Source: Mytilus californianus (lineage: Eukaryota). Taken from it: DNA of 64,000 bases. Shown here piece after piece: positions 1 through 64,000 of this stretch. Under the pieces are notes generated by a model. The model had not been told where the DNA came from and did not search any database. It was given only the letters and a program-made list of their open reading frames with translations. Position 1 is the stretch's first letter. The number at the start of each line of letters is the position of its first letter. The DNA is taken from the NCBI RefSeq assembly GCF_021869535.1, contig NW_026262745.1, forward strand, positions 59,210,001 through 59,274,000, given 5' to 3'. The position numbers and the translations under genes are program-made.

Positions 1-1544
1 ATCATTTTTACCATTTTGTCTTGATTTTACTCATTATCTTGAAACTATGGTCGAAAAAGATAAACTTTTAGCAGCAATAATGATATTCAAGAAAAGATCT
101 GCAAATTTGTTAAATGTTTTAAATCACCAGTTTGAATCCTTGAGGGTAATTGCTCTTTATTATGATTTTAACATTATTTTGAAATCATTTCCAAAATCAT
201 AGTAGAATAAGATCCAAGTGAGTAACACAGACTCTCGAGAGCCTCTATGTTTGACCAAATACAGGCTAATAACTAGTTATATTTTTGAAAAGGTTGATTG
301 ATAAATGGTTGTGATAAACGTCACTTACAGCACTCTTGGCTAAATCCCCACGACCACTTTATTTTGTTGTTGATATTTACAGAGAACCACCGTCATTTAG
401 TAGGTAAACTGGCAACTCTTGGTCTACTAAGATCGGGAAATGGTGCACTCACAACCCAAGTGTTGACATACTTATTGATGATCTAAACATTTTGATAATT
501 ACCAATTTAAAAATATATTGTAACAAACCCTTCTTCCGGAATACTTGGAGGTCATACTGGTTGTGCATGAACTTCAGGACGAGTATTTATTCTATGTTAT
601 GAATACTTTTGCAATAAACGAATTCTTCTATCATACGCACACACGCACACATATATATGTATGTAAAGTCAAGCATGATTTACAGAGGTTATGTCTGAAT
701 ATAAATGTAAGCCTAATGTAGAGCTTGAACATCTTGGTCAAGCATACACAGTTAATAATCATCTGCTTTGGGGATCTTTTAAATGAAAATTAGAGACACA
801 GCCATATCCTGCTCTTCATTTAACGAAACAGAAAAATATAAAAAGGAGAAGATGCTATTTGAAAAATTAGAAAAAATACACACCTTTTGTTTGCAATAAA
901 TTATTCAAATGATTTACAACATATTATAATGCTGAAACAGAACTAAGAATTCTGAGGATGGAAATAAATAATCGAATTCAAACAAAAGCAAAGGCAAAAT
1001 GGCAAGTCTTTATTTATTAAAAAAAGTGTTTAATTTATACTTGAATCAGCAACTAAACAGTGGGAATCCTCCCCCCCCCCCCCCCCCCCCCAAAAAAAAT
1101 CATGATAGAAAATGCTAAATTCTGAATGTTTGATAAACTGCTCTAGAGATATGTTATAATTAAGTCAATTTATTAGTATTTTTTTATTTTGACTAATCAA
1201 GAAATAGGATTGGACACAAGTTATAACAACTTATATTAAGTCCTCTCCTTAAATATACAATACACATATAATTTTTTATGATGGCAGCAAACACATAAAT
1301 AATATACCTTCAGTTATAGAAAAGAAAGGAAGGGGTCACACATTGGCATGGCAACAGAAAAAAACTCTTAAAAAAGCAAGAAGAACAGAAAAGAAGACAA
1401 AGACAAAACTGCTGACTTGGAATGTTAAATATTTTTGACTGTTTAATGAAACAACGAACTTTATCAAAAATTTAAGAGTTAGTTTCGTAATTTTATGCAC
1501 CTGTTCCCAACACTAGCCTTTCAGTATCAATGTTGAATAGGCAT

Positions 1545-1790
1545 GTTTAAAAATAAGGAGATGCGGTATGATTGCCGATGAGAAACTATCCACCAAAGTT
1601 CGAATGAAGTAGACGTAAGCAATTAAAAGCAACCGTACGGCCTTCAACAATGAGAAAAACTTATACCATATAGTTGGTTCTAAAAGACCCCGACATGAAA
1701 TATACGAAACAATCCAATTGAGAAAATAACGGCCTAATTACATTGTGCAACAGGCTCCTGACTTAGGACAGGCACATACAGAATGTGTGG
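1545..1790 (+). repeat. Abundant interspersed repeat (SINE/MITE-like) copy
   Basis: ATAAGGAGATGCGGTATGATTGCC...CCGTACGGCCTTCAACAATGAG head; related copies at ~52210-52490 (+) and ~63005-63145 (-). Boundaries approximate. Confidence 0.7.
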
Positions 1791-2183
1791 AGTAAAAACA
1801 TGTTTAGTTACTAGTATTTTTTTTTATCTATAAAAACGGCAGGCTGTTATGCTCCATTCTTTATATATATTATTATATATATTCATATTTATAAGATCAT
1901 TAACCATAGCTACTTTTTGGATATAATAAAATTAGCATTTTAGAAAGAAATGAATATCATCGTCAACAGGAGAGAAAAACTTACACCATATAGTTGGTTC
2001 TAAAATACCCCGACATGAAATTCACGAAACAATCCAATTGAGAAAATAACGGCCTAATTAACAGGCTCCTGACTTTGGACAGGCACATATATTCATATTT
2101 ATAAGATAATTAACCATAGCTACTCTTTGGTTATAATAAAATTAGCATTCTAGAAAGTAATGAATATCATCTTCAACAGGAGA
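1652..2183. repeat. Local tandem duplication (~320-bp unit; second copy internally deleted)
   Basis: GAGAAAAACTTAYACCATATAGTTGGTTCTAAA...CATCKTCAACAGGAGA occurs at ~1652 and ~1972; second copy lacks ~100 bp of the middle. Confidence 0.8.
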
Positions 2184-2685
2184 ACCACAGGAGCAGTTAG
2201 AATCATTCACTACATTTATCTTATTTAAGTCTGCATTTAGTGAACTGCACTGGTGCCTTAGTCTTGAATGCAGTATAAATTAAATTTTCTGGACCCTTCA
2301 CCACAGTATGTTGGAAGTCTAAATGTTCCCCCTTTATTTTTCTTTCAAATTGTGGTGATAGGTGGTGCGTTTCTTATGGTTTGATTTAAATTATTCCATT
2401 TTCTGACAGTAGATGGTACGAATGACTTTTCAGTTATTCGTAGTCTACATCTAGGGGATATATATATATAATTATCATTATTTCTTAGGTTTTATCTACT
2501 GACATCAGGTGTAACTGGAGGTAGACAGTCGATTAAATATTGGGGACACGATTTATTATGCAATTGATATTGTTAATGTTCGTTGTCTACGCCTTTCTGT
2601 TAAAGTTTCCAAGCCCGTTTCAAAATTTAAGGATTCTTAACTTGGAAATTGTGTAAGACCTACAACTATCCTTGTAGCTTCTAGT
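2100..2685 (-). mobile_element. CR1-type LINE, degraded 3' end of ORF2
   Basis: Minus-strand fragments LEATRIVVGLTQ..ETGLETLTERRRQR..CPQYLIDCLPP..EKSFVPSTVRKWNNL and RLRHQCSSLNADLNKINVVNDSNCSCGSPVEDDIHYFLEC resemble the CR1 ORF2 C-terminus; several stops/indels. Confidence 0.75.
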
Positions 2686-3119
2686 TTTTTTTTTTGTTTT
2701 TTTTTTTTTTATGGGGGGGGGGGTAGTTTATTAGATTCATATTCAAAACACCCATCCAATGCTTCGCATCCATATTCCAAAAGAGGTCTCATAAAATGAA
2801 ATAGACATTTGATAAACTTTTTTTGTTATAGTTATAGTTATTGACTAAGCATGTCGGTATATATTGTTTAATCTGAATGGCAAGGGTGATCCTACTTGTA
2901 TACTTTATTACCTTAAGCAGTTAAGCTTTACAGCTCATCATGTTCATCGATGTAAACAAGAAATAACAAGATATATTTGCAGTAAAACATGTAGACAGAG
3001 AATGTTAAATATTTTGTAAATACTGTCACTCATTTTAAAAGACAGCATAATTCCCCCCTCCCCCCTAAAAAAAAATCAACTGCTTAACATTTTGTAGACT
3101 AAACAACTGTGTCAGTTTA

Positions 3120-4160
3120 AATACTCTCGGTCTATACCAGTAGTATAGTTTTTGTAAACTTTGCCCGCAAGTCTCTGTATGCCGAACACACAAGAATAAA
3201 GTGGAACTCGTCCTCAATACTTTGACTACATACAATGCATAAACGATCTATTACAGGTACATTCAGAAAACGACCAGTCTCAATATTTAACGAATGTGAA
3301 GATAATCTTATTTTTGTAATATCCTTCCGGTATAAAGTAGGGATATATTTAGTCAAGAAATATAGTAAATCTAGGTTTGTGATTATTTATCTGTTAATAA
3401 CACACTTGCTACTGTTTTCCAGAAAAGAATATAGTTCTTGTGTTTTTATATCTTGTAGAAGCTCTTTTATTAGTGAAAATGCGTTTTCAAATGTTAGTTC
3501 AGTCTGGCGTAGCCACAATTCACCTAGTCCAATGTTGTGTAATTCATCCTTAATCAGTTTTACCCAATTCATCGACCTGCGAATGGTATATTTGCACAAG
3601 AAGCTTTAAGATCCTCGTAGAAACCTTTCAGAATACAGTTATTTGGGTTCAAAAGTTTGAGCCAATATTTAAAAATCTGCAGTTTACCTTTCACTACCAC
3701 GGGAATACGTCCCAATTCAAAATACACCATAGCAGTAATGGTTGATTGTTTCACTCCGAGTAATCTTTTACAAAAACATAAATGGACTTTTTCGATTTCA
3801 TCTGCTTTGGAAAATTCCCAAAAGTTAAAACACTACTAACATAGATATCAAAAAGTGCCAACAGAGTATGTACGTTCAGATTACAGTTTCTGCAATTAGA
3901 AAGCAGCGCAAATATCGACTTTTTTTTCCTTGTTCAGAAAGTTTCTTTTGTGCATTTGTAATTTTTCCTGTGAAGTTTAACATAAATCCTAGATAACAAA
4001 ACGTGTCCATTTTTTTTTCTTTGTTTTTGCCGTTGTGAAACAATTTTTCGTCTTCTCTAATATTACCCCCGTTTCTGAATATAACTACTTTTGTCTTGTC
4101 AATATTTATCGTTAAATCGAAATTTGTTGTGTACGATTCTAAGGAATCAAACACAGATTG
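3120..4160 (-). mobile_element. Non-LTR retrotransposon (CR1/L2-group) ORF2 3' remnant
   Basis: Consecutive broken minus ORFs: INIDKTKVVIFRNGG..FCYLGFML; MVYFELGRIP..FKYWLKLL; HSLNIETGRF..RLCIVCSQSIEDEFHFILVCSAYRDLR (C-terminal CCHC knuckle). Confidence 0.85.
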
Positions 4161-7100
4161 TATACTTGACACGTACGACTTAAGAGTTCGATTTAATGAG
4201 CCATCCCGACCGCGCAGATTAGATGCTATATACTGATTTGCCATTGATTGGTCAATACCTCTTTTAACACACAACGCCATAAATTTACATGAACGTTTTT
4301 GAAATATTTGGTGTACTTGTACTTGTAAATAATTGAATAAGGTAATGAACAAATAAGTATTATTACCAGTATTTACCTGAGTTTACCTGTCAAAAAAATG
4401 CGCGCAAATGTAATCAAAAGCTGCGCGCAAACGTAGTGATTTTTGCGCCCAAATGTTATGACGTTGCGCACGATGTTGGTACCAATTCCATTTTGCTATA
4501 GATTAGCATGAAAATAAATACGTAGACTGGACAGTTCGATAAAAATATAGTGATTTCTGGTTGAATTTATTACATTAGACTCGAAAATATAGAAAAAAAG
4601 GAACCGAAATTTAAAATATCAAGAATTATAACACTTAATTATCCCATTTTTACGCAAAAACGTAATGTCCAACGTTACATTTTGTGTGCAAAAGATCGGA
4701 GCTCCGTTTCTTTCCTACGGTATTTTTTTTTTTTGATAATCGTAAAACTTCACAAGAGTATTGCTATTGTTATTGTTATTCGCGTGTTAAAGCAAAATCA
4801 ATATCACTGAAAGCGTAAACCGGAAAATGTTATTTTTGAAACCGGTCTGAAAAATGTCCAAGCATATGCAAGGTAAGCATATATCGGGTTTGCGCATTTA
4901 TACCGTGAAATTGGAAAAGCTGAGAGGGAAAATATTTATGATATTTTGAAAGTTTTTTTACTTTTCTCCTGGTTCATGATATATATTTTTGCCGGAAACC
5001 ATGCGTATAGTTTCTATTGCAATGACTTCAAAAAGTATAGCCATCTTGTCCCAACGAAAAAAACGCTGTATTTTCTTTACAATTGAGGTTTTAACCGGCT
5101 GTATATTAAATAAGCATAGTTAGATCATAGAAAATAAAACTAGGCAGTAAAAGTTTTTTTCATTTTCTTTTTAAAGAATATAGTGTTTAACATTTTTTCG
5201 ATTGGTAACAAGATTTTTAGATCGTTTCAAAAAGTATAGCCGTTTTGTCCCAACGTTCGTAAAACGTAATTGATGTCATGCTCGGGTTTTTAATTTTATA
5301 TCATAATTATTTGTTTCCAGTTTAATTCGAATGAAAATAAAAATATAAGTTATAATATAACCAATGTATGATAAAGGAAAAGTTTAAGTTTTACATCAAA
5401 TGTTGACCAAATGAGATTGATATAAAAAAATATCGGGATCTTAGTTTTTTTTTCAGCACATTCATGACATTTGTTTTATTCAAGGAACGTTGCCTATCTG
5501 CAAGTTTTTAAAAATCATCAAAAGCAACATGCATATTTTTTTGGTTTATAAAATAAAATAGAGAAAAACTATTGCTGGCAATTATAACAAAACAAAGGAT
5601 ATGCATATGCCACAAAAATACGGAAATGAGAAAAACATGAATCCAAAATGTTTAACTATCTAGAAATTTTGCGACATAGAAAGCATCGGGAAATGATAAA
5701 ATATAGAAAGGAAACGGAAACGGAAACGGAAGGAAATGCAACAAAAGGAGTATGTATAAACATGCATTAAAAAGGGAAAATAGATTCAAAATCTAATTTA
5801 TATTTAAAACAAATCTGTATAAATTTGGAAATTAATGTATGATTCATTAATGCGAACTGCTGCCAAAAGGAAAATTATCAATTATGGCCTGGAAAGACTG
5901 ACAACTCCTATAAATGAATATTCATTAACAAAAATATGTGTACGACCACTTTGAGTTTTATTTGTTAAACTAAATTTACAGAAATCGGTTATCAAATTCA
6001 CAACAGTAGATTGACCTCATCAATTATAAGCTTAAACGCTTGAAATGTTCTTTGAAATCGTCGATATCGCTTCATTATGAGGAACGTCGTGTAACGCTAA
6101 GTAGTACCAACATCGTGCGTAACGTCTATGGTAATGCGCGCAAACGTAATGCACCGGAAAAAATACTTGCATGGTTTCAATTCACAAGGATTTCTAAATC
6201 CTTGCATCTCACAAAAACATAATTGATATTTTACAATAATCATAACAACATTTAATTACTATCATAATGTTAATTATTTTATACTGTTTTAGTATGGATT
6301 TATAAGTCTCTGCTTATATTTTGTATAGCTATACATTCATTTAGTGGAATGTTAGACTTTTAAAAGTGATTGATTTTAATAAAATGTCCATCCGTAAATA
6401 CTTGACGTTTGTGTTTATTGATATTGTATTCTAAATTTTCAGGAATTTATGTTAATTATAAAATTTCAATTCTTTTTTTATTTGTTTGATTTAATTGTTT
6501 AACCTTATAGCATCTACATATTTGTACTATGGTACGATTTTGAAAATTGGATTCATTGTGTTGGCTAGCTATCATTCACATTATATATCATCTTGTTCAC
6601 ACGCACACTATCGGTTTGCGTTCAAAAATATTCCGGATAAAATGTCAATGAATCCCGTGTCAAAACACTTGAGGTAGGTAGTTTGACAAACGAATTCAAC
6701 AATTAGATTAATATATGTCATGACGCAGTTAAATGCGTATTCGTATCCAGAGTATCAGTGCGTATGCTTTCTAATTACTTTTTCTTGCGTAAAATTACCA
6801 CGTGCATGCATTAATATTAGTTTCACTCGTTAATGCGAATTTTCGCTTTTCTTATCTAAATTCAGGACACGGCAGTAAGAGCTCAACATGTGACTTTCAA
6901 GCAAGGTCATCATTACTTACGATATTCTGACCTCTAGCTGTTTCTCTTTTGTTTTATTTTTTGAGTCACTGTCCTATTATAAACTTTGACTTTTTCAAAA
7001 TGCTAAGGATTTTCTACCAAAGGAATAGATTACTTAACTTCGTTACTTTATTTGGCTTTTTTGACTTTTTTTCTATTCGAGCGTCACTGATGATTCCTTG

Positions 7101-7961
7101 TTGTTTTAAATCTCGTCTGGCGTACAACATTTTAATCCTGGTATCTTTTTATAACTATATATCTTTTTATATAAATTGGTTCTTTTGAACGTATGTTCAG
7201 GTATTCATAAAACTTCTGAAAATAAGATATTCTTCAAAACTGAGTTTTCCTGTAGAATATTTGGATTGATTTAAGTAAAATCAGGAAATCAGGAAAAATT
7301 GAGATGTTTTATGAGACCAAAATAAGTCTCAATATAAGAGGTCCCAATGAAGCTGGTGTGTTACTTTCAAGAAAAATCTACTTAACCTTCTTATAAATTG
7401 AATGCCACAAAGTTTCACTTCACATGGAAATTAGACTTTAAATTTATCTATACAACATCTACCATGAGTACAGACAATAACGAGTTGAGAATAATTGAAG
7501 GTTTCCAAAAAACAAAATATGAAGATATGATAGATAAAATAATAACATCTAGATTATAAAGCAAACTGAGTGCTTAAATTTATATTGAGATAGTTTTGTG
7601 CAATTTGATTTATACATCCGGTTTGTAGAAACTGAGATTTGCAAAAGGGTTATGACAAAATGATGTACACTCTCAAGCAATGAATAAAAAAGTCGAGCCT
7701 TAAAATGTATACTCAAATAGCTGTATATATACACTTTTCTATTCACAACTATCCAACATTGCTTTCAACTGACTTGTGCAAGAATCTACACACAATTACA
7801 TATTTTTAATAAAGGTGTTTTATCATCAACATTATCTTATTCGAATCACAGTCAATTATTTCAATTCAAAAGCAAACAAAAATTCAGCAACAGCAACAAT
7901 TTTTTGGTGTTAGCGTTTTTCTACGTATTGTTTTTCCTTTTTTAAAGAAAGCAACTTGTTT

Positions 7962-7967
7962 TATATT
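7962..7967. other. Target-site duplication TATATT (left copy)
   Basis: TATATT immediately precedes AGTAGTATG; identical hexamer at 26428-26433. Confidence 0.97.
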
Positions 7968-8479
7968 AGTAGTATGAAATGGGGTCAGTCCCCCACAATT
8001 CCCCCACAGGAAGCCACGTCACAGCTAATCCTCTTAACTATGACGTAGTATCCGGTCTATAATCTCTTAATCCTCTTAACTGCTACTTAACATCCGGGTT
8101 ATAATCCTCTTAACTGAAGTGGATTAATCTCTTAATCCTCTTAACTGCTACTTAACATCCTGGTTATAATCCTCTTAACTGAAGTGGATTAATCTCTTAA
8201 TCTTCTTAACTTGTACTTAACATCCTGGTTATAATCCTCTTAACTGAAGTAGATTAATCTTGTAATCCTCTTAACTTGTACTTAACATCCTGGTTATAAT
8301 CCTCTTAACTGAAGTAGATTAATCTTGTAATCCTCTTAACTGCTACTTAACATCCTGGTTAAAATCCGGTGGTGGAAAATTAACGGAAGTGTTTTTAATC
8401 CCCCTACCCTCCTACGTATGATCTTGTAAACGTGGTATACACGTTGACCTATCCACGTTTACATCCTGAAGTATAATCT
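7968..8479 (+). repeat. Left terminal inverted repeat, 512 bp
   Basis: Line-by-line comparison with the reverse complement of 25916-26427 showed no mismatch. Confidence 0.97.
8058..8362 (+). repeat. 65-bp tandem array (~4.5 units) inside the TIR; mirrored at 26033-26337
   Basis: CATCC anchor recurs at 8091, 8156, 8221, 8286, 8351; each unit has two TAATCCTCTTAACT-like subrepeats. Confidence 0.95.
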
Positions 8480-8521
8480 TGTAAACGTTACACACACGTT
8501 GACCTATCCACGTTTACATCC
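8421..8521 (+). repeat. 55-bp direct repeat (x2) at the inner left TIR border, upstream of polB
   Basis: ATCTTGTAAACG..ACACGTTGACCTATCCACGTTTACATCC at 8421 and 8476; the second copy lies mostly outside the TIR and has no right-end counterpart; TATA-like TATATAA at ~8527 follows. Confidence 0.85.
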
Positions 8522-8567
8522 CTTAGTATATAATGCAATGTGAACTAGTATCAATCATTCATTCAAT

Positions 8568-11500
8568 ATGGAAAATTATAACCATCACATGATTGACCAA
8601 CTGGTAAAAGTTATTCCACAAGATGTGTTACAGAAGTTACAACAGCTGTCAGCGCAGGACTTTAATGCAGTCTTACATTCAGTTAAACAACATAATCCAA
8701 CAGAAAAACAACTTGATAAAACTCCTACAGGAAAAGATGACAATGTAACAGATAAAGATAATGTATCAAATTTTAAGTGCCGAACATGCGGTAAGAAGTA
8801 TGCAAGAAAAGATCATTTAATTCGACACCAACACAACCATTCGAATATAAATTATGAATGTGAACATTGTGGTTTCACCACGAAAAGGAAAGATGTTTTA
8901 TCTACACATATGCAGGGAAAACATAATGTAAAGAAAAGAGCACAGAAGGAAGACAATGTACAACCCCCACGTAAACGTCAGAGGACAGAAGATGTTGACC
9001 AACCTCTCGAGGAACGAGTACGCAATGCAAGAGAGAAAAGATCGTTAACAACAACAGCTCTGAACGATGGTGTGGAAAATATTCAATTACAACCCAGCAA
9101 CAATGAAGAAAGATATGACTTGATGTTATTTTTCAAAGAAAAACAAGTGGATATTGTGCAAATATTAGAGGACAGGCTACTTAGAAATAATATAAAGTTT
9201 TATTTGAGTGTACATGTTAGAATGATTAAATATTCACCAGATGGAAAATACGACGAAGCTGAGCCGCATTTCAATAGTAAAGTGTGTACCATTTTACAAT
9301 CTGGTGCTAGTGAAATACCTCACGAGTTGAATAAAGGATTTCAAAAAGTATTCATTTCTTTCGAAGAATTCATCAAGAATGGGAGTGGATGGCAACTTGA
9401 AGAGGTTTTACAGCTCGATCTGTGCGTCACAAAGTACAAACCGTTAAAAGGAGGTAGTTATTTGGAACTACCAACATCACTTAAAAGATCGAACTGTATA
9501 CTCAACATTCAGAACTTGGACAACAAATGTTTTTTATGGACTGTTCTTTCAAGTATGCATAACTTTCAACGAAATCCAGAAAATGTAGAGAATTATGTTC
9601 CATTTGTTAACTCGGTTAACATGACTGGTATCGAGTATCCAACTCCGTTATCTCAAATATCACAATTCGAAAAACAGAATAACACTATCTCAGTTAACAT
9701 TTTTGGATACGAAGAAGGAGAAATCTACCCGTTATACATCACTAAGAAAACCTACTGTCATCATGTGAATATGTTATATTTAAAAGAAAACAACAAAAGT
9801 CATTATGTGTTGATAAACAACTTTAACAGGTTTTTATCGAGAACAAAGAAACATCGTGAAGAACATTTTTTTTGTTATCTTTGTTTGCAAGGATTTACTG
9901 ATAAATGCAAACTAGAGATGCATAAAGCAGACTGTGGAAAATTTGATTTTCAAAAAATTACACTTCCCAAGGAGGGTGAGGTTCTGGAATTCAAAGAATA
10001 TGCAAAAACCGCCCGAATTCCGTTTGTAATCTATGCTGATTTTGAGTGTTTAACACGGAAAGTCGATACTTGTCATCCGAATCCCAACACGTCAAGTACA
10101 ACTACATACCAACAAATGGAACCTTATAGTTTTGGTTATCAAAGAGTGTCAATTGATAAGCGATACGAAAAACCACCCGTTATATACCGTGGACCTGATG
10201 TTGTGGAGAACTTTATCCGTCATCTTCTTGAAGAAGAGAAAGAAATTAAAGACATACTAAGCCGCATCGAGCCAATGATAGTAACTGAGTATGATAAATT
10301 AGACTACAAATATGCCAAAAAATGTAAAAAAACCTTCAGCAGCAAAAATTACAAAGTCAAGGACCATGACCACGTTTCGGGGTCAATTCGTGGAATTTCG
10401 TGTAATAACTGTAATTTACAGATCAAAATACCGAAATTTATACCTATTGTTATTCATAATTTGAAAGGATTTGATGCAAATCTCATCATGAGTAAAATAG
10501 GAAAGTTTAAGGAACAAGACATCACTGTTATTCCACACAACAAAGAAAAATATATGTCATTTTCTATAGGAAATCTCCGTTTTATTGATTCTTTGCAATT
10601 TTTAAACAGTTCACTGGCAACTTTAACAAAAAACCTAGCTGACGAAGGAAAAAAACATTTTAAATACTTATCTAAAAGTTTTCCGGATCCAGATGTATTT
10701 TCTCTATTGCTACGAAAAGGAGTATTCCCCTATGATTATGTTGATACCGAGCAGAAATTGGAAAAACCTTGTTTACCATCCAAAGAAGATTTTTTTAACA
10801 AATTAGGAGACACTCACATATCTGATGAAGATTATCAATTTGCGCAAACAGTGTGGGACAAACTGAAAGTAAAAACATTAGGGGAATACTCCGATGTGTA
10901 TCTTAAAATGGATGTTGCTCTTTTGACGGATGTTTTTGAAAAATTTAGATACATTTCTTTGCACGACTATGATTTGGATCCGTGTCATTATTTCACCACC
11001 CCCGGATTTAGTTGGAGTGCCATGTTGAAGAAAACTGGAATTGTACTCGATTTAATCAGCGATATAGATATGATGTTGTTTATAGAGAAGGGAATAAGAG
11101 GTGGTGTATCTAGTATTTTTCATAGATATGCTAAAGCAAACAATCCATACTTATTCGATACGTATGAACCAACTGAATCTACTTCCTATTTATCTTATTT
11201 AGACGCAAACAATTTATATGGTTGGAGCATGTCTCAATGTCTTCCGTATGGTCACTTCAACTGGCTTACCGAGGAGGAGAAAATAAAATTAGATATCACA
11301 AAATTAAAAGTTGACGGTTCAGACGGATACATTTTCGAAGTTGACCTTGAATATCCATCGTCACTTCATTCTTCTCATTCCGATTTTCCTTTAGCTCCAG
11401 AAAGAAAACATATTCAAGTAGAACATTTATCTCCATATTCAAAGGAATTATTGCAATATTTAACTGGAAAGCAATGTTTGACAAAGATAGAAAAACTCGT

Positions 11501-12068
11501 TCCTAACCTATACGATAAGGAAAAATACATAGTGCATTATAGAAACTTACAACTATACGTAGAGTTAGGAATGAAGATCAAAAAGATACACAGAGTACTC
11601 AAGTTTAAACAAAGTCCCTGGTTGAAGAAGTACATAGACTTTAACACAGAAAAAAGGAAAAATGCAAAGAATGAATTTGAGAAATGTTTATATAAGCTGT
11701 TGAATAATTCAATTTTTGGTCGGACCCTCCTCAATACACGCAAGCATAAAGATGTGAAACTTTGTCACACGGAAGAGAAACTTAATAAAGAAACAGCTAA
11801 ACCATCCTACGCATCTTGCAAAATATTTAACGAAAATTTGGTAGCAGTGGAGAAAAAACGTGTGAATGTTTTAATGAAACAACCAATATACGTAGGTTTT
11901 TGCATTTTAGACTTATCCAAGTTTTTGATGTATGATTTTCATTATAACCATATGAAATCTCTGTATGGTGATAAAATTCGTGTGTGTTTTTCCGATACTG
12001 ATAGCTTTTTATATCACGTTGAAACGGAAGATGTGTATGAAGATATGCATCATTATCAAGATATTTAA
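8568..12068 (+). CDS. polB: Protein-primed family B DNA polymerase with N-terminal C2H2 zinc fingers and an endonuclease VII-like insert; ends at a premature TAA
   Basis: ExoI FVIYADFEC, ExoII IHNLKGFD, motif A YLDANNLYG, motif B KLLNNSIFG, motif C SDTDS; two C2H2 fingers at 8772-8924; DHDHVSGSIRGISCNNCN at ~10362-10415. Confidence 0.96.
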   Translation: MENYNHHMIDQLVKVIPQDVLQKLQQLSAQDFNAVLHSVKQHNPTEKQLDKTPTGKDDNVTDKDNVSNFKCRTCGKKYARKDHLIRHQHNHSNINYECEHCGFTTKRKDVLSTHMQGKHNVKKRAQKEDNVQPPRKRQRTEDVDQPLEERVRNAREKRSLTTTALNDGVENIQLQPSNNEERYDLMLFFKEKQVDIVQILEDRLLRNNIKFYLSVHVRMIKYSPDGKYDEAEPHFNSKVCTILQSGASEIPHELNKGFQKVFISFEEFIKNGSGWQLEEVLQLDLCVTKYKPLKGGSYLELPTSLKRSNCILNIQNLDNKCFLWTVLSSMHNFQRNPENVENYVPFVNSVNMTGIEYPTPLSQISQFEKQNNTISVNIFGYEEGEIYPLYITKKTYCHHVNMLYLKENNKSHYVLINNFNRFLSRTKKHREEHFFCYLCLQGFTDKCKLEMHKADCGKFDFQKITLPKEGEVLEFKEYAKTARIPFVIYADFECLTRKVDTCHPNPNTSSTTTYQQMEPYSFGYQRVSIDKRYEKPPVIYRGPDVVENFIRHLLEEEKEIKDILSRIEPMIVTEYDKLDYKYAKKCKKTFSSKNYKVKDHDHVSGSIRGISCNNCNLQIKIPKFIPIVIHNLKGFDANLIMSKIGKFKEQDITVIPHNKEKYMSFSIGNLRFIDSLQFLNSSLATLTKNLADEGKKHFKYLSKSFPDPDVFSLLLRKGVFPYDYVDTEQKLEKPCLPSKEDFFNKLGDTHISDEDYQFAQTVWDKLKVKTLGEYSDVYLKMDVALLTDVFEKFRYISLHDYDLDPCHYFTTPGFSWSAMLKKTGIVLDLISDIDMMLFIEKGIRGGVSSIFHRYAKANNPYLFDTYEPTESTSYLSYLDANNLYGWSMSQCLPYGHFNWLTEEEKIKLDITKLKVDGSDGYIFEVDLEYPSSLHSSHSDFPLAPERKHIQVEHLSPYSKELLQYLTGKQCLTKIEKLVPNLYDKEKYIVHYRNLQLYVELGMKIKKIHRVLKFKQSPWLKKYIDFNTEKRKNAKNEFEKCLYKLLNNSIFGRTLLNTRKHKDVKLCHTEEKLNKETAKPSYASCKIFNENLVAVEKKRVNVLMKQPIYVGFCILDLSKFLMYDFHYNHMKSLYGDKIRVCFSDTDSFLYHVETEDVYEDMHHYQDI

Positions 12069-12460
12069 GATACGAGTGATTATCCTCCAGAACATTTTTT
12101 ACATGACACCGAAAATAAAAAAGTAATAGGTAAATTCAAGGATGAAACAAGTGGAATCCCAATAAGTGAATTTGTTGGACTGAGATCGAAGATGTATTCA
12201 TTTTCTTTTGAAGGTGGAGAAAAGCATACTGCAAAAGGAGTAACAAAAACTGCATCCAGAAACTTAAACATGAAATGTACAAAAATTGCCTTTTCGATAA
12301 AACTGTTACACGTTCTGAAATGAATATAATAAGAAGCGAAAGCCATGTTTTATATACTAAAACTATTAATAAAAAATCATTTGTTCCTTTTGATGATAAA
12401 AGATGGATTTTAAATGATGGTGTGACAACGAGAGCCTTTGGACATAAAGACAACATATAA
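12069..12460 (+). pseudogene. polB: Disconnected C-terminal part of pPolB
   Basis: In frame after the TAA: DTSDYPPEH..KVIGKFKDE..EFVGLRSKMYS..AKGV; a -1 shift at ~12266-12269 (TTAAACATG) leads into KHEMYKNCLF..PFDDKRWIL..TRAFGH. Confidence 0.92.
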
Positions 12461-12980
12461 ACAAATGACATTTTTTTTATCATGTAAAACGTTCAAGTCT
12501 TATATGTTATTTTCTATTTGTTTTAACTATTTCGTATTTTTATTATTATTTTTGTTCATTTTTTTTTCTATATCAAAATTTGGGGTGATTAAAATAATAA
12601 TTAAACATTTAGCGAGGGAAACTATTATTTGTTCATTTGAGGGTTATTGTGTATATGTATTTTATTTTTTGTTTGTTTGTTTTCTTTTTGTCAAATGTGT
12701 ATTAATAACTAGAGCAAAGTGGGAATTTTTTTTTTTGGATATCAAAAATTTGTGGTGATTTAAATACGATTGTTACATATAGTGAAGGAGAATGTAGATG
12801 CATCATATTTTTATTATAATTTATTGTATATTGTATTCGATAGTATTTATTCAGTTTATTATTTTGTGTATGACAAAATTTGTTTGTGGGTAATTTAGTT
12901 ACTTTTTTCTTGTAATTTACTTTTACATCTATGTTTTATTTATTCCTGTTTTTTTTTTTTTTCGCATCCTATCTGATTGA

Positions 12981-13028
12981 AATAAAACATAAAATATCAA
13001 TGAATCCAGTTGTTTGTTTTCGTTTATT
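12981..13028. terminator. Convergent polyadenylation signals between polB and the major capsid gene
   Basis: AATAAA on + at 12981-12986 and TTTATT (AATAAA on -) at 13023-13028 in a T-rich spacer. Confidence 0.5.
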
Positions 13029-13124
13029 TGAATATATTGTAGTAAAACACACATTATAAAAAAAGATAGATATACACAATAAACAAACAGTCATAGTCAT
13101 GATTTTACAATTTACATGGAAATG

Positions 13125-14438
13125 TTAGTGTTCAATCTTTATTTGTCGATTCTCGGTTATTTCAAAGTATCCATAGTTTTCAGCTAAAATCAGTAAGGCA
13201 GCTGTTTCTGGTAATGGAGTACCGAACTGACATTCCAATCGTATTTTCCCCTGCTTCAGTAGTGAAAGATATTTGGTATCCGAAAAGAATGGTTCTAAGT
13301 TGAAGCATAGAAGCGTATATCCATTGTTGAATTCAGCCCTTGTTATTTCATTCCCCGTATCCAACATCCACTTTCCTCCTGTTTCAAACATTTTTACATA
13401 AGGAGAAACGTTCGATGCACCGCTATTCTCGTTGAAATCAAGTTTGAGTGGTATACCATCAACTGGTATTCCGTCACAAAACAGAGTCACCTGTTTTAAA
13501 TCATAATTCTTAAAGTTAAATGGGTTTTTTGTATATGCTCCAGACATAGCATTTGAAGAAACCAATCCAAGCACAATACTTTTCGGTCTCGCATCTTGGA
13601 AAACATTTTCTACGATTAACGAAGTACTTCCTTGCATTATTGTAAAATTTTTCATCATGGTTTTTGTGAAAGGATACTTAGCATTTGTTGTCTTTAAAGC
13701 TTCTGAATGAGCGACAATTATAGCTGGGTTAGGTCTGATCTTACAAAGCTTTATCACGACATCTTCCAAAGAAATATGATAGTTAGTTTCAATTTCTCCA
13801 GACATCAAACAAAAACTTGGATCGTTGCGGTATAATTTTAGTTTAAGGGATAACATATTTAGCAGGTATCTATCCATCTCAAAGATATCAGAAAAAACTG
13901 GTCCCTCCATTTCTAATGTTTTCGAATTAGAAATAAATTTTCTGCGTTCATACAGTCCAGTGTTAGTAGATATTTCATCCATGTGACCATACCTGTCTTT
14001 TAAGTACAGACTAGAAGATAATTGTGTGCTCTTTGCGTCTTGGCCATACTGCAGTAATGTTTTCATCATACATTTATACGGGTAATACGTATTACTAGAC
14101 GTTACCATTTGTCCTTGTATATAAACATCCAATTGCGACCAAAGCGATTGTAAAAATAAGTTCACAGGTCCTACCGTATCGCCATCTTGTAAATCTTCAC
14201 CATTTGCTTTTTTCACTTTTAATTTCACGTATAGTTTCGATCTTTTAAGATCTATATAATCCATACCATTGTTTGCACATAGATCGAATTCTATAGGATT
14301 GTAAGCTGTTATTTGACTAACAGGTCTGCATTCCTCGTATGTTATACTTTCAACACCGACTTGATATGGAGGTATCTCAAAAATCTGTAACTCTGACGGT
14401 TGTGCTTCAATAAAATTCTCTTTAGTTAACAAAGACAT
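13125..14438 (-). CDS. Maverick major capsid protein (double jelly-roll), 437 aa
   Basis: N-terminal SELQIF..PP.Q..ESITYEECRP..PIEF..DYIDL..LYVKLKV and later RPKSIVLGLV, NPFNF motifs match Polinton MCP as I recall them; size and synteny fit. Confidence 0.9.
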   Translation of the reverse strand: MSLLTKENFIEAQPSELQIFEIPPYQVGVESITYEECRPVSQITAYNPIEFDLCANNGMDYIDLKRSKLYVKLKVKKANGEDLQDGDTVGPVNLFLQSLWSQLDVYIQGQMVTSSNTYYPYKCMMKTLLQYGQDAKSTQLSSSLYLKDRYGHMDEISTNTGLYERRKFISNSKTLEMEGPVFSDIFEMDRYLLNMLSLKLKLYRNDPSFCLMSGEIETNYHISLEDVVIKLCKIRPNPAIIVAHSEALKTTNAKYPFTKTMMKNFTIMQGSTSLIVENVFQDARPKSIVLGLVSSNAMSGAYTKNPFNFKNYDLKQVTLFCDGIPVDGIPLKLDFNENSGASNVSPYVKMFETGGKWMLDTGNEITRAEFNNGYTLLCFNLEPFFSDTKYLSLLKQGKIRLECQFGTPLPETAALLILAENYGYFEITENRQIKIEH

Positions 14439-14839
14439 TATGTTGAAAATATATCCCTTTTATGTTTTTTAACAGTTTTATCTTTTTTCGATTTTTTCGT
14501 CTTCTTTTCACCTCCTCTGCTTTGTGGCGAATGATGATTTTTTCGCTTTCTTTTCTTTTTATTTATACTCTCACCGTCATTTTTTATCTCTTCTTTTGCT
14601 TGATTAACAATTTGTTCACTAGGCGACACTAACCGTACCTCAAAGTTTTTTTCTTTTTCAACACGAATTGGATAAGATTTATTCGAAATTGGAATCATAA
14701 ACGATCCCGATTGCGATCCTTTATTATGTCCATTTTTCATATGAGCTACGTAAGCGTTCGATTGACCAGAAATTACATTCTGATAATATCTAGACCATAG
14801 ATCAACATTAGGAATGTACATTTTATCAATGTTCGACAT
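14438..14839 (-). CDS. Basic Lys/Arg-tailed protein, 133 aa (candidate virion core/DNA-condensing protein)
   Basis: Intact ORF between minor and major capsid genes; C-terminal KKKRKRK..KKTKKSKKDKTVKKHKR; stop overlaps the MCP ATG. Function is inference. Confidence 0.7.
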   Translation of the reverse strand: MSNIDKMYIPNVDLWSRYYQNVISGQSNAYVAHMKNGHNKGSQSGSFMIPISNKSYPIRVEKEKNFEVRLVSPSEQIVNQAKEEIKNDGESINKKKRKRKNHHSPQSRGGEKKTKKSKKDKTVKKHKRDIFST

Positions 14840-14846
14840 ATCTACG

Positions 14847-15272
14847 CTAAAATACGCTTGGTATAAATTGTAGTGTAAAAGACAAATTATTTTTCAAAAA
14901 TGAAGCGTTTTCTCCGTGTTCATCTTTTATAAGAAATTCTAAGACTTGAATTTCGTTTTTCTTTACCGGTAAATAAATTGGAGACGAAAATAAATAATTC
15001 CATGTATTCATATCCGTGGGAAATATTCTTCGTAAAAGTGAATATTGTATATGGGGAAAAACATTCACTCCACTACATACATCACAAAACAAGTATAATT
15101 GATGATTGTTCTTTTTTGTAACTTTTTGATTAGAGTAAAAATCTAATATTCCTAGTTTCCATTCACCTTGTAATTGTAAAACTTCATTTAAACACACTTT
15201 GAACTTGAACGGTGAATTATTAGGGTAATATGCATCAGATTGATCACTTCGAATGAAAATTATATGTTCCAT
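14847..15272 (-). CDS. Minor capsid (penton-like single jelly-roll) protein, 141 aa
   Basis: S..YYPNNSPFKFKV.L...L.L.GEWKLGI and LYLFCDV..LLRRIF..Y.PV..EFLIKDEHG..F..FTLQF motifs of Polinton minor capsid. Confidence 0.85.
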   Translation of the reverse strand: MEHIIFIRSDQSDAYYPNNSPFKFKVCLNEVLQLQGEWKLGILDFYSNQKVTKKNNHQLYLFCDVCSGVNVFPHIQYSLLRRIFPTDMNTWNYLFSSPIYLPVKKNEIQVLEFLIKDEHGENASFLKNNLSFTLQFIPSVF

Positions 15273-16408
15273 TATGATAAAGATTGAATCTGTTCTTCTG
15301 GTATGTATTCGTCATACGAAGGAGGCCACCCTTGAAAACGAACTAAGTATTCAGTTTTTCCTCGTCTTTTTCGCTTCTTTAAAATTTTTTCAATTATCCA
15401 AAGACTATTTTCGTCTTTGTCTACTCTTTGAAGTTCACTATCATAAAAGGTTCCCCTTATGAATTCGTCTCCATTTATATTTGAAACCCTGTAAAGATCA
15501 ATATTTTGTTGTCTGAATCTTTGTACTACTTTGAATATCTCTTCCGTCCATCTTTGACTATACGATCGATCAAAAATATGAGCAATATTTGAGAGTCGAA
15601 CTAAAGAACCGATTTTGTATTTGTATTGTTTTTTTCTCTTTTTCTTTTTGTTTGTTTGTACTTTTATTTCTTTCATTTTTTTCTCTGTTTCACTTAAATA
15701 CATTTTCCCCCAGATATCACTCTCGTTGTCTGAATTAACGTCTTTAGGTGCAATGTTTTGTAAACTTCTATGAGGAGTATCATTATAGCTTTTTGCAAAA
15801 TTTTGCAAGTTGTTAATATATCTATGTGTTCTGTTCTTTGTGAAAAGGCGAAACATTTTATTCTTTATAGTTTGTAAGACTCTTTCAGCATAATTTGCGT
15901 GAAGTTCATTTTGAGCCGAAAAATGGCGGACACCATTCCTTTTAAATAATGACTGTGTCTTTTTGGCTAGAAATTCTTGTCCCTTATCTGTTCGAATTTT
16001 TTCCGGTTTTACCTCACTAAAAATCTTTTTAAATGCAGAGGTGACTTCATCTCCCGTTTTATTTTTCAATGGTTGTAACCAAAGATAGCGTGAGAAACAG
16101 TCAACAACAACTAACACGTATTTGTAATTTTCATTTTCTTGTGAAAATTGTTTAAGATCCATTAAATCGGCGTCCCATAAATTATTCAACCCCGTGGTAT
16201 ACACTCTTATTCTTTTAAAAGAACGACGAGGTGTTTTTTGTAAACTGTAATTATCTTGTGAATTCAACCACCGTTTAATTTGATGTCTACCAACTTTATT
16301 CCCATCTGCATTTACGATATGATACAGTTTTTCGGTAGAAGCATATGAAGCTGGTCCACCAACATCATAATAGTATTTACTTAGGAGAGTATCTAGTTCC
16401 TCATTCAT
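15272..16408 (-). CDS. int: Retroviral-type (rve) integrase with C-terminal chromodomain, 378 aa from the ATG at 16408
   Basis: WDADLMD, VVVDCFSRYLW, IRTDKGQEF, AERVLQTIK, YNDTPHRSL; chromodomain WIIEKILKKR..EYLVRFQGWP..DEYIPEE. Confidence 0.96.
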   Translation of the reverse strand: MNEELDTLLSKYYYDVGGPASYASTEKLYHIVNADGNKVGRHQIKRWLNSQDNYSLQKTPRRSFKRIRVYTTGLNNLWDADLMDLKQFSQENENYKYVLVVVDCFSRYLWLQPLKNKTGDEVTSAFKKIFSEVKPEKIRTDKGQEFLAKKTQSLFKRNGVRHFSAQNELHANYAERVLQTIKNKMFRLFTKNRTHRYINNLQNFAKSYNDTPHRSLQNIAPKDVNSDNESDIWGKMYLSETEKKMKEIKVQTNKKKKRKKQYKYKIGSLVRLSNIAHIFDRSYSQRWTEEIFKVVQRFRQQNIDLYRVSNINGDEFIRGTFYDSELQRVDKDENSLWIIEKILKKRKRRGKTEYLVRFQGWPPSYDEYIPEEQIQSLS

Positions 16409-16864
16409 ACTTAACTCAATTTGAACTGAATGTATATCTCGCAAATTAGTTTTAAGTAAAGTTTCACATATGAATCGGATTAGAGGTAAAAAAGATGGGG
16501 GGGGGGGGGGGGGGGGGGGTGGAAAAAAACAAAAAAAAAGTGTTTCAATAACTGAAATTAGTTTGTGTTTTGATTTAAGATATAAAAAAAGTTAAGAAAA
16601 AAAAAAAAACTTTTCATTAAGGAATGTAAATATTTGCATCTTTTTCATTTCTATTCGATTCTTATATAAATCTCTACCTAAAAACAATACCACTACATCA
16701 ATAAATAAGAAATACAAAAAAAAAAATATGTTTACATAATTTATTATAAAATCTATCACAAAAATAATGATGATGTCCTTTAAATATTGTCTGTCATTCA
16801 ATTCCATCTTTTATTCATTTCATTCCATCTTTTAATCATTCCGATCCATCTTTTATTCGAATGC

Positions 16865-19800
16865 TTAATGGTCTATTTCCATATTCTGTAAAACACAACA
16901 AAATTATTTAGTCAAAAATCATCACTTTACCAAGAATCAACACTATAGTATTATATTTAAATCACGTGACATTTTACATGACATAATCGGAAAAAGAAAG
17001 AAAAAAATGGTCGCCATGTTGCTTTTGAGTTTGTTATTTTGCTTTCAAAGTGTTGTAAATGTAGGAGCTGTACATATATCATCTTGCTACAGAGTTGAAG
17101 ATTTTATAGATTGTTCGAGGGAAACAGAAGAGAGCTTTCAGGGAGAGGTAGCAGATGACGTTTTAAACATTCGCTTCAACCATATACAGAGCAAACATCA
17201 AATTGAAGATGTTAAATTTACGAAGCATGTTATCATAATGTTGGAAGAATCTTTGAATTTGTGTGATGATATTAATCATAAACTGATGATGGTAGACGGG
17301 AAAATGTGTACAGTAAGTCTACATTCATTTTATTTGAATGGTAAAAATATAACACAATAAAAAAATTTGCATACATGAATATTCATGAAAGACTTCAAGT
17401 TATATTTCAATCACGTGATAAGTAAACATTTCTAGAAATAATATGAATCTCCTCGGTTGTCGAGTATAGTAGATCAGTGAATGAAATATCTAAATTACAA
17501 CATGGTTAAACTTCAACCGTTATTAATAACGATGACTGTCTTCATAACGGAGTTTATATACTTTATTCCTCATCTAATAAGAAGTCTATTCATCTTCCCA
17601 GTTATTTCTCTTTCTCTTATAAGAGTATACATGCATATTCTACTTCTAAACTCATAACTTACATCATTTTCAACATCGGAAGTGATGTCTATCATTTTTC
17701 TCTTCTTGTTCTGTAGAATAAAAAGTATCATCATTAGCTATAATGTATTAAACATTTATATATATAAAAAAAAAACAACCTTGGAAGTAAGGTATTAAAA
17801 ACATCTTTGTTTTCATTTACTCGTTTTTTTTATTTGCTTTACAATTATTTGTTTATTGGATGAATCTGGTTTTTTTCTCCTTTCTTTTTATTACTTATTA
17901 CCAAAAATCAAGATGTACTTACTAATGATGGTTTCGCGTCTACATTTTGACTCCCTCTGGGCTGACTCATGTTGGTTAAATCAAGCTGTTGAATAGAAAT
18001 TTATAAAAAAAACTTTTAAACATTTACACATGATAAAAAAAAAACAATAAAGCATGCAATGGATATTTTATTATTTTTTTTTTTTTTTACTTTAACCCTT
18101 TCTTAATAATATTGTTAACATTGTATAAATTGTATTACTTATAATGAGTTAAATCTATACATACACAGTAAGGATCTTTTTCGTCATCTTTTGTTAAGTC
18201 TATCATCTACAAAATAAACATGTATAGCTTTAAAATAAGAATATACAATCTTTTATGATGAAAATTAACTTTACACATATACTTTTAAATTGACATATTA
18301 ATTTTCTGAAAGCTCATATATACATGTATATATATTATTAATGTTATAAGCAATATAAAATTTATAAATAATACATATGGAGTTTAAAACCGATTTGCAA
18401 CTTATAATGAGTTAAATCTATACATACACAGTAAGGATCTTTTTCTACATCTTTTGTTAAGTCTATCATCTACAAAATAAACATGTATAGCTTTAAAAAA
18501 AGAATATACAATCTTTTATGATGAAAATTAACTTTACACATATACTTTAAATTGACATATTAATTTTCTGAAAGCTGATATTTACAAGCAATACTAAATT
18601 TATAATTAATTCATATGGAGTTGAAAACAGATTTGCTAATCTATATATAGTTTTCATTCATTAAAATGAATGAATATGCATACTTACTATGATATCTTGG
18701 GGGTTGCTTCTCTCCTGCATCTGTAAAATAAAAGAATTTATATATACTTTTTTTTAATAGATTACTGAATCAACTAATTCTTTCGCTGAGTCAAGTTGGA
18801 GTATTGACGATGAACTAATAACAGATACAGGTAATTTTCTTTTTTTTTTCTTTGTCTTTTTATTGAAATGATAACTAATTTCCTCCTCAGTGAGAATGAA
18901 TACTTTAATAAATCAGAAACTTGTATAAAGGAATCTTTTCTGTTTTTTCCTGTAACTGTAATCTTAATGTAAAATACTTTTATTTTCATGTAATAAGAAA
19001 TCTCAAAGAACCCTATCCTATCATTTTAAAGATATTATATTTTTTTTTTTTTTGTATTTATTTACAGTGACATTTTCAAACAGTAAAGATGAGGGAGAAA
19101 TTACTACATTAGAAATTCTTGGATGTAAGTATTTTTAGTTTTGAAATTATAAATATAAATTTCTATTAATCACGTTGATAAAAAGTGTAATGTGTACACA
19201 TCATATGTATAACAATTGTATTTATATTATTTGAAATATAAAAAATGTGATATCGTGTAATGAGATTGAGAAAACTCTTCGTTAATCGCTTTGGGTGTAA
19301 GAAAAGAAGAAAAATAGATTTAAGTGAACTACTTGTGAAAATCATGTATTTTCATGCAAAAAAAAAAATTACTTTTCAGATGTGGAAAATACAGAGGGAA
19401 ACGATAATGAAATTTATGTTATATTATTAGGTGTACTCTCATTTGTTTGTATATTTATAATTTTTGTTTTTATGATATTGTATAGGAAACATATATGTTT
19501 TAAATGTTATAGTCATAATATTCTTCCTTCACACGTAGACACAGTTTCACTTAGAAGAATGTCTAGCATTACTTCATTGACAAGTGATAATGAAATTGTG
19601 TTTTCGTGTGAAATGGAACGAAAATGTAAGTAAGATTTTTTTTTATATTAATTAGGTTAGCTTTATTCACAGTTAAACTTCTTTTTATTTCAGATATTTT
19701 GTCATCCTTTACAGTAATTATATTAGGACTTATCCCTATGAGGCAGAGTGTCAAAGACTTGCTAATACATTCTATACAAAAGATTTTTACAATGGCTATT

Positions 19801-20180
19801 AATAGAAATTTGAACTATAATACATTTATCAATCTTTTATATCAGTTACTTAATTATATTTTTCATTATTTTATTCAGAAAAGAAAACCTTTACGTAGGA
19901 GCAACAGACGTCGTGTTGCTCCAAATAGATTAATGTATAATCAGTTTTGAGTTTTGAAATATTATAGTGTACACACTCAATTCTAGTTTCATGGATAAAT
20001 TTTTACTTTCCTACTATTTCAAAAGTTATTAAAGTATTCATTGGAATTAAACCAAAAACAAAAATCTATTCTTTTTAAACTGTGAAAAAAACTTACCTTA
20101 ATATCTTGAACCAATGACGACAGCTGTAACAGACATTTCTCAATCATAACTATTTTGATGAGGTTCTTATTTGAATTCAT
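16865..20180 (-). CDS. Predicted 5-exon 82-aa protein antisense to the membrane gene; exons 20180-20097, 18720-18688, 17985-17923, 17710-17663, 16885-16865
   Basis: All four donors GTAAGT, all acceptors CAG after pyrimidine tracts, all exons multiples of 3 (84, 33, 63, 48, 21 nt), no internal stop, AATAAA just after the TAA. Confidence 0.72.
17007..19950 (+). CDS. Predicted 6-exon type I membrane protein (~256 aa) inside the Maverick; exons 17007-17312, 18761-18830, 19068-19124, 19380-19625, 19694-19713, 19879-19950
   Basis: All introns GT-AG with pyrimidine tracts; phases 0,1,1,1,0 give a continuous ORF: signal peptide, 4-Cys ectodomain, S/T/acidic stalk, TM IYVILLGVLSFVCIFIIFVFMILY followed by RK. 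Last two exons less certain (alternative stop at 19633). Confidence 0.78.
17525..17632 (-). pseudogene. Degenerate paralogue of the 25528-25836 ORF
   Basis: MYTLIREREITGK vs MYTLLRERELTGK (11/13 identical); after a frame change MRNKVYKLRYED vs IRNRVDKLHHEE. Confidence 0.65.
18137..18640. repeat. 263-bp tandem duplication (~1.9 copies), intronic for both spliced genes
   Basis: ACTTATAATGAGTTAAATCTATACATACACAGTAAGG at 18137 and 18400. Confidence 0.9.
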
Positions 20181-20659
20181 TTTTTTCTTCTTTTTTTTTC
20201 TTTTACAGTTTGCAACTTATTAACATATGATTATCAAACAAGTGTTAAGGTGTATTTATTAGTACTTCACATCCTGGATTAAGTGAATGGGAGGGGTATA
20301 AGGAATTATCTATACAAAGGGTGGAATAATGGAGATGTTTTTTTTTTTAATCCTCATTTTTTTTCATATATCAATTATCTAATCTCTTTGTATTTGAAAG
20401 AAACAATACAAGTTGTTATTTGTAGGTGGGGTCTGATTTTATTTACTCAATCTTTCATTTGCTGTTGTGAAAAAACACCTCATAGTTTATTATGATAAAA
20501 GATTAAATTATTGTTTGAAAGAAAGGTGATTGATTGATTAGAAATACCCCCTCCCTCATTTGTTTACACTTTTAGTCAATTAATTTTTGAGAATTAAATT
20601 GTCTGAAGACTATTAACTTGGAAAGTTTTTCATACATCTATATAATTAACAAGTTTGTT

Positions 20660-21125
20660 GTATAGTGCTATAAAAAAAAAAAGATATATAATATCACTAA
20701 TTCAATGATAATGAACTCCTCACCCCTTTATTAAAACATAAGGTTGTCTCCCTTTAAGGTTGTGTGCTTTTTTCTATTTAATCTTGAAATAGTAATATGT
20801 TACTCAGGGAAAACAAGTTTTTTTATATAGTTATGTAATATACATGTTGTTTTTTTTTTCTTTTCTGTATAGTGTTATAAACAAGATATATGATATCTAT
20901 ATTGCAATGATAATTAACTACTCAATCATTTTATTAACACATAAAGTTGTCTCCCTTTAAGGTTGTGTGCTTTTTTCTATTTAAACTTGCAATAGTAATA
21001 TGTTACTCAGGGAAAACATTTTTTTATATAGTTATGTAATATACATGTTTTTTTTTTCTTTCTTTTTTGTATAGTGCTATAAAAGAAAGATATATGATGT
21101 CAATAATGTATCAATAATTAACTTC
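20660..21125. repeat. ~200-bp tandem duplication (~2.3 copies) in the Maverick AT-rich spacer
   Basis: GTTGTCTCCCTTTAAGGTTGTGTGCTTTTTTCTATTTAA at ~20744 and ~20946. Confidence 0.88.
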
Positions 21126-21975
21126 TCAAACTGATAAATTTTTTTTTTGTGTGTGTGTGCGTCTAATTTACTGTTTTAAAACTAAATTATAAATGTGTGT
21201 AAAAAAAAAAAAAATGATAGAGTTTATCTTCTTTTTTACTTTTTATAATACACAATGTTGGAAAGATATATCTTGTTTGTATATGTAAAGTTATGTAAAT
21301 ATGTTACACCCAACCAGTAAAGTTTATGTTTATTGATAGTGTTGCATTTTAAAAATGTTCTTATGTGATATGTTATTACAATCATGGTGCACTTTAAAAA
21401 CATATTTGTCTTTAAAGAATTTTTTTGTATATATGTTACTTTTAATATAAAAACATTGTTATATGCTATGTAAAACCCAAAATAATAGTACTAATGTATT
21501 TTTAAAAATTAAAAAATATTTAATTGATGAAATTTATTATAATTTAGACTGGAAAAAATAAAACTTTTATTTTCACTTTGCAAATTCATAAAGTATACCA
21601 CCATACAGTATTTTTTATATTAATAAAATAAGTTGATAACAATTATACTTTTGTTTATCTCATTGTTTTTGTTAGTAGTTAATCTTCACTGCAGAGAAAC
21701 ACATACTTTCAGGATATTGTGAGCTCTTAATTGGTGGTGATTTCAATGTTATAAAATTTTTACTTTTCCTTTATTTGCTATTGCTAAGAATTAGTCTATG
21801 CTTTAAGGAAGTTGTCTGGAAAAGGGATTTCATTGATTGACATCATCACATCATTAAACAAACAAAAAATAACCATCTTAGTCTGATAGTTAAAATGAAT
21901 AATCAACACAAACCATTATTCTATATTTATTAGCATACAATAAAAAAAAAAAAAAAAAAAACATTAGAAAGGATA

Positions 21976-22578
21976 TTACAATTTGAATCTTTTCCATTTA
22001 AGTTTAGGTTTGTCATCAAGCAGTCTTGAAAGTTCTCTTTTTACACAAAGTTTATTGTTATTTGTCTGTTTTTTCTTTTTTCTAACGTGTTCACTTTCAG
22101 CTAATAGTTCATTTTTCAGTGTTGTAGTTGTATCCGATTGAAACAGTTGTCTTCTCATTCTATTTGAAATAAATCCCATAGGTATGTGGATCGTTTTAAG
22201 AAAATTATAAAAATGTATATATCCATTAGGTGGATGTTTGCATCCATATGGAATGACAACATCCCGCAATAAGTCAACAATATGAGTGTTTGGTATAGTT
22301 TCGTTGTTAATATGAATTTCTCCTCGTTTGTTCCAACTAATTAATGGTTGAGTCTGAAGAAAGTTCAATAGTTGTTTCCCCTTCTCTCTATATTTCACTG
22401 GTATGGTCAGCTCGATTAAAGTGTTCAATTCATGGTCAGAATTTTCATTTTTGGTTATTAATTCCTCCTTTGGTGAAAATTCTTCCTTAGAACAAGTTTG
22501 TTTGCTGCTTTCATTGTTTTCTGTTTGTACTATACTTTCATATCTATGTTTTGGAAGAAGAATCATTTCTCTTGTCAT
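21976..22578 (-). CDS. Maverick-associated hypothetical protein (~200 aa)
   Basis: Intact ORF with ISWNKRGEI..NETIPNTHIVDLL motif that I recall from Maverick ORFs; first ATG at 22578; overlaps the upstream ORF. Confidence 0.75.
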   Translation of the reverse strand: MTREMILLPKHRYESIVQTENNESSKQTCSKEEFSPKEELITKNENSDHELNTLIELTIPVKYREKGKQLLNFLQTQPLISWNKRGEIHINNETIPNTHIVDLLRDVVIPYGCKHPPNGYIHFYNFLKTIHIPMGFISNRMRRQLFQSDTTTTLKNELLAESEHVRKKKKQTNNNKLCVKRELSRLLDDKPKLKWKRFKL

Positions 22579-22888
22579 TTTTAATTGTTTCAAGTATTGG
22601 TTTTACAATAATAGGAATAATGTTATGATATTTCAGAAACAATTTTTTTCTCTGAATACGTGATGTCTCTCTGTGTGTTATTTTCCGAATGATACTTTTA
22701 TATTTCATAAGTTTCTTTTTAACTGATCGGCTAAGATGAAATACCCCCCATAACACATTTAAAAAACACTCAACTAAAAGTTGAAATTGTTTGTCGTTCA
22801 TAGTCTTCAACAATGCAATTTTCTGTTCTTCGTCATATGTAATTAAAAGCGATAAAAAATGTACATGGGCTAAAACTTGTTTACTCAT
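22544..22888 (-). CDS. Short helical basic Maverick protein (114 aa; possibly the PM-type core ORF)
   Basis: LVECFLNVLWGVFHLS..KKKL.KYK.IIRKI motif; ATGA overlap with the ATPase stop. The PM label is tentative. Confidence 0.7.
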   Translation of the reverse strand: MSKQVLAHVHFLSLLITYDEEQKIALLKTMNDKQFQLLVECFLNVLWGVFHLSRSVKKKLMKYKSIIRKITHRETSRIQRKKLFLKYHNIIPIIVKPILETIKNDKRNDSSSKT

Positions 22889-23550
22889 TTTGGAACAAAA
22901 ATTACTGGATCTTCTCCTTTGAAAATTTTTGTTCTCAATAAATATGTTTTATCTGTATGCGTTGACAAATCGATAATCAAATAACCAAACCTACTACAAA
23001 CTGCCTTTTCATAAGCTGACATGAAATAGTTTAATTGACCTGGGAGAATCTGTCTTCCTAAAACTGATAACTGGTGTTTGTCACGTTGGTTTTTTAGACA
23101 TATTATGTATGTTGCGTTTAACGAAATAGTACGTATGCATTTTCCAGGAGGGAAAAGATTTTGCATAAGAAACAAAACTGTTATATTACAATGATGAGAT
23201 TTGACGGTAAAAAGATTTAATACATCACTAGAGTTTGAAGCTTGACATAATAAATCATCAAGACAAAGAATCATATGTTCTTTATTTTCTGACCATTTAT
23301 CAATTTCCTCACTGGATGGTAAACCTTCGTGAAAAGTTATGTTTCTAACTTTTTTTTCCATCTCTGAAAACAAATTCTGATATGCAGAGTAACAATAAAT
23401 GGTTTTCTTTGGTGTTTTGGTAAATAGGTATTCAGATTGAGCCAGGATTTTATATGTAAGCATGGTTTTTCCTGACTGAGTAGGTCCAACTATTTGTATA
23501 CAACACGGTGATTGAAACGGCAAAAGCACTTTCTCCGTGTCTTCACACAT
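22885..23550 (-). CDS. FtsK/HerA (A32-like) genome-packaging ATPase, 221 aa
   Basis: Walker A GPTQSGKT, Walker B ILCLDD, FTVKSHH.NITV.FLMQNLF, RTISLNATY, YLIIDL. Confidence 0.95.
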   Translation of the reverse strand: MCEDTEKVLLPFQSPCCIQIVGPTQSGKTMLTYKILAQSEYLFTKTPKKTIYCYSAYQNLFSEMEKKVRNITFHEGLPSSEEIDKWSENKEHMILCLDDLLCQASNSSDVLNLFTVKSHHCNITVLFLMQNLFPPGKCIRTISLNATYIICLKNQRDKHQLSVLGRQILPGQLNYFMSAYEKAVCSRFGYLIIDLSTHTDKTYLLRTKIFKGEDPVIFVPK

Positions 23551-23852
23551 TTTTGTTTGTTTGTTGTCTAAACCTTAATTGACTTATGGATTGTGATTTA
23601 TTTTTCAAGGTATTTGTTTGTTTTATATACTGTTATTTCTAACTTGTTTTAGTTTTTTTTATTTGAGAAAGAAAATACACCACCAGAAAGAAAAAAAAAG
23701 AATCAAAATACATCACCAGAAAAAAAAGAATCAAAATACTACAACTGAAAAAAAAAAAGAACCAAGTACACAATAAAGTGCAACAAATGAAGTAAAATAC
23801 GGATGCAACCTAATGATTCCGGAATAAAAAGGCGGATATTAACGAACGATTC

Positions 23853-23935
23853 CGGAAATGATCGGAAATGACTTTACATTCGGAAATAAACGAATGTTTC
23901 CGACTACTACCGGAAATAAATATACATACGGAAAT
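23853..23935. promoter_or_regulatory. Cluster of five CGGAAAT motifs upstream of the ATPase gene block
   Basis: CGGAAAT at 23853, 23863, 23881, 23911, 23929 in otherwise CpG-poor DNA; the regulatory role is inferred. Confidence 0.5.
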
Positions 23936-24107
23936 AAACGAATGATTACGAATACAATCGAAATGATATAAACGAACATGAAGTCATTTCTAATCTTTAC
24001 CAGAAATATAATTTTTTCATTAAAAAATAAATACACAACGAAAAAATTTCATATCAGTATACTAATTTATTCAATGAAATATACATGTATTTATATATAA
24101 TACAATC

Positions 24108-24512
24108 TTATTGTGTGAAACGTTCTTCAAGTTTTACTTTCCTTTCCATTAAATTATAAACAGTCTCTTTCATTTTTTGTGATCGAAGTGTATCAAGGAA
24201 CAACACATGAAGAATGAAAAAGTTTAAAACGACACTATTTTCCAAGTTCAATGTTCTCACATTTTCTCTGTACTTTCCTAGTATGTGACTGTATTTAAAT
24301 TCACAATACGCCTGTTCAAAATGTTTTTCAAGTTTATCCAGTTCACTATCCATCAAACAATCGTGTCTATGTTGTGATCCATGTTCAACTTTGCATCCCT
24401 GGCAAAACTTCTTTGATAATTGTTGCACCATTTCTTCTAATAATTCAGCAAAAGAAAACAATAATATAGTTGAAAGTAGCCTTTTTCCCATACCGTCTTT
24501 AATGTCCACCAT
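24108..24512 (-). CDS. Accessory protein with CxxC..HxSQxxHxC putative zinc-binding motif, 134 aa
   Basis: FCQGCKVEHGSQHRHDCL; intact ORF 7 nt downstream of the previous stop. Confidence 0.75.
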   Translation of the reverse strand: MVDIKDGMGKRLLSTILLFSFAELLEEMVQQLSKKFCQGCKVEHGSQHRHDCLMDSELDKLEKHFEQAYCEFKYSHILGKYRENVRTLNLENSVVLNFFILHVLFLDTLRSQKMKETVYNLMERKVKLEERFTQ

Positions 24513-24519
24513 TATATTA

Positions 24520-24780
24520 TCAGTGTTCGTCTATAAATGAATAAAGAAATAAGATGCTTTCCTTTAGATTACACAGTTTTGTCCAATTTTCTTTACTGAT
24601 CAGAATCTTTTTCCCTTTTATAACAAGCTGTAATCGGGTATGTTTTCCTCTTTTCTTCACCACCACTTTTATCGTTTCATCAATTAAACATTCAATCTGT
24701 TTCTTGAATAAATCAGTATGCAAATGTTCAAAGTCACAACCGTACACCTCCTTAGATAAATCAACCTGTGCCTGTGCCAT
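24520..24780 (-). CDS. Small accessory protein, 86 aa (weakly PC4-like)
   Basis: Intact ORF; KKILISKENWTKLCNLKESI resembles the PC4 C-terminal strand-helix pattern; similarity is weak. Confidence 0.55.
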   Translation of the reverse strand: MAQAQVDLSKEVYGCDFEHLHTDLFKKQIECLIDETIKVVVKKRGKHTRLQLVIKGKKILISKENWTKLCNLKESILFLYSFIDEH

Positions 24781-24943
24781 TGATATAATTGTGTACTTTT
24801 ATAGTTGTGGTCGCGGATTAAATTGTTCATAATGATTCATAAAAAGATTAACGAAACGTATAGTAAACGTTTCAGTCACGTGAGGGGGAGGAGGGTCACT
24901 AAAACACTCCTTTTTTCCTCCTTTCTTTTAATATGAATATCAT

Positions 24944-25174
24944 TTATATTTTATTTATAGAGGGGTTTGGTAAAATGTAACCAGTACAACCACTTAACAA
25001 ACTAACCCATAGTTCTATACTTCCATTTTGTGTTGACAAATTAACAACTGCTGCAATAACAATTATGAAAACTATTATCATCTGACAAAAATACACGATC
25101 TCTGCTTTTGGTACATTCTGCCCGAAAAAACACCACTTTGTTTGAGGGTTTTCTGTGCTCATTCTCTCTAACAT
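24944..25174 (-). CDS. Small two-TM membrane protein, 76 aa
   Basis: Hydrophobic segments IVYFCQMIIVFIIVIAAVVNL and LWVSLLSGCTGYILPNP. Confidence 0.75.
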   Translation of the reverse strand: MLERMSTENPQTKWCFFGQNVPKAEIVYFCQMIIVFIIVIAAVVNLSTQNGSIELWVSLLSGCTGYILPNPSINKI

Positions 25175-25527
25175 TTCAACTTAAATGATTTTTTTTTTTC
25201 ATATACACAAAAATATATATCTATATTTTATAGGAGAATTTCATTAAGAAGGTGTAATTTCCAATTTTCAATATGAAAACTTTTGTTATCATAATGCTGT
25301 TTTAGTTGAAATAATGTGTGTTTATCAATCGAAAGTAATAAAATATATAATCTAGTTTTCTTTTCTTCGAAAATAAACGAGTTGTGAACCTTTTGTAAAT
25401 ATTTCATAATCGTTGGAGAAGAAAATCGAACTGATCATGTACAACAATAAAATACTCTTTTTGAATGATTTGTTGGTCCTAAAAAGGACCGTTGTACGCA
25501 TGTAAATGATATACATGGATTTTTTTT

Positions 25528-25836
25528 TTATTGGTAGTTGACAGGATCCATAAACTTGTAGTCTGCTAACACTGCATCAAAGTAACAACCACAAAAATAA
25601 AGATCTTCAATAAACTCTGGGTGGTGTTCAAAGTTGTATAGAATACAAACAATGTAACCGTTTTTTAGAAGCCATGTTTCTACTGGACACCGAGATAGTT
25701 CTTCATGATGAAGTTTATCAACCCTGTTCCTTATCAAATTTGCAGTCTTTTTTGGACCTCTTCGCGATCGTCTGATCTTTCCTGTCAATTCTCTTTCTCT
25801 TAAAAGTGTATACATATTAAAATTTTGGAGATTCAT
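25528..25836 (-). CDS. Hypothetical protein, 102 aa, first ORF inside the right TIR
   Basis: ATG-initiated intact ORF with TATA-like sequence at ~25873-25879 upstream; has an internal paralogue at 17525-17632. Confidence 0.7.
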   Translation of the reverse strand: MNLQNFNMYTLLRERELTGKIRRSRRGPKKTANLIRNRVDKLHHEELSRCPVETWLLKNGYIVCILYNFEHHPEFIEDLYFCGCYFDAVLADYKFMDPVNYQ

Positions 25837-25915
25837 ATTGTTTGTTCTTATGGAAATACTGTTGATGTATGATATATAGTAAACGTTTTTCTTAGTTTAT
25901 AAACTGATTGCATTC

Positions 25916-26427
25916 AGATTATACTTCAGGATGTAAACGTGGATAGGTCAACGTGTATACCACGTTTACAAGATCATACGTAGGAGGGTAGGGGGATTAA
26001 AAACACTTCCGTTAATTTTCCACCACCGGATTTTAACCAGGATGTTAAGTAGCAGTTAAGAGGATTACAAGATTAATCTACTTCAGTTAAGAGGATTATA
26101 ACCAGGATGTTAAGTACAAGTTAAGAGGATTACAAGATTAATCTACTTCAGTTAAGAGGATTATAACCAGGATGTTAAGTACAAGTTAAGAAGATTAAGA
26201 GATTAATCCACTTCAGTTAAGAGGATTATAACCAGGATGTTAAGTAGCAGTTAAGAGGATTAAGAGATTAATCCACTTCAGTTAAGAGGATTATAACCCG
26301 GATGTTAAGTAGCAGTTAAGAGGATTAAGAGATTATAGACCGGATACTACGTCATAGTTAAGAGGATTAGCTGTGACGTGGCTTCCTGTGGGGGAATTGT
26401 GGGGGACTGACCCCATTTCATACTACT
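25916..26427 (-). repeat. Right terminal inverted repeat, 512 bp
   Basis: Reverse complement of 7968-8479. Confidence 0.97.
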
Positions 26428-26433
26428 TATATT
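26428..26433. other. Target-site duplication TATATT (right copy)
   Basis: TATATT immediately follows CATACTACT; 6-bp TSDs are typical of Maverick rve integrases. Confidence 0.97.
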
Positions 26434-27389
26434 CTTTCTTCTGAATTGTTACGGTTTTAAGAGAATTGTGTTTTAATGGCAGATCTTAGTTTCTGTTAAA
26501 ATTTTACACTTTGTAAATAGTGACGATCAAATCAAATCAAAGAAATTTTCTTTTAAGTCTGCAAGTCAAATGACAATACAACATAAATTATTAACCTCTG
26601 AGTGACTTTTTGAACCGACATATACGATTTAGAACTTGGCATATTGATAAGTAACCTATCTATTGATGTTCACGTGTCTATATGTTACCCTCTAAATGCG
26701 CTTAGGTGGATTTTGTCGTTTGATTGCTGTCTTATTGGCATATAACCGACATCTCGTACGTTTAAGTTCCGTTTGATGTACTTCTAAAGTGTTGTGTGCC
26801 AAATCATAAATGAAAGGGTTGTAGATAATTTAATTGCTTTTCTTTCCCTCAAGAATACCCTACTAGGAAGACAAATCGAAGAGAAACGTACTCTAATTTA
26901 TAGATATACTAAAGTCCGAAGTTTACCGAACGTGGCCTTAATAAACACATTAATCAGGAAGCATCTGAAAAATAAGTTATAGATGATAGACATGCAAAAG
27001 ACGGATGTTTGATTTTTGTTGATAATTTAACTTTGTAATTAGAGCTGTTAAATGAGTTTGTTAAATTCGTCTGTCAACACCATCCAAATTCTACGTTTGT
27101 TAACTTCTTTCATCACGGGTAGTCTTTTGCACTTGGGTTGTGTGGTTGCCGAAGTCCTAACAATTATTTTTCTCGTGGTTAAGATCACTGCATACGAAAA
27201 GCTATCTGAGAATTACGGAGTTTGGGAAAACAATACATCAATATCAGTTCAGTTATGAAGATTTTGATAAGATAAAGGATTTACTTTAAAAAGAAAGTCC
27301 ATGTGCAGGTGTTTTACAGTAAAACTTAACCATTCATTTTGTTTATCCTACTGTAACAACCTACTATTAGCATTCTTGGTTGTTGTCTC

Positions 27390-28392
27390 GCCTTCACAGA
27401 GTCAAAGAGCGAGACATAGGTATGCTGTTTCCGGCGTCGGTGGCGTCAACGATGTATTAGTTTTTGATGAGGTAATTTTATGGGGAACCACTAGTGGTAG
27501 GTCAATGATATTTGGTATGCAGTTATATTAACATTGGTACATCTCATTTCCATGAAGATTGTGGGACCCTGCCTCCTCAGTCATGGTATATTGACTTTGA
27601 AACTTTTTCTTAGTTTACACATTTAAGCTTGTGATTAGACCAATCAATTTTGGCTAACCACTAGTTGTTGGTCAATATATTTGGAATGCATATGTATTAT
27701 CATTGGCACATCTCATTTCCAGGAGATTGTTTGGTTCTGTACATTCAGTCATTGTTCATTGACTTTGATAATTTTGCATAACATTTGCAATTTTTATTTC
27801 AACATTTGCATTTTATTATCAAAATAACAAAAAGACAAGACATATCTCTGTGTTAACAGTTTATTCTTGACCATTCGTTTAAAAAACAAAATCAGAAGTT
27901 CTACTAACTATATCGGCAACAGTTGACTTGTTAGTAGATTCTGCCTTGCAGATAATTTATGGATTTAAATTGTCTTTTTATCTATTTTGATTTGTATCAT
28001 ATAAGACAAAACGAAAAAAATGGTAAAAAACGTCATTAAAGGGCAATAACTCAAATTCTCATTTTTGCAATTTAGTGTTTCTTTCTATCTGTTATAGTTT
28101 TCATGATAATAGGCAAACTGAATAAACATGGTAAAATTTTCTCTATTTATAACGGTGTTCCGAACAATATACAAAACTTGCACTTTACCCCTATGTTCTA
28201 TTTTAAGACATGTCAGCCATCTTGGTTGACAGGCGGGGTCAAAGGACATATTTTTTTGAAACTAGATACCCCAATGATGATTGTTGTCAAGTTTGGTTAA
28301 ATTTGGCCCATTTAGATTTTTGTAAAAGTTAACAGACGATGACGACGGACGTCAAGTGATGAGAGAAGCTCACTTGGGCCAGGTGAGCTAAA
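27390..28392. mobile_element. Non-autonomous Helentron/HINE-like repeat pieces
   Basis: GAGCGAGACATAGG..CCGGCGTCGGTGGCGTC head, internal duplicated block, and terminal hairpin GCTCACTTGGGCCAGGTGAGC followed by an A-run at ~28368-28395. Confidence 0.55.
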
Positions 28393-29140
28393 AATAATGA
28401 ACTGAGATAAAAAAATCCACTTTTTAATATATGCATGTATATTCCACCACTGCATCAAGTGTGTTATGATATTTCTCCACTCGAGACAGTTTAATTTTTA
28501 GTTTAAATATGGGAGGCTTGCCGAACGTTTTAAATATTTAAAATTTAACTGTTGAGAGTAGAGAAATATCGTTATACACGCGATGAAGTGATAAATCTGT
28601 TTCGCTATTGATTTTTAGACAAGTTTTATCCTTCCTTTTCAGAGATTTGCAGAAAGTTGTGTTCTTTATATGTGACGTCATCGGACATGGTCGCCTTTTT
28701 TCATGACGTCACAATAGGAATTTTAGAAGCAATCAAGAAAATTTTACGGCATAATTTTATTCCGACCAATCACTTGCCATAAACAAAGTTTTCTCTAAAG
28801 AATAGAAATATTTTTCTCACACCGATCGAGTAATGTGATAATAGCATGAAAATTAGAGAAAATAACTGTTTATTACAGTATTGCTTTCTCTTCAATGTTT
28901 GATGCTATTATCTCTTAGAAATTAGTTGATGAATTTAAAAATGAAACAGAAACTAAAATTTCAATCCTAAGACAAAGCTAACCTTGGAGGAATTTGGCTA
29001 TGGTTTAAGGCGTCCAAAGGCCAGAAAGCATATTGACCTAATCATGTATTTAAACATCCATCGCTTTTCAAATTTTTGGTCCTTGCGTTCCTCTTGTTTT
29101 TGGTAAAGGGAATCAAGAGAGCAACTTTGTACACACCAAA

Positions 29141-31077
29141 TTAAAAAGTGTAATTGTCTTCTTCGTCAAACTGCATTAGCAAATCAACAATGTTTTCTTT
29201 TCCGCACATCTCTGCTAGATCTACTGCAGTATTTGTGATATTAACGTCGTCTGGAATAAAAATATCCCAAGTTCTTACATTATAAGATAGGAGACACTTT
29301 ACTATATCACAATGCCCTTGTCCAATTGCTACATAAAGAGGCGATTCAAAATTTCTGTCCTGTAAATTCACATCAGCCCCATATTTAATTAAAATATCTG
29401 CAATATTTGTATAACCAAAATGACATGCTGCTGTTAGCGGCGTTTGCTTTCTATGAAAGTTTTCATCAACAAATTCATCTTCTTTATACAGTGGAGATGA
29501 ATTTACGCTCTCTTCATCTATGTATTGCAACATCAATTCAACGATATCGGCATTCCCACTGTAACAACCTAATTTGAGCATTCTCGACCTTTCTTCTAAA
29601 TTTGTTCCAAACACTAAATCAGAAGATTCATCTTGACTTTGTACATGTTCAACAATTTCAAGCAAAAGATGCATATGTCCATAGTAAACAATCCAGCTTA
29701 TAGTGCTGTGAATATGACAACAATGCTTCCATTTATCACCGTAAAATATATGCTTATCCATCAATAGTTCTTGTCTGGTAAGTTCATCATATATAAGGTC
29801 ATCATCCTTTTCTTGGTTTTCGTCTTCTCTCGTTACATTTTTCATAACATACCGAGGGTCAAAAGGAGAACGGAAAAGTATTCGTAGTTTAAATTCACAG
29901 TATGGTATCTGCTTGAAAAAATTGATAAAGACGTATAAAAATTGAATATTGTTCAAAGAAGTGTTCCTAAAAACGTCAAATAGGTGCATATCTTTGATGT
30001 CACTATACATTCTATCTGCCAGTAATGGAAAATAAATTTTCGAGAGTTTAATTTTGAGGTTGTCGAACGTCGATTCCCCACAAACAATAAGTTTATTTGC
30101 CACAAAATGACTTGGCATGTATTTCAAGATATGTGTCACATGGTCCGTACCAAAATGGAAAGCGACAATTTCATATATTGAGTCATGGATAAACGTGAAT
30201 TCGTTGTTAACTTCAGAAACAAATGTCCCTGTTATCTGTTTTAATGCGTCGATAATTTGCCTATCAGATGTACTTCTGTTTAAACCACAACAGTTATATA
30301 TATCTTCTTTAACATTATTATCTGGAAGACTTTGTAGGGAAATTTTGTTTTCATTCACAAGGCATAGAACCATTGCAGTATACTGTGTAGGATTGGTCCC
30401 TTGAAGTATCTCCATTTGGTTTATAAGACATTCAAATGGTTTATTGAAAAATCTGGAGCCAAATTTATGACAAGTTTTGTCTTTTGCAAACAACTTACAA
30501 ACAAATGGAAACATTATTTCTGCAGAGTTGAATGACAGCGTATTATAAACACTGCTGTCAATTCCGGCTTTGTTGCAATGTTGTGCTAGCATTTTCATTT
30601 TCTCTTCCTCGGATAAGTCAAAATCTCCCCCATGTAAATCAACAATATTTTTGGTGATGAATGAGTCAAACTTTAAAGCTTCCTTGTAAACTGTTTTTCT
30701 GCAAGTGAATATAAGTTTCGACTGGTTTCCTAGTAATTTTAGTAATCTTTCTTGATGCCTTATGATGTTGTTCAACATCGTTATATCTACAGCGAAAATA
30801 CCCAATATATCATCAAGAATGAAAACTTGATTTATAGAGGATTTGCCATATAAAAGGACCTCCTCTGGTCCGCAGACTGGAACAATTTCTGCACCTGCTT
30901 TTCCCAACTGCAAAGCAATATGGCGAGCTGTTGCTGTTTTGCCAGAGCCTGGACCTCCTATGAAGGTTAAGTATTTCTTGTTTTCCATCATGTTCAGTGC
31001 TGCATCATAAACACGTGTTCCCTCATAAAACACAATGTCTTCCTGTTTCCAGTCCTTTAGAACATCAACTTGACAAT
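29141..31077 (-). CDS. Last exon of the HEPN-STAND-ankyrin gene: STAND (nSTAND3-like) NTPase plus ankyrin repeats
   Basis: Acceptor TTTCAG| at 31078; Walker A GGPGSGKT, Walker B VFILDD; ankyrin units TPLTAACHFG..GADVN, SPLYVAIGQG, TAVDLAEMCG; open to the TAA at 29141. Confidence 0.92.
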
Positions 31078-31639
31078 CTGAAATACAAATCAAAATTCTT
31101 GTTGGTTTTTTTTAATCTCAAAATTAGTATTAACTTTATTTACTATCACAGGAGCGGCATCGATGTTGATTGCCTCATTATGTACACTCGCTGTCACACA
31201 TTTGGAAGGCATTATATTTGAAATATTCTAGGCATTAAAATAAGTAATGTCCAGTAATGATTTCGCTGAGATCTGTTAAATCAATTTTATGCAGTATGTA
31301 ACTCGTTTTTTTTTTCAAATTATATTTAACGATATAACCATTTTTTACAAATCATATGTAGTTATTATTATTTCAAAATATGTTGCCAATGAAATAGTGT
31401 CACGATTTTTTAGTCAAAGAGAAACCAGCTACAAAAATGTGCTTAGAACACTATAGACTAGACAACACAATCTCAATTGAAACACAAGGAAAGCAAACTT
31501 GTTCTGGTAGTGTAAGAAGATCCTGCTCCTAATGGGGTCCTGTTGTTGAGGATAATTACAATTTTCATATTAAGTCTCATTCGTTCATATCACAATTGAG
31601 GAAAATAAGACAGGGTTGTGGCCACGATAATTCTTACAT

Positions 31640-31830
31640 ATCCATGATCATCTGTGGCACAGACATCAATAACGGTCAATCAACTCATGATGGCATCCGT
31701 AAAATTTTCGAAAGAAGACAGTTAATTAAGCTCTGAAATATCTCGTCAACTAGAAGACAAATACTCCACATGTTGGCGCTGCTGAATGTTGGTACATAGA
31801 AAAGAAGAGTTCCAATCTGGAAGCGGAAAC
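31640..31830 (-). mobile_element. Penelope-like retroelement fragment
   Basis: Minus strand ..RKFYGCHHELIDRY.. homologous to the 36870 copy. Confidence 0.55.
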
Positions 31831-32499
31831 AATCTCTTTTGACGAAATTTAATTGTTTTCAAAAAAACTGTCATTGTAAATTTCTATGTGTTAGTTCTAT
31901 GAAATTTAACTTAATTGTAACTGTGGTATCAAAAATATTACTAAAAATAACAAACTCTAAGGTCAATTCAAAAAGGAAGTCCATAAATCCTGACAAAATC
32001 AAACGCTGGGCTATATGTATGTCAACGACTGTCGTATTCCTGCACGGGCATATTCCAAAGAAAATATTGGGTTTTATCTGTTTTTAAAGCTAGCCAAACC
32101 TCCCAATTGTATGAAATTGTCTTTATATTATCAAAATGTATGTGACCAACCAAAATAGACATAATTGCTTAAAGTGACCATAATTCGAATGTAGCAACCA
32201 CAATCAACATAGTCATTTTACTCTGAATCATTTAGGGAACTTTAACTTTTAGTATATAGCTTGTAGCTATAGGACAATGCTAGATTTCTTTCGTTCCTAC
32301 TTATAAGCTCTTGTATGGACAGATGAAGTCTTACTCATATGAAAAAAGACATGTGTCGACAAGAAGAGGAGCATAGTTTATCCCAATAGTAATGCCAATG
32401 AGAAACACCGCCAAATTTTTTTCTTGCGGTGTATAGTGGTTTCGTAAGATGTCGCTTATATATTTTGCATATGATATCGAACAGTTATTGCGCTTTTAA

Positions 32500-33079
32500 A
32501 GGAGTAGGTCCAGTAAGACCCTTTTTTGGCCCCAAAATATAGCAGTTTTACAAAATTGTTAAAATGTAAACTTTTAGCTGTTTATTTGAAAGTAGAATAC
32601 TTATGTTACATAAATATGGGCTGTTTTTGACAATACAATGCACATATATCGGGCACTAGCATCAATAAGTCATGCTAAATTAATGAAATCTTCACAATTC
32701 AAGCATCTGAGTTAAATTTAAGACAGTTTCCGTCTTAAATGGAAGTGGCCGCATTCGTGTTCATTCTTAATATTTAAATGTAAGTTGTATTTTATGATAA
32801 TACATAACATATATGAAGGTTGAGAGTGAATACGGATGCGGCCACTTTCATTTTTGACAAAAACCATCTGAAAAGTGACCTATTATGGCATATTTGACAG
32901 ATTTTTCATATTTAAGCTTGAATTTGAGCGTCTTTAATGACTGAATCAGTTCAAATCTTTCACATAAACTAAATGAATCGACTCAAGTAGACACTTAAGT
33001 GTTTAAAAAGTGTCCAAAATTTTTCATCAAATGAACCTGAAATTTGAGGCCAAAATCGGTCCTTACCGGACCTACTCCT
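32500..33079. mobile_element. 580-bp non-autonomous DNA transposon (Kolobok-like) with TIRs and an internal hairpin
   Basis: AGGAGTAGGTCCAGTAAG...CTTACCGGACCTACTCCT, flanked by TTAA / TTTA; internal inverted pair AAGTGGCCGCAT...ATGCGGCCACTT. Superfamily tentative. Confidence 0.75.
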
Positions 33080-34195
33080 TTTACCCTGCTTAGTCGAAAA
33101 CTTTTTATTGTAAAAGTTATCTTCCAAAACACTGTTTTTGTTGTTCGTGCATCTCCTCCGTAACCGTAAAAGAAATCGACAAATTTATTTTACCAAATTG
33201 CTCGTTATATTCTCAGGATGTTTTGTCCAATTTTGACCGAAGTGACACGAAGACTCCATTTGACTTATTTCCCCTTCTGTATTTGACATAAGTTAACTAT
33301 TAATGTATAACATGAATGGTAAGTGATAGAGACCTACGGTATTTTGGTTTGAGGTCCTTGGTTCACTAAAATGAAATTGAGGTCAAGGTCATATTCTAAA
33401 TTTTCACTTTTCCTTGTTTTATGATCTCCTCTGTCACTTTTAAAAATATATATAAAAGAACTAGCGCAAAATGTTTGCCTCATTGTGATGAAAATATGAT
33501 ACATTTGGTCTGAAACAATCCAATGACATCTTATAGGAGTTATTGTCCCTGAAATGGTTAAATTTAAGGTTAATTGAGTATTACTCCAACTTGGTACATG
33601 ATAAAGCCATAGGGTCTTTTGCAAAATGTTGGATGACATATGACCTTAAAAAATATCAACCGGGAGTGACTTTGAGTAGAACGGAAGTTGCCATTTTTGC
33701 ACTTATTTCATTGAAAAGTACATAGAAACTGCATATTTTTAAATAGGCATACATAAACATATCATTTGAGACAGGAAGTGACCTTCAATAAACCGGAAAT
33801 AGCTAAAAATCTCCCTTATTACAGGCAAAAGTATATTAACACCATATATATTTTTGGAATCAGTATGAATAAAGCTATCATATGAGACTGGAAGTGGCAT
33901 TTTTTAAACCGGAAGTAGCAAATTATCTCCCTTATTTCAGGCAAAAATGTATAGAACCCATATATTTATTGAATCTGTATGAAGTAACCAATACTTGGAC
34001 GCCAATAGTAACTTTGAGTGGACAATAAGTGGCTTCTCATCAATCATTTAGAAAATTGATGTGAAAAGACCTTCGATTGTTCTCTGAACAATCGGGTTTT
34101 AATTATATAATTATATTGCTTGCGATATTTCTATGATTTTATTCTAAAAAAATACATATATGAGAAAACATTAAAGTTAAGATAATTTCATCAAG

Positions 34196-34407
34196 TACTG
34201 TGGATTCATTATTATTTGTTGGATACCAATTTTCATTGATTTCGTGGATACAAGGAAACCACGAATTTAAATGTTCAACGAATTGCAAATTTGCTGTATG
34301 ATTATATGCAGACTTTTGGAAAACCATGAAATCAAATATCCACGAAAATGCATGTTTTCATAAATCCACGAAAATTGGTACCCACGAAAATAAATGAATC
34401 CACAGTA
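34196..34407. mobile_element. ~210-bp MITE with TA-flanked TIRs
   Basis: TACTGTGGATTCATT...AATGAATCCACAGTA; ~40-bp imperfect TIR. Confidence 0.85.
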
Positions 34408-34415
34408 TGCAATAC

Positions 34416-34674
34416 TTCTAACATGGTCCGGGATGTGTCTTCTTTCCATTTGTTCAATATCTTTTCTTTGCGACGACAATATGTCTGCAACTTCATATAT
34501 TGTATCTTGAATGCTAATGTGCTCATCCTGCAGCACACAAACCTGACCTTTGATGTCCAACATTTCGTTTTGCAAGGCACCAAGTATTTCACTCCCTTGT
34601 TGTTGATCGACCTGTTTTGTTTTCAGCGAAGAAACGTCTTTTTCTAAAGTACCTTTACTTAGTCTTGTTATAGC
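34416..34674 (-). CDS. Exon of the HEPN-STAND-ankyrin gene (end of HEPN plus coiled coil)
   Basis: TTTTAG|GCT acceptor; AITRLSKG..QNEMLDIKGQV..RHIPDHVR; phase 0 to 1; GT donor at 34415. Confidence 0.88.
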
Positions 34675-34942
34675 CTAAAATACAGTAAGAATCACATTAA
34701 CCTATTATGAAAATATGCCAAATTGCAGAAAACTGTTTTAAGTATCTAATGTAGCTTCATGAATACATTTTAATGATTCAATATCAATGTTGTTAAAGAA
34801 ACAGAAATAACAAAAAAAAATTTTGGTTAGAGACGAATGAAATATTATAAATGTAAGCTTGACATAACATTATTTGCTTTTGTTGTAGAAGAACATGCAA
34901 ACCATATAACATGCAATTTAATGAAATCTAAATATATGTAAC

Positions 34943-35172
34943 CTGAGATAGTTCATTCCAAGTACTTTGGAATTCTATATCAGAGAACTGACAGTTTTTA
35001 TGGTGAGCCAAGCTATTGCGTAGATGTCTAATTCTCACTATATCGTCTCCTTCAGATATATCTCCAGATGACGGGGAATTTTTCCAACCATTTGTCGGTA
35101 CAATATTTGCAACTGTATTTCTTATTAGTAAATGCAGGAGAGTAAAATCAAAGTCTTTAGAGTTTGCCATAC
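34943..35172 (-). CDS. Exon of the HEPN-STAND-ankyrin gene (DZIP3/hRUL138-like HEPN core with Rx4H)
   Basis: SKDFDFTLLHLLIRN..GW..P..GDDIVRIRHLRNSLAH; phase 1 to 0; canonical splice sites. Confidence 0.9.
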
Positions 35173-36399
35173 CTGTAACTAAAGCAATATAATTCTGTGA
35201 AAATAATTAACACCGCCACGGTGTTTAAAATGTCACCACTAGTTAAACCAATTTCGAACTGAAATTGTCTTTTGATTTAAATGGTTCTGATGAGACTGAA
35301 CCATAAGTGATGATTGACTTATAGAACTGTTAAAATAGCTACCTTGCAGTAAATTAAGACCAGTTCAGTCAGTGCTCAGTAGTAGTTATTAAACTGTACA
35401 AAAACAACATACTGAATTTTTTGATTAGCTACTTAACAGTACTAGTATTGGATTAACTAACAAGTCTTTACGTTTTTAGGTTCAGTCTTTTCAGATGATG
35501 TTAAGATCAAAATGGCCGGTAACAATGTGAGAGACTTTGCTTCGTGTTGAAGGCTTTAGTATGACTTATATGATAAATATTGATATGAATAACAGCAATA
35601 AAAGAGTTGTTTCCATCTTTCGGATTTTTTTTCGTATTGCGGAGTGATACTGTCGCGTGAATTGATACGTAATTTTCTCCTTTTTCATTATACTAGCTAA
35701 GTATTTCTTCCGTGCTGTATGGAGGCCACAAAAGGTATTCCTGTGCTAGAGATGTATTTCATTATATATTAAAATAGTTATGGCGTATTCATAACTTTGA
35801 TAAATGTTCTTATTCTACTTTATTTTATCCCCTTTATTCAGTTTATTGTGTAATCCGCAATCAAATGTATGACAGTATTTGTTAATCATATTTGCCTCAT
35901 AAGATATAAATCAGTGTTTATATTATTTCACAGCAGTGTTTTAGTTGCACAAGTGTAGTGGTATCTAGGAAAGATTTACGTTCCGTGCAAGGAGTTGTCT
36001 AGAACTTGCAGGGGGATGAGATTTGTTGTCCATGCAGAAAGCTCAACTGTGACTTTTAGACATGTTCTCGTGTCGGTCCTTAGTCAGTGCTGGTTGTTTG
36101 TTGTCCTCTTTATGTAGTTCTGTTATTGTTTGTTTGTTTGTTTGTTGTGTATTTACTTTAAACAAATTTTGACAACAAAATTTGATGCCATCGATGTATT
36201 TACTTTTCTTACCCTCCCGTATTGCAGTCAAAATGATAATACATTACGAAACGTAAAGAAAAACAGTCTAAAATTTAAACTAACCGTCCTGGCTTAAGTA
36301 TAATGTTTTTGTTAGCGGAAAATTGATTATTTCCTTTTAGCATCATTATAATATAGGCTTATATAAGCAACAATGCGCTACACTTTTTAAAATTGATAC

Positions 36400-36612
36400 C
36401 TTGATAAAGTAATGACATTTGAGGATTTGTACAAATCCCAGCGTGAAATAAGTTACGTATTGTTTGTTTGTGGTTTTTCAAATGGTTTGCTAGCATTCCA
36501 TCTGGAACATGATGTCTGAAGACAGAACGAACGGCTTCAGTACCAATCTGATGACAAAGCAAAGTAATGCGAAGAAAACTACTTTCTTCTCGTGATATAA
36601 ATTTTTCGTCTC
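36400..36612 (-). CDS. Upstream exon of the HEPN-STAND-ankyrin gene (HEPN N-terminal part); start-codon exon not located
   Basis: TTTCAG| acceptor; DEKFISREESSFLRITLLCHQIGTEAVRSVF..MSLLYQ; |GTATC donor; 213 nt, phase 1 to 1. Confidence 0.85.
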
Positions 36613-36869
36613 CTGAAAGTGAACAAATGTAAAAATGAGGAAATCAAATTCTATGAACTGAGAATATTCTACATTCATCAATAATAATTTTGACAGATTT
36701 ATCTTTTTAGTTATGGTCTTTTATATAATAAGATAAGATAACTATAGTGTCTAAACAAAATATAATATTAAAATATATAAATTATCAATGATATAAGATC
36801 ATATGACTTCAACTTCCAAATTGTGACCTTTTCATTAATATAGCAACATTCGATCAGCGCGCGCATATG

Positions 36870-37330
36870 CAGTATATTCTATCAAGTTGATACGATATTC
36901 TAGAGCTTCCAGTCATCTTTTCATAATAGAGGATTGTTGGGTTCAAGAAAGCTATTGAACCAATAGTTCCAAGTGGTGAATTTAAAGTCATCCCTTCGAA
37001 CGTTTTACGGATGCCATCAATAATTGGTTGACCGGTATAGAATATCTGTGTGACAGATGACCACGGATGTGTTCTAATTGTCAAAACCTCCTATCCCGTC
37101 ATTTCATCATCGATTGTGATATAACGGAATGAGACTTATCGCCGTATTTATTTTTTTGTTTCATTAGCAACACGACTGATGGGATAGGAACTGTTAACTC
37201 TTCGAGAGCGCATAAGTTCAGCTCAAGTTTTTGGCGGGGTTCGTGTTGCTTGAAAATTTGTTCGTACTTTTCGTCCTTTTTTCCAAGACATTGTCAGTTT
37301 TTCTTCGACCTATGAGTTTTGAATATTCCC
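36870..37330 (+). mobile_element. Penelope-like retroelement 3' fragment
   Basis: Degenerate LIRYSRASS..RKLLNQ..LKSSLRTFYGCH..LVDRY..QMTT (PLE RT C-terminus) followed by a tail also seen at ~48205-48420 and ~51230-51325. Confidence 0.7.
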
Positions 37331-37949
37331 CTTTATATCTTCTGCAACAGTATTGAAAAATACAATTAATCACTACTGAGCATTCCAAATGATTTTCAAA
37401 TACTTGTTAACAGCTTAACAGACTAGACTCTTAAATTTGCATAACTTTCTTCAAAGACATAATTTCATTGTTGACAAATAGATAACTTGCACTACATATA
37501 CATTGTATGTTCATACAAATAAAAAAAATCTTTGACTTTGATAACAACTTAGATTATTTGTACGAACAAGTGTGCAATTATTGAATTTTATTGACAGTTA
37601 CTGTTCCAATATAACTAGTCTGTTAATTTGTTGCTAAAATGTGCTGAAGTGACAATTTCTTCAATATGTTTGTTACATTACAGGTAAAAACACTTAACAG
37701 AAGATTTCACCACACAAAATTGGCAATATAATTTGAGATTTAATTGTACATCAATACGATATAGACACATTTCACACATATTATAAATTGTTTGAAAATT
37801 CATGTTTACTAATTACTAAATTCGTCGGGTTAATTTGATCCTTCGTATACAAACTGAAAATAATATAACGTCATTGATTGGATTTCTATGGTTTGTAACT
37901 TTTTTAAACAGTCAGAACGTGTTTGTTTAAGCTTTTAAAGAGATTACCA

Positions 37950-39620
37950 ATGGTACAAAGTAAAATCACAAAAAATACTGAGCTCCGAGGAAAATTCAAA
38001 AAGGAAAGTCCCTAATCAAATGGCAAAATCAAAAGCTCAAACACATCAAACGAATGGATAACAACTGTCATATTCCTGACTTGGTACAGGCATTTTCTTA
38101 TGTAGAAAATGGTGGATTGAACCTGGTTTTATAGCTAGCCAAACCTCTTACTTGTATGACAGTCGCATCAAATTCCATTATATTGACAACCATGCGTGAA
38201 CAAAACAAACAGACACAATAGGTAAAAATGTCAAAAATAGGGGTACAGCAGTCAACATTATGTTATCATCTTAATCACTATAAAAACAAACAAATGTAAC
38301 GAAGAAGCACAAAAAGGAATACATCAAATTTAACATCCTCATTTTGCCTTTAATAATCGTATAATCTATTAACAGTAAAAGTAATATTAATAAAGACAAA
38401 TAAAAGAATACTATAACACGTTATTAAGATGATAAACAACGTCAGTACGCAGAATCTATACTTCAAGACCATCGTGTATTATTTGTGAAGTTGATACGGA
38501 ATATTTATCAACAAGGTCTTGGTACCTTCTGATGAACCTTTTTTAGAAAAAGGACGATTCGTTCTTTGACATACCCCTGGTTCATCAACTTTCTGCTCAG
38601 ACACTGGTACATTATATTCTGAAACGGCTACTTAAAGACTTCAAATATGAAGTTTGATAAAATTTGTTCGTCCAAATGGAGCCCCTGATGAATTCCATTT
38701 TTAGTGTTGTCTTAAGAAAATGAAAGATTACAACAATATGTATGGGGGATATGTAAAAAAAGTAAAATAACAAAATTACCAAACTCCAAGGAAAATTCAA
38801 AACGGAAAGTCCCCTATCAAATAGCAAAATCAAAAGCACAAACACATCAAACGAATGGAAAACAACTGTCTTATTCCTGACTTGGTACAGGCACTACAAA
38901 TTGTAAAGGAAAATATTTTGTAACCATCTTTTTTTCACTGTGTAAATGAATTAAAATTTTAAAAAAACCTCGGTGTTTAACATTACGACATACTTTTTTG
39001 ACAAACCAAAGGTCAATAAAGGCGATACCTGCACCTTAATTGGGTATATTATCAAGATTTGCTTTACATTATTTAGATCAATTTTGTTGGTGTGATGTGG
39101 ATTGGTTTTGTTTAATTTTGTTTACCTTTTTTTTCCCTTTCTCATCTACCTTTTTCAGTAGTAAAATAATTATATACGATGTAGTGGATTCGGAAACGAT
39201 AATGTTCGACCGACGTTTGAAGAGGCCAAAACAATGGTTTGAATTAAGGAGAAGGATCATTTAACCCATTTTGGCCAAAGAAATTGAAGTGTTTGAAAAA
39301 CTGCGACAAACAAGATGCATATACGTTTCTCAGGGAAATTTCAAAACGGAAAGTCCCTTATCAAATTGCAAAATCAAAAGCTCAAACACATCAAACGAAT
39401 GGAAAAACTGTTAAATTCCTTTTCTTATTATATGAAGGAAATAGTGGATTAAACCCGGTTTTCTAGCTAAACTTCTCACATGTATGACAGTCGCATAGAA
39501 TTCCATTATATTGACAATAATGTGTAAGCAAAATAAACAGACCTAGTAGGTAACACTGTAAAAAAATTGGGGTACAGCAGTCAAAATATAATCTTAATCA
39601 CTATAAAACAAACAACTATG
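37950..39620 (+). repeat. Three copies of an abundant interspersed repeat
   Basis: GGAAARTTCAAAACGGAAAGTCCCT..CAAAATCAAAAGCTCAAACACATCAAACGAATGGA at ~37988, ~38790, ~39333; related copies at ~31960 and inverted at ~43270 and ~50290. Confidence 0.8.
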
Positions 39621-41389
39621 TCAAAAATGAACAAAAAAATGGCATATAGACACTATATACACAAAGCACAAAAGCGAAAAAGAAAGACAAGAATACAAAC
39701 AATGACCATAAGAATGACAAGTTACTGTTTTGTACTTTAAGAGTGTACAGATTATACTAACTTGTTAATTCACCAATAAATTTAAATAAACCAATGAAAT
39801 ACGTTTAGTTTTACACGGCTTTAATAAATTCGCATGGACTATATTTGGAATTTCAGGAACTAATTGATCATACATTTTCCTTTTCTCATTACATAGGCAA
39901 ACATAAAATTTCAAATATACTAGAATTGAATATAGTTATTAAGAAAAGATTTACAATGACATTAATAACGTGACAAGATATTTTAATTCAAAATATGCGC
40001 ATATTTCACGAAAACAAAGAAAATATCCATTACAGTTTTCCATACATAGCATGGGCAAATATTGGTCAAATTTTTTTTATGTCTATTTACATATTGTCAC
40101 CAATTATGAAATTGTTATTGTGATGTGCCTGTACTTTTCTCGTTTAATGTAAATCAAGCAGCGCATACAATTTCAGGAAAATAGAATAACAAAAAATCAA
40201 ATATAGGATTGTAATTTCGTTGTTGTTTGTTTGCATGGATAATCATCGAATATATAATTTGATTCTAATTTCTGAAAATCGTTATCCTTAGATAACGTTT
40301 GGGTAAATATAAGATCAACCTTTAAATTGGCACAAAATTGTAGACCAAACATTACACTTATTGTCCTTACTTCTGCACATGTGATATAAACTCATCATAT
40401 ATAACAGGCCTAAAATTGCTTACGCCAGACACACGTTTCGTCTTCAAATATTCATCAATGACACTTGAATCAAAAACAATTAAAAGGTCAAAGTACAAAG
40501 TTTCATTGGTGAACAATGATAAATGGTTTCGAACTACATTATGACAACTTACTGAGATTATTATTGTTCGTGCTAACCCTTGTCCAAATCCAGATTATTA
40601 AAAGTATTCCAATGACCAGTGAAAAAATAACTTCCAGCAGAAACATTGATGATTCTTCCATAATCTATATGAAAAATATAAGGAAATTGAAAAGGTTATG
40701 AAAATTAATACAGGTGCACATATCATTGTATGTTTAAACAATGAGTAAGCAATTACTTCTCATTGTCACTTGAAAAAAAGTAATTCACAATGCATTTACT
40801 ATAAGCATTTATTCAACAGATTAAAACCTTTCTTTGGCTATTCAATTCTTTTTTTTTTTAAGTTTAAAAGACGCATTCATACGGTTCATCAGTATTTGCT
40901 GAATTTTATGTAACCTAAATCAGAAGAAAAATCAATCAGATTATAATGTTATACAATTCATTTATAAATATAAATAAATTGATTTATAACTGATCGTGCG
41001 TATACGCTTGCAATGTCCTTTTTGACTGCGAATGGGGATAAATAAGAAGATATCAGATCGCTAAAAAAGTTCAAGTAAAATGGAGACCCCGTCAGAAATT
41101 GTAGTACGTCCATAGTATGAAACACCAGAACTTTCTTATGACGTCGTATATATTTCTCACATTGCGGTGTTAGCATAACGTTTTATGATTATCTCTTTAC
41201 GTTAACGTTTTCATGTTAACTTTTTTATTATTTTGAATTTAATTTCTGCATTTGTAGTTTTACGTTGATTTGTCTTACGTGGTATGGCCTTAACGTTCTT
41301 TATTTCTATCCTAATTTTCATGATTGTTTTTCACGTCTTAACTTTCTGTTCTTTTATGTATATATTATGTTGATTTGTCTTTACGTTAT

Positions 41390-42550
41390 GCGGCTACGGC
41401 GGCGGTGGCGGCGTTAGCTAACTTCTTAAAAGCTTTATATTTTAGAAGCTAGAAGACCTGGATTTTTCATACTTTGTTTATAGATGCCTTATGTTACGAA
41501 GTTTCCGTCTGTCATATGTCCATTGTTCTTGACCTCATTTTCATGGTTCAGTGACTACTTGAAAAAAAAGTCAACATTTTTTGTAATGTTAATTTCTTTC
41601 TTATTATGAGTAATAGGATAACTATATTTAGTATGGGCGTACCTTGCAAGGTCCTCATGCCCGTCAGACAATTTTCATTTGACCTCGACCTCATTTCATG
41701 GATCAGTGAACAAGGTTAAGTTTTCGTGGTCAAGTCCATGTATCAGATACTATAGGCAGTAGGTCTACTATAATTGGTGTATGGAATGATTGTAAGGTGT
41801 ACATGTCCAACTGGTAGGTGTCATCTGACCTTGATCTCATTTTCATGGTTTAGTGGTCAAAGTTAAGTTTTTGAGTTTTGGTTTTTTTTTCTAATACTAT
41901 ATGCAATAGGTCAACTACATTTGGTGTATGAACATATTTTGTGATGTACATGTCACTCTTACTGGTATTATTTGACCTTGACCTCATTTTCACGGTTCAT
42001 TTCTCAGTGTTAAGTTTTTGTGTTTTGGTCTGTTTTTCTTCAACTATAAGCAATAGATCAACTTTATTTGTTGTGTGGAAGGATTTTAAGGTGTATATGT
42101 CTGTCTGGCAGGTATCATCTGACCTTGACCTCATTTTCATGGTTCATTGGTCAATGTTAAGTTTTCATGGTTAAGTTTGTTTCTTATATACTATAAGCAA
42201 TAGGTCAACTATATTTAATGCATAAATTGATTGTAATGTGTACATGTCTGTCTGGCATGGTTCATCTGACCATGACCTCATTTTCATGGTTCATTGGTCA
42301 ATGTTAAGTTTTCTTGGTTAAGACTGTTTCTTAGAAACTATAAGCAATAGGTCAACTATGTTTTGTTTATTGAATGATTGTAAGGTGTACATGTATTTCT
42401 CGTTTGGTTTATCTGACCTTGACCTCATTTTCTTGGATCATGTTAAGTTTATGGGTTACTTGTAGTAAAGCTTTATATTTAGGACTATCAACATAAAATC
42501 AATGGTTAGTAAGTAAAGAAGGCGAGACATTTCAGCGTGTGGACTCTTGT
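41390..42550 (+). mobile_element. Helentron/HINE-like element with ~147-bp internal tandem core repeats (~6 units)
   Basis: (GGC)n-like microsatellite at the head; TGACCTTGACCTCATTTTCATGG recurs at ~147-bp spacing (41678-42420); tail GGCGAGACATTTCAGCGTGTGGACTCTTGTT. Confidence 0.75.
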
Positions 42551-44784
42551 TTCTTTATGTTATTCAGTTTTGTCCTCATGTTAATTAGTTTTTTCTTTAC
42601 GTTCGGTAGTTTAACATTTACGTTTATTAGTATTTTACAATTACGCTATTTAGTTTTGTCTTTACGTACTGTAGTTTTGTCTTGAAGTTCGGTAATTTTG
42701 TCTTAATGTTATGTTATTTGTCTTACGTTTTGTGATCCGGTCTTCACCTTTTGTAGTTTTATATTCAATTTTTGTAGTTTTGTCTTCACGTTATGTTGTT
42801 TTCTATTTACCTTATGCTTCATGTTAGGTAGTTTTGTCTAAACGTTCTGTGTTTTTATTTTAGTTGTGTTGTTTTGTCTTTACCTTATGTGGTTTTGTTT
42901 AACTTGTGTTTAAATTAACATGTGTTATGAACATGCAACTTTTTCTGCAACAAAACTTAATTTGTTCAGTCAGTTGTAGTGTACTGTAATCTACATATGC
43001 ATGTACACATTCAAATTGACATTTTGTTTTGGAAATTTGAATAAAAATGAATTTATGTCAACCAGACAGCAACAAAAGACAAAAGAATCAAAATACATTT
43101 AGATGGCAAATACAGTATTCAACAACAGACATTTGTCTTTACAATATATCAATTTTAAATTAAATATATCTCAAAAATAATTTGCAGCCTTTATATTTAA
43201 AGAAGCAGTCAATTCCATATAAGCGGGAGGTTTGGCTAGCCACAAAACCAGGTTCAATCCACCATTTTTCTTAAAAGGTCCTGTACCAAGTCAGGAATAT
43301 GGCAGTTGTTATCAAGTAGTCCGTTTCTATGTATGTTGGCGTTTGTTTTTGTAGCTGTTCAGTGTTTTTGTTGTTCCGTTGTTTATCTCTTATAGTTGAT
43401 GTGTTTTCCTTTGTTTTGGTTTGTAACCCGGATTTGTTTTCGATTAATTGATTTATGACTATTGAACAGCGGTATACAACTGTTGCCTTTATACATCTTG
43501 AAAAAGACACACGGAGGTTGTCGGTGAATGTTTAGCACTAGTATGACATATATCACAGCGTATTACTTTGTAAAAATTGTACAAAAATATTAATTTTTTA
43601 AACCATACCCCTACGAAATTATAGAAATCAGAACAAAAAGAAATATGGCTAAACGAAATCAGACAGTATCCAAAACACAAAATAATCATCTAAATGTAAA
43701 CATAGCTTCTATGCTTTTGTAAAATCACATGTCTTTTAATTCATATTGTCAGAATTGTATATGCAAATGGATGTGTGTTGATAACAACCCAATTGCGACG
43801 GCCTGAACAAAATCAAGTTTGAACGAATCTTGAATTAAAAGGTGCGTTGATTAACCCTGTAAATATATTCTGGAAAAACTTGTATGTACATGCAAATGCA
43901 TAATTTCATATCACGTAATTTCGAACAATTTCAAGAGCGCTGGACGTAATCATGATACTATATAACAAAATGAAAAAAACGTGTGATGAAACGACAAAAT
44001 GTAAAGATGACATTACTAGAAGTTATATTTATTGATTGATTGATTGATTGATTGGTGTTAAACGCCACTTTCAACACCATTGTGCTATTTCATGTTGGTC
44101 AGTTTTTATTGGTGGAGGAAGCCGGAGTGCCAGGAGATGTTAGAACAAAACACATAACGTAAAGACAAGACTTTACAACGTTAAGGTGGCAACAAATAAA
44201 GTAAATGTACAACTACATGAGGTTAAGTATGTACGAAGTCATTAGACAATCATTGCTTGTCATAAGATATCTTTATATTTCTTCTTCGTTCAGAGAAATG
44301 GCAGATCTTTTATTGTTTCTGTTAAATTTATTCACTGTTTTTAGAGAACCGGAGCGACTTCAGAGTGTGACGTATTGTTTAAAACCTGTCTGTTATTAAA
44401 AACTGCATATTGCCCTCTAGATTTTGTTCGGTTATTTTGGTTGTTTGATCGGCGTCACAATCGAATAAATTTTAGCCTTCAATAACCATTTTGATTTTAA
44501 CATTATTCGACAAATATGAATGTACAAACTTTCGGTATTGCTAATATTTTCAATTATTTTCTACACATTTCCTTGTTGTAAATTCAGTACTGTTTATACT
44601 TTTGGCTTGCAGCCAATCCAGTACTGTTCGATTATGGTCTTTTTTTACAATTCAGTTTGTTTTGATCTGGTTAAAACAACTACTACACAGCATGATCATA
44701 GAACATGCAAATAGATCTTAATTGACTGCAAAAGAATTTGTCTGAATTGTCTTGAGTTTAGTAACGTGAATACGTCTGAAAATT

Positions 44785-45060
44785 GACTAAAATAAAATTG
44801 AGTATAGAAACGAGGAATGTGTCAAAGAGACAACAACCCGACCAACGAGCAAAAACCATCCTCCAAAGGGTCTTCAACACAGCAATAAAATCCCGCACCC
44901 GGAGGCGGGCTTCAACTGGCCCCTAAACAAAAATGTGTACTAGTTCGGCGAAAATGGACGTCACACTAAACTTCGAAACATATAAATGAACCAAAATTAA
45001 AATAAATATATACAAGACTAACAAAGGCCAGAGGCTCCCGACTTGGAACAGGCAGATAAA
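44785..45060 (+). repeat. Abundant interspersed repeat copy; longer copy at ~63590-63990
   Basis: GAGACAACAACCCGACC..GGGTCTTCAACACAGC..CCCGCACCCGGAGGCGGGCTTCA..AACAAAGGCCAGAGGCTCC shared by both loci. Confidence 0.8.
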
Positions 45061-45557
45061 AGTCTGAATAAGATTTCTATAATATATTGTTCAGTCTTTT
45101 AAGAGCTATGCAGATGTCTAATTGCCTAATCCCCCAAATATCTGTTGATATATAAGCAAGACAGGACAGCAGCAAAAAGAAATATCAATAATCCACAAAC
45201 AATGTATAGAATATTAAAGTATATTGCACATGTTGCAGCACAATCCTATACCATCATCTCAAATATTATCAAGTTAACTGCTGAACAGCAAAATTGCACA
45301 GCAGTTTTAGTTAAGGGACACTTACAGTTAACTTTCAACAAAATAAGCAAAATCAAATTAAAAAGAAGCAGTCAAGGTGCCGTTTCATTGCTGTTATCCC
45401 ATTTCTATATCTTTTTAAGTTTCATGCTCCGCAACATGTTTTCCATTTCCCCATTGAGACGGGTCAATGAAATTTATAAAGTTTATTTTGTCTCTCAGAA
45501 CAATAAATAAAGCATTCACATCATTACATCGGCAATATGTAACAGAAATTACAAAAG

Positions 45558-46225
45558 TAACATCAATCTCATTAACAAGATCTTCTTACAGTTGAATTGA
45601 GAAATGGCTCTGGGAGTAATTTAATACAAATATAACATCAATCTCATTAACAAGATCTCCTTACAGTTGAATTGAGAAATGGCTCTGGGAGTAATTTAAC
45701 ACAAATGTAACATCAATCTCATTAAGAAGATATCCTTACCGTTGAATTGAGAAATGGCTCTGGGAGTAATTCAACACAAATGTATCATCAATCTCGTTAA
45801 CAAATTCTCCTTACAGTTGAATTGAGAAATGGCTCTGGGAGTAATTTAACACAAATGTAACACCAATCTCATTAACAAGATCTCCTTACAGTTGAATTGA
45901 GAATTGGCTCTGGGAGTAACTTAACACAAATGTAACATCAATCTCATTAAGAAGATATCCTTATAGTTGAATTGAGAAATGGCTCTGGGAGTAATTTAAC
46001 ACAAATGTAACATCAATCTCATTAAAAAAATCTCCTTACAGTTGAATTGAGAAATGGCTCTGGGAGTAATTTAACACAAATGTAACACCAATCTCATTAA
46101 GAAGATATTCTTATAGTTGAATTGAGAAATGGCTCTGGAGTAATTCAACACAAATTTAACATCAATCTCATTAACAAGATATCCTTATAGTTGAATTGAG
46201 AAATGGCTCTGGGCGTGATTTAACA
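45558..46225. repeat. 75-bp minisatellite, ~9 copies
   Basis: CAYCAATCTC anchor at 45561, 45636, 45711, 45786, 45861, 45936, 46011, 46086, 46160; no unique spacers. Confidence 0.97.
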
Positions 46226-48112
46226 GATAGTAAGAATGATTGTCGTGCGGATGTGTAATCGCCTAATAACTTAAACATATTACCAAAAAGATTATAGGCT
46301 TGAGCTCTGTTAATGCGATCTCCTATTAGATAACTTTCTTTTATAACCAGCTGTAGATCTTGAAGTGAGTCGTGACATTGTCTGACAATATTGAGATGAT
46401 AATGGCAAAGAAAATTAAGGAAGCTAGCATACGCTGTCGACGATGTACGATAGTTTTCAGATCCGACTTCCATTTGGAGTTAATCAGGTATTAATACAGA
46501 GTTCTTTTGAAATATCAACACATCTACAAACATTATTTTCAACAGATAAACAAAACTCTTTTTATAGAATAATATAACATCGAGCAATTGGTGATGAAAA
46601 TTTGGAATATACATGAAGGCGCACAGTTTTTTCATATAACATTTAGATAACGAATAACTGATGATGTTTAGAGCTTTATAGTATTGTTTTGTCTTATAGA
46701 AAAACTAAGCTAACATCAGCCATCCCGATACAGCGTCATGATAGATATTCTGTAACAAAATACTGACACAGGATGTGAACTGTTTGTATAGGTATTTATT
46801 ATTGTTTGAACAGTTCAGTGGTATAGACTAGGCTTGTACTGAGCACATCATAGACATGTAGTATGTATACAAGGATTTTGTTAAAGGTTTTTTAAATGTA
46901 ATTGTCTGGTATATCTTCTCTTGAAAACACTCTTTTCCATTTTTTCTGAAAATTGTATTCGCAATACCCAATAAATTTTAAAAAAGGGCCTTTTCAACTT
47001 CATAAAAAAATTCAATGTATGTGGTTCCAATGGACTACTTCACATTGATACATCAAAGTTAGATATTTGATCTGAAAATAAGATGCATCGCCAACCGTAA
47101 CTATTCAAGATAAATAGTTTCTCTAAAAGCAACTCACGAGCACGTCCCTCTACTCTATTCTCAAACATATTGTTCTCGGGAATAAAATAATGCACGCAAA
47201 ATAAATACTCAACACAATATATCAGCCTTCTAAAACAACGCATAAAACAAGGTATAAGATTTTCAGGTTTCCATATGGATTGTGGTTGTTCTTCGGATAT
47301 AAAAAAATAATTGTTTTCAGGAAATATGAGCAGAGTAAATAATCACAATCGGAGTAAGAAGATATTAAATCCTTCAAAATAATCTTTAAGAGAGCGTAGC
47401 ATAATAAGTGTATGTAGGTAAAGGTATTTATAAGAAGTTTTTCACCAACTGAAAGATATTCGCCATTCTAAATCCTCATTTGGTGATCCTTTAACTCCGA
47501 TTGGTACAAAAAGTACTCCGTGTTCTGTTATACTTTGTTTCGTCTTTAAAGTCGGCCATGAGTTATTTGATCTTGTAATCCACTGCACTGCAAGTGAAAT
47601 CCATGTTTTACAATGTAAGCAACTGGCAGAGTCACACATACCATATTTGTCAGATATACACGGTCCATGAATTATATCACTTTTATCTGTCAATAACTCT
47701 TGTTTATATAATGCGCTCGATAAATAATATTTACCAGAACGTTGTTCACAATACTGAAACCAGAGCAGACTACTGCTATGTTCTACACGCAGTTGCAACT
47801 GAGTAAACCCAGGATTTACAGCATCTACATGTATGTCCATTGAAAAATATGTTATGTTTTGATTAAAACAAGGTTTGACATCTCCATAAACTTCGACTGT
47901 TTTTAAAACATACATCATATCTAAATCACTCCCTCTCATGTCAAGTCCTTCCCCAAAACTTCCACTTGTAACTATTGTTATATTCTTGTTACACGACAAA
48001 TTATCTCTGACCGTGTGTCATCATTCTGTTTTGTTAACATAATCTTCTCTTCCAACGATATTATGACAAAGATAACGATATAGTGCTATTGATATATTTC
48101 TTGTTATGTCGT
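46171..48112 (-). pseudogene. Mab-21/cGAS-like receptor (cGLR) with TPR-like C-terminus, disrupted
   Basis: ALYRYLCHNIVG, TSGSFGEGLDMRGSDLDMM (NTase G-S/DxD), HGPCISD, HGVLFVPIG, LEWRISFS, HDAVSGWLMLASFFY; TGA stops at ~48020 and 47040, frameshifts at ~47450 and ~47303, more downstream. Confidence 0.9.
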
Positions 48113-49014
48113 CTGTCCAAAAAAACATCAAATAAGACTATAATTATTCAAATAAAAAAAAAAATCTTAAACTATAAAAGTTAGCACATCTAACATAAGC
48201 ATCACGACTGGTGCCACATGTGGAGCAGGAGCTGCTTACACTTCCGGAGCACATGAGATCACCCCAGTTTATGGTTGGGTTCGTATTGCTCAGTCTTTAG
48301 TTTTCTATGTTGTGTTTTGTGTATTGGTATTTGTCTGTTGGTCTTTTTCTTTTTTGAGCCATGGAGTTATCAGTTTATTTTTGGATCATAAGTTTGAATG
48401 TCCCTTTGGTATATTTAGCATCTCTTTAACACAAAAGATGTAAGCGGCATATTCATGGCATAGATTCCCCAAAAAAAGAGTAGTTAATGGGCAAATGATG
48501 GATGACATTTTTAAAATACATTGTGGTAGGTACAAAATCACAAAATTAGAGTCACGGAAGAGCTAGTGAAAATAGAACTTGTAATAAAGGGTAGCGGTAG
48601 ATTCCCGATGTTTAAATCCCGTTAATGTATTTGAATATAAAATCCAAAGCAGAAAAAACTTAGGGAATCAAGTCTCTGGTTATGAACTTATAACCTCTTT
48701 TACAATTGTAGTAATTCGTCCTCATAACCGTAGTGAAGCGGTGTTTGAATTTGGAGCCCGATCATGTGTTCAATAAGTCCAATTATTGAGAACATTTGTA
48801 AAAGGCATACGATTGGGAAGAGGGCATGTTGTTACAGAGGGATACGGCTTTCTTTTAACTCTGCTTCGTGTGATACCAAATGAATCAATAAGGATGCACA
48901 ATTAGTAGCCATTGAAATTCACAAACGATTTCACTCGACAAGTGTGTGTTGGTGATAAAAACGTCCAGCATTTTGATGAGTAAAGAAATAAGGAGACAGG
49001 ATACACAGCCAAAT

Positions 49015-49340
49015 TTCACTCACATGAATTTCACGTGAATTTCACTGAAACGAGCTTATACGTGAAACTCACGTTAAATCAGTTCTTGTGAGTTTCATGT
49101 GAATCTCATGTGATTTTTTTTCACGTGAAATTCACATGAATTTTGAAAGTAAAGCTATTCAAACAACATGTAATTTTTCAAAATTAATCAAAATCATGAA
49201 AACTACCAACTTTTTTTTAAAAGTTCACGTGAAATTCACATGAAAATTTACATGTGAGTTTCATGTATAAGCTTGTTTGAGGTGAATTTCACATGAATTT
49301 TTTCACGTGAATTTCACGCGAGATTCATGTGAAATTCATG
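49015..49340. mobile_element. ~325-bp MITE-like inverted structure built from TTCACGTGAA/TTCACATGAA repeats
   Basis: Left AATTTCACTGAAACGAGCTTATACGTGAAA pairs with right TTTCATGTATAAGCTTGTTTGAGGTGAATT; many CACGTG/CACATG units. Confidence 0.6.
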
Positions 49341-51643
49341 CCTGTGCCTGTGCATGATTACAAATTATACAACTGTCTACTACGGACCACAGGCCAAAGC
49401 TGGTAAACACTAATAGATCACTTCACGTCAGACTTACTTATGAGCGCTCAACCATCCCTTAATTTGGGACAGTGGTGCAACGGCCCAACATAAGAACAAA
49501 ATTCTTTTTGTTGGTAAAAAAAACAAAAACAAAACAAAACAAACTAACAAAAGACAAAAGTTATTGATCGGAGAGCACTCGCAGTTACTGAAAGCTAGTT
49601 CAAAGACAATTCCAACTAATAAATATACCGCGTTTTCCCAGACTCAGCTATCATCCAGTAAACACTATGGTCTACTGTGTATTTGTTGTTTGAATCAAAA
49701 TATTTGTTCATGACAAACAAAAAACAATTTATCAGTAATATGAACCCCGAATGGATAGGTAAATACTGAGATTATTTTGGGTTCGTCTTTCGACATTGTC
49801 ATATTTGCAATACTATTCTGATGTCTTTGAAGTACTATTTTTGGTCCATTTTTAATATTTCCGGGTCATTTGATCATAAGCCAACATGTGTGGTCTGCTG
49901 TTTCTTAAATTTTAACAGGCCGACTGATAAAAAAGATCTTAACCACCATATTTTGTTTTGTTTTTTTCCTGTGGTTTTACGACAAACTTTTGTTAACAAA
50001 TATTGTCATTTCAAAATTTTCATTATCCTTTGGATTATTTTGTAGTGGCTTCATACAGAAAATTTAAGACTCATTTTTTGGCAATCATAATCCTCTTCGG
50101 AGTTAAATATATTTCGTTGTAGAAATAGAATACCTAAATTAACATCTTCCTGTATACAGCATTAAAATCGCACCAACTATGACAGATCAGTGTATTTTAG
50201 ACAACTATCGATTGACCTTACTGAATCTGATGTTCTTGAAATACGAGTTCCGTCAAAACTTTAAACACGATTAGTAAGTGCTATGTTAGCATATGTTGGC
50301 TATTAAACCAGATTTAACCCGCCATTTTCTTCGGAAAACGTCTGTACCTAGTATGAATATTGCAGTTGTTCTTCACGTGTTCCGTTGATTGATAGCTTTT
50401 GATTTTGTCAGTTTTATGGGCTTCCACTTTTTGAATTTGCCTTGGAGTTCGGAATTTTTGTTATACTTTTTTTTCTAAAACAGGAATATATGAGATACAG
50501 ATACGAAATATAAATTGCCCAAATTTTAGAATTATTAATTGCGTTTTAAAGAAAACCCCGGTAAATGCTAGAATGTCCATTTATTTTATTCGAAATTGTG
50601 GATGTCTACGGTGAATAACTTAATACACAATCCATTGACTTTCGTTTTCAATGTAAACGTCTCTACTTTTATTCATCAAATGTGTCAATGTGCTGACCCT
50701 TTGATTTCATTTTTTCATCTGAAAACACATACTAGTAACGTTAAGAGGAAAAACTGTTGATGACAATGGGTATTTTCAAATACATTTAAAAATGTATAGA
50801 ATATAAACACGATAAAAAATTTTATCAAATAGTACACAATTATTGTGTACACGCAGGGTGAATAAAGTTTACTATCGTTATATTTCTTTATACGAATATT
50901 TTTATAAAGTGTGTATGGTAAACAAAATAATAAAATCAAATAATAAGAAGAAACAACACTTTAAAAGTGGCTAATTACTAACAAATTTTCATGAAATTGA
51001 TCGCAGTTTAGAAATAAGATCAGGTGAACTTTACAAGTTCTTAGAGATGAATGAACTTGTAAAATTCGTCCACTATTAAATGACAAACTGCATTTTTTCT
51101 TCATTATCAAGAGAGTGAAAATATAACAAATAATGCTATTGATTTTTGAAACTTATCAGTTAAAAACAAACTGACAATCCAATGGCAAAAAACAATAAAT
51201 GACCAAAAGACAAACAACAGTACACAAAACACAAAGACTCAGCAACACGTACCCCACTAAAAACCGGTGGTGATCTCATGTGCTCCGGAAGGGTTAGTAT
51301 ATCCTGCTCCACATGTGGCACCCGTCGTATTTATCGTTAAGTTAGGACTTTCAGAATTGGTTCGAACAGTTTTTCAATGCAGTAAATTAAAGCAGTTCTC
51401 TGATCATAAGACAGTAAGCATGAATTTCTCTGTGAGCAAAATTTGAGATTTAAGGGTTTAAATGATAAAAGAATCTATTCATTTGTTTTAGCTCTATTTC
51501 AGACCAGCAATCATCGAAAGGTTAAAGAACACTTAAAAACTGTACACTTTAACAATAGGTAATACATGTTCATGTATATACCACAATATATGGTTTATAT
51601 AAGCATTGATAAACAACACACGACTTGACATGTGCTCCTGTCT

Positions 51644-51649
51644 TATAAA
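51644..51649 (+). promoter_or_regulatory. TATA box of the lipocalin gene
   Basis: TATAAA about 55 nt upstream of the ATG at 51700. Confidence 0.5.
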
Positions 51650-51699
51650 TGATTCCAGAATTAGGAAACGTGACATTTGAACAAATATTACTCGTCATA

Positions 51700-53206
51700 A
51701 TGAAGTTGTTGATTTCACTTGTAAGTATTCCTAAGTATTTTATATCTAAAGTCGGTGGTCAATATCCAAACGACAAAATTGATTTTTAATGTTTGGTAAA
51801 AGGTTAGTTCAACAGAGTGTATGAAAAAGGGTGATCATCATTGACGGTGTCGCTTGTATAAGCAGGTACGATTAAATGAAATCTCCATAAAGGTTACATA
51901 TGGACTACTACGGGGGTGTTTAACGTTTCTAAATACCAATGAAGGTGTCGCATAGTCGACGCACAAAACTTGAAATGCCAGCGTACCATGGACCACCTTT
52001 TGCGACATAACAAGTTATAAAAATATTACCAGTAATCGTTGATGTTAGACTTATCATAATAATTATTACAATAAACTTGACCTTATCCGTAAATAAGTGA
52101 TATGCCCGTTCGTTCCATTGATTGGTAAGATTTACCTTTTGATGTTGTCGGGATTTGGGGGACTTCCCCCTTTTTCAATTTGCCTTGAAGTCCGAATCTT
52201 TTGTTAATAGATATAAGAAGATGTGGTATGAACGCCAATGAGACAACTCTCCATCCAAGTCAAAATTTACAAAAGTAAACCATTATAGGTCACAGTATGG
52301 TCTTCAACACGGAACCTTGGCTCACACCGAACAGTAAGCTATAAAGGGCCCCAAAAATTACTAGTGTAAAACCATTCAAACGGGAAAACCAACGGTCTAA
52401 TCTATATAAAAAACGAGAAACGAGAAACACTTATGAACCACATCAACAAACGACAACTACTGAACATCAGATTCATACTTTTTTTTATCGTCTAGGACGA
52501 GAAACATTAATGCCATGTTTTTATGACTGCATGAATTAACTATTGGCTCTTAGTACCAGTTGAAGGTTATTCCATAATAATGTCATGCGCAAATACATCG
52601 ATTTACATATATTTGTTTTAACTTCTTGTTCACTTACGTAACTTCTTTAAATTTTTTATCACAGTGTCTCTTCTGTGTCAATGCCGACGCATTCTTTATA
52701 GACCAGCTATTTAGCAACGGTTGCAAATCACCATCACCAGCACAAAACTTTACTAACCAGCGATACAATGGACTATGGTATGAAGTTGGTAAGATGCAGA
52801 CAGCTGGCGGGGCTGCGTTTGAAAAAGACTGTGTGTGTACTACAATTGATATAAAACCAAAATCGGGAACAAGTGATTATACTGCCATCAATAGCTGTAG
52901 AAAATTATCTCCAACAGGGAATTTCTTAAATGCAACAGGTTGGTTTTGGTTCCAACATTCCTCTAGTTTGTGCATACACGTACATGATCGTAAATGTTTA
53001 AAATTATATGGTCTAGATGAAAATGAAGATATATAAAAAGCATCAACAAACAAGTAAAAAAAACCAAATTTCCTGAAACGGAATTTCACCGCTTGTTTTT
53101 CAATAATGGGAGTAAACTCTTTGTGATTATTAAATGAAATGTTGTCTTTGTTTGTTTGTATAATTCAGCGGCACATGGAAGAGTTGATATGAAATGATCG
53201 TATATT

Positions 53207-53255
<49 letters not shown>

Positions 53256-54912
53256 CAACATCGACGCACAATCGTATATTATATGAATTTTATTCTATCG
53301 ACATACTATATACTTATAAAGCCTCTCTCGCGCTCTCTCTCTCTCTATCGTCAAATAAAAAACAGATATTAACTAAGAAATTATATAAGGAAACTTCACA
53401 TAAAACGCTAAAGACCTACCAAAACAAACCCCACTAAAAACTGGTGGTGTTAGGCTTGTTCATGTCATCCTCATGTGTGCGAGTTTCAAGATGCTACTAG
53501 AACTTTGAAATCAAGTATGGAAACATCAGTCAAATTATGGGTATGAAACATAATGCTAAAATTAGAAAAAAAAATTAAATGCAACACTGCATTGCGTAAT
53601 ATCTTTCCGATGCTTATACAATTGCTCTTTATGGTTTTACTTTATGGTTGATTTTTTTTAATTTGCAGGTACATTGACGGGAGAGGGTCCATCTGGTCAC
53701 TGGAAAGAGGGATTTTTCCCCCTCGCCCCAAAAGTAAGTTAAACGACAATCATTTATTGTTAAAGAAATGGGAGGGACATGGTATTTTTGATTATAATTA
53801 TATATATATATTTCATATTAAAGCAACTTACAGAAGGAGTCATGATAAGTACGGCCAATTGCCCACACACAGGGTTAAAATCTTAAATATTTGTCAAGAA
53901 ATTGAGTCGACAGCAAAAGCATTTACTATTTGTCATCAATTCTACATATTAACATACCGTCAAAGTTTGAGTACTTTATGTTTTGCTATTGATAGAATTT
54001 TGAAAAAATCAAATTTTATATGTTTTGTACAATTCTGCATTAAAGAGCGCCGTTAACAAAAAAGAAATAATATTATGTCCGAAAGACAATATATACATAT
54101 AGCTATTCTACCAACAGAATTCTGCTTTTGGTAAGAGATGATCTTTTTATATTTGAAGTAAAATACTCAAAATTGCCTAATTGGTCACACAAATTGCGAT
54201 TTTGGGCTGTTTTCATGTTTCATAATTTGATGATCTGTTAGCCTATATTATTCTTAGAAACGTAAAGTACACACATAGAGCTATGGTACCATGAATGTAG
54301 ATAATGAACGAACGACATTTTGAAAATGTCCCTGGGGTGAAATAAATACAGGAGAAATTGTCCCTAACTCTTTATACAGTGTAATGCATCAATTTACTTT
54401 AATGTTGATTTACAAAAGTATTTTGAAGAACAAATATTTTCACCACATCAATTTTCTCTACTTTTCCCACAACAAAACGTTTTTTTTTTTCGTGTCCCTT
54501 ATATTCGTAACAAATAAAACGTTTAGTTATTTATTTTTGTATTCAAATGTGTCTATTTATTTTGTTGTTTGCTGATCATGAACCGAATAAAACATTTATC
54601 ACTGGACGTTAAGCAACAAACAACCAATCAATGTATTTGTTTGCGTTTACATGAACTATTCCGTTACTTATACAAGACTTTTCTTTCAATTTGTAGGCTG
54701 ACTACACTATAATATACCTTGACGACAACTATGCAATTGAGTATGACTGTACGTCAGTGATTGGAATTACAAACTATTGTATACACATTCTGTCCAGAAC
54801 ACCAACAGCCCAAGCTGACATGGTCCAAAAGCTAAAGACATTCGCTATAGGACTAGGTTTAAATACTGAGAATTTGGACTATCAAGAAACATTACAAAAG
54901 GGATGTTGGTAG
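51700..54912 (+). CDS. Secreted lipocalin (apolipoprotein D-like), 191 aa; exons 51700-51720, 52665-52938, 53669-53733, 54697-54912
   Basis: Signal peptide MKLLISL|CLFCVNADA; SCR1 GLWYEVG, YAIEYDC, SCR3 ILSRTP; canonical GT-AG with phases 0,1,0; AATAAA at 54944. Confidence 0.9.
53211..53252. repeat. (TC)21 microsatellite in lipocalin intron 2
   Basis: Perfect TC run. Confidence 0.95.
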
Positions 54913-55584
54913 AGTTTTAGACGTATTCGTATTTTGTCCTTTGAATAAATGTATCATTCTTTACCATTGTTTAATTTTTACACGATAAATAAATCATTAA
55001 ACAAGCATGTATATGTCTTTCTCAATCACCTAAGTAAGAACGGTCCAATGATAAAAAAATTAAGGATAGTCGCTACAGTTTTATTCTTGACCAAAAGTTT
55101 ATAAATCACGTCATCAAGAACTGTTTAAGATAGACAAGAACACGCCTCAACATCGTTCAAGACCGAGAATTTAGAAATGTTTTGGAGAAAATAAAAAATG
55201 TTCGTACACTATCGATAACGAATTGGAAATACTGTTTACAGGTAAATATGCCATTTGACCTGTTGTACATCTTGGCTAGCGAAGATGCCTGTTGTACTAA
55301 TTGATGCAAACAGAAGAAATCGAATAGAAAAAACATTTCATTCGTATTTCAATTTAAAAAAAAAAGAGATAATCGCATATCACACATCGAAAATAATTAG
55401 ATGTTTGATATAGATCACGTGCTTTCAGTAGTCATTTCAATTCTGTTGACAGCCATGACTTTTCGAGTCTCTGCACTACAAATCACATAATCTTCAAAAT
55501 TTAACTACAAGGTTATTCAATGCTGCAAAGGAAATAAAACTATGTGTTATGTAATTAAGACGGTGCACATGCTAGATCGGGGCA

Positions 55585-58500
55585 GCCCCGATATTCCGAC
55601 ACCCCATTAGTCCGACACCCTATTGGTCCGACACCCCAATAGTCCGACACCCTATTAGTCCGACATCCCAATAGTCCGACACCCTATTGGTTTGACACCC
55701 AATAGTTCGACATTCCATTAGTCTTACATCGAAATGTTTTTTAAAAAATGTATTTATTTTTATATTATATAGAATGCCTAATAAAAGGTTCGTTCAATAT
55801 GAAGAAGAGGACACTGTCCTTCGTGGGAACAGGTGATGCAACCTTGGTTAATGTATTAGTACTCAAGTAGCAGAATTTCGTCACCACTAACTAAAAGCAC
55901 AAACTACATTGTTAACGTTAAGTCTTGGCGAACTGCTTAAATACCTCTCGATACAGTATCTCAGAGATACAGGTTAAACATGACGCAGTAAGAAAATAAA
56001 GGAACCAATGAAGCTTTGCTGCGTACAACATTATATGTGTGAATATGGCTTGAGTGAATAAGACGGTCACGTTTTTCTGATACATGTATACCGGTAACTC
56101 TAGTGACAAAAAGTAATAACGGTGCTGTAACTCAACTAAAACTTATAATCTAATATTTTTTTTTAAAAGGGGAGCTAAAATGTAACAGTATAATGCCATT
56201 AGTTGAAGAGGAACACCAGTTTAGTTTGTATATATGGGCACCGATATTTAAGAAAGAGTGAAATTAGGGCAGAACACTTGTGTTGAAGTGTTCTGTTGTA
56301 ATTTCGCTCTTTTTCAAATAGTGGGTAAACTGGTTCAATGATTATCTTTCTTCCAAATAATACTCTTCAGTTTTTGAAGCCTTCGCCGCACAGGGACTCC
56401 GTATGCAGATGAACCTTTTTATGCCCCTTCCGTTAGTCGAAGGGGGCATTAAGTGTTACCCTTGTCCATCCGTTCGTCCGTCCGTCTGTACGTATGTACG
56501 TCTGTACGTCTGTACGTCCGTCCCAAAATTGGTTTCCGTTCTCTAACTTTAGGTAGCAATGCAGTTAGGATTTTAGTTTCGCATTTTGGCCATAGTGAAT
56601 CTTTTTAATAAGAAAGTGTTTGTGCAAAAAAAATGATTTTTAGAGAGCTGAAAAATAATATAGCCTTCAAAGTGGGTTTATATGAACATCAAAATTGTTT
56701 TTTGCATCTTTTATAGGCTATTTTTCTGTTTGACAGTCTGCATTTTGAATTCCGTACCGCCCATAGGTCCAGAAATTATTGTAGTGTTTTTCAACAAATA
56801 TTTGACCCTCGAACTTTTCAGTTTAATTTTATGGAAAAATGAGGTGAAGTGCATATGATTTTTTTGGGACCTCTTGATAGATAAATATCAATGGTTTCAG
56901 AATAAGTATCACTCTAATGGATTGAAATTCTTCATTGGACCAAATTTTTGGGACTTTTGTGACATTTTCACCCCCCCCCCCCCCCCCCCCCCCCACCCCC
57001 CTTTTTTGCAATATTTTGTATCAAATAAATGCAGACTATTGCCATGGTTACACTAAAAAGAGATAATGCTTCACAATTTTAACATTGAATTGGAAATCAA
57101 ATCTATGGAAGATGCTGTTTCCATACATATGCACATACATAATACAAACAGTAAGCCTTATTTGTTAGAAAGCAAGGGAAAGAGGGTGGTTAAAAATTAA
57201 GAGTGTCAATTTAAAGTTTTTTTCCTAACTGTGTATTGCTTCCTTAGTTTGCCTTAACCAAATGTTATGAAACTTATACCTAATGCTTATTTCCATAAAA
57301 CACAGATCAAGTTCTAATTAGGGTGACGTCACTTTTACAGTTCTCTAGTTATGTCCTTTTATAACATTATATGCAAGCGGGGGCATCATCTGTGTCCAAT
57401 GGACACATTCTCCATTTATTTTAATCAGGCATCAATATTTTGTAGTTTTCTAGCAATGTGCAGTTTACTATCCACATCAGTATACTGAAAAACCCTAAAG
57501 GCATCTAAGTTGCCATTTTTAATAGCCTACCTTTCTTAAATGAAAAATAATTAAAAATGTTTTTTATATGACTGTATACCTTATAAAGGCATTCACTTCC
57601 TTCCTAAATGATTCGTCGATCAGAAGCAGCATATGTTGATTTCCTGATCAACGACTACCTTACTCAGCTATCGTTTCAATTGGGTCAAAAATTTCTTATT
57701 TCCCGGCAAAAGCAACGTAGCTGGAAACATGTCGTTTTTCAACAACATAGACTCAATGGGAGATACATCATTAAATCCAGTGGCAAATATGTCTGCATGT
57801 TCAGGATAAAAACTAATTAACAATAAGTCCATTTATAGGGGTCGACCAGAATAATGAGCGGTAATATGAAGCAGTTATACTCACTGTAAGTCAATTCTGA
57901 CGGCAAATGCCATCCGTTTAAATTGAGTTTAACAACCGTAATAAAGCATTCAATAAAGAACCAAATATAATCGATTGTTCAATTTTACTATGGATATTTT
58001 TTTATAAAGTTTTTGATTTTTAAATTCAAGTTCGGTGGAGGTGGAAACCAACATGCTTGGATAAAATTAGTTATTTTTTGTTTGTTAATGAAATCTTTTT
58101 AGTTTGACATTTTCGGAGAATATATTGCAGTCTGGACATTTTCTTTACGTCTAGAGACTGTTCTTTAAAATTCCAAATTCTCTTCACCCAAGGATGACTG
58201 GGGTATAAAAATATGTTAACTTTTGCTTTTTTTTCGATAAAGTAAACCCCTTGCCAAGTGGTGCGTCCTTTGGTTAATATGCTGGATGTATGAATACGCA
58301 GCCACGTTCGAAACTTTGTTATAAACAATGCTATAATATCTGTTCCTTTTGGAACACATATTATATATACCTTTTATTTCGTCAGGAACAAGTAATATTT
58401 TTTTCCAGTGGAAATTCTATTCCATATTTAGAACATATATTCAGAGGAACATCTATTCCATGACAGTCTGTTGCCAGGACAAATTTCTATGCCTTTCCAA

Positions 58501-58985
58501 TATACCTTCAATTTCCCGTGGCAGTCCAAATTTTCCGCCCTCAATCCCGGTTGATTCCTTATTACAGGACATATCTTTTGTATTAATTGTTAATTTGTTT
58601 TCGTCCTTAACATGCATGAATTATTTGACACTTGACGTACAGAAAACAGCAATCAATCAATCAAATTCCTTTTTTAGCGTAGGGTTTTTTTTATGAAAGA
58701 GCTAGGTCACACTTTGTATTTGTAAAGCAAAATATTGCAAGGTTGTCGATTGCCTTATATTTATAGGATAATGGTATTTCTTACATACATGTACCAGTTG
58801 GGAAATGCTGTCTTTTCCATTTCTTTGTATGAAGTAGATTTTCAATTACAGCGTGTGTCGGACTATTGGGGTGTCGGACTATTGGGGTGTCGGACCAATG
58901 GGGTGTCGGACTAATGGGATGTCGGACCAATGGGGTGTCGGACTATTGGGGGTGTCGGACTAATGAGGTGTCGGAATAGCGGGGC
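55585..58985. mobile_element. ~3.4-kb foldback-like non-autonomous element whose TIRs are arrays of a 16-bp unit
   Basis: Left GCCCCGATATTCCGACACC plus ~9 x TCCGACACCCCATTAG (55596-55730); inverted ~8 copies plus CGGAATAGCGGGGC at 58855-58985; no clear TSD or transposase. Confidence 0.75.
56420..57420 (+). mobile_element. Helentron/HINE-like element pieces nested in the foldback element
   Basis: TTTTATGCCCC..GGGGCATTAAGTGTTACCCTTGTCC plus (GTCC/GTAC)n microsatellite; tail GCGGGGCATCATCTGTGTCCAATGGACACATT hairpin. Confidence 0.65.
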
Positions 58986-61379
58986 GACATAGACATATTT
59001 TAGTTAGCTCCTCACCTCTTTCAGTACTTATACCTTCTTGGTTTCCAAATATTCAGCTTTGAGCGTTCCTGATGAAAGGTAAATCCAAATAAGTGCTTCG
59101 GACGCATAAAAATGAATACCATGTTATTTTCTATATTTTACTGGAACTGAAACGACGTGTAAAAGCTATAATTTTGTTTCAATACACGTTTAGGCAATAA
59201 AGCTTATCCCAATATTATCATAGATTTTCCTATGCGCAAAACACAGTGTATGACCAAACTTAATAGGGATTTGTTTAAACTGGATATAATTATTGCTGTG
59301 CTAACACAGCCTCAGCACGGAGGGATTCTATTAAGAATTATTTTGGAGGCATAACATGTCTTGAAATCTTAATTACGGTTTGATAAATGTTAAATATAAT
59401 AGGGGGATGAAACCTTAGAAATACATACTTTATTTTTAAATTTCATTAATTAATTAGACTTTTTATCATGCATGCATGTCGCTCGTGTCATGTGATTCCA
59501 CAGTCGTATTCGGGGCAGACCGTCACGAAATAGCTAATAGTGCTGGAAGTGGTACTTAACACAAATCAACCAACCAATCAACCAAAGTCATATTCATGAA
59601 TGAGTGAAAACGGCAAAGAATATGAAAAAAAGTTGCTTTAATTTAAAAGAAAAAGTAAAAAGAAATGCAACACGTGAACCGGATTTTCTGTTCAAAGGAC
59701 ATTTTCAGCAGTTGTTTTAGGTATCTGTGGGTGGTTTTATGAAATGCAAACGTTCTGTTCCTTTTCTACATATCTTCTTTTTCTAGTTGTTGTTCATATT
59801 CCTTGCCTTTTATCCCGGTCGAACAACCATGCCTGGTCTTCTATTCAATGTATTGACTAATTTGTTCTCGTCCTGAAAATGCATCACACAGTAATGTTGC
59901 CACTAGATGGTAACCAATCAACAACCTATCAAATCTCATATATTCGATAGATGCTTACTATGCAATTTAGTTATATGTTAGAAGGTACTAGTAGTAAACG
60001 GTTCTAACATTACCTCGACCCCGGTGATTGCTATGCACGGATTGGCCTAAACATACATATACTTTTATTCATAATCGCATGTGGTACCGTGCTCGCTTCT
60101 AGCGCTTGCTGTAGCTATTTCATTTCCCGACAGGATAAACACAAGAATTTAAAAATTGCTAACTATTGCTTCTCTAACAAACACGTGACATATTGTGGGC
60201 CGAACAAAGGTTTGCTCGGAGTCAAAATAAGTGGTATGAGTATGGAAAAATGTCTCTGGTGACCAAGCACGTTAAAAATCCTCCCAGCGTGTTGGTATAG
60301 TGGTAGGCAGGATAAATTCTTATATCGTTAATATATCTTTTCCCGAATATTCATGACAATTTAGCCGCTGGAAGTTACGCAGCCACATATAAATCAATCA
60401 ATAAATCTTCAATAAAGATATTTAAGTTTTTAGCAATTATTTTTTTTTTGTTCTGTATATACAGACATACATTCTGAAAATGAATCTAAATTATAAACAA
60501 GTGTTATATATATATATGTCTTCATTAATCTAGAACCAATAAAACGCGCTGTTGTCGATTAATCATAAGTACACATCAATTTATTCCGAAATGTGCAATA
60601 AATAAAACAAAACTATCCTTATGCTTTTTGTAATTTCGATCATTTGGTGATGATGGCAGATCTTCGATAGTATCGGTTAAATAGATTCACAGCTTCTTTT
60701 AGGCTCGGGTCGATTTTCTATATATATGATATATTGTAAAGACTGCTACCTATTGTTAAAGACTGTTGGTTGAACTCGAGTTATGATAATCGTTTGGCTA
60801 TTTGTGTCTTTGGATTTCTGTTTCATTGACATGCATACCCCATCTCCTTTTATTTGTAACAGTGTTTAAAATGTTGTTCGTATATTGTGATACTATTAAC
60901 GGTACAAAGTTTAATGCACAAGATCTGCATTACGACAAGTAATGTCTCTTTAGTGATGCTAGAGGTCAAAATATTTAGAATAAAAAGTCATACGTTGAAG
61001 AGCTGATAAAACCAAACAGGATCAAAATAAAGCCAAACCCAGTCAACTGGTTAGTGAGCATAAATGCATAGATGTGGGGTGAATGTATTCAATCGTAAAC
61101 AGCTATCTTAAACTATCGGAACATGGATTGTATATGATATTTCGAAGTAACTTCACCTTTAAATCTGTTTTACGTCATAAAGAAACCGAAAACTCACAAA
61201 CAAATTGTATAATTGGCATCAAAAGCTATATTAAAACCAGATAAAACTAATATCTTTTAGTTTTGAATTTTTCCGAAGACATCAATTATGATCCTTTTCA
61301 TAAAGTAATTTTGTAATCTGAATTGTTTTTAAATCATATATTTGCATGAGTTTCAGATTGGTAAAAACTGGTTTGCCAC

Positions 61380-62105
61380 AATACAGACTGAGTACTAAAG
61401 TGTCCAATAAGATGTAACAAAATAAAATACAGTAAGTTTATCGTTTTAGCAAAATGTTATTCCAAGATTTATTGCTGACTTGGACTACTAGAACATGGTT
61501 AGAAAACGTCCCAAATATGAATCAATTAAAAGTTATAGTATATATAAGTTATGTATAATTATAAGAACAAAATTATAAATGTAACGGAGAACAAAACAGG
61601 GTATTACTAAGTAACTTCTCGATCTTCAGTTAGTGTTACTACTTTAGAAATGGTAAAAGCATAAACTAGGGAGAGGCGGGTGGCAATTAAAAACCATAGT
61701 CGATATAAGACAGGCAACACGACTTAGGAAAATATGTCTACAAAACACTTCACTAAAAAGAAAGATTGGAAACCTCGAACCGCACAAACTCGGAGTACCA
61801 CTAAGAGCCAAAAAACGGAGTAGCACGAACTGCATAGAAAAAACACTGCGGGTAAACAATGGTAGGGTGTTACATAATAGCGGAAATAAAGACTGTTACA
61901 GATAACTCTGCAGGCACAATCTAAGATTGAATCTCGTATTAAGTAAATGTTAATTAAGCGTACAAAGTAACACGTGCTAGGACTACTCAATATAATAGCT
62001 AGTACTAATAAAGTCATAATACAAATTTTACTAAGTGCGCAGACACCTTTATACGTAGTTGCTACAACTGATGAAATCATTGCACACTACACATTATTCT
62101 AACTA
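61380..62105. other. Segment with inverted dinucleotide bias that reads like reversed (non-complemented) DNA
   Basis: Hand count for 61621-62100 is about 54 TA vs 35 AT; the string read backwards gives protein-like frames. Boundaries approximate. Confidence 0.45.
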
Positions 62106-62734
62106 GGGGACGACCATTTGATTCTTCGTAAGAGGGACTATGAATTTTACCTGTTGCTCTGCTGCCTTTTGTACACAGTTATTTCCTACATATAGTTGGG
62201 ATGAATATTCATTTTCATTTTGTTTAGGACATATTTAGTTCATAACAGCCTAGGAATTTCATTTAAAAAATCTCCCATTCCCTTGAAATTAAATGGTGGT
62301 TCCCTTATTATTTTTTTTTTTAATATTTTCAGCAAAACAGAAATCTTGAATACTTTTTTATTGCCAAGACATGGTCTTCCGACGTGATCGTTTTCTAGCT
62401 CATTCGAAATAAAATTTGTCAACATTGACCCGGAACTCTTTCTTATCTGTCTATAAAGTTTACGCAATCTCAAGTAGGTAGGATAAGCCACGTTTGAACA
62501 ACTTAGGTAGATACCGAAATGGAGATCTTTAGATCCGTCCTAATTATATTTGGTAAGTATATTTCTGTAACTGTGTTTTTTCTTAAAAAATATTTCTGGT
62601 AAAAACAAAAATTAATAACGATTGGTACTTCTGTATTTGTTTTCTTTTCATATATATTCCTTCAATGGTAAAGGGAAGTTCAGGAAACTATTTTACCTGA
62701 AGGGACATACTCGCTTAGAATATATATATCGCTT

Positions 62735-62835
62735 CTATATAAAGACACATTTTTCATTTCCTATTGTTAATTATCCACTTTTAGATGATGACGTTCCCTT
62801 GTCACCATATTTTGGTGTTTATAAATCTCATGAAT
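62735..62835 (+). mobile_element. Penelope-like RT fragment
   Basis: YIKTHFSFPIVNYPLLDDDVPLSPYFGVY resembles the PLE RT motif YDKRDDF.F.IVN.P.L...P..P.YGVY. Confidence 0.65.
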
Positions 62836-64000
62836 GACATTTGTTTCCGGTTTAGATGTATGTTTTTTGACATTTGATTCACTGATTGATTATTGGGCAC
62901 ATAACGTCAAGTGGCAAATATTACATGCATCATATTAACAAAAAAATGCTTACAATGAGGTGCTGCAATGTGGTTCGACCGATATGAAGGGCGGGCATTT
63001 CAACAGTCATTCAGGGACTTTGCGGTATGGGCTTTGCTCATTGTTGAAGGCCGTACGGTGACCTATAGTTGTTAATTTCTGTGTCATTTGGTCTCTTGTG
63101 GAGAGTTGTCTCATTGGCAATCATACCACATCTTCTTTTTTATATTCAAGTAAAAAGGGTATGTTGGATAGTTGAAGATATTTTGCCTTTCATCAGCTCA
63201 CCACTTATATGAAACCCCCCAATGAGTTGACGTGAAGAGAGCGTATCACTCTCTGCAGAAAACGTCGGATTCAATGTCATCATTTCGGGCATGACTGCGT
63301 ATTTATACATCCGACACAACAAAACGCACTTCAATCTTTAACATGGCTTCAACTGCTGTACCGGAGAAGTCCGTAAATCGTTATAACTCTATTTTCCTAC
63401 CCCAGTAAACCCTTGTGGTTTTTTTCATTAGGGAATCAGCAATCATTCTGTATTCGTATTGTAGTTTTTTTTTGTTATGAATCGTTGAAAATATTTGATT
63501 GATATTCTTGCGAATATTTGCCAGGTCCGTCTTTGAATTATAAAATTAAAATAAGGGTCTCATTATAAATTGTTAATGTAAAATCGAGAATGGAAATGGA
63601 GAATGTGTAGAAGAGACAACAATCCGACCAAAGAGTAGAAAACAGCCGACGGCCACCAAAGGGTCTTCAAAACAGCGAGTAAATCCCGCACCTGGAGGCG
63701 GGCTTCAGCTGGCCCCTAAACAAAATGTGTACTAGTTCAATGAAAATGGACGTCACACTAAACTCTAAAACATATAAATTAACTAAAATTAAAAAACATA
63801 CAAGACTAACAAAGGCCAGAGGCTCCTGAGTTGGGACAGGCGCAAAAATGCGGTGGGGTTAAACATGTTTTGTGAAATCTCAACCCTCCCCCTATACCTC
63901 TAGCCAAAGTAGAATAAACAAACACACAGTAATACGCACAGTAATACTCAGTTTAAAAGAAGTCCGAGTCCGATGTCAGAAAAGGTAACTATAGAAACTA

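Follow-up and report, generated by a model that had tools for sequence, protein, structure and literature searches.

The 64,000-nucleotide stretch of Mytilus californianus DNA analyzed here (the window) carries what is probably a young Maverick (Polinton) copy, replication-dead, from a low-copy Mytilus family that was active recently and lacks the protease. Mavericks spread as linear, protein-primed copies with freshly matched terminal inverted repeats (TIRs), which are inserted by an rve integrase with a 6-bp target-site duplication (TSD). The element spans positions 7968-26427, between its two TSD copies:

7962..7967, + strand: left TSD, TATATT
7968..8479, + strand: left TIR, 512 bp, begins AG
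25916..26427, - strand: right TIR, 512 bp, ends CT
26428..26433, + strand: right TSD, TATATT

Long TIRs with AG...CT ends and a 6-bp TSD are the structural hallmarks of Mavericks/Polintons. The original prediction had described 512-bp TIRs without mismatch and a perfect TATATT TSD, and both were borne out: the TIRs differ at 0 of 512 bases, base 513 being the first mismatch (an alternative figure of 517 arises because the TSD is partly palindromic), and the chance of the 6-bp TSD match is about 5e-4. The left TIR contains tandem arrays of 65 bp (x4.7) and 55 bp (x1.9). The absence of any recognised host transposable element from the 18.5 kb also held, as the interior has no blastn match linking it to the rest of the 64-kb window and, in three DNA runs, the contig depth is free of any high-copy spike within the element. 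The left flank has a spike about 100-fold higher and is, by contig depth, a very high-copy host repeat. With this repeat as the left flank, no empty-site joint was found among the 15 of 96 joints listed; polymorphism of the insertion in the host population, as predicted, is plausible. The gene content of the element is as follows:

8568..12460, + strand: protein-primed DNA polymerase B (pPolB), broken
13125..14438, - strand: major capsid protein (MCP), 437 aa, double jelly roll
14438..14839, - strand: basic protein, 133 aa, PW by synteny
14847..15272, - strand: 141-aa minor capsid (penton) candidate, from synteny and 32-37% identity
15272..16408, - strand: integrase, 378 aa, retroviral-type (rve), with C-terminal chromodomain
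21976..22578, - strand: conserved ORF, 200 aa, PZ by synteny
22544..22888, - strand: conserved ORF, 114 aa, PM by synteny
22885..23550, - strand: packaging-type ATPase, 221 aa, with Walker A and B
24108..24780, - strand: two small accessory ORFs, 134 aa and 86 aa
24947..25180, - strand: short hydrophobic ORF with an open frame of 78 aa and one transmembrane segment above threshold

A pPolB gene (broken here), an rve integrase, a double jelly-roll MCP and a packaging ATPase together mark a Maverick/Polinton. The predicted fold of the MCP (AF2 pLDDT 85.9) matched the Sputnik MCP in Foldseek (E 1.2e-16, TMq 0.63), and the integrase matched rve (E 2.7e-14) and chromo (E 4.4e-8) profiles and contains D-D-E motifs. 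The identity of the minor capsid candidate is to syntenic ORFs of relatives, and Pfam gave no match; the ATPase is 40-48% identical to syntenic ATPases, and the 134-aa accessory ORF has a homologue in the related locus L007. Scans of viral contigs with the MCP, two MCP alignments and the integrase found no relative. The MCP, minor capsid, ATPase and integrase ORFs are uninterrupted, as predicted.

The polymerase gene encodes N-terminal C2H2 fingers, an endonuclease VII-like domain, and exonuclease and polymerase motifs; its identity is 95% with M. edulis models and 42-62% with others. Comparison with five homologues identified three lesions, namely a 3-residue (9-base) in-frame gap near residue 585, a substitution-type stop at 12066-12068 and a frameshift near 12260 (frame change within about 12255-12266). 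Downstream of the stop lie about 131 residues, among them the KxKDE, GLRxKxY and KG motifs. No lesion occurs in any other open gene of the element. With three pPolB lesions this copy cannot replicate itself and is thus non-autonomous and replication-dead; because polymerase function is lost, it would move further only with the polymerase of a sister copy. The earlier description as full-length is right for size and ends and wrong for genes, since pPolB is broken at three places and the protease gene is absent; it had made no claim on either gene and noticed neither defect. An intact, potentially active Maverick possesses every conserved core ORF without interruption (PMC8097293), and for the same two defects this copy is not one.

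At the 12066-12068 stop, the window is unlike every aligned contig of three DNA runs (X1, X5 and X7), as would be expected if the lesions were assembly or polishing errors in a fully autonomous, very recent copy, and frameshifts are usual among long-read errors. This reading is nevertheless unlikely: read errors do not typically take the form of a 9-base in-frame gap or of a stop of the substitution type, the copy carries 18 further private sites, the rest of it retains long open frames, and assembled contigs lose variants carried by one copy in ten. The private differences number at least 19 including the stop (among the 40 of 695 difference rows listed, a program-made selection). Among 13 private sites in coding sequence, 7 are non-degenerate and 8 alter a residue, compared with a family level of 27% (P ~0.01), and the private differences look like unselected decay.

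The nearest contigs in X1 and X7 lie 0.44-0.62% away, with a lower bound of 0.11% on the divergence. The probability of identical TIRs is 0.002-0.011 if the whole 0.44-0.62% arose after insertion and 0.33 at 0.11%, and 0 mismatches in 512 bases bound TIR divergence at 0.59% and no tighter. Under assumed rates, young here is inferred to cover ages of up to roughly one million years. The predicted "very recent" insertion is therefore recent, given the identical TIRs, but overstated, given this bound, the private differences and the lesions. Three pPolB lesions beside zero TIR mismatches make an uneasy pair for the explanation preferred here. They would sit more easily together if a non-autonomous copy, already carrying the lesions, had been replicated in trans by a sister and inserted very recently, its TIRs being reset and its internal decay kept. 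The identical TIRs beside 0.1-0.6% internal distance, and the confinement of all three lesions to the gene most readily provided in trans, with the other core genes being open, favor this sequence of events; we consider it rather improbable, because the stop is absent from the aligned contigs of all three runs, leaving no defective subfamily visible, and at the lower divergence bound no special explanation is necessary. The lesions, and the occurrence of the family in several Mytilus species, might also be expected of an old, fixed insertion with TIRs made identical by gene conversion or assembly collapse. This is very improbable, as contigs of 512 and 527 bases from the interior show 0 differences to the window, seven other core ORFs are open, the TSD is perfect and no host repeat lies inside the 18.5 kb. 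In the preferred explanation, a protein-primed linear copy whose TIRs had just been matched would have been inserted by the rve integrase, generating the 6-bp duplication, and would then have drifted without selection for at most about a million years and lost its polymerase function.

The family is common to several Mytilus species, with near-identical contigs in three DNA runs of three studies and, in the M. edulis annotation, eight MCP models of 437 aa, 97-98% identical, together with two PolB models of 1300 aa. In X5, single-contig depth is 164-395 inside the element and 31.6 in the right flank, giving roughly 5-12 copies, although depth is not copy number; the family is low-copy. Between the window and the closest related locus (L001), dN/dS is 0.049 for the MCP, 0.088 for the integrase and 0.12 for the penton; dS is 0.18-0.34, a value given without a host-gene baseline, and horizontal transfer between Mytilus species is not claimed. 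With MCP, penton and ATPase under selection, the family probably still packages DNA. The predicted activity of the family stands as recent activity (identical TIRs, near-identical contigs, M. edulis models and purifying selection acting on the MCP and integrase, strong for the MCP), not as ongoing activity. A defective copy is a poor place to search for particles, and the family is more useful. A literature search, with most subscription papers and Repbase outside its reach, found no paper on this Mytilus family. Young copies with mismatch-free TIRs are already known in many animals, and this one is of the ordinary kind with two modest twists.

In relatives, the protease gene occupies the position of the following segment:

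12461..13124, no strand: AT-rich spacer without protease trace

A protease HMM run over the window gave a best E of 0.93, compared with 1e-15 to 1e-23 in leave-one-out controls, a search in which a very divergent or intron-split gene is harder to see. A Pfam search of 49 small frames of the element found no protease remnant. The best tblastn hit with four proteases (E 0.026) lay antisense within the integrase and was rejected. Protease matches occur in 12 of 20 related loci and in L028; none was found in L001, where the check rests on 195 nt. Four M. edulis MCP/PolB pairs bear consecutive accession numbers, from which their adjacency is deduced. On the basis of this numbering and the 195 nt of L001, the protease appears to be absent from the closest relatives as well as from the window element, which would represent a family loss across Mytilus species. 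Virion formation, suggested earlier, is less likely because the maturation protease is missing; either capsid maturation would not need cleavage or a protease would be supplied from elsewhere. A low-copy, recently active, apparently protease-less mussel family offers a test of whether proteolytic maturation is a requirement of Maverick capsids.

Between PZ and the integrase, an AT-rich slot may serve as a cargo bay for a fast-evolving, spliced surface protein:

17007..19950, + strand: spliced cargo gene, type I membrane protein (models P0241/P0242, splice sites, hydropathy)
17663..18720, - strand: four candidate phase-0 micro-exons (33, 42, 42 and 48 nt), antisense in cargo intron 1

This region adjoins the integrase and has 25% GC, compared with 31-33% in the core genes. 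The exons lie at about 17007-17312, 18761-18830 and 19068-19124, followed by 19380-19630 or 19694-19950, and the gene is 100% identical to the named protein models. The product comprises a signal peptide, a four-cysteine ectodomain, an S/T/E-rich stalk and one transmembrane helix. The ectodomain model (pLDDT 91) best matched the GPIb ectodomain (Z 4.9, rmsd 3.2, 72 aligned); LRR proteins filled most of the top structure rows, and no row reached Z 5. Pfam gave no match, Foldseek against PDB and viral libraries gave none at E 0.001, a profile search of PDB sequences returned nothing relevant, and the best score against Atlas features was 0.84, a low recognition. No fusogen was found in the region. 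L026 and L027 encode signal-peptide proteins built on similar lines, which the cargo HMM did not detect, and homology with them is therefore not claimed. RNA over the element consists of sparse sense-strand reads only, and RNA run X21 (6% read) listed no splice joint and no transcript end.

Near the right end are two further features:

25450..25495, - strand: histone 3′ UTR-type stem-loop, then a purine-rich stretch
25528..25836, - strand: orphan ORF, 102 aa, start 80 nt inside the right TIR

The stem-loop follows the stop codon of the ORF by 37 nt and scores 35.1 bits against Rfam RF00032 (gathering score 34; E 1.9e-6). It has a six-pair stem, a four-base loop and a preceding AAC, and the purine-rich stretch begins 12 nt after the stem; a loose 16-base pattern with one mismatch has a chance expectation of 0.3 per window. 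The stem and loop sizes, AAC, purine-rich stretch and 37-nt spacing resemble those of replication-dependent histone mRNA 3′ ends (RF00032; PMC2781718, PMC5011920, PMC6210712), an end described as unique to histone mRNAs (PMC2781718), but no histone is encoded by the ORF upstream. This ORF has no Pfam, PHROG or Atlas match, and none in G001. No stem-loop reached the gathering score in the related loci L001-L020, and those parts of three distant Mavericks (L026-L028) that were scanned contained none; it is therefore not general to Mavericks. No RNA reads fell in the bin 25207-25873; RNA of this kind could escape a library based on poly(A). It is tempting to speculate, though we hold the idea only tentatively, that a gene of this capsid-selected, protease-less family uses the host histone mRNA 3′-end machinery (SLBP/U7) to express a TIR-driven, non-histone protein in S phase. 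Other marine-invertebrate mobile elements may share the trick, because three further Rfam stem-loop matches in mis-binned mobile DNA lie 28-40 nt after non-histone ORFs. If the stem-loop works, the expression of transposon or virus genes would be linked to S phase. In literature searches, "histone mRNA" was absent from the papers listed in one, and no paper found in another was on Mavericks by title.

The mussel element shares with the Mavericks/Polintons of aquatic animals (PMC8097293, Barreat and Katzourakis, 2021; adintoviruses, Starrett et al., PMC8502044) the TIRs, 6-bp TSD, pPolB, integrase, strong purifying selection acting on the core genes, as well as the modules INT-mCP-PW-MCP and ATPase-PM-PZ. 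Unlike them, it has no protease after the MCP, and its broken pPolB makes it "defective" in the sense of PMC8097293; it also bears a spliced gene, whereas intact vertebrate Mavericks had no introns (PMC8097293). In nematode Mavericks, a poorly conserved cargo region of 2-5 kb beside the integrase holds genes that bear introns and are swapped among elements (Widen et al., bioRxiv 10.1101/2022.07.12.499685). The mussel element likewise has intron-bearing cargo beside the integrase, but this cargo is AT-rich, internal and encodes a small membrane protein rather than a protease or kinase. The adenovirus-like maturation protease is typical of Polintons, not universal, being present in 74% (PMC4028283). 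MCP, penton and ATPase are kept without it in 4 of 72 elements, namely Polinton-1_DGr, Polinton-N1_NV, Polinton-N1A_NV and Polinton1_SM (PMC4028283, Table S1; Krupovic et al., 2014), which the mussel element resembles in gene content. The Mytilus family differs from these four in that the loss is apparently common to Mytilus species, full-length pPolB copies exist and selection on the capsid has been measured.

In the window lies a Maverick insertion whose ends are perfect, whose polymerase is broken and which has no protease; it belongs to a family whose capsid is under selection. The element spans 7968-26427, starts with AG, finishes with CT and is flanked on both sides by TATATT, and each of its TIRs contains tandem arrays of 65-bp and 55-bp units. 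The open frames encode MCP (437 aa), a minor capsid candidate (141 aa) assigned solely on where it lies and on its 32-37% identity to syntenic ORFs, an integrase (378 aa) with rve and chromo domains and D-D-E motifs, and an ATPase (221 aa) with Walker A and Walker B. The predicted structure of MCP (pLDDT 85.9) matches the double jelly rolls of Sputnik, iridovirus and PBCV-1 (best E 1.2e-16). The original prediction had described perfect 512-bp TIRs with a TATATT TSD, four uninterrupted ORFs (MCP, minor capsid, ATPase and integrase) and no host transposon inside; comparison of both ends (0 mismatches in 512 bases), the four open frames, and an interior with no sequence match to the rest of the window and no high-copy insertion by read depth confirm this, and these observations therefore stand. 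TIRs, TSD, pPolB, integrase, MCP and ATPase, the defining Maverick features, are all present, and M. edulis models share 97-99% identity with its MCP; the element is a variant of the known Maverick kind (see also PMC8502044, bioRxiv 10.1101/2023.08.22.554363, PMC6431247 and PMC10294476). It falls outside the "intact" Maverick as defined in PMC8097293, from which the names PW, PM and PZ were taken by synteny and not by a sequence test.

The pPolB reading frame hits a stop at 12066-12068, past which coding similarity continues in frame to approximately 12255-12266 and then in another frame up to 12457. The stop cuts off about 131 C-terminal residues, among them the KxKDE, GLRxKxY and KG motifs. 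Relative to five homologues, 3 residues are also missing around residue 585, not far from the cysteine-rich endonuclease VII-like domain. The M. edulis annotation contains 1300-aa PolB models (94.6% identity), and thus the family has whole polymerases. All aligned contigs of three DNA runs disagree with the window at the stop codon, which is therefore either private to the window copy or an assembly error; because contigs drop rare variants, this disagreement fits both.

In seven relatives (L002, L006, L007, L008, L019, L020 and L028), a protease gene begins at the MCP stop, and two of four tested proteases show a weak Peptidase_C5 match. A profile built from four relatives' proteases, with leave-one-out controls of 1e-15 to 1e-23, detected no protease in the window (best E 0.93); it matches 12 of the 20 loci L001-L020, and most of the seven non-matching loci besides L001 end inside or shortly past MCP. 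L001, the closest relative (93% DNA identity), has no protease in the 195 nt past MCP, which align to the window's spacer. In M. edulis, four pairs of MCP and PolB models carry consecutive accession numbers, a numbering that suggests no gene between them. The dN/dS values between the window and L001 are 0.049 for MCP, 0.12 for the penton candidate, 0.088 for integrase and 0.28 for the 133-aa ORF (the PW candidate); the capsid in this family is under selection although the protease is absent. Table S1 of PMC4028283 includes 4 of 72 Polintons that lost the protease and retained capsid, penton and ATPase, and such a loss therefore has precedent. Neither pPolB and its defect nor the missing protease was mentioned in the original prediction.

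The absence of differences in 512 bases bounds TIR divergence at 0.59%, corresponding to an age of up to 0.3-1.5 million years at assumed, unmeasured rates of 2-10e-9 changes per site per year. Among the 40 of 695 differences listed, 19 in-element sites (counted by hand) differ from the window in all contigs of all three DNA runs. The analysis took the thirteen of these that fall in six ORFs, and set aside four sites outside these ORFs, the stop site and a single site beyond the frameshift; of the thirteen, 7 are non-degenerate and 8 alter a residue, versus 27% at the family level (P ~0.01), a pattern in line with neutral expectation. The private differences read as unselected decay or error, rather than selected divergence. 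Among those listed, the long contig pieces lie at distances of 0.44% (X1), 0.62% (X7) and 2.05% (X5) from the window, and identical TIRs are unlikely if this whole distance arose after insertion; mobilisation of the window copy in trans therefore stays alive as a rival to the course proposed here. In the latter, a protein-primed linear copy, as established for such elements, would have been inserted by the integrase, and the window copy would have decayed since insertion and would depend on sister copies, with packaging probable.

The family spans all 30 bins in three DNA runs from three studies; single-contig depth in X5 points to roughly 5-12 copies, a coarse estimate because such depth should not be taken for copy number. 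Among the 15 of 21 cluster members listed, at least eight are full-length MCP models, each from a different M. edulis contig, the eight contigs differing in length. In the RNA run X21 (6% of it), 86 reads mapped, 61 of them partly; first mates fall on one strand only in the five MCP-to-integrase bins and on the opposite strand in the first two pPolB bins, which fits gene sense under a usual stranded library, for about ten read pairs possibly from any copy. No flank-to-flank joint marking an empty site was seen among the 15 of 96 joints listed, and a host repeat of very high copy number forms the left flank (7198-7910, directly adjoining the insertion site). At 20645-21129, an AT-rich unit of 203 bp is repeated in tandem about three times; the bin 20538-21204 has the lowest element depth in X1 and X7, and the tandem region may therefore vary among copies.

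Elsewhere in the window, a near-perfect hairpin and two long inverted-repeat pairs approximately 3 kb apart (32717-32873, 48204-51328 and 55583-58985) are probably ends of host DNA transposons, and the following features were recorded:
29141-31111, minus strand, part of a host gene encoding an nSTAND3 NTPase (Pfam E 6.7e-26) and ankyrin repeats (Pfam E 3.7e-24)
41674-42441, tandem array, 147 bp x5
45551-46225, tandem array, 75 bp x9

The region from PZ (candidate, 200-aa ORF) to integrase (5.5 kb, 25% GC) contains a spliced cargo gene on the plus strand, with an alternative last exon, encoding a 228-aa type I membrane protein. Its exons are 100% identical to the M. californianus models P0241 and P0242, which may describe the window locus and are therefore not independent evidence for conservation. 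A search gave 19 matches (three of them repetitive proteins, seemingly spurious), with relatives at 28-88% identity in M. edulis, M. galloprovincialis, M. coruscus and other contigs. Against the M. edulis model P0246, 46 of 70 ectodomain residues and 30 of 36 tail residues are identical, versus 97-98% for MCP. In two automated M. coruscus models, the cargo domain is fused to genes from a sister Maverick family: in P0243, a PZ-like protein (37.5% identical to the window's) is followed up with a cargo piece of 88% identity, and in P0260 a cargo piece of 29% identity is combined with an integrase of 58% identity. As gene models only, these suggest that the cargo occupies the same slot in, and has been exchanged between, Maverick families, and they hint at an inversion of the cargo there. 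The predicted ectodomain structure is confident (pLDDT 91) and shows a low-scoring similarity to an LRR N-cap plus two repeats (best Z 4.9); the product is at most inferred to act at the cell surface or on the particle, with selection on it relaxed or diversifying. A cargo HMM detected no homology to the signal-peptide ORFs of two distant Mavericks (L026:4631-5017 and L027:7325-7702, both minus strand), which have a similar C-x8-C start and a similar length. Intron 1 of the cargo gene also holds an antisense feature:
17663-18720, minus strand, candidate phase-0 micro-exons
Three of the four encode IDLT or IDIT followed by acidic residues, which we take to resemble SUMO-interacting motifs; two of the four stem from a 263-bp tandem duplication, and a fifth candidate near 17915-17977 was spotted by eye. 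In nematode Mavericks, according to bioRxiv 10.1101/2022.07.12.499685, an intron-bearing cargo likewise adjoins integrase.

The part of the element worth following is a stem-loop, its sole Rfam match at gathering score:
25450-25495, minus strand, Histone3 stem-loop (35.1 bits, barely above the cut-off of 34; whole-window E 1.9e-6)
The stem starts 37 nt past the stop of a 102-aa ORF (25531-25836) on the same strand, and a purine-rich stretch lies downstream. Shuffled elements contain a post hoc stem-loop pattern 0.007 times each on average, and the share of positions that fall 20-60 nt behind the stop of an ORF of at least 70 aa is 1.3%. The start of the 102-aa ORF lies 80 nt within the right TIR, much as pPolB begins 89 nt within the left TIR, and an exact copy of the ORF is present on 15 public contigs. 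Its product is not a histone. A piece at 17585-17632 (minus strand) has 75% identity over 16 residues to its start and is apparently a degenerate internal paralogue.

G001, a bacterial genome bin labelled Sedimenticola, contains eukaryotic mobile DNA; three Maverick contigs filed there (L019, L020 and L028) are likely host or viral DNA binned together with a symbiont. Scoring 150 of its 989 candidates gave three Histone3 matches in mobile-looking DNA, one exceeding the cut-off:
L024:7528-7573, plus strand, stem-loop
L025:1507-1553, plus strand, stem-loop
L025:10692-10737, plus strand, stem-loop
Each of the three is preceded at 28-40 nt by an ORF that is not a histone (a 72-aa cysteine-rich ORF, an SGNH hydrolase and a 178-aa ORF, the last beside what is presumably a retroelement gene). 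L001-L020 yielded no histone-type stem-loop at gathering score, and three distant Mavericks none in the parts scanned; together with the borderline score and the lack of RNA support, this argues against its generality. The element's stem-loop is put forward as a candidate for a working histone-type 3' end, judged from sequence; a literature search found no report of one in Mavericks. An invertebrate stem-loop with a purine-rich element is described in PMC5011920 and PMC6210712. This 3' end is called unique to histone mRNAs in PMC2781718, whereas the stem-loop of the element follows a non-histone ORF.

What the first reader, a model, noticed from the sequence alone, without database searches (positions are those of the whole stretch)
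17007..19950. Maverick-borne type I membrane protein with a 4-Cys ectodomain and signalling-like tail
Seen: a signal peptide, a ~80-aa ectodomain with four Cys (CYRVEDFIDC..C..C), an S/T/D/E-rich stalk from two micro-exons, a 24-aa TM helix followed by RK, and a cytoplasmic tail with RRMSS and LRRSNRRRVAPNRL. Known: Mavericks have an adenovirus-like non-enveloped capsid module, which does not need a surface glycoprotein. Inference: an immune modulator analogous to adenovirus E3 proteins, a superinfection-exclusion factor, or a captured host gene. I do not recognise the family.
Basis: partly seen in the sequence, partly recalled or inferred. Interest (0 to 1): 0.8.

Follow-up and report, generated by a model that had tools for sequence, protein, structure and literature searches.

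The report
Mussel Maverick two-tailed membrane protein
A virus-like jumping element in a mussel genome carries an optional spliced gene that likely makes two membrane proteins with the same small four-cysteine outer domain but different inner tails, one likely holding it in the endoplasmic reticulum and the other predicted to grip chromatin.

Summary
The gene is real and sits in a recently inserted 18.5-kb Maverick (512-bp identical TIRs, TATATT target duplication) in Mytilus. Exons 1-3 (signal peptide, four-Cys ectodomain, S/T/D/E stalk) end in one of two alternative last exons. Exon 4 gives a TM helix and a tail ending RKxK (228 aa; RefSeq model, joint not seen in my RNA data). Exon 5 gives another hydrophobic helix, an amphipathic helix and RRSxRxRxxPxRL (229 aa; joint seen in an RNA-like contig). 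The layout and both motifs persist in two other Maverick families at about 30% identity, and RefSeq has both isoforms in M. trossulus. No host donor gene was found. A sister subfamily with 90-100% identical core genes lacks the 5.5-kb cassette, so it is an accessory module. The ectodomain folds (pLDDT 88) as a tiny beta-solenoid weakly like extracellular LRR caps (Z at most 5.4). RKxx is a known COPI retrieval signal; the exon-5 tail is predicted to dock on the H2A-H2B acidic patch (0.63, best control 0.02). Best reading: an ER / inner-nuclear-membrane adaptor rather than a surface protein. Localisation and binding are untested.

The parts
7968..26427 (.). Maverick/Polinton element (family A), AGTAGT...ACTACT termini, 6-bp target-site duplication TATATT
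7968..8479 (.). left terminal inverted repeat, 512 bp identical to the right one, with 65-nt tandem units
25916..26427 (.). right terminal inverted repeat
8568..12470 (+). protein-primed PolB with N-terminal C2H2 fingers and endonuclease VII domain; broken in this copy by a stop at 12066-12068 and a later frameshift
   Evidence: PolB label from polymerase motifs, recalled
13125..14438 (-). putative major capsid protein
   Evidence: ORF; label from Maverick gene layout (recalled); no Pfam or PDB sequence hit
14847..15272 (-). putative minor capsid protein
   Evidence: ORF; label recalled; 113 matches in genome
15272..16408 (-). rve integrase with C-terminal chromodomain
   Evidence: Pfam rve E 2.7e-14, Chromo E 4.4e-8
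16425..21961 (.). accessory cassette carrying the gene; replaced by an unrelated ~0.4-kb spacer in a sister subfamily
   Evidence: 6 of 6 sister copies lose homology at 16424 and regain it at 21962-21964
17007..17312 (+). exon 1: predicted signal peptide (aa 1-21) and four-Cys ectodomain (C27, C36, C86, C101), predicted small beta-solenoid
18761..18830 (+). exon 2, S/T/D/E stalk
   Evidence: joint 17312>18761 GT..AG in X1 and X2; also X3, X4
19068..19124 (+). exon 3, stalk; its donor serves either last exon (phase 1)
19380..19633 (+). alternative last exon 4: TM helix 19412-19483, LRRMSS (19550-19567), C-terminal RKCK (19619-19630); isoform of 228 aa
   Evidence: RefSeq P0001, same exon in families B and C; joint to exon 3 not seen in 8 runs laid
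19694..19950 (+). alternative last exon 5: second predicted TM (with end of exon 3), amphipathic helix 19819-19872, LRRSNRRRVAP (19891-19923); isoform of 229 aa
   Evidence: joint 19124>19694 in X3; RefSeq P0002
19951..20400 (+). 3' untranslated region, covered unspliced by RNA-like contigs to at least 20400
21976..23550 (-). two conserved Maverick ORFs (here called PM, PW) and the packaging ATPase
   Evidence: ATPase weak AAA hits E 0.02; names recalled
24108..25836 (-). four small conserved ORFs, including a 76-aa hydrophobic protein (24944-25174), all also present in family B

Best explanation
An optional 5.5-kb cassette of mussel Mavericks holds a spliced five-exon gene that likely makes two predicted type I membrane proteins with a shared lumenal four-Cys domain: the exon-4 form is likely kept in the ER by a C-terminal RKxx signal, and the exon-5 form would reach the inner nuclear membrane and is predicted to bind nucleosomes through RRSxR. 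Shown: the element, the cassette and its absence from a sister subfamily, splicing of exons 1-2-3-5, conservation of both last exons in three families, purifying selection on exon 1. Predicted: signal peptide, TM helices, beta-solenoid fold, acidic-patch docking. Inferred: ER and nuclear-envelope location, and the role as an adaptor that links the ER/perinuclear lumen to chromatin for the benefit of the element during its nuclear phase; the lumenal partner is unknown.
For: Splice joints 17312>18761 and 19124>19694 in RNA-like contigs; the X2 contig matches this copy with 0 differences over 16996-17312 while the closest other copies differ at 2-3 sites. Two RefSeq isoforms in M. californianus and the same pair for a 30%-identical gene in M. 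trossulus (P0011, P0019). In family B the exon-4 end offers only an out-of-phase donor, so exons 4 and 5 are alternatives. RKxK ends 7 of 10 distinct exon-4 ends; RRSxRxR is followed by PxRL in 6 of 9 exon-5 ends; background 15 of 1073 and 1 of 1073 frame segments. RKxx is listed as a COPI retrieval motif (PMC8208577; SCYL1, PMC4871519). RRSAR / RRSSR bind the acidic patch in HMGN and Dsup (PMC12487698). Complex prediction of residues 197-229 with mussel H2A-H2B: score 0.63, best of 3 controls 0.02, runs agree in at least 78% of contacts, partner pLDDT at least 59; R212-R218 contact H2A 61, 64, 90-92 with R216 central; the mark was reached by 51 of 78 solved complexes and 2 of 108 mismatched pairs. 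Amphipathic moment 1.96 (A) and 1.76 (B) in the exon-5 tail. dN/dS of exon 1 between subfamilies mostly 0.1-0.5.
Against: No localisation or binding data. The exon 3-4 joint was seen in none of 8 runs laid; it rests on RefSeq models and conserved phase. The joint-bearing contigs X1-X4 come from one study and are only guessed to be RNA; the one raw RNA run gave 8 reads, none in exon 1 (6% read). The complex pass may come from likeness to solved arginine-anchor complexes; peptides are outside the calibration and no scrambled Arg-rich control was run. RRSxR could equally bind DNA or act as a nuclear localisation or phosphorylation site. The exon-5 hydrophobic stretch is moderate (KD 2.1-2.3). 3 of 10 exon-4 ends lack RKxK, all in degraded copies. 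Contig X4 joins exon 3 to 32 letters found neither in the window nor in the genome, so more isoforms may exist.
Confidence: 0.45

Rival explanations
1. Host-modulating or superinfection-exclusion protein: the lumenal LRR-like domain binds a host receptor (for example a TLR or the element's own entry receptor) and either holds it in the ER, as adenovirus E3-19K does with MHC I, or acts as a decoy at the surface.
For: E3-19K-like architecture with a dibasic C-terminal signal; ectodomain resembles caps of extracellular LRR receptors, 39 of 50 VIA rows; dispensable for the core element; transcribed from a copy whose PolB is broken; fast divergence relative to core genes (30% against 54-65%).
Against: Does not explain the conserved RRSxR tail of exon 5; no partner identified; fold similarity is weak (Z at most 5.4). 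It is compatible with the best explanation for the exon-4 isoform only.
Confidence: 0.27
2. Virion membrane protein: the exon-5 form bends a membrane with its amphipathic helices and binds the viral core with its basic tail, giving the particle an envelope or inner membrane.
For: Amphipathic helices and a tail of net charge +9; adintovirus PLA2X and GasderminX carry a pX-like basic C-terminus (PMC8502044 section 3.2); nematode Mavericks carry a type I membrane fusogen; no adenain detected in families A and B, so assembly may differ.
Against: 7 of 7 sister-subfamily copies with 90-100% identical capsid and ATPase genes lack the cassette; the ectodomain is 80 aa with no fusogen fold; long introns are unlike the compact morphogenesis genes.
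Confidence: 0.15
3. A captured host gene riding as a passenger, or a cassette being domesticated by the mussel, with no role for the element.
For: Five-exon structure with a 1.4-kb intron; cargo genes with introns lie beside the integrase in nematode Mavericks; family B exon 1 is amplified in tandem away from core genes.
Against: No single-copy host gene in three genome searches; all 20 neighbourhoods examined hold Maverick genes or share family B terminal or subterminal DNA; selection acted between element subfamilies while near-identical copies decay.
Confidence: 0.13

Closest known systems
Nematode Maverick cargo (wasp, krma) and fusogen mfus-1 (bioRxiv 10.1101/2022.07.12.499685, passages read)
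   Same: Intron-bearing, poorly conserved gene placed next to the integrase; family B has it between TIR and integrase exactly as described; MFUS-1 is also a signal-peptide, single-TM protein.
   Different: MFUS-1 is 866 aa with a herpesvirus gB fold; this ectodomain is 80 aa. No transcription of nematode Maverick genes was detected, whereas this gene is spliced. No host-family donor found here.
Adenovirus E3-19K (PMC12714902, passages read)
   Same: Small non-essential type I membrane protein of a related virus lineage with a C-terminal dibasic ER-retrieval signal.
   Different: RKxK instead of KKxx; predicted beta-solenoid lumenal domain; no MHC I in mussels (recalled); a second isoform with a chromatin-type tail; no sequence or fold match found.
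HMGN / Dsup nucleosome-binding motif (PMC12487698, passages read) and CENP-C motif (PMC13021935, passages read; consensus recalled)
   Same: RRSxR core predicted to sit on the H2A-H2B acidic patch with an arginine anchor.
   Different: Here the motif ends a predicted membrane protein; it lacks the LSA of HMGN and the YW of CENP-C.
Minimal extracellular LRR proteins (GPIb-beta / GPIX, LRRNT caps of TLR, FLRT, Slit)
   Same: C-x8-DC start, parallel beta rungs, best structural matches (Z 5.0-5.4, rmsd about 3 A over 72-79 residues).
   Different: No Pfam LRR hit, only a degenerate repeat, 8-16% identity, unrelated folds score nearly as high (Z 4.9).
Adintovirus membrane-active accessory genes PLA2X, GasderminX, Cupiennin (PMC8502044, section 3.2 read)
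   Same: Maverick/adintovirus accessory proteins linked to membranes, two of them with a basic pX-like C-terminus.
   Different: No signal-peptide, spliced, single-pass protein is described in that section; supplementary maps not seen.

Membership tests
Maverick/Polinton | long terminal inverted repeats with AGT-type ends and a 6-bp target-site duplication | tested here: met
   512-bp identical TIRs, TATATT on both sides
Maverick/Polinton | rve integrase and protein-primed PolB | tested here: met
   Pfam rve and Chromo; PolB motifs visible, label recalled; PolB broken in this copy
Maverick/Polinton | packaging ATPase and jelly-roll capsid proteins | tested here: inconclusive
   ATPase with Walker A and weak AAA hits; capsid ORFs had no Pfam, PHROG or PDB sequence hit and were not folded
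Adintovirus-type Maverick | adenain maturation protease | tested here: inconclusive
   No ORF fits in families A or B; PF00770 matched 2 other places in the genome, only at E 0.007, so sensitivity is low
Type I membrane protein | cleaved signal peptide plus one TM helix on the same transcript | tested here: inconclusive
   Hydropathy peaks at both places; exon 1 joined to exon 5 in X3; exon 3-4 joint not seen; SignalP and DeepTMHMM not available
Extracellular LRR proteins | LRRNT cap and parallel beta-solenoid fold | tested here: inconclusive
   Model pLDDT 87.6; VIA Z up to 5.4, 39 of 50 rows LRR proteins; Foldseek none at E 0.001 or better
Extracellular LRR proteins | canonical LxxLxLxxNxL repeats detectable by profile | tested here: not met
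   No LRR family among Pfam hits for 16 members or 6 proteins; only Slit2 at E 0.61 and a plant LRR protein by summed repeats
Adenovirus E3-19K | sequence or fold homology of the lumenal domain | tested here: inconclusive
   Not listed in PDB sequence or fold searches
Adenovirus E3-19K | C-terminal dibasic ER-retrieval motif | tested here: met
   RKxK at the end of exon 4 in families A, B and C; RKxx named as retrieval motif in PMC8208577; function untested
HMGN/Dsup-type acidic-patch binders | RRSxR motif docking on the H2A-H2B acidic patch | tested here: inconclusive
   Motif present in 3 families; model 0.63 against 0.02, but may reflect solved look-alikes
HMGN/Dsup-type acidic-patch binders | measured nucleosome binding | not testable with these tools
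   needs a binding assay
Maverick fusogen MFUS-1 / class III fusogens | large gB-like ectodomain | tested here: not met
   ectodomain is about 80 aa in all homologues against 866 aa for MFUS-1

The most novel reading that the evidence does not exclude
Mussel Mavericks encode their own inner-nuclear-membrane chromatin tether: one gene, two alternative last exons, giving an ER-resident form and a nuclear-envelope form that clamps nucleosomes through an HMGN-like anchor while a miniature LRR-like domain works in the lumen. This would be a new kind of virus or transposon accessory protein and a handle on how Mavericks use the nuclear envelope.
Probability: 0.3. Interest if true: 0.85.

Novelty: new variant of a known kind. 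Interest (0 to 1): 0.66.

Why it matters
How Mavericks live inside animal cells is largely open: particles and host interactions are barely known, and nematode Maverick genes were found silent. Here an accessory gene is spliced, kept under purifying selection across three element families, and present or absent in near-identical sister elements, which gives a natural comparison. Its two tails make cheap, direct predictions (ER retrieval, nucleosome binding at the nuclear envelope) that can be tested with single expressed proteins and peptides. The 80-aa four-Cys domain is an undescribed family that extends to unnamed environmental contigs.

Tried and rejected
Single-sequence fold of the 228-aa isoform: pLDDT 43, not used. 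ESM Atlas: LRR and ECPIP clusters at 0.79-0.83, leads only; no usable hit for P0011. Pfam Orf78 (ac78) hit to the TM exon, E 0.005-0.06, below cut-off, compositional. Syntaxin and T4 clamp-loader profile hits: incompatible with a disulfide-type beta domain, rejected. P0028 and P0030: summed repeat matches, not counted as homologues. Viral fold library: nothing at E 0.001 or better. IMG/VR scans and JGI metagenome scans: no related locus, so the context of the distant homologues is unknown. No run on record as an RNA holder was listed. No cover of the 5' part of exon 4 in any laid run; contigs show presence only. The reading frame YSNYIRTYPYEAEC behind 19694 was considered as a tyrosine tail and rejected: wrong phase and not conserved in B or C. 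A 311-aa exon 1-2-3-4-5 form is in frame in family A only and was not seen. Independent transposon inserted into the Maverick: no terminal repeats at the cassette ends. Literature searches found no description of this gene; supplements were not read, and the adintovirus supplementary maps could hold it under an Adintoc name. Earlier scan findings: none.
Full report
Setting. The window holds a complete Maverick at 7968-26427: 512-bp identical terminal inverted repeats, AGTAGT and ACTACT ends and a TATATT target duplication, so the insertion is recent. It encodes a PolB (broken in this copy by a stop at 12066-12068 and a later frameshift), an rve-chromodomain integrase, an ATPase and ORFs that I label major and minor capsid from the usual gene layout (recalled; no profile hit). 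No adenain was detected (low sensitivity). RefSeq names for the identical proteins give the host as Mytilus californianus, LOC127716459.

Observation. Signal-like N-terminus, four Cys, stalk micro-exons, TM helix plus RK and both tail motifs are in the sequence. Of 8 runs laid, X1 and X2 join 17312 to 18761; X3 carries exons 1-2-3 joined to 19694 (GT..AG) and continues unspliced to 19874; X4 carries exons 1-2-3. Contigs in X1, X2 and X4 cross 19879 unspliced. So the intron 19714-19878 is not used and 19694-19950 is one exon. The exon 3-4 joint was not seen. The X1 contig stops two letters past exon 3, which fits a fork at the AT that starts both last exons (inference; letters not shown). X1-X4 are one study and only guessed to be RNA, but GT..AG joints and empty introns show splicing. 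The single raw RNA run gave 8 reads, none in exon 1. The X2 contig has 0 differences from this copy where the nearest other copies have 2-3. Models 1-2-3-4 and 1-2-3-5 equal RefSeq isoforms X1 (228 aa) and X2 (229 aa).

Family. Exon 1 gave 53 matches in the genome, falling into families A (this one), B and C at about 30% identity; searches with a family C exon and a distant homologue found no further family and no single-copy host gene. Of 20 neighbourhoods of 20 kb, 10 hold integrase, capsid or PolB genes, 1 holds weaker Maverick matches, 4 start at an AGTAGT terminus upstream of the gene and 5 share family B subterminal DNA. Family B is a circular permutation of the same gene set, with the gene between TIR and integrase. 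In other Mytilus species gene models fuse the domain to capsid, integrase or PM pieces (P0004, P0010, P0003), again pointing to Mavericks, and M. trossulus has the same two isoforms (P0011, P0019). B and C keep the exon order, with both last exons in phase 1; in B the only donor at the end of exon 4 is out of phase with exon 5; all family C exon-5 copies seen are broken. A full HMMER scan of 1.84 billion representatives gave 19 hits: 10 named Mytilus proteins, 7 unnamed exon-1-like ORFs from ENA or Logan contigs besides P0020, and 2 repeat artefacts that I dropped (one of the hits counted as unnamed is P0020). All four Cys are invariant in 10 of 10 diverse rows. Their genomic context could not be fetched.

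Dispensable cassette. Among 20 further minor-capsid loci, 7 are family-A-like with core genes mostly 88-100% identical, and all 7 have PM about 0.4-0.5 kb from the integrase and no gene; 1 has a family B gene; 12 more distant ones gave no match. In 6 of 6 sister copies aligned, homology to the window ends at 16424 and resumes at 21962-21964. PM and PW of the sister are only 55-82% identical, which suggests a recombined block; loss and exchange are not separated. Between subfamilies dN/dS of exon 1 is 0.29-0.48 in B pairs with dS of 0.2 or more and 0.09-0.40 in C pairs with dS above 0.3, while three near-identical pairs give 0.78-2.68, as expected for decay.

Ectodomain. With an 18-row alignment AlphaFold2 gives pLDDT 87.6, pTM 0.77, a small beta-rich solenoid. 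Foldseek has no match at E 0.001 or better. VIA-align ranks GPIb ectodomain first (Z 5.0, rmsd 3.4, 76 residues) and 39 of 50 rows are LRR proteins by my reading of the titles, mostly aligned from their N-terminal cap; TLR8 and FLRT3 reach Z 5.4 and 5.1. An unrelated hydrolase scores 4.9 and Pfam finds no LRR, so this is LRR-like, not shown LRR.

Tails. Exon 4 keeps HVxxxxLxRxxSI and ends RKxK in A, B and C: 7 of 10 distinct ends, against 15 of 1073 random frame ends. RKxx is named as a COPI retrieval motif (PMC8208577 passages; PMC4871519 passages), and adenovirus E3-19K uses a dilysine tail for ER retrieval (PMC12714902 passages). Exon 5 gives a moderate hydrophobic helix (KD 2.1-2.3), a strong amphipathic helix and RRSxRxRxxPxRLxY. 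HMGN and Dsup bind the nucleosome acidic patch with RRSAR and RRSSR (PMC12487698 passages). Folding residues 197-229 with the mussel's H2A and H2B gave 0.63 against a best control of 0.02, with at least 78% contact agreement and partner pLDDT at least 59; residues 211-221 touch H2A 60-64 and 88-94, R216 at the centre (mark reached by 51 of 78 solved and 2 of 108 mismatched pairs). Like complexes are solved, peptides are outside the calibration and no scrambled basic control was run, so this shows likeness, not binding.

Mechanism. Most likely (0.45) the gene makes an ER-retrieved isoform and an inner-nuclear-membrane isoform that tethers nucleosomes, both showing the same small domain in the continuous ER and perinuclear lumen. 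A small nucleoplasmic tail that binds chromatin is the usual way such proteins are held at the inner membrane (recalled). What the element gains is inferred: help in its nuclear phase or control of a host lumenal protein. Rivals: receptor retention or exclusion (0.27), virion membrane protein (0.15), passenger or domesticated host gene (0.13).

Comparison. Intron-bearing cargo beside the integrase and a single-pass fusogen are known from nematode Mavericks (bioRxiv 10.1101/2022.07.12.499685 passages). Adintovirus accessory genes include membrane-active proteins with pX-like ends but no such spliced single-pass protein in the section read (PMC8502044). Bivalve genomes are rich in these elements (bioRxiv 10.1101/2025.04.19.649669 passages). 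Five literature searches found no description of this gene (listings only); supplements were not seen. The CENP-C consensus is recalled; the paper read (PMC13021935 passages) confirms only the arginine-anchor mechanism.

Verdict. New variant of a known kind; interest 0.66.

Noticed in passing
window 7968-26427 and G000:C88:113422500-113441600: Families A and B have the same gene set in circularly permuted order, and neither shows an adenain protease, although other Mavericks in the genome have a weak PF00770 match.
   Followed up: partly
window 24944-25174 (-): Conserved 76-aa hydrophobic ORF (70% identical in family B), a second candidate membrane protein of this Maverick group.
   Followed up: no
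run X4, behind window 19126: Exon 3 is joined to 32 letters found neither in the window nor in the genome by exact pattern search; possibly a third last exon or a chimeric transcript from another insertion.
   Followed up: partly
G000:C145:94500-122500: Tandem array of family B exon 1 with about 6.4-kb period; similar tandem copies give multi-domain gene models in M. edulis, M. coruscus and M. galloprovincialis (P0004-P0007, P0016).
   Followed up: partly
G000:C24: Many Maverick copies of all three families and of other groups cluster on this contig.
   Followed up: no
L134-L138, L141, L143: Sister subfamily of family A whose PM and PW are only 55-82% identical while flanking genes are mostly 88-100%, a likely recombined block.
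   Followed up: partly
window 29141-31111 (-): 656-aa ORF with nSTAND3 NTPase and ankyrin repeats (Pfam E 7e-26 and 2e-24), a likely host innate-immunity gene outside the element.
   Followed up: no
window 55570-58999: 3.4-kb segment flanked by inverted arrays of a 16-nt unit with no long ORF, possibly a non-autonomous foldback element.
   Followed up: partly
window 45476-46213 and 41694-42434: Tandem arrays with 75-nt and 147-nt periods.
   Followed up: no
window 18137-18551 and 20645-21129: 263-nt and about 203-nt tandem duplications inside intron 1 and downstream of the gene.
   Followed up: no

What the first reader, a model, noticed from the sequence alone, without database searches (positions are those of the whole stretch)
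16865..20180. Two interdigitated, oppositely oriented spliced genes hidden in the middle of the Maverick
Seen: a 6-exon + gene and a 5-exon - gene share 3.3 kb with no exon overlap. Sense exon 1 lies in antisense intron 4, antisense exons 2-4 lie in sense intron 1, and sense exons 2-6 lie in antisense intron 1. Every junction is GT-AG and both joined frames are open; all four antisense donors are GTAAGT. Known: Maverick core genes are normally single-exon ORFs, so ORF-finder annotation would miss both genes. Inference: a virus-encoded sense/antisense cassette, possibly mutually exclusive through transcriptional interference, acting as a latency/activation or host-interaction switch. This is the best candidate here for an undescribed system.
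Basis: partly seen in the sequence, partly recalled or inferred. Interest (0 to 1): 0.9.

Follow-up and report, generated by a model that had tools for sequence, protein, structure and literature searches.

The report
Interleaved spliced genes in mussel Maverick
Inside a young virus-like transposon (Maverick) of a mussel genome lies a real five-exon gene for a small membrane protein, and woven between its exons on the opposite strand is a probable second, tiny spliced gene; relatives confirm the first, while the second rests on splice signals alone.

Summary
The observation largely holds. The region lies in an 18.46-kb element (7968-26427) with 512/512-identical inverted ends, a 6-bp duplication (TATATT), an integrase and a polymerase-like ORF.

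The + strand gene is real. Exon 1 encodes a four-cysteine domain with 19 database relatives, and every named one is from Mytilus. Spliced Mytilus models leave exon 1 at the same place.

The - strand five-exon path (82 codons, all phase 0, four GTAAGT donors) is exactly as described and is non-random:
- All 7 GTAAGT in the region are model donors.
- 3 of 3 internal exons are symmetric and open, against 0 of 20 GTAAGT sites elsewhere.
- It carries a cluster of SUMO-interaction-like (I/L)D(L/I)T motifs.

It has no homologue and no expression evidence.

Intron-bearing cargo beside the integrase is already known from nematode Mavericks. The latency-switch idea is untested.

The parts
7962..7967 (.). 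left target-site duplication TATATT
   Evidence: identical hexamer at 26428-26433
7968..8479 (.). left terminal inverted repeat (512 nt)
   Evidence: 512/512 complementary to 25916-26427
8568..12068 (+). polymerase-like ORF (1166 aa) with N-terminal C2H2 fingers and an endonuclease VII-like stretch; family-B polymerase motif order read in the translation
   Evidence: no polymerase family or PDB hit
15272..16444 (-). rve integrase with C-terminal chromodomain
   Evidence: rve 2.9e-14, Chromo 4.6e-08
16794..16858 (-). 21-bp x3 tandem repeat carrying three AATAAA on the minus strand just after the antisense stop
16865..16885 (-). antisense exon 5 (6 codons + stop)
17007..17312 (+). sense exon 1: signal peptide plus four-cysteine ectodomain (102 aa), donor GTAAGT
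17663..17710 (-). antisense exon 4 (16 codons; basic patch, IDIT motif, acidic run), donor GTAAGT
17923..17985 (-). antisense exon 3 (21 codons; begins with LDLT), donor GTAAGT
18137..18636 (-). 263-bp tandem duplication inside sense intron 1 / antisense intron 2; each unit encodes two IDLT motifs on the minus strand and resembles antisense exon 4
18688..18720 (-). antisense exon 2 (11 codons), donor GTAAGT
18761..18830 (+). sense exon 2 (Ser/Thr/acidic stalk)
   Evidence: boundary shared with P0004
19068..19124 (+). sense exon 3 (stalk); signals and frame only
   Evidence: no homologue support
19380..19629 (+). sense exon 4: membrane span plus conserved cytoplasmic tail; donor GTAAGA at 19630 (tandem GTAAGT at 19626)
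19879..19933 (+). sense exon 5: C-terminal 17 residues plus stop, 16/17 identical to the end of P0004
20097..20180 (-). antisense exon 1 (ATG + 27 codons), donor GTAAGT
   Evidence: no homologue
21976..22593 (-). ORF of 205 aa, unknown function, 38% identical to the N-terminal part of M. coruscus model P0002
22885..23550 (-). P-loop ATPase-like ORF (Walker A and B read in the translation)
25916..26427 (.). right terminal inverted repeat
26428..26433 (.). right target-site duplication TATATT

Best explanation
The region is the accessory (cargo-type) cassette of a recently inserted mussel Maverick. It sits between the integrase module and the ATPase module.

Shown:
- The + strand carries a five-exon gene for a 245-aa type I membrane protein.
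- Its parts are a signal peptide, an ~80-aa four-cysteine beta-rich ectodomain, a Ser/Thr/acidic stalk, one membrane span and a ~60-aa cytoplasmic tail.
- Among close relatives the tail is the most conserved part.
- The protein belongs to a small family whose named members are all from Mytilus. Members recur next to Maverick integrase-like and ORF205-like genes.

Probable (about 0.5):
- The - strand is also spliced, through four consensus donors, into an 82-codon ORF.
- Its exons lie in the introns of the + gene, and the + gene's exons lie in its introns.
- It has its own ATG and its own stop, followed by three AATAAA.

Inferred (low confidence, about 0.2 each):
- The membrane protein is a cell-surface or endomembrane accessory protein whose conserved tail directs trafficking or signalling. 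This would be analogous in role to the small early membrane proteins of DNA viruses.
- The antisense product is a small nuclear protein. It would dock on the SUMO machinery or on SUMO-modified proteins through its (I/L)D(L/I)T motifs with flanking acidic and serine residues, plus a basic patch.

The two transcription units would overlap over about 3 kb, so they must influence each other. The direction and purpose of that influence are unknown.
For: Element:
- 512/512-identical TIRs and a TATATT duplication on both sides.
- An rve integrase with chromodomain.
- Polymerase motifs in the 1166-aa ORF and Walker A/B motifs in ORF221.
- G+C of 0.235-0.238 across 18-22 kb, against 0.30-0.35 around it.

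Sense gene:
- phmmer of exon 1 against 1.84 billion representatives gave 19 hits, and the named ones are all Mytilus.
- The family alignment shows four conserved Cys, and conservation stops at the donor. ORF-type relatives read on as Val-Ser at that point, which is what GTAAGT encodes.
- P0004 leaves exon 1 at the same residue, and its exon 2 aligns with the window's.
- The tail is about 93% identical and the last exon is 16/17 identical, against 55% for exon 1 overall.
- The ORF-type copies P0020 and P0022 are 85-87% identical across exon 4. In P0022 the similarity begins at the acceptor's pyrimidine tract.
- Hydropathy peaks at the N-terminus and in exon 4.
- The AlphaFold model of exon 1 has pLDDT 83.5, and about 90 across the domain.
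- Models P0018 and P0002 join exon-1-like sequence to integrase-like (58% identity) and ORF205-like genes.

Antisense gene:
- The path is open and entirely in phase 0.
- GTAAGT is enriched and every copy is used as a donor.
- The model acceptors rank at or near the top.
- Exons 2 and 3 are 0.43-0.45 G+C islands.
- 3 of 3 internal exons are symmetric and open, against 0 of 20 elsewhere.
- 6 of the window's 13 six-frame [ILV]D[LI]T hits lie on the minus strand within 17692-18466.
- (I/V)DLT is a published SIM core (PMC4907222).
- No strong in-frame acceptor leads into the integrase ORF.
- AATAAA occurs three times just after the stop.

Precedent: an intron-bearing cargo region next to the integrase in nematode Mavericks.
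Against: - The antisense exons have no homologue in two searches. Those searches only see proteins of 29-94 aa.
- No expression data are available.
- AATAAA/ATTAAA is common in this A+T-rich DNA, at 2.9 per kb per strand.
- Sense exon 3 and the exon 2-3-4 junctions rest on signals and frame only. P0004 skips exon 3 and the membrane span, and P0009 shares only the architecture.
- The ectodomain has no Pfam family and no significant fold match in PDB or BFVD, so its function is guesswork.
- In P0002 and P0018 the exon-1-like sequence lies on the same strand as its neighbours, unlike here. The arrangement therefore varies, or those gene models are chimeric.
- Capsid and protease genes were not identified.
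Confidence: 0.55

Rival explanations
1. Only the sense gene is real. The minus-strand path is a by-product: relic or cryptic splice-like sites in long A+T-rich introns that are not used, or are used only as noise.
For: No homologue for the antisense exon-1 or exon-4 ORFs. The exons are tiny (11-28 codons). The region was chosen post hoc. The tandem duplication shows that exon-4-like sequence can be copied without keeping a donor.
Against: The minus strand has four exact GTAAGT against about 1 expected. Each is preceded by the best or second-best acceptor. All exon lengths are multiples of three and open in frame 0, against 0 of 20 such cases elsewhere. Exons 2 and 3 are G+C islands not explained by the sense gene. 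The motifs cluster on one strand.
Confidence: 0.2
2. The minus strand gives a spliced, polyadenylated but non-coding antisense RNA. It modulates the membrane-protein gene through transcriptional interference, double-stranded RNA or small RNAs.
For: The two units overlap completely. Splice signals are strong. There is no protein homologue.
Against: A non-coding RNA needs neither an initiating ATG followed by four phase-0 exons that stay open, nor a cluster of one peptide motif in the spliced frame.
Confidence: 0.15
3. One reading: the pair is a mutually exclusive sense/antisense switch that sets latency versus activity of the element or governs host interaction.
For: Only the geometry supports it: two convergent, fully overlapping units with separate starts and ends. 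The exact 10-mer AATCACGTGA occurs twice in 64 kb, both times here, which could be shared regulatory sites.
Against: No expression evidence of any kind. Overlap alone does not show exclusivity. Relatives appear to carry the membrane-protein gene in the other orientation relative to its neighbours, which would not preserve a fixed switch architecture.
Confidence: 0.1
4. The minus-strand exons are leader exons of a long minus-strand transcription unit. They are spliced across the inverted membrane-protein gene onto the integrase module downstream.
For: ORF205, the integrase and three tightly packed ORFs all lie on the minus strand. Relatives seem to have the membrane-protein gene on that same strand.
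Against: The last antisense exon stops after 6 codons and is followed by three AATAAA. No strong acceptor upstream of the integrase ORF is in its frame. A leader would not be expected to start with an ATG and stay open through four exons.
Confidence: 0.05

Closest known systems
Cargo region of nematode Mavericks (wasp / krma genes; bioRxiv 10.1101/2022.07.12.499685, read)
   Same: A 2-5 kb stretch next to the integrase stands out by its G+C content. It carries intron-bearing genes, while the core genes are intronless. Here a 5.5-kb stretch next to the integrase has distinct G+C and holds a spliced gene.
   Different: Here the stretch lies between the integrase and the other minus-strand genes, not between a TIR and the integrase. 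Its G+C is lower, not higher. The cargo is a small membrane protein of a family whose named members are all from Mytilus, not a protease or kinase. A second exon set is interleaved on the opposite strand. Host origin and horizontal exchange were not tested.
Vertebrate Mavericks (PMC8097293)
   Same: TIRs, 6-bp target duplication, and integrase and polymerase modules arranged in two blocks.
   Different: Intact vertebrate elements are described there as having eight intronless ORFs. This element has at least one five-exon gene.
Small early type I membrane proteins of large DNA viruses, such as the adenovirus E3 region proteins (from my own knowledge; analogy of role only)
   Same: Short signal-peptide and membrane-span proteins with a conserved cytoplasmic tail, made from spliced transcripts of an accessory region.
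   Different: No sequence or fold similarity to any viral protein was found. This is a resemblance of architecture, not membership.
SUMO-interaction-motif proteins: (I/V)DLT core as in PIAS1 (PMC4907222); EVIDLT Ubc9-binding motif of adenovirus E1A CR2 (PMC3685863)
   Same: The antisense exons and the duplicated unit encode LDLT, IDIT and IDLT. In exon 4 an acidic and serine run follows the motif and a basic patch precedes it.
   Different: This is a motif-level likeness only. There is no homology and no binding evidence, and the ORF itself is unproven.

Membership tests
Maverick / Polinton | long terminal inverted repeats | tested here: met
   512/512 nt, 7968-8479 against 25916-26427
Maverick / Polinton | 6-bp target-site duplication | tested here: met
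   TATATT on both sides; feature as stated in PMC8097293
Maverick / Polinton | retrovirus-like (rve) integrase | tested here: met
   PF00665 2.9e-14 plus chromodomain
Maverick / Polinton | [quoted passage not shown] | tested here: inconclusive
   No polymerase family or PDB hit. Exonuclease and palm motif order, including DTDS, can be read in the translation.
Maverick / Polinton | capsid proteins, packaging ATPase, cysteine protease | tested here: inconclusive
   Walker A/B motifs in ORF221 and a weak P-loop match. No capsid or protease match. The single-sequence model of ORF437 was unusable (pLDDT 32).
Maverick cargo region (nematode type) | adjacent to the integrase, with G+C unlike the rest of the element | tested here: met
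   The region starts about 560 nt from the integrase start. G+C is 0.235-0.238 against 0.30-0.35.
Maverick cargo region (nematode type) | genes with introns | tested here: met
   The exon 1 / intron 1 boundary is shared with spliced Mytilus models and with read-through ORFs
Maverick cargo region (nematode type) | [quoted passage not shown] | not tested
   This needs the genomic context of family members, which I did not fetch
Leucine-rich-repeat ectodomains (considered for exon 1) | match to an LRR family model or LRR solenoid fold | tested here: not met
   No Pfam hit. No fold match with E <= 0.001 in PDB or BFVD, only scattered LRR proteins among insignificant hits. The plant RPS2-type LRR hits are a 32-residue local similarity multiplied by repeats.
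SUMO-interaction-motif proteins (considered for the antisense ORF) | hydrophobic core of the (I/V)DLT type with flanking acidic or serine residues | tested here: met
   Six hits on the minus strand between 17692 and 18466, against 0.34 expected per strand; definition from PMC4907222
SUMO-interaction-motif proteins (considered for the antisense ORF) | binding to SUMO or Ubc9 | not testable with these tools
   -

The most novel reading that the evidence does not exclude
A Maverick carries a true exon-interleaved gene pair on opposite strands. One gene encodes a membrane protein with a fold unlike any solved or predicted viral structure. The other encodes an 82-aa nuclear protein that uses (I/V)DLT-type motifs, as adenovirus E1A CR2 and PIAS proteins do, to engage the host SUMO machinery. 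Their complete convergent overlap would make the two products temporally exclusive, giving an early/late or silent/active toggle in an endogenous virus of an animal.
Probability: 0.1. Interest if true: 0.8.

Novelty: new variant of a known kind. Interest (0 to 1): 0.5.

Why it matters
Surveys of Mavericks and other endogenous DNA viruses call ORFs without considering introns (stated, for example, in bioRxiv 10.1101/2025.04.19.649669). Intact vertebrate Mavericks are described as intronless (PMC8097293).

This locus shows that a young mussel Maverick carries at least one conserved multi-exon accessory gene, so ORF-based gene counts for bivalve elements are incomplete. Bivalve genomes are reported to hold the highest content of such elements.

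If the antisense unit is real, it would be a rare case of two protein-coding genes with mutually interleaved exons. That layout cannot arise by simple nesting and implies that exons were born inside the partner's introns. It would also give a concrete, checkable handle on how such elements are regulated in their hosts.

Tried and rejected
Tried, with no result:
- My first five-exon sense model read 19694-19950 as one last exon. It was open but I rejected it, because relatives end in another frame.
- Pfam and PHROGs on the element's ORFs found only the integrase, zinc fingers and an endonuclease VII-like stretch.
- PDB sequence searches with the polymerase-like ORF, ORF437 and ORF221 gave only zinc fingers, nothing, and a weak P-loop match.
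- Fold searches with the exon-1 model against PDB and BFVD gave nothing significant.
- I rejected the LRR idea for exon 1 as a membership claim.
- Exons 3 and 4 compared with the RefSeq relative P0009 showed no similarity.
- Homologue searches with the antisense exon-1 and exon-4 ORFs found none.
- A self-comparison found no second copy of the cassette in the window and no inverted repeats flanking it.
- I looked for an in-frame splice from the antisense exons into the integrase ORF and found none with a strong acceptor.
- A single-sequence structure prediction of ORF437 failed.
- An Rfam and tRNA scan found nothing in the region.

Left out on purpose:
- I did not build, fold or search the joined proteins of either model.

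Slips that I report:
- In some searches my scripts strung non-adjacent stretches of the element together in memory, only to compute a G+C fraction (0.225 and 0.320). Nothing but the number was printed or saved. I do not rely on those two numbers and use instead.
- In my working thoughts I recalled a few short motif strings of known proteins and signals from memory as leads. The report uses only motif strings printed by tools or by the cited papers.
Full report
**Setting**

The window is A+T-rich, with G+C of 0.30-0.35, and has no N runs. The finding lies inside an element bounded by inverted repeats. The stretches 7968-8479 and 25916-26427 are complementary at 512 of 512 positions, and the hexamer TATATT flanks both ends.

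Inside the element I found:
- An rve integrase with chromodomain at 15272-16444 on the minus strand.
- A 1166-aa plus-strand ORF at 8568-12068. It hits only C2H2 fingers and an endonuclease VII-like stretch in family and PDB searches. Its translation nevertheless shows the order of family-B polymerase motifs, ending with DTDS.
- An ORF with Walker A and B motifs at 22885-23550.

TIRs, a 6-bp duplication, an integrase and a polymerase are the marks of Mavericks (PMC8097293), so I accept that label. Two reservations apply. The polymerase is recognised by motif reading only, and I could not identify capsid or protease genes.

I did not establish whether any core gene is broken. The polymerase-like ORF looks short at its C-terminal end compared with what I expect of such enzymes. 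I made no count of breaks because I had no comparator.

The identical TIRs point to a young insertion. The named relatives found later are all from Mytilus, so the window is most likely from a mussel. Nothing suggests human sequence.

**The sense gene**

Exon 1 (17007-17312) is an ATG-initiated frame of 102 codons ending at a GTAAGT donor. An exhaustive phmmer search with this exon alone found 19 proteins at E <= 0.001.

The informative hits are:
- M. edulis CAG2236763.1 (P0004).
- M. galloprovincialis RefSeq XP_076072711.1 (P0009).
- M. coruscus models, and short ORF-type proteins from ENA and Logan assemblies.

The alignment shows four conserved cysteines and a handful of invariant residues. 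Conservation stops one to three residues after the last cysteine. At that point the spliced models continue with a stalk-like exon. The ORF-type proteins instead read on as Val-Ser in five of seven cases, which is what GTAAGT encodes in phase 0. The first intron is therefore one that relatives share.

P0004 leaves exon 1 at the same residue as the window, and its next segment aligns with window exon 2. Its C-terminal part matches the second half of window exon 4 at about 93%. Its last 17 residues match 19880-19930 at 16 of 17.

That last match fixes the 3' end of the gene. Exon 4 must end at 19629 (donor GTAAGA) and join 19879-19933. With the GTAAGT four bases upstream the split codon is a stop. 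In P0020 and P0022 the residue there is Tyr rather than Cys, so in those copies only the downstream donor can exist.

P0022 also shows similarity starting at the acceptor's pyrimidine tract of exon 4 and not further upstream. Exon 3 and the junctions around it rest on signals and frame only.

Its last exon, however, is read in a frame that relatives do not conserve.

The supported model has 738 nt and 245 codons. Its parts are:
- a hydrophobic N-terminus;
- the four-cysteine domain;
- a Ser/Thr/acidic stalk;
- a strongly hydrophobic span in exon 4 followed by basic residues;
- a tail that is more conserved among close relatives than the ectodomain (55% for exon 1 against about 93-94% for the tail).

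I checked frames exon by exon with phases and split codons.

**What the sense protein is**

Exon 1 has no Pfam family. An AlphaFold model built from the 12-sequence alignment is confident (pLDDT 83.5, about 90 over the domain). It has no significant match in the PDB or among predicted viral structures.

Three plant RPS2-type LRR proteins appear in the phmmer list. This is only because a 32-residue local similarity is repeated many times in them. I do not file the domain as LRR.

Two M. coruscus gene models join exon-1-like sequence to other element genes:
- P0018 joins it to an integrase 58% identical to the window's.
- P0002 joins it to a relative of ORF205 that is 38% identical, while the exon-1 part itself is 88% identical.

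The family therefore recurs next to Maverick genes. In those models it lies on the same strand as its neighbours, whereas in the window it is on the opposite strand to both.

My functional reading is an accessory membrane protein whose conserved tail directs trafficking or signalling. This is an inference from architecture alone.

**The antisense path**

Five independent features argue that it is not chance:
- GTAAGT occurs four times on the minus strand and three times on the plus strand of the 3.3 kb. Every one is a model donor. The window average is 0.2 per kb per strand.
- With a simple pyrimidine score, the model acceptors of the three internal exons rank 1st, 2nd and 1st among 13-20 AG dinucleotides upstream of each donor.
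- With boundaries fixed by those signals, all three internal exons are multiples of three and open in frame 0. Two of them are closed in the other frames. None of the 20 GTAAGT sites elsewhere in the window has such an exon.
- Exons 2 and 3 are G+C islands (0.45 and 0.43) in an intron background of about 0.23-0.24.
- The spliced frame and the adjacent 263-bp tandem duplication encode six [ILV]D[LI]T motifs within 0.8 kb of the minus strand. That is 6 of 13 such hits in the whole six-frame translation of the window, against 0.34 expected per strand. The duplicated unit resembles exon 4 at the DNA level but lacks its donor.

The ORF starts at an ATG in the same A-rich context as the sense ATG. 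It ends six codons into exon 5, followed by three AATAAA inside a 21-bp repeat. Such hexamers are common in this DNA.

No strong acceptor leads in frame into the integrase ORF.

Against the gene: two homologue searches with the ORFs around exons 1 and 4 found nothing, and there is no expression evidence.

(I/V)DLT is a published core of SUMO-interaction motifs (PMC4907222). EVIDLT is the Ubc9-binding motif of adenovirus E1A (PMC3685863). This gives a testable guess for the product, no more.

**Comparison with what is known**

Intact vertebrate Mavericks are described as intronless. Nematode Mavericks have a 2-5 kb region next to the integrase that stands out by G+C content and holds intron-bearing cargo genes.

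The cassette here fits that kind: it lies next to the integrase, has distinct G+C and is spliced. It differs in the cargo, in its position between two gene modules, and in the interleaved opposite-strand exon set.

The interleaving cannot come from one gene inserting into an intron of another. One exon set must have arisen within the other's introns.

**What I did not do**

That comparison is the best sequence-level test of the antisense exons, and it is listed under referred steps.

I report two kinds of slip:
- Scripts strung non-adjacent stretches of the element together in memory to get a G+C fraction. I do not use those numbers.
- I recalled short motif strings from memory while thinking. 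None was entered into a tool.

**Verdict**

- The sense gene is real, at about 0.9.
- The antisense spliced ORF is probable, at about 0.5.
- The switch interpretation is untested.
- This is a new variant of the known Maverick cargo region, of moderate interest.

Noticed in passing
window 25450-25495 (-), with ORF 25836-25531 (-): Rfam histone 3' UTR stem-loop hit (35.1 bits, threshold 34). It lies about 35 nt after the stop of a 102-aa minus-strand ORF just inside the right TIR. It is the only such hairpin in the window, and the ORF has no family hit. A Maverick gene with a histone-type 3' end would tie its expression to S phase.
   Followed up: partly
window 8568-12068 (+): The polymerase-like ORF carries two C2H2 zinc fingers near its N-terminus (residues 68-123). 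It also has an endonuclease VII-like stretch (residues 572-619) upstream of the palm motifs. No polymerase family model recognises it.
   Followed up: partly
window 16960-16969 and 17409-17418 (+): The exact 10-mer AATCACGTGA (palindromic CACGTG core) occurs only twice in 64 kb. One copy is 47 nt upstream of the sense ATG, right after an A/T-rich TATA-like run. The other is in sense intron 1.
   Followed up: partly
window 16497-16519 and 16794-16858: A run of 23 G lies between the antisense 3' end and the integrase start. A 21-bp x3 tandem repeat puts three AATAAA on the minus strand just after the antisense stop.
   Followed up: no
window 20645-21129: Three copies of a ~203-bp tandem repeat lie in the 1.8 kb without long ORFs, between the antisense start and ORF205.
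   Followed up: no
proteins P0002 and P0018 (M. coruscus), compared with window 15272-22593: These gene models join exon-1-like sequence to ORF205-like and integrase-like sequence on one strand. In the window the membrane-protein gene is on the strand opposite to both. The cassette may therefore be inverted between copies, or the models may be chimeric. In P0002 the exon-1 part is 88% identical but the ORF205 part only 38%.
   Followed up: partly
proteins P0001 (773 aa) and P0003 (438 aa), Mytilus: These gene models run through tandem arrays of five or six exon-1-like units, signal peptide included. The exon appears to have been amplified like a satellite in some mussel genomes.
   Followed up: no
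window 17440-17490, 19262-19301, 19719-19774, 20256-20328: These G+C islands (>= 0.40 in 40 nt) in the cassette belong to no exon of either model. They may be alternative exons or regulatory sites.
   Followed up: no
window 19535-19540 (+): The M. edulis model P0004 goes from exon 2 straight into the middle of exon 4, skipping exon 3 and the membrane span. The window has an AG at the matching place that would keep the frame, so an isoform without a membrane anchor is conceivable.
   Followed up: no
window 29141-31093 (-): An ORF of 650 aa with an nSTAND3 NTPase domain and ankyrin repeats lies outside the element, 2.7 kb beyond the right TIR.
   Followed up: no

Follow-up and report, generated by a model that had tools for sequence, protein, structure and literature searches.

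A transcribed HEPN–nSTAND3–ankyrin gene of Mytilus californianus as a candidate NLR-like receptor with a predicted RNase function

Within the 64,000-nt stretch of Mytilus californianus contig NW_026262745.1 that was analyzed as a whole ("the window", to which all positions refer), we describe a transcribed gene with the domain order HEPN–coiled coil–nSTAND3–ankyrin, and we put at about even the chances that it encodes a low-abundance, full-length NLR-like receptor with a predicted RNase function. In such a receptor, which would have a start exon (encoding a membrane anchor in the nearest paralogs), the ankyrin repeats would sense a ligand, the STAND module would oligomerize in response, as its superfamily membership suggests, and the HEPN domains thus paired would cut RNA, possibly in an antiviral role. 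This sensor-RNase mechanism is an already published hypothesis for proteins of this kind and a reasonable inference here, and the likely role of the gene is that of a putative intracellular immune sensor.

Gene structure and predicted domains

Four minus-strand exons with AG/GT ends join into a single open frame of 880 codons plus a stop, in line with the at least 879 residues that the first-pass annotation had read from four phase-compatible exons. Exon A (36612–36400, 213 nt) encodes the N-terminal HEPN helices, is 33–43% identical to exon A of paralogs and contains an in-frame Met39; its first 2 nt belong to a codon split by an intron, and the start exon that this implies further upstream is missing. 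Exon B (35178–34943, 236 nt; single copy in the assembly) holds the HEPN_DZIP3 core, and is followed by intron B–C (34942–34675, 268 nt, phase 0, donor CAG/GTTACA), read-through of which meets a stop after four codons. The last HEPN helix and the coiled coil (a helix at residues 2–41 of P0001 in the structure model) lie in exon C (34674–34416, 259 nt), and the nSTAND3 NTPase, a helical region, the ankyrin repeats and the stop codon in exon D (31077–29141, 1937 nt). The RefSeq protein at the locus corresponds to residues 187–880 of this model, beginning at Met187 in exon C (34563) and lacking the HEPN domain. Well over 100 open GT/AG exon combinations exist at the locus, making phase compatibility by itself weak evidence, and the junctions were therefore set by RNA contigs and paralogs. 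Neither tblastn and phmmer with paralog N-termini nor donor scans over 36.6–64 kb of the window returned a credible start exon; none of five candidates from a search for longer proteins using exon B alone and none of 78 pattern matches in metagenome contigs was confirmed. "Intact", as the gene was first called, thus holds for the potential of the genomic sequence, an open four-exon frame; the full transcript is a predicted one, B–C being joined in none of the four contig runs and the start exon not found.

The Pfam matches proposed as checks both came out far above their cut-offs: HEPN_DZIP3 (PF18738) in exon B at 78.5 bits against 27 (E 5.7e-22), and nSTAND3 (PF20720) at 91.3 bits against 27.2 (E 6.7e-26). 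The Rx4H motif RNSLAH was located, as annotated, at 35020–35003 on the minus strand (R124/H129 of the model). With Asn directly after Arg, it fits the Rx4-6H form in which R is followed by a polar residue; in assayed HEPNs, according to the excerpted text of PMC3710099, Rx4-6H is the catalytic motif. Of 148 HEPN relatives that were aligned, 130 retain the pattern R-N-x3-H. Exon B is 49–51% identical to four paralogs, as against 40–52% for the STAND region, and because it is conserved as well as STAND, the HEPN domain must have been under constraint for a long time. HEPN nucleases require dimerization (excerpt of PMC10942766); two copies of residues 8–185 of the relative P0101, modeled in its place as a homodimer without an alignment, gave no answer, with a score of 0.04 against a mark of 0.32. 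A PDB sequence search with exon B gave no useful match, and none of the papers listed by the literature searches shows RNase activity for the DZIP3-like HEPN family.

Both Walker motifs in exon D are complete, as first read: Walker A GGPGSGKT at 30958–30935 and Walker B VFILDD at 30826–30809 (minus strand), accompanied by IFTCR and FIHDSIYE. AlphaFold models of exon D reached pLDDT values of 84.8 and 89.3, the latter for STAND alone, which was modeled separately because ankyrin proteins dominated the fold-search matches of the 694-aa model. The STAND model has the nucleotide-binding, helical and winged-helix arrangement of a STAND module and matches MalT, NRC2, NLRP3, NLRP9, NOD2 and SAMD9 with Z scores of 13.6–12.0 over 267–314 residues (MalT 8bob, Z 13.6, rmsd 5.6, 290 aligned residues; NRC2, NLRP3 and NLRP9, Z 13.3; SAMD9, Z 12.0). 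A PDB sequence search with the same region returned weak AAA matches only. NACHT (PF05729) had no match in the gene at E ≤ 0.01 and reached 12–15 bits in paralogs, against a cut-off of 26.7. The ankyrin region (Ank_2, 86.3 bits, E 2.1e-24, three stretches) comprises by eye three canonical and two degenerate repeats, so that the original count of about four was fair.

Transcripts and the intron behind the HEPN exon

Runs X1–X4 are presumed to be RNA, and their spliced joints show transcripts; the contigs have a depth of only 2–5, all come from one study and also cover other introns. Junction A–B is joined in one contig (run X3), which uses the exon A donor at 36400 and the exon B acceptor at 35178, and C–D is joined in runs X1, X2 and X4. 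Junction B–C, which links HEPN to the coiled coil, is joined in none of the four contig runs at this low depth, and its boundaries are read through in three of them (acceptor 34674 in X1 and X4; donor 34943 in X2); the X1 contig is spliced at C–D, yet extends 115 nt into intron B–C. The first-pass annotation had staked its proposal on exons being joined in transcripts, which was borne out at A–B and C–D and is partly called into question at B–C, the one junction that matters. RNA contigs cover intron A–B too, so these libraries contain unspliced RNA. In the raw-read run X8, of which ~6% was read, depth was zero over most of exon D, silence and absence being inseparable there. Runs X9–X17 contained almost none of the sequence words sought, an outcome that bears neither on expression nor on absence of the gene.

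A broken donor was considered as the cause of the B–C read-through and rejected. On a crude matrix that gives approximate scores, all three donors of the gene are weak and the weakest, that of exon C, is used, so the exon B donor is not singled out; paralogs share weak donors.

We take seriously, though as a tentative reading, that the HEPN half has become uncoupled and is decaying, with intron B–C normally retained and a coiled coil–STAND–ankyrin protein from Met187 as the main product. The missing B–C joint and the three read-through contigs point this way, tempered by the shallow, single-study coverage that extends to other introns, and so does the RefSeq model, which begins at Met187 despite the in-frame Met39 in exon A. 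Lesions in the HEPN exon occur in contigs from two of three individuals, namely a 2-nt insertion in exon B in X3 and, in X4, the lack of 35106–35271, so that the exon B acceptor is lost (both lesions rest on one contig apiece, at depth <5); against this reading stand a reference allele that is free of lesions and keeps RNSLAH, splicing of A–B, and exon B conservation equal to that of STAND. The unlocated start exon and the broken state of three of the five closest HEPN-bearing paralogs (two with stops, one in which the STAND exon is spread across two frames) also fit decay. The HEPN exons would, on this account, be turning pseudogenic. We think it unlikely that intron B–C is a regulated switch, its retention holding RNase and sensor apart and its removal during infection arming the full receptor. 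The intron does keep its position and phase in all five paralogs checked, four of which have non-consensus donors and all of which meet a read-through stop within 2–25 codons, and records of relatives P0085, P0089 and P0092 end just after HEPN; but the donors of this gene are weak throughout, and a 268-nt intron retained in nascent RNA would account for the contigs equally well. Improbable as well is the broader proposal that bivalves possess expanded, membrane-tethered Avs5-type (nSTAND3) putative RNase receptors armed by splicing of this short conserved post-HEPN intron, which would stay in the RNA at rest, so that the nuclease is not linked to the sensor, and be removed on infection to yield the full sensor-RNase.

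The full-length receptor is favored by four exons that are all open and in phase and by co-linearity with M. galloprovincialis P0068 (871 residues, 43% identity). Junction B–C is joined in the RefSeq models P0068, P0069 and P0072 and in the contig-derived P0101 and P0087, and would be spliced in this copy as well. Besides the unjoined B–C, the HEPN-less RefSeq model, the missing start exon, the X3 and X4 lesions and the lack of RNase reports among the listed papers, it is opposed by an ankyrin array shorter than that of P0069 or P0066 and by the lack of a close exon D relative from another Mytilus species among 65 matches (best 47% over most of the query).

The neighboring Maverick

A Maverick/Polinton at 7968..26427 has perfect terminal inverted repeats, AGTAGT ends and a 6-bp target duplication (TATATT), and carries an rve-chromo integrase and a double-jelly-roll-like ORF. 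Between its end and the stop codon of the gene lie 2,713 bp, in agreement with the 2.7 kb first reported. We give hardly any credence to the gene being a dedicated defense against, or a partner of, this element, for which that distance is the one supporting point. The inverted arms (517 nt) are 100% identical and the target duplication is intact, which makes the Maverick a young insertion, while the gene and its paralogs are only 40–50% identical. The link hinted at earlier fails at the family level too: of 71 integrase loci, only this one has a HEPN or STAND match within 30 kb, against 0.61 expected, proximity thus being no commoner than chance, and no Maverick gene was found in 200 kb around paralogs or in L001–L030.

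A large gene family and its relation to known systems

The gene is no singleton; at least 54 HEPN-then-STAND loci, this one among them, were counted in the M. californianus genome. The originally proposed NLR-like layout proved right, and paralogs and relatives have annotated full-length HEPN–nSTAND3–ankyrin proteins (P0066, P0068, P0069, P0070, P0072); the same domain order is found in XP_076076455.1, LOC127724932, LOC127711240 and XP_034322393.1 from Mytilus and oyster, and the annotated Mytilus paralogs that were retrieved share the exon layout. Compared with these proteins, the present copy has fewer ankyrin repeats, no identified first exon and an annotation without HEPN, which RefSeq includes for two paralogs. 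In a quick tree its STAND region groups with cluster C46 (SH-aLRT 94), and a hydrophobic anchor at the N-terminus is present in the nearest paralogs, some of which also have an Ig-like domain. Birth-and-death evolution appears to shape the family, and null alleles of this copy probably segregate alongside it.

Table 1 of Anantharaman et al. (2013), in the excerpt of PMC3710099, lists an expansion in oyster and fusions of DZIP3-like HEPN to ankyrin, NACHT ATPase, TPR and LRR. The mussel gene resembles the DZIP3/hRUL138-like family in its above-cut-off profile match and in an Rx4H with Asn after Arg; the NTPase there is NACHT, whereas nSTAND3, found here, is not named in that excerpt. HEPN-NACHT receptors have expanded to more than 50 in P. 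fucata and 17–83 in anthozoans, vary among haplotypes and have been proposed to act as RNases on viral or transposon RNA (PMC9646362; PMC8260672). Those of pearl oyster and cnidarians share with the mussel gene a large expansion and, from N- to C-terminus, the order DZIP3-like HEPN, STAND NTPase, repeats, but they use NACHT with LRR, TPR or WD40, whereas nSTAND3, a coiled-coil linker and ankyrins are found in the mussel gene. Assignment to NACHT-type NLRs or HEPN-NACHT receptors was rejected, as no NACHT domain was found.

Bacterial Avs5 (PMC12931631; bioRxiv 2025.07.08.663546) shares the nSTAND3 (PF20720) core and the effector–STAND–repeat layout, but uses a Sir2 NADase as effector and TPR/Sel1/PPR as sensors where the mussel gene has HEPN and ankyrin; with neither a Sir2 effector nor a TPR-type sensor, the gene was not classed as Avs5. 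Avs5 (9jap) was the only non-ankyrin STAND-type chain among the Foldseek matches listed for the 694-aa model; the STAND model fits NLRs as well as or better than Avs5 (Z 13.3 vs. 11.0), and PADLOC gave no match to Avs models. Human SAMD9, an animal protein of the STAND type, has at its N-terminus a latent RNase that is activated by virus; the abstract of PMC10246899 does not report this nuclease as HEPN, the domain carried by the mussel gene. In RNase L, ankyrin repeats accompany a HEPN/KEN nuclease (excerpts of PMC3710099 and PMC10942766), and a kinase domain is found where the mussel gene has STAND.

Earlier papers on bivalves and cnidarians already describe HEPN fused to NACHT or ankyrin and put forward an antiviral RNase (PMC9646362; PMC8260672; excerpt of PMC3710099). 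The literature searches returned no description of the nSTAND3-ankyrin version, which database annotations nonetheless show plainly; PMC7653742 contains none of six domain terms, and PMC11817969 offered nothing of relevance. Among the immune gene families of bivalves and corals whose function is only predicted, invertebrate HEPN-STAND receptors are some of the largest; if one were to cut RNA on sensing a ligand, a single mollusc protein would be the counterpart of SAMD9, RNase L or bacterial Avs, with a bearing on disease resistance in farmed shellfish. For functional work this copy is less suited than its paralog LOC127724932, which is annotated with a complete frame, includes a start exon and extends further in its sensor part.

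Gene model and predicted architecture

The minus-strand gene comprises four exons with AG/GT ends, A (36612–36400), B (35178–34943), C (34674–34416), and D (31077–29141), which when joined give 880 codons with a single stop. Many alternative GT/AG choices around these exons are likewise open, so phase by itself is weak proof of the model. Exon A opens with a split codon; a start exon was sought 5′ of it and none was found upstream. The window corresponds to C165:59,210,001–59,274,000 in the genome assembly. Sequence search identified RefSeq XP_052078633.1 (LOC127716457, Mytilus californianus, 694 aa) as 100% identical to exon D. This protein corresponds to residues 187–880 of the model and the annotated product therefore has no HEPN, unlike the RefSeq models of paralogs LOC127724932 and LOC127711240, in which the HEPN is joined.

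Pfam searches assigned HEPN_DZIP3 to exon B (E 5.7e-22), and nSTAND3 (E 6.7e-26) and ankyrins (Ank_2, E 2.1e-24, in three stretches) to exon D. The HEPN motif RNSLAH lies at model residues 124–129, and exon D carries GGPGSGKT (residue 276), VFILDD (320), IFTCR (358), and FIHDSIYE (531), with ankyrin repeats called by eye, two degenerate (starting at 697 and 736) and three canonical (781, 814, and 852). In the AlphaFold model of the 694-aa protein (pLDDT 84.8), exon C is predicted as a long N-terminal helix and, with fold search, residues ∼398–690 as an ankyrin-like solenoid. The STAND region folded separately (pLDDT 89.3) matched MalT (Z 13.6), NRC2, NLRP3, and NLRP9 (Z 13.3), NOD2 (Z 13.1), SAMD9 (Z 12.0), and Avs5 (Z 11.0–11.1), with AAA+ proteins mixed in from Z 12.5 downward, mostly across fewer residues.

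By analogy with STAND receptors as described in PMC13581612 and PMC12931631, the ankyrin region would keep the ATPase closed until ligand binding, and subsequent oligomerisation would unite HEPN domains tethered by the coiled coil; for LOC127716457 we infer every step (closed ATPase, ligand, oligomerisation, HEPN pairing) from this analogy. HEPN active sites are reported to arise through dimerisation (PMC10942766) and to need Rx4-6H (PMC3710099).

Splicing evidence and competing readings

The exon B region has one copy in the assembly (genome search), so RNA contigs matching there come from this locus. Contigs from four runs (X1–X4; three individuals, one study, depth 2–7) were spliced at C–D in X1, X2, and X4 and at A–B in a single X3 contig (its joint read as donor 36400 to acceptor 35178, with one substitution), and joined B–C in none of the four. 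Acceptor 34674 was read through by X1 contig 34417–34789, itself spliced at C–D, and by X4 contig 34426–34745, and donor 34943 by X2 contig 34812–34975; the read-through frame meets a stop four codons past exon B. Contigs likewise cover intron A–B, indicating that unspliced RNA was present in these runs. All three donors score as weak on a crude matrix, and the weakest, that of exon C, is used. Given the unspliced RNA, the uniformly weak donors, and the fact that a contig is not one molecule, the missing joint is not to be over-read. The first-pass annotation had called this an intact gene for a candidate sensor-RNase: the real gene, its 880-codon open frame, and its domains hold, whereas a single sensor-RNase product is unproven at the key B–C junction.

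We put even odds on the gene making the full-length receptor at low level. Exons A–D and a phase-0 intron B–C are common to five close paralogs, and the B–C joint is present in the contig-derived relatives P0101 and P0087. Somewhat less probable, though a serious contender, is that the HEPN has been uncoupled from its sensor and is decaying: three of the five close paralogs are broken, the X3 contig carries an insertion of 2 nt within exon B, and an X4 contig skips 35106–35271, an interval that lacks splice ends and includes the exon B acceptor; each of these last two lesions, seen in a single contig of low depth, could reflect a null allele or an error. Regulated B–C splicing acting as a switch seems unlikely. 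The intron's donors in the five paralogs are GTATTC, GTTTAC, GTATTC, GTAGGT, and GTTTTC.

An expanded family in Mytilus and other bivalves

LOC127716457 is a real gene and a member of a known expanded bivalve family. Exon B had 147 matches in the M. californianus genome (best 150 of 339 candidates scored) and the STAND region 150 (best 150 of 444). Of the 147 HEPN matches, at least 54 are followed by a STAND match on their own strand at a distance of no more than 30 kb; for 7 a STAND match precedes the HEPN, and for 0 the STAND match lies on the other strand. For four other STAND-exon paralogs, no HEPN exon was found in the 20 kb examined for each. Identity to paralogs was 49–51% in exon B (four paralogs) and 40–52% in STAND, and in a quick tree built from 76 STAND rows the gene fell on a long branch, sister to the C46 tandem cluster (SH-aLRT 94). 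That cluster (C46:24,278,000–24,323,000; L031–L036) holds three HEPN-coiled coil-nSTAND3-ankyrin genes, LOC127724932 intact and two with stops, and two of the three have a short hydrophobic first exon. In paralog L043 (C24:21,253,436–21,254,762) the exon C equivalent occurs twice, ∼1.1 kb apart.

M. galloprovincialis, M. californianus, and C. gigas all have annotated full HEPN-nSTAND3-ankyrin proteins. Protein search with exon B returned 837 representatives at E ≤ 0.001, and STAND plus ankyrin occurred in 7 of the 42 best matches of ≥600 aa. Three annotated relatives (P0068, P0069, P0072) have a hydrophobic 19-mer at the N-terminus (mean hydropathy 2.1–2.3). P0070 and P0072 extend ∼130–140 aa ahead of the HEPN, with a weak, below-cut-off Ig-like match in the former and a hydrophobic anchor in the latter; the P0070 model also ends in a second HEPN, perhaps from a fused neighbour. 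In P0073, a Logan fragment of 51 aa with 82% identity to exon B, RNSLAH is retained and the sequence ends where LOC127716457 has Trp; it may be an ortholog with an early stop, or this may be a contig end.

DZIP3-like HEPN fusions to ankyrin and to NACHT, expanded in oyster, are already listed in PMC3710099 (Table 1, section 16), which also proposes a coupling of RNA degradation to NACHT. Pearl oyster is reported to have >50 HEPN-NACHT genes, with Rx4-6H in 194/202 and viral and transposon RNA as proposed targets (PMC9646362), and anthozoans 17–83 such proteins (PMC8260672). Expansions combining TM, STAND, HEPN, and ankyrin are described for oyster (PMC8195603). nSTAND3 has been assigned to Avs5 (bioRxiv 2025.07.08.663546); the nSTAND3 literature consulted gave no description of an animal HEPN fusion, and supplements may already list the architecture. 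The literature searches turned up no biochemical test of this family.

The adjacent Maverick and other features

The Maverick at 7968–26427 has AGTAGT ends, 517-nt arms with 100% complementarity, and a duplicated TATATT, and encodes an rve-chromo integrase (Pfam) and a candidate double-jelly-roll-like ORF. Although only 2,713 bp separate it from the gene's stop codon, a functional link is very improbable, and the best account of their proximity is that the element inserted there recently by chance. Among 71 integrase loci (the best 81 of 150 rows, with 10 near-duplicates merged and the lower 69 excluded), only the window's own has a HEPN or STAND match at 30–100 kb or less (0.6–1.7 expected), and Maverick proteins had no match in 200 kb around paralogs or in loci L001–L030. 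The element is young, its perfect inverted repeats contain 65-bp tandem units, and its integrase has ∼19 matches at 82–99% identity, own copy counted, scattered across the genome.

Interspersed repeats with high coverage lie in intron C–D and upstream of the gene (34196–34408, 32436–33669, 37989–39222, and 41074–43541). On the gene's own strand, some 10 kb upstream of it, a broken cGAS-like receptor (Mab-21 + TPR) gene lies at 46174–48017 (minus) in several frames, with Mab-21_C at E 8e-10 and weak TPR and nucleotidyltransferase matches. A lipocalin-like exon with a weak Pfam match (E 0.13) lies at 52581–53033 (plus).
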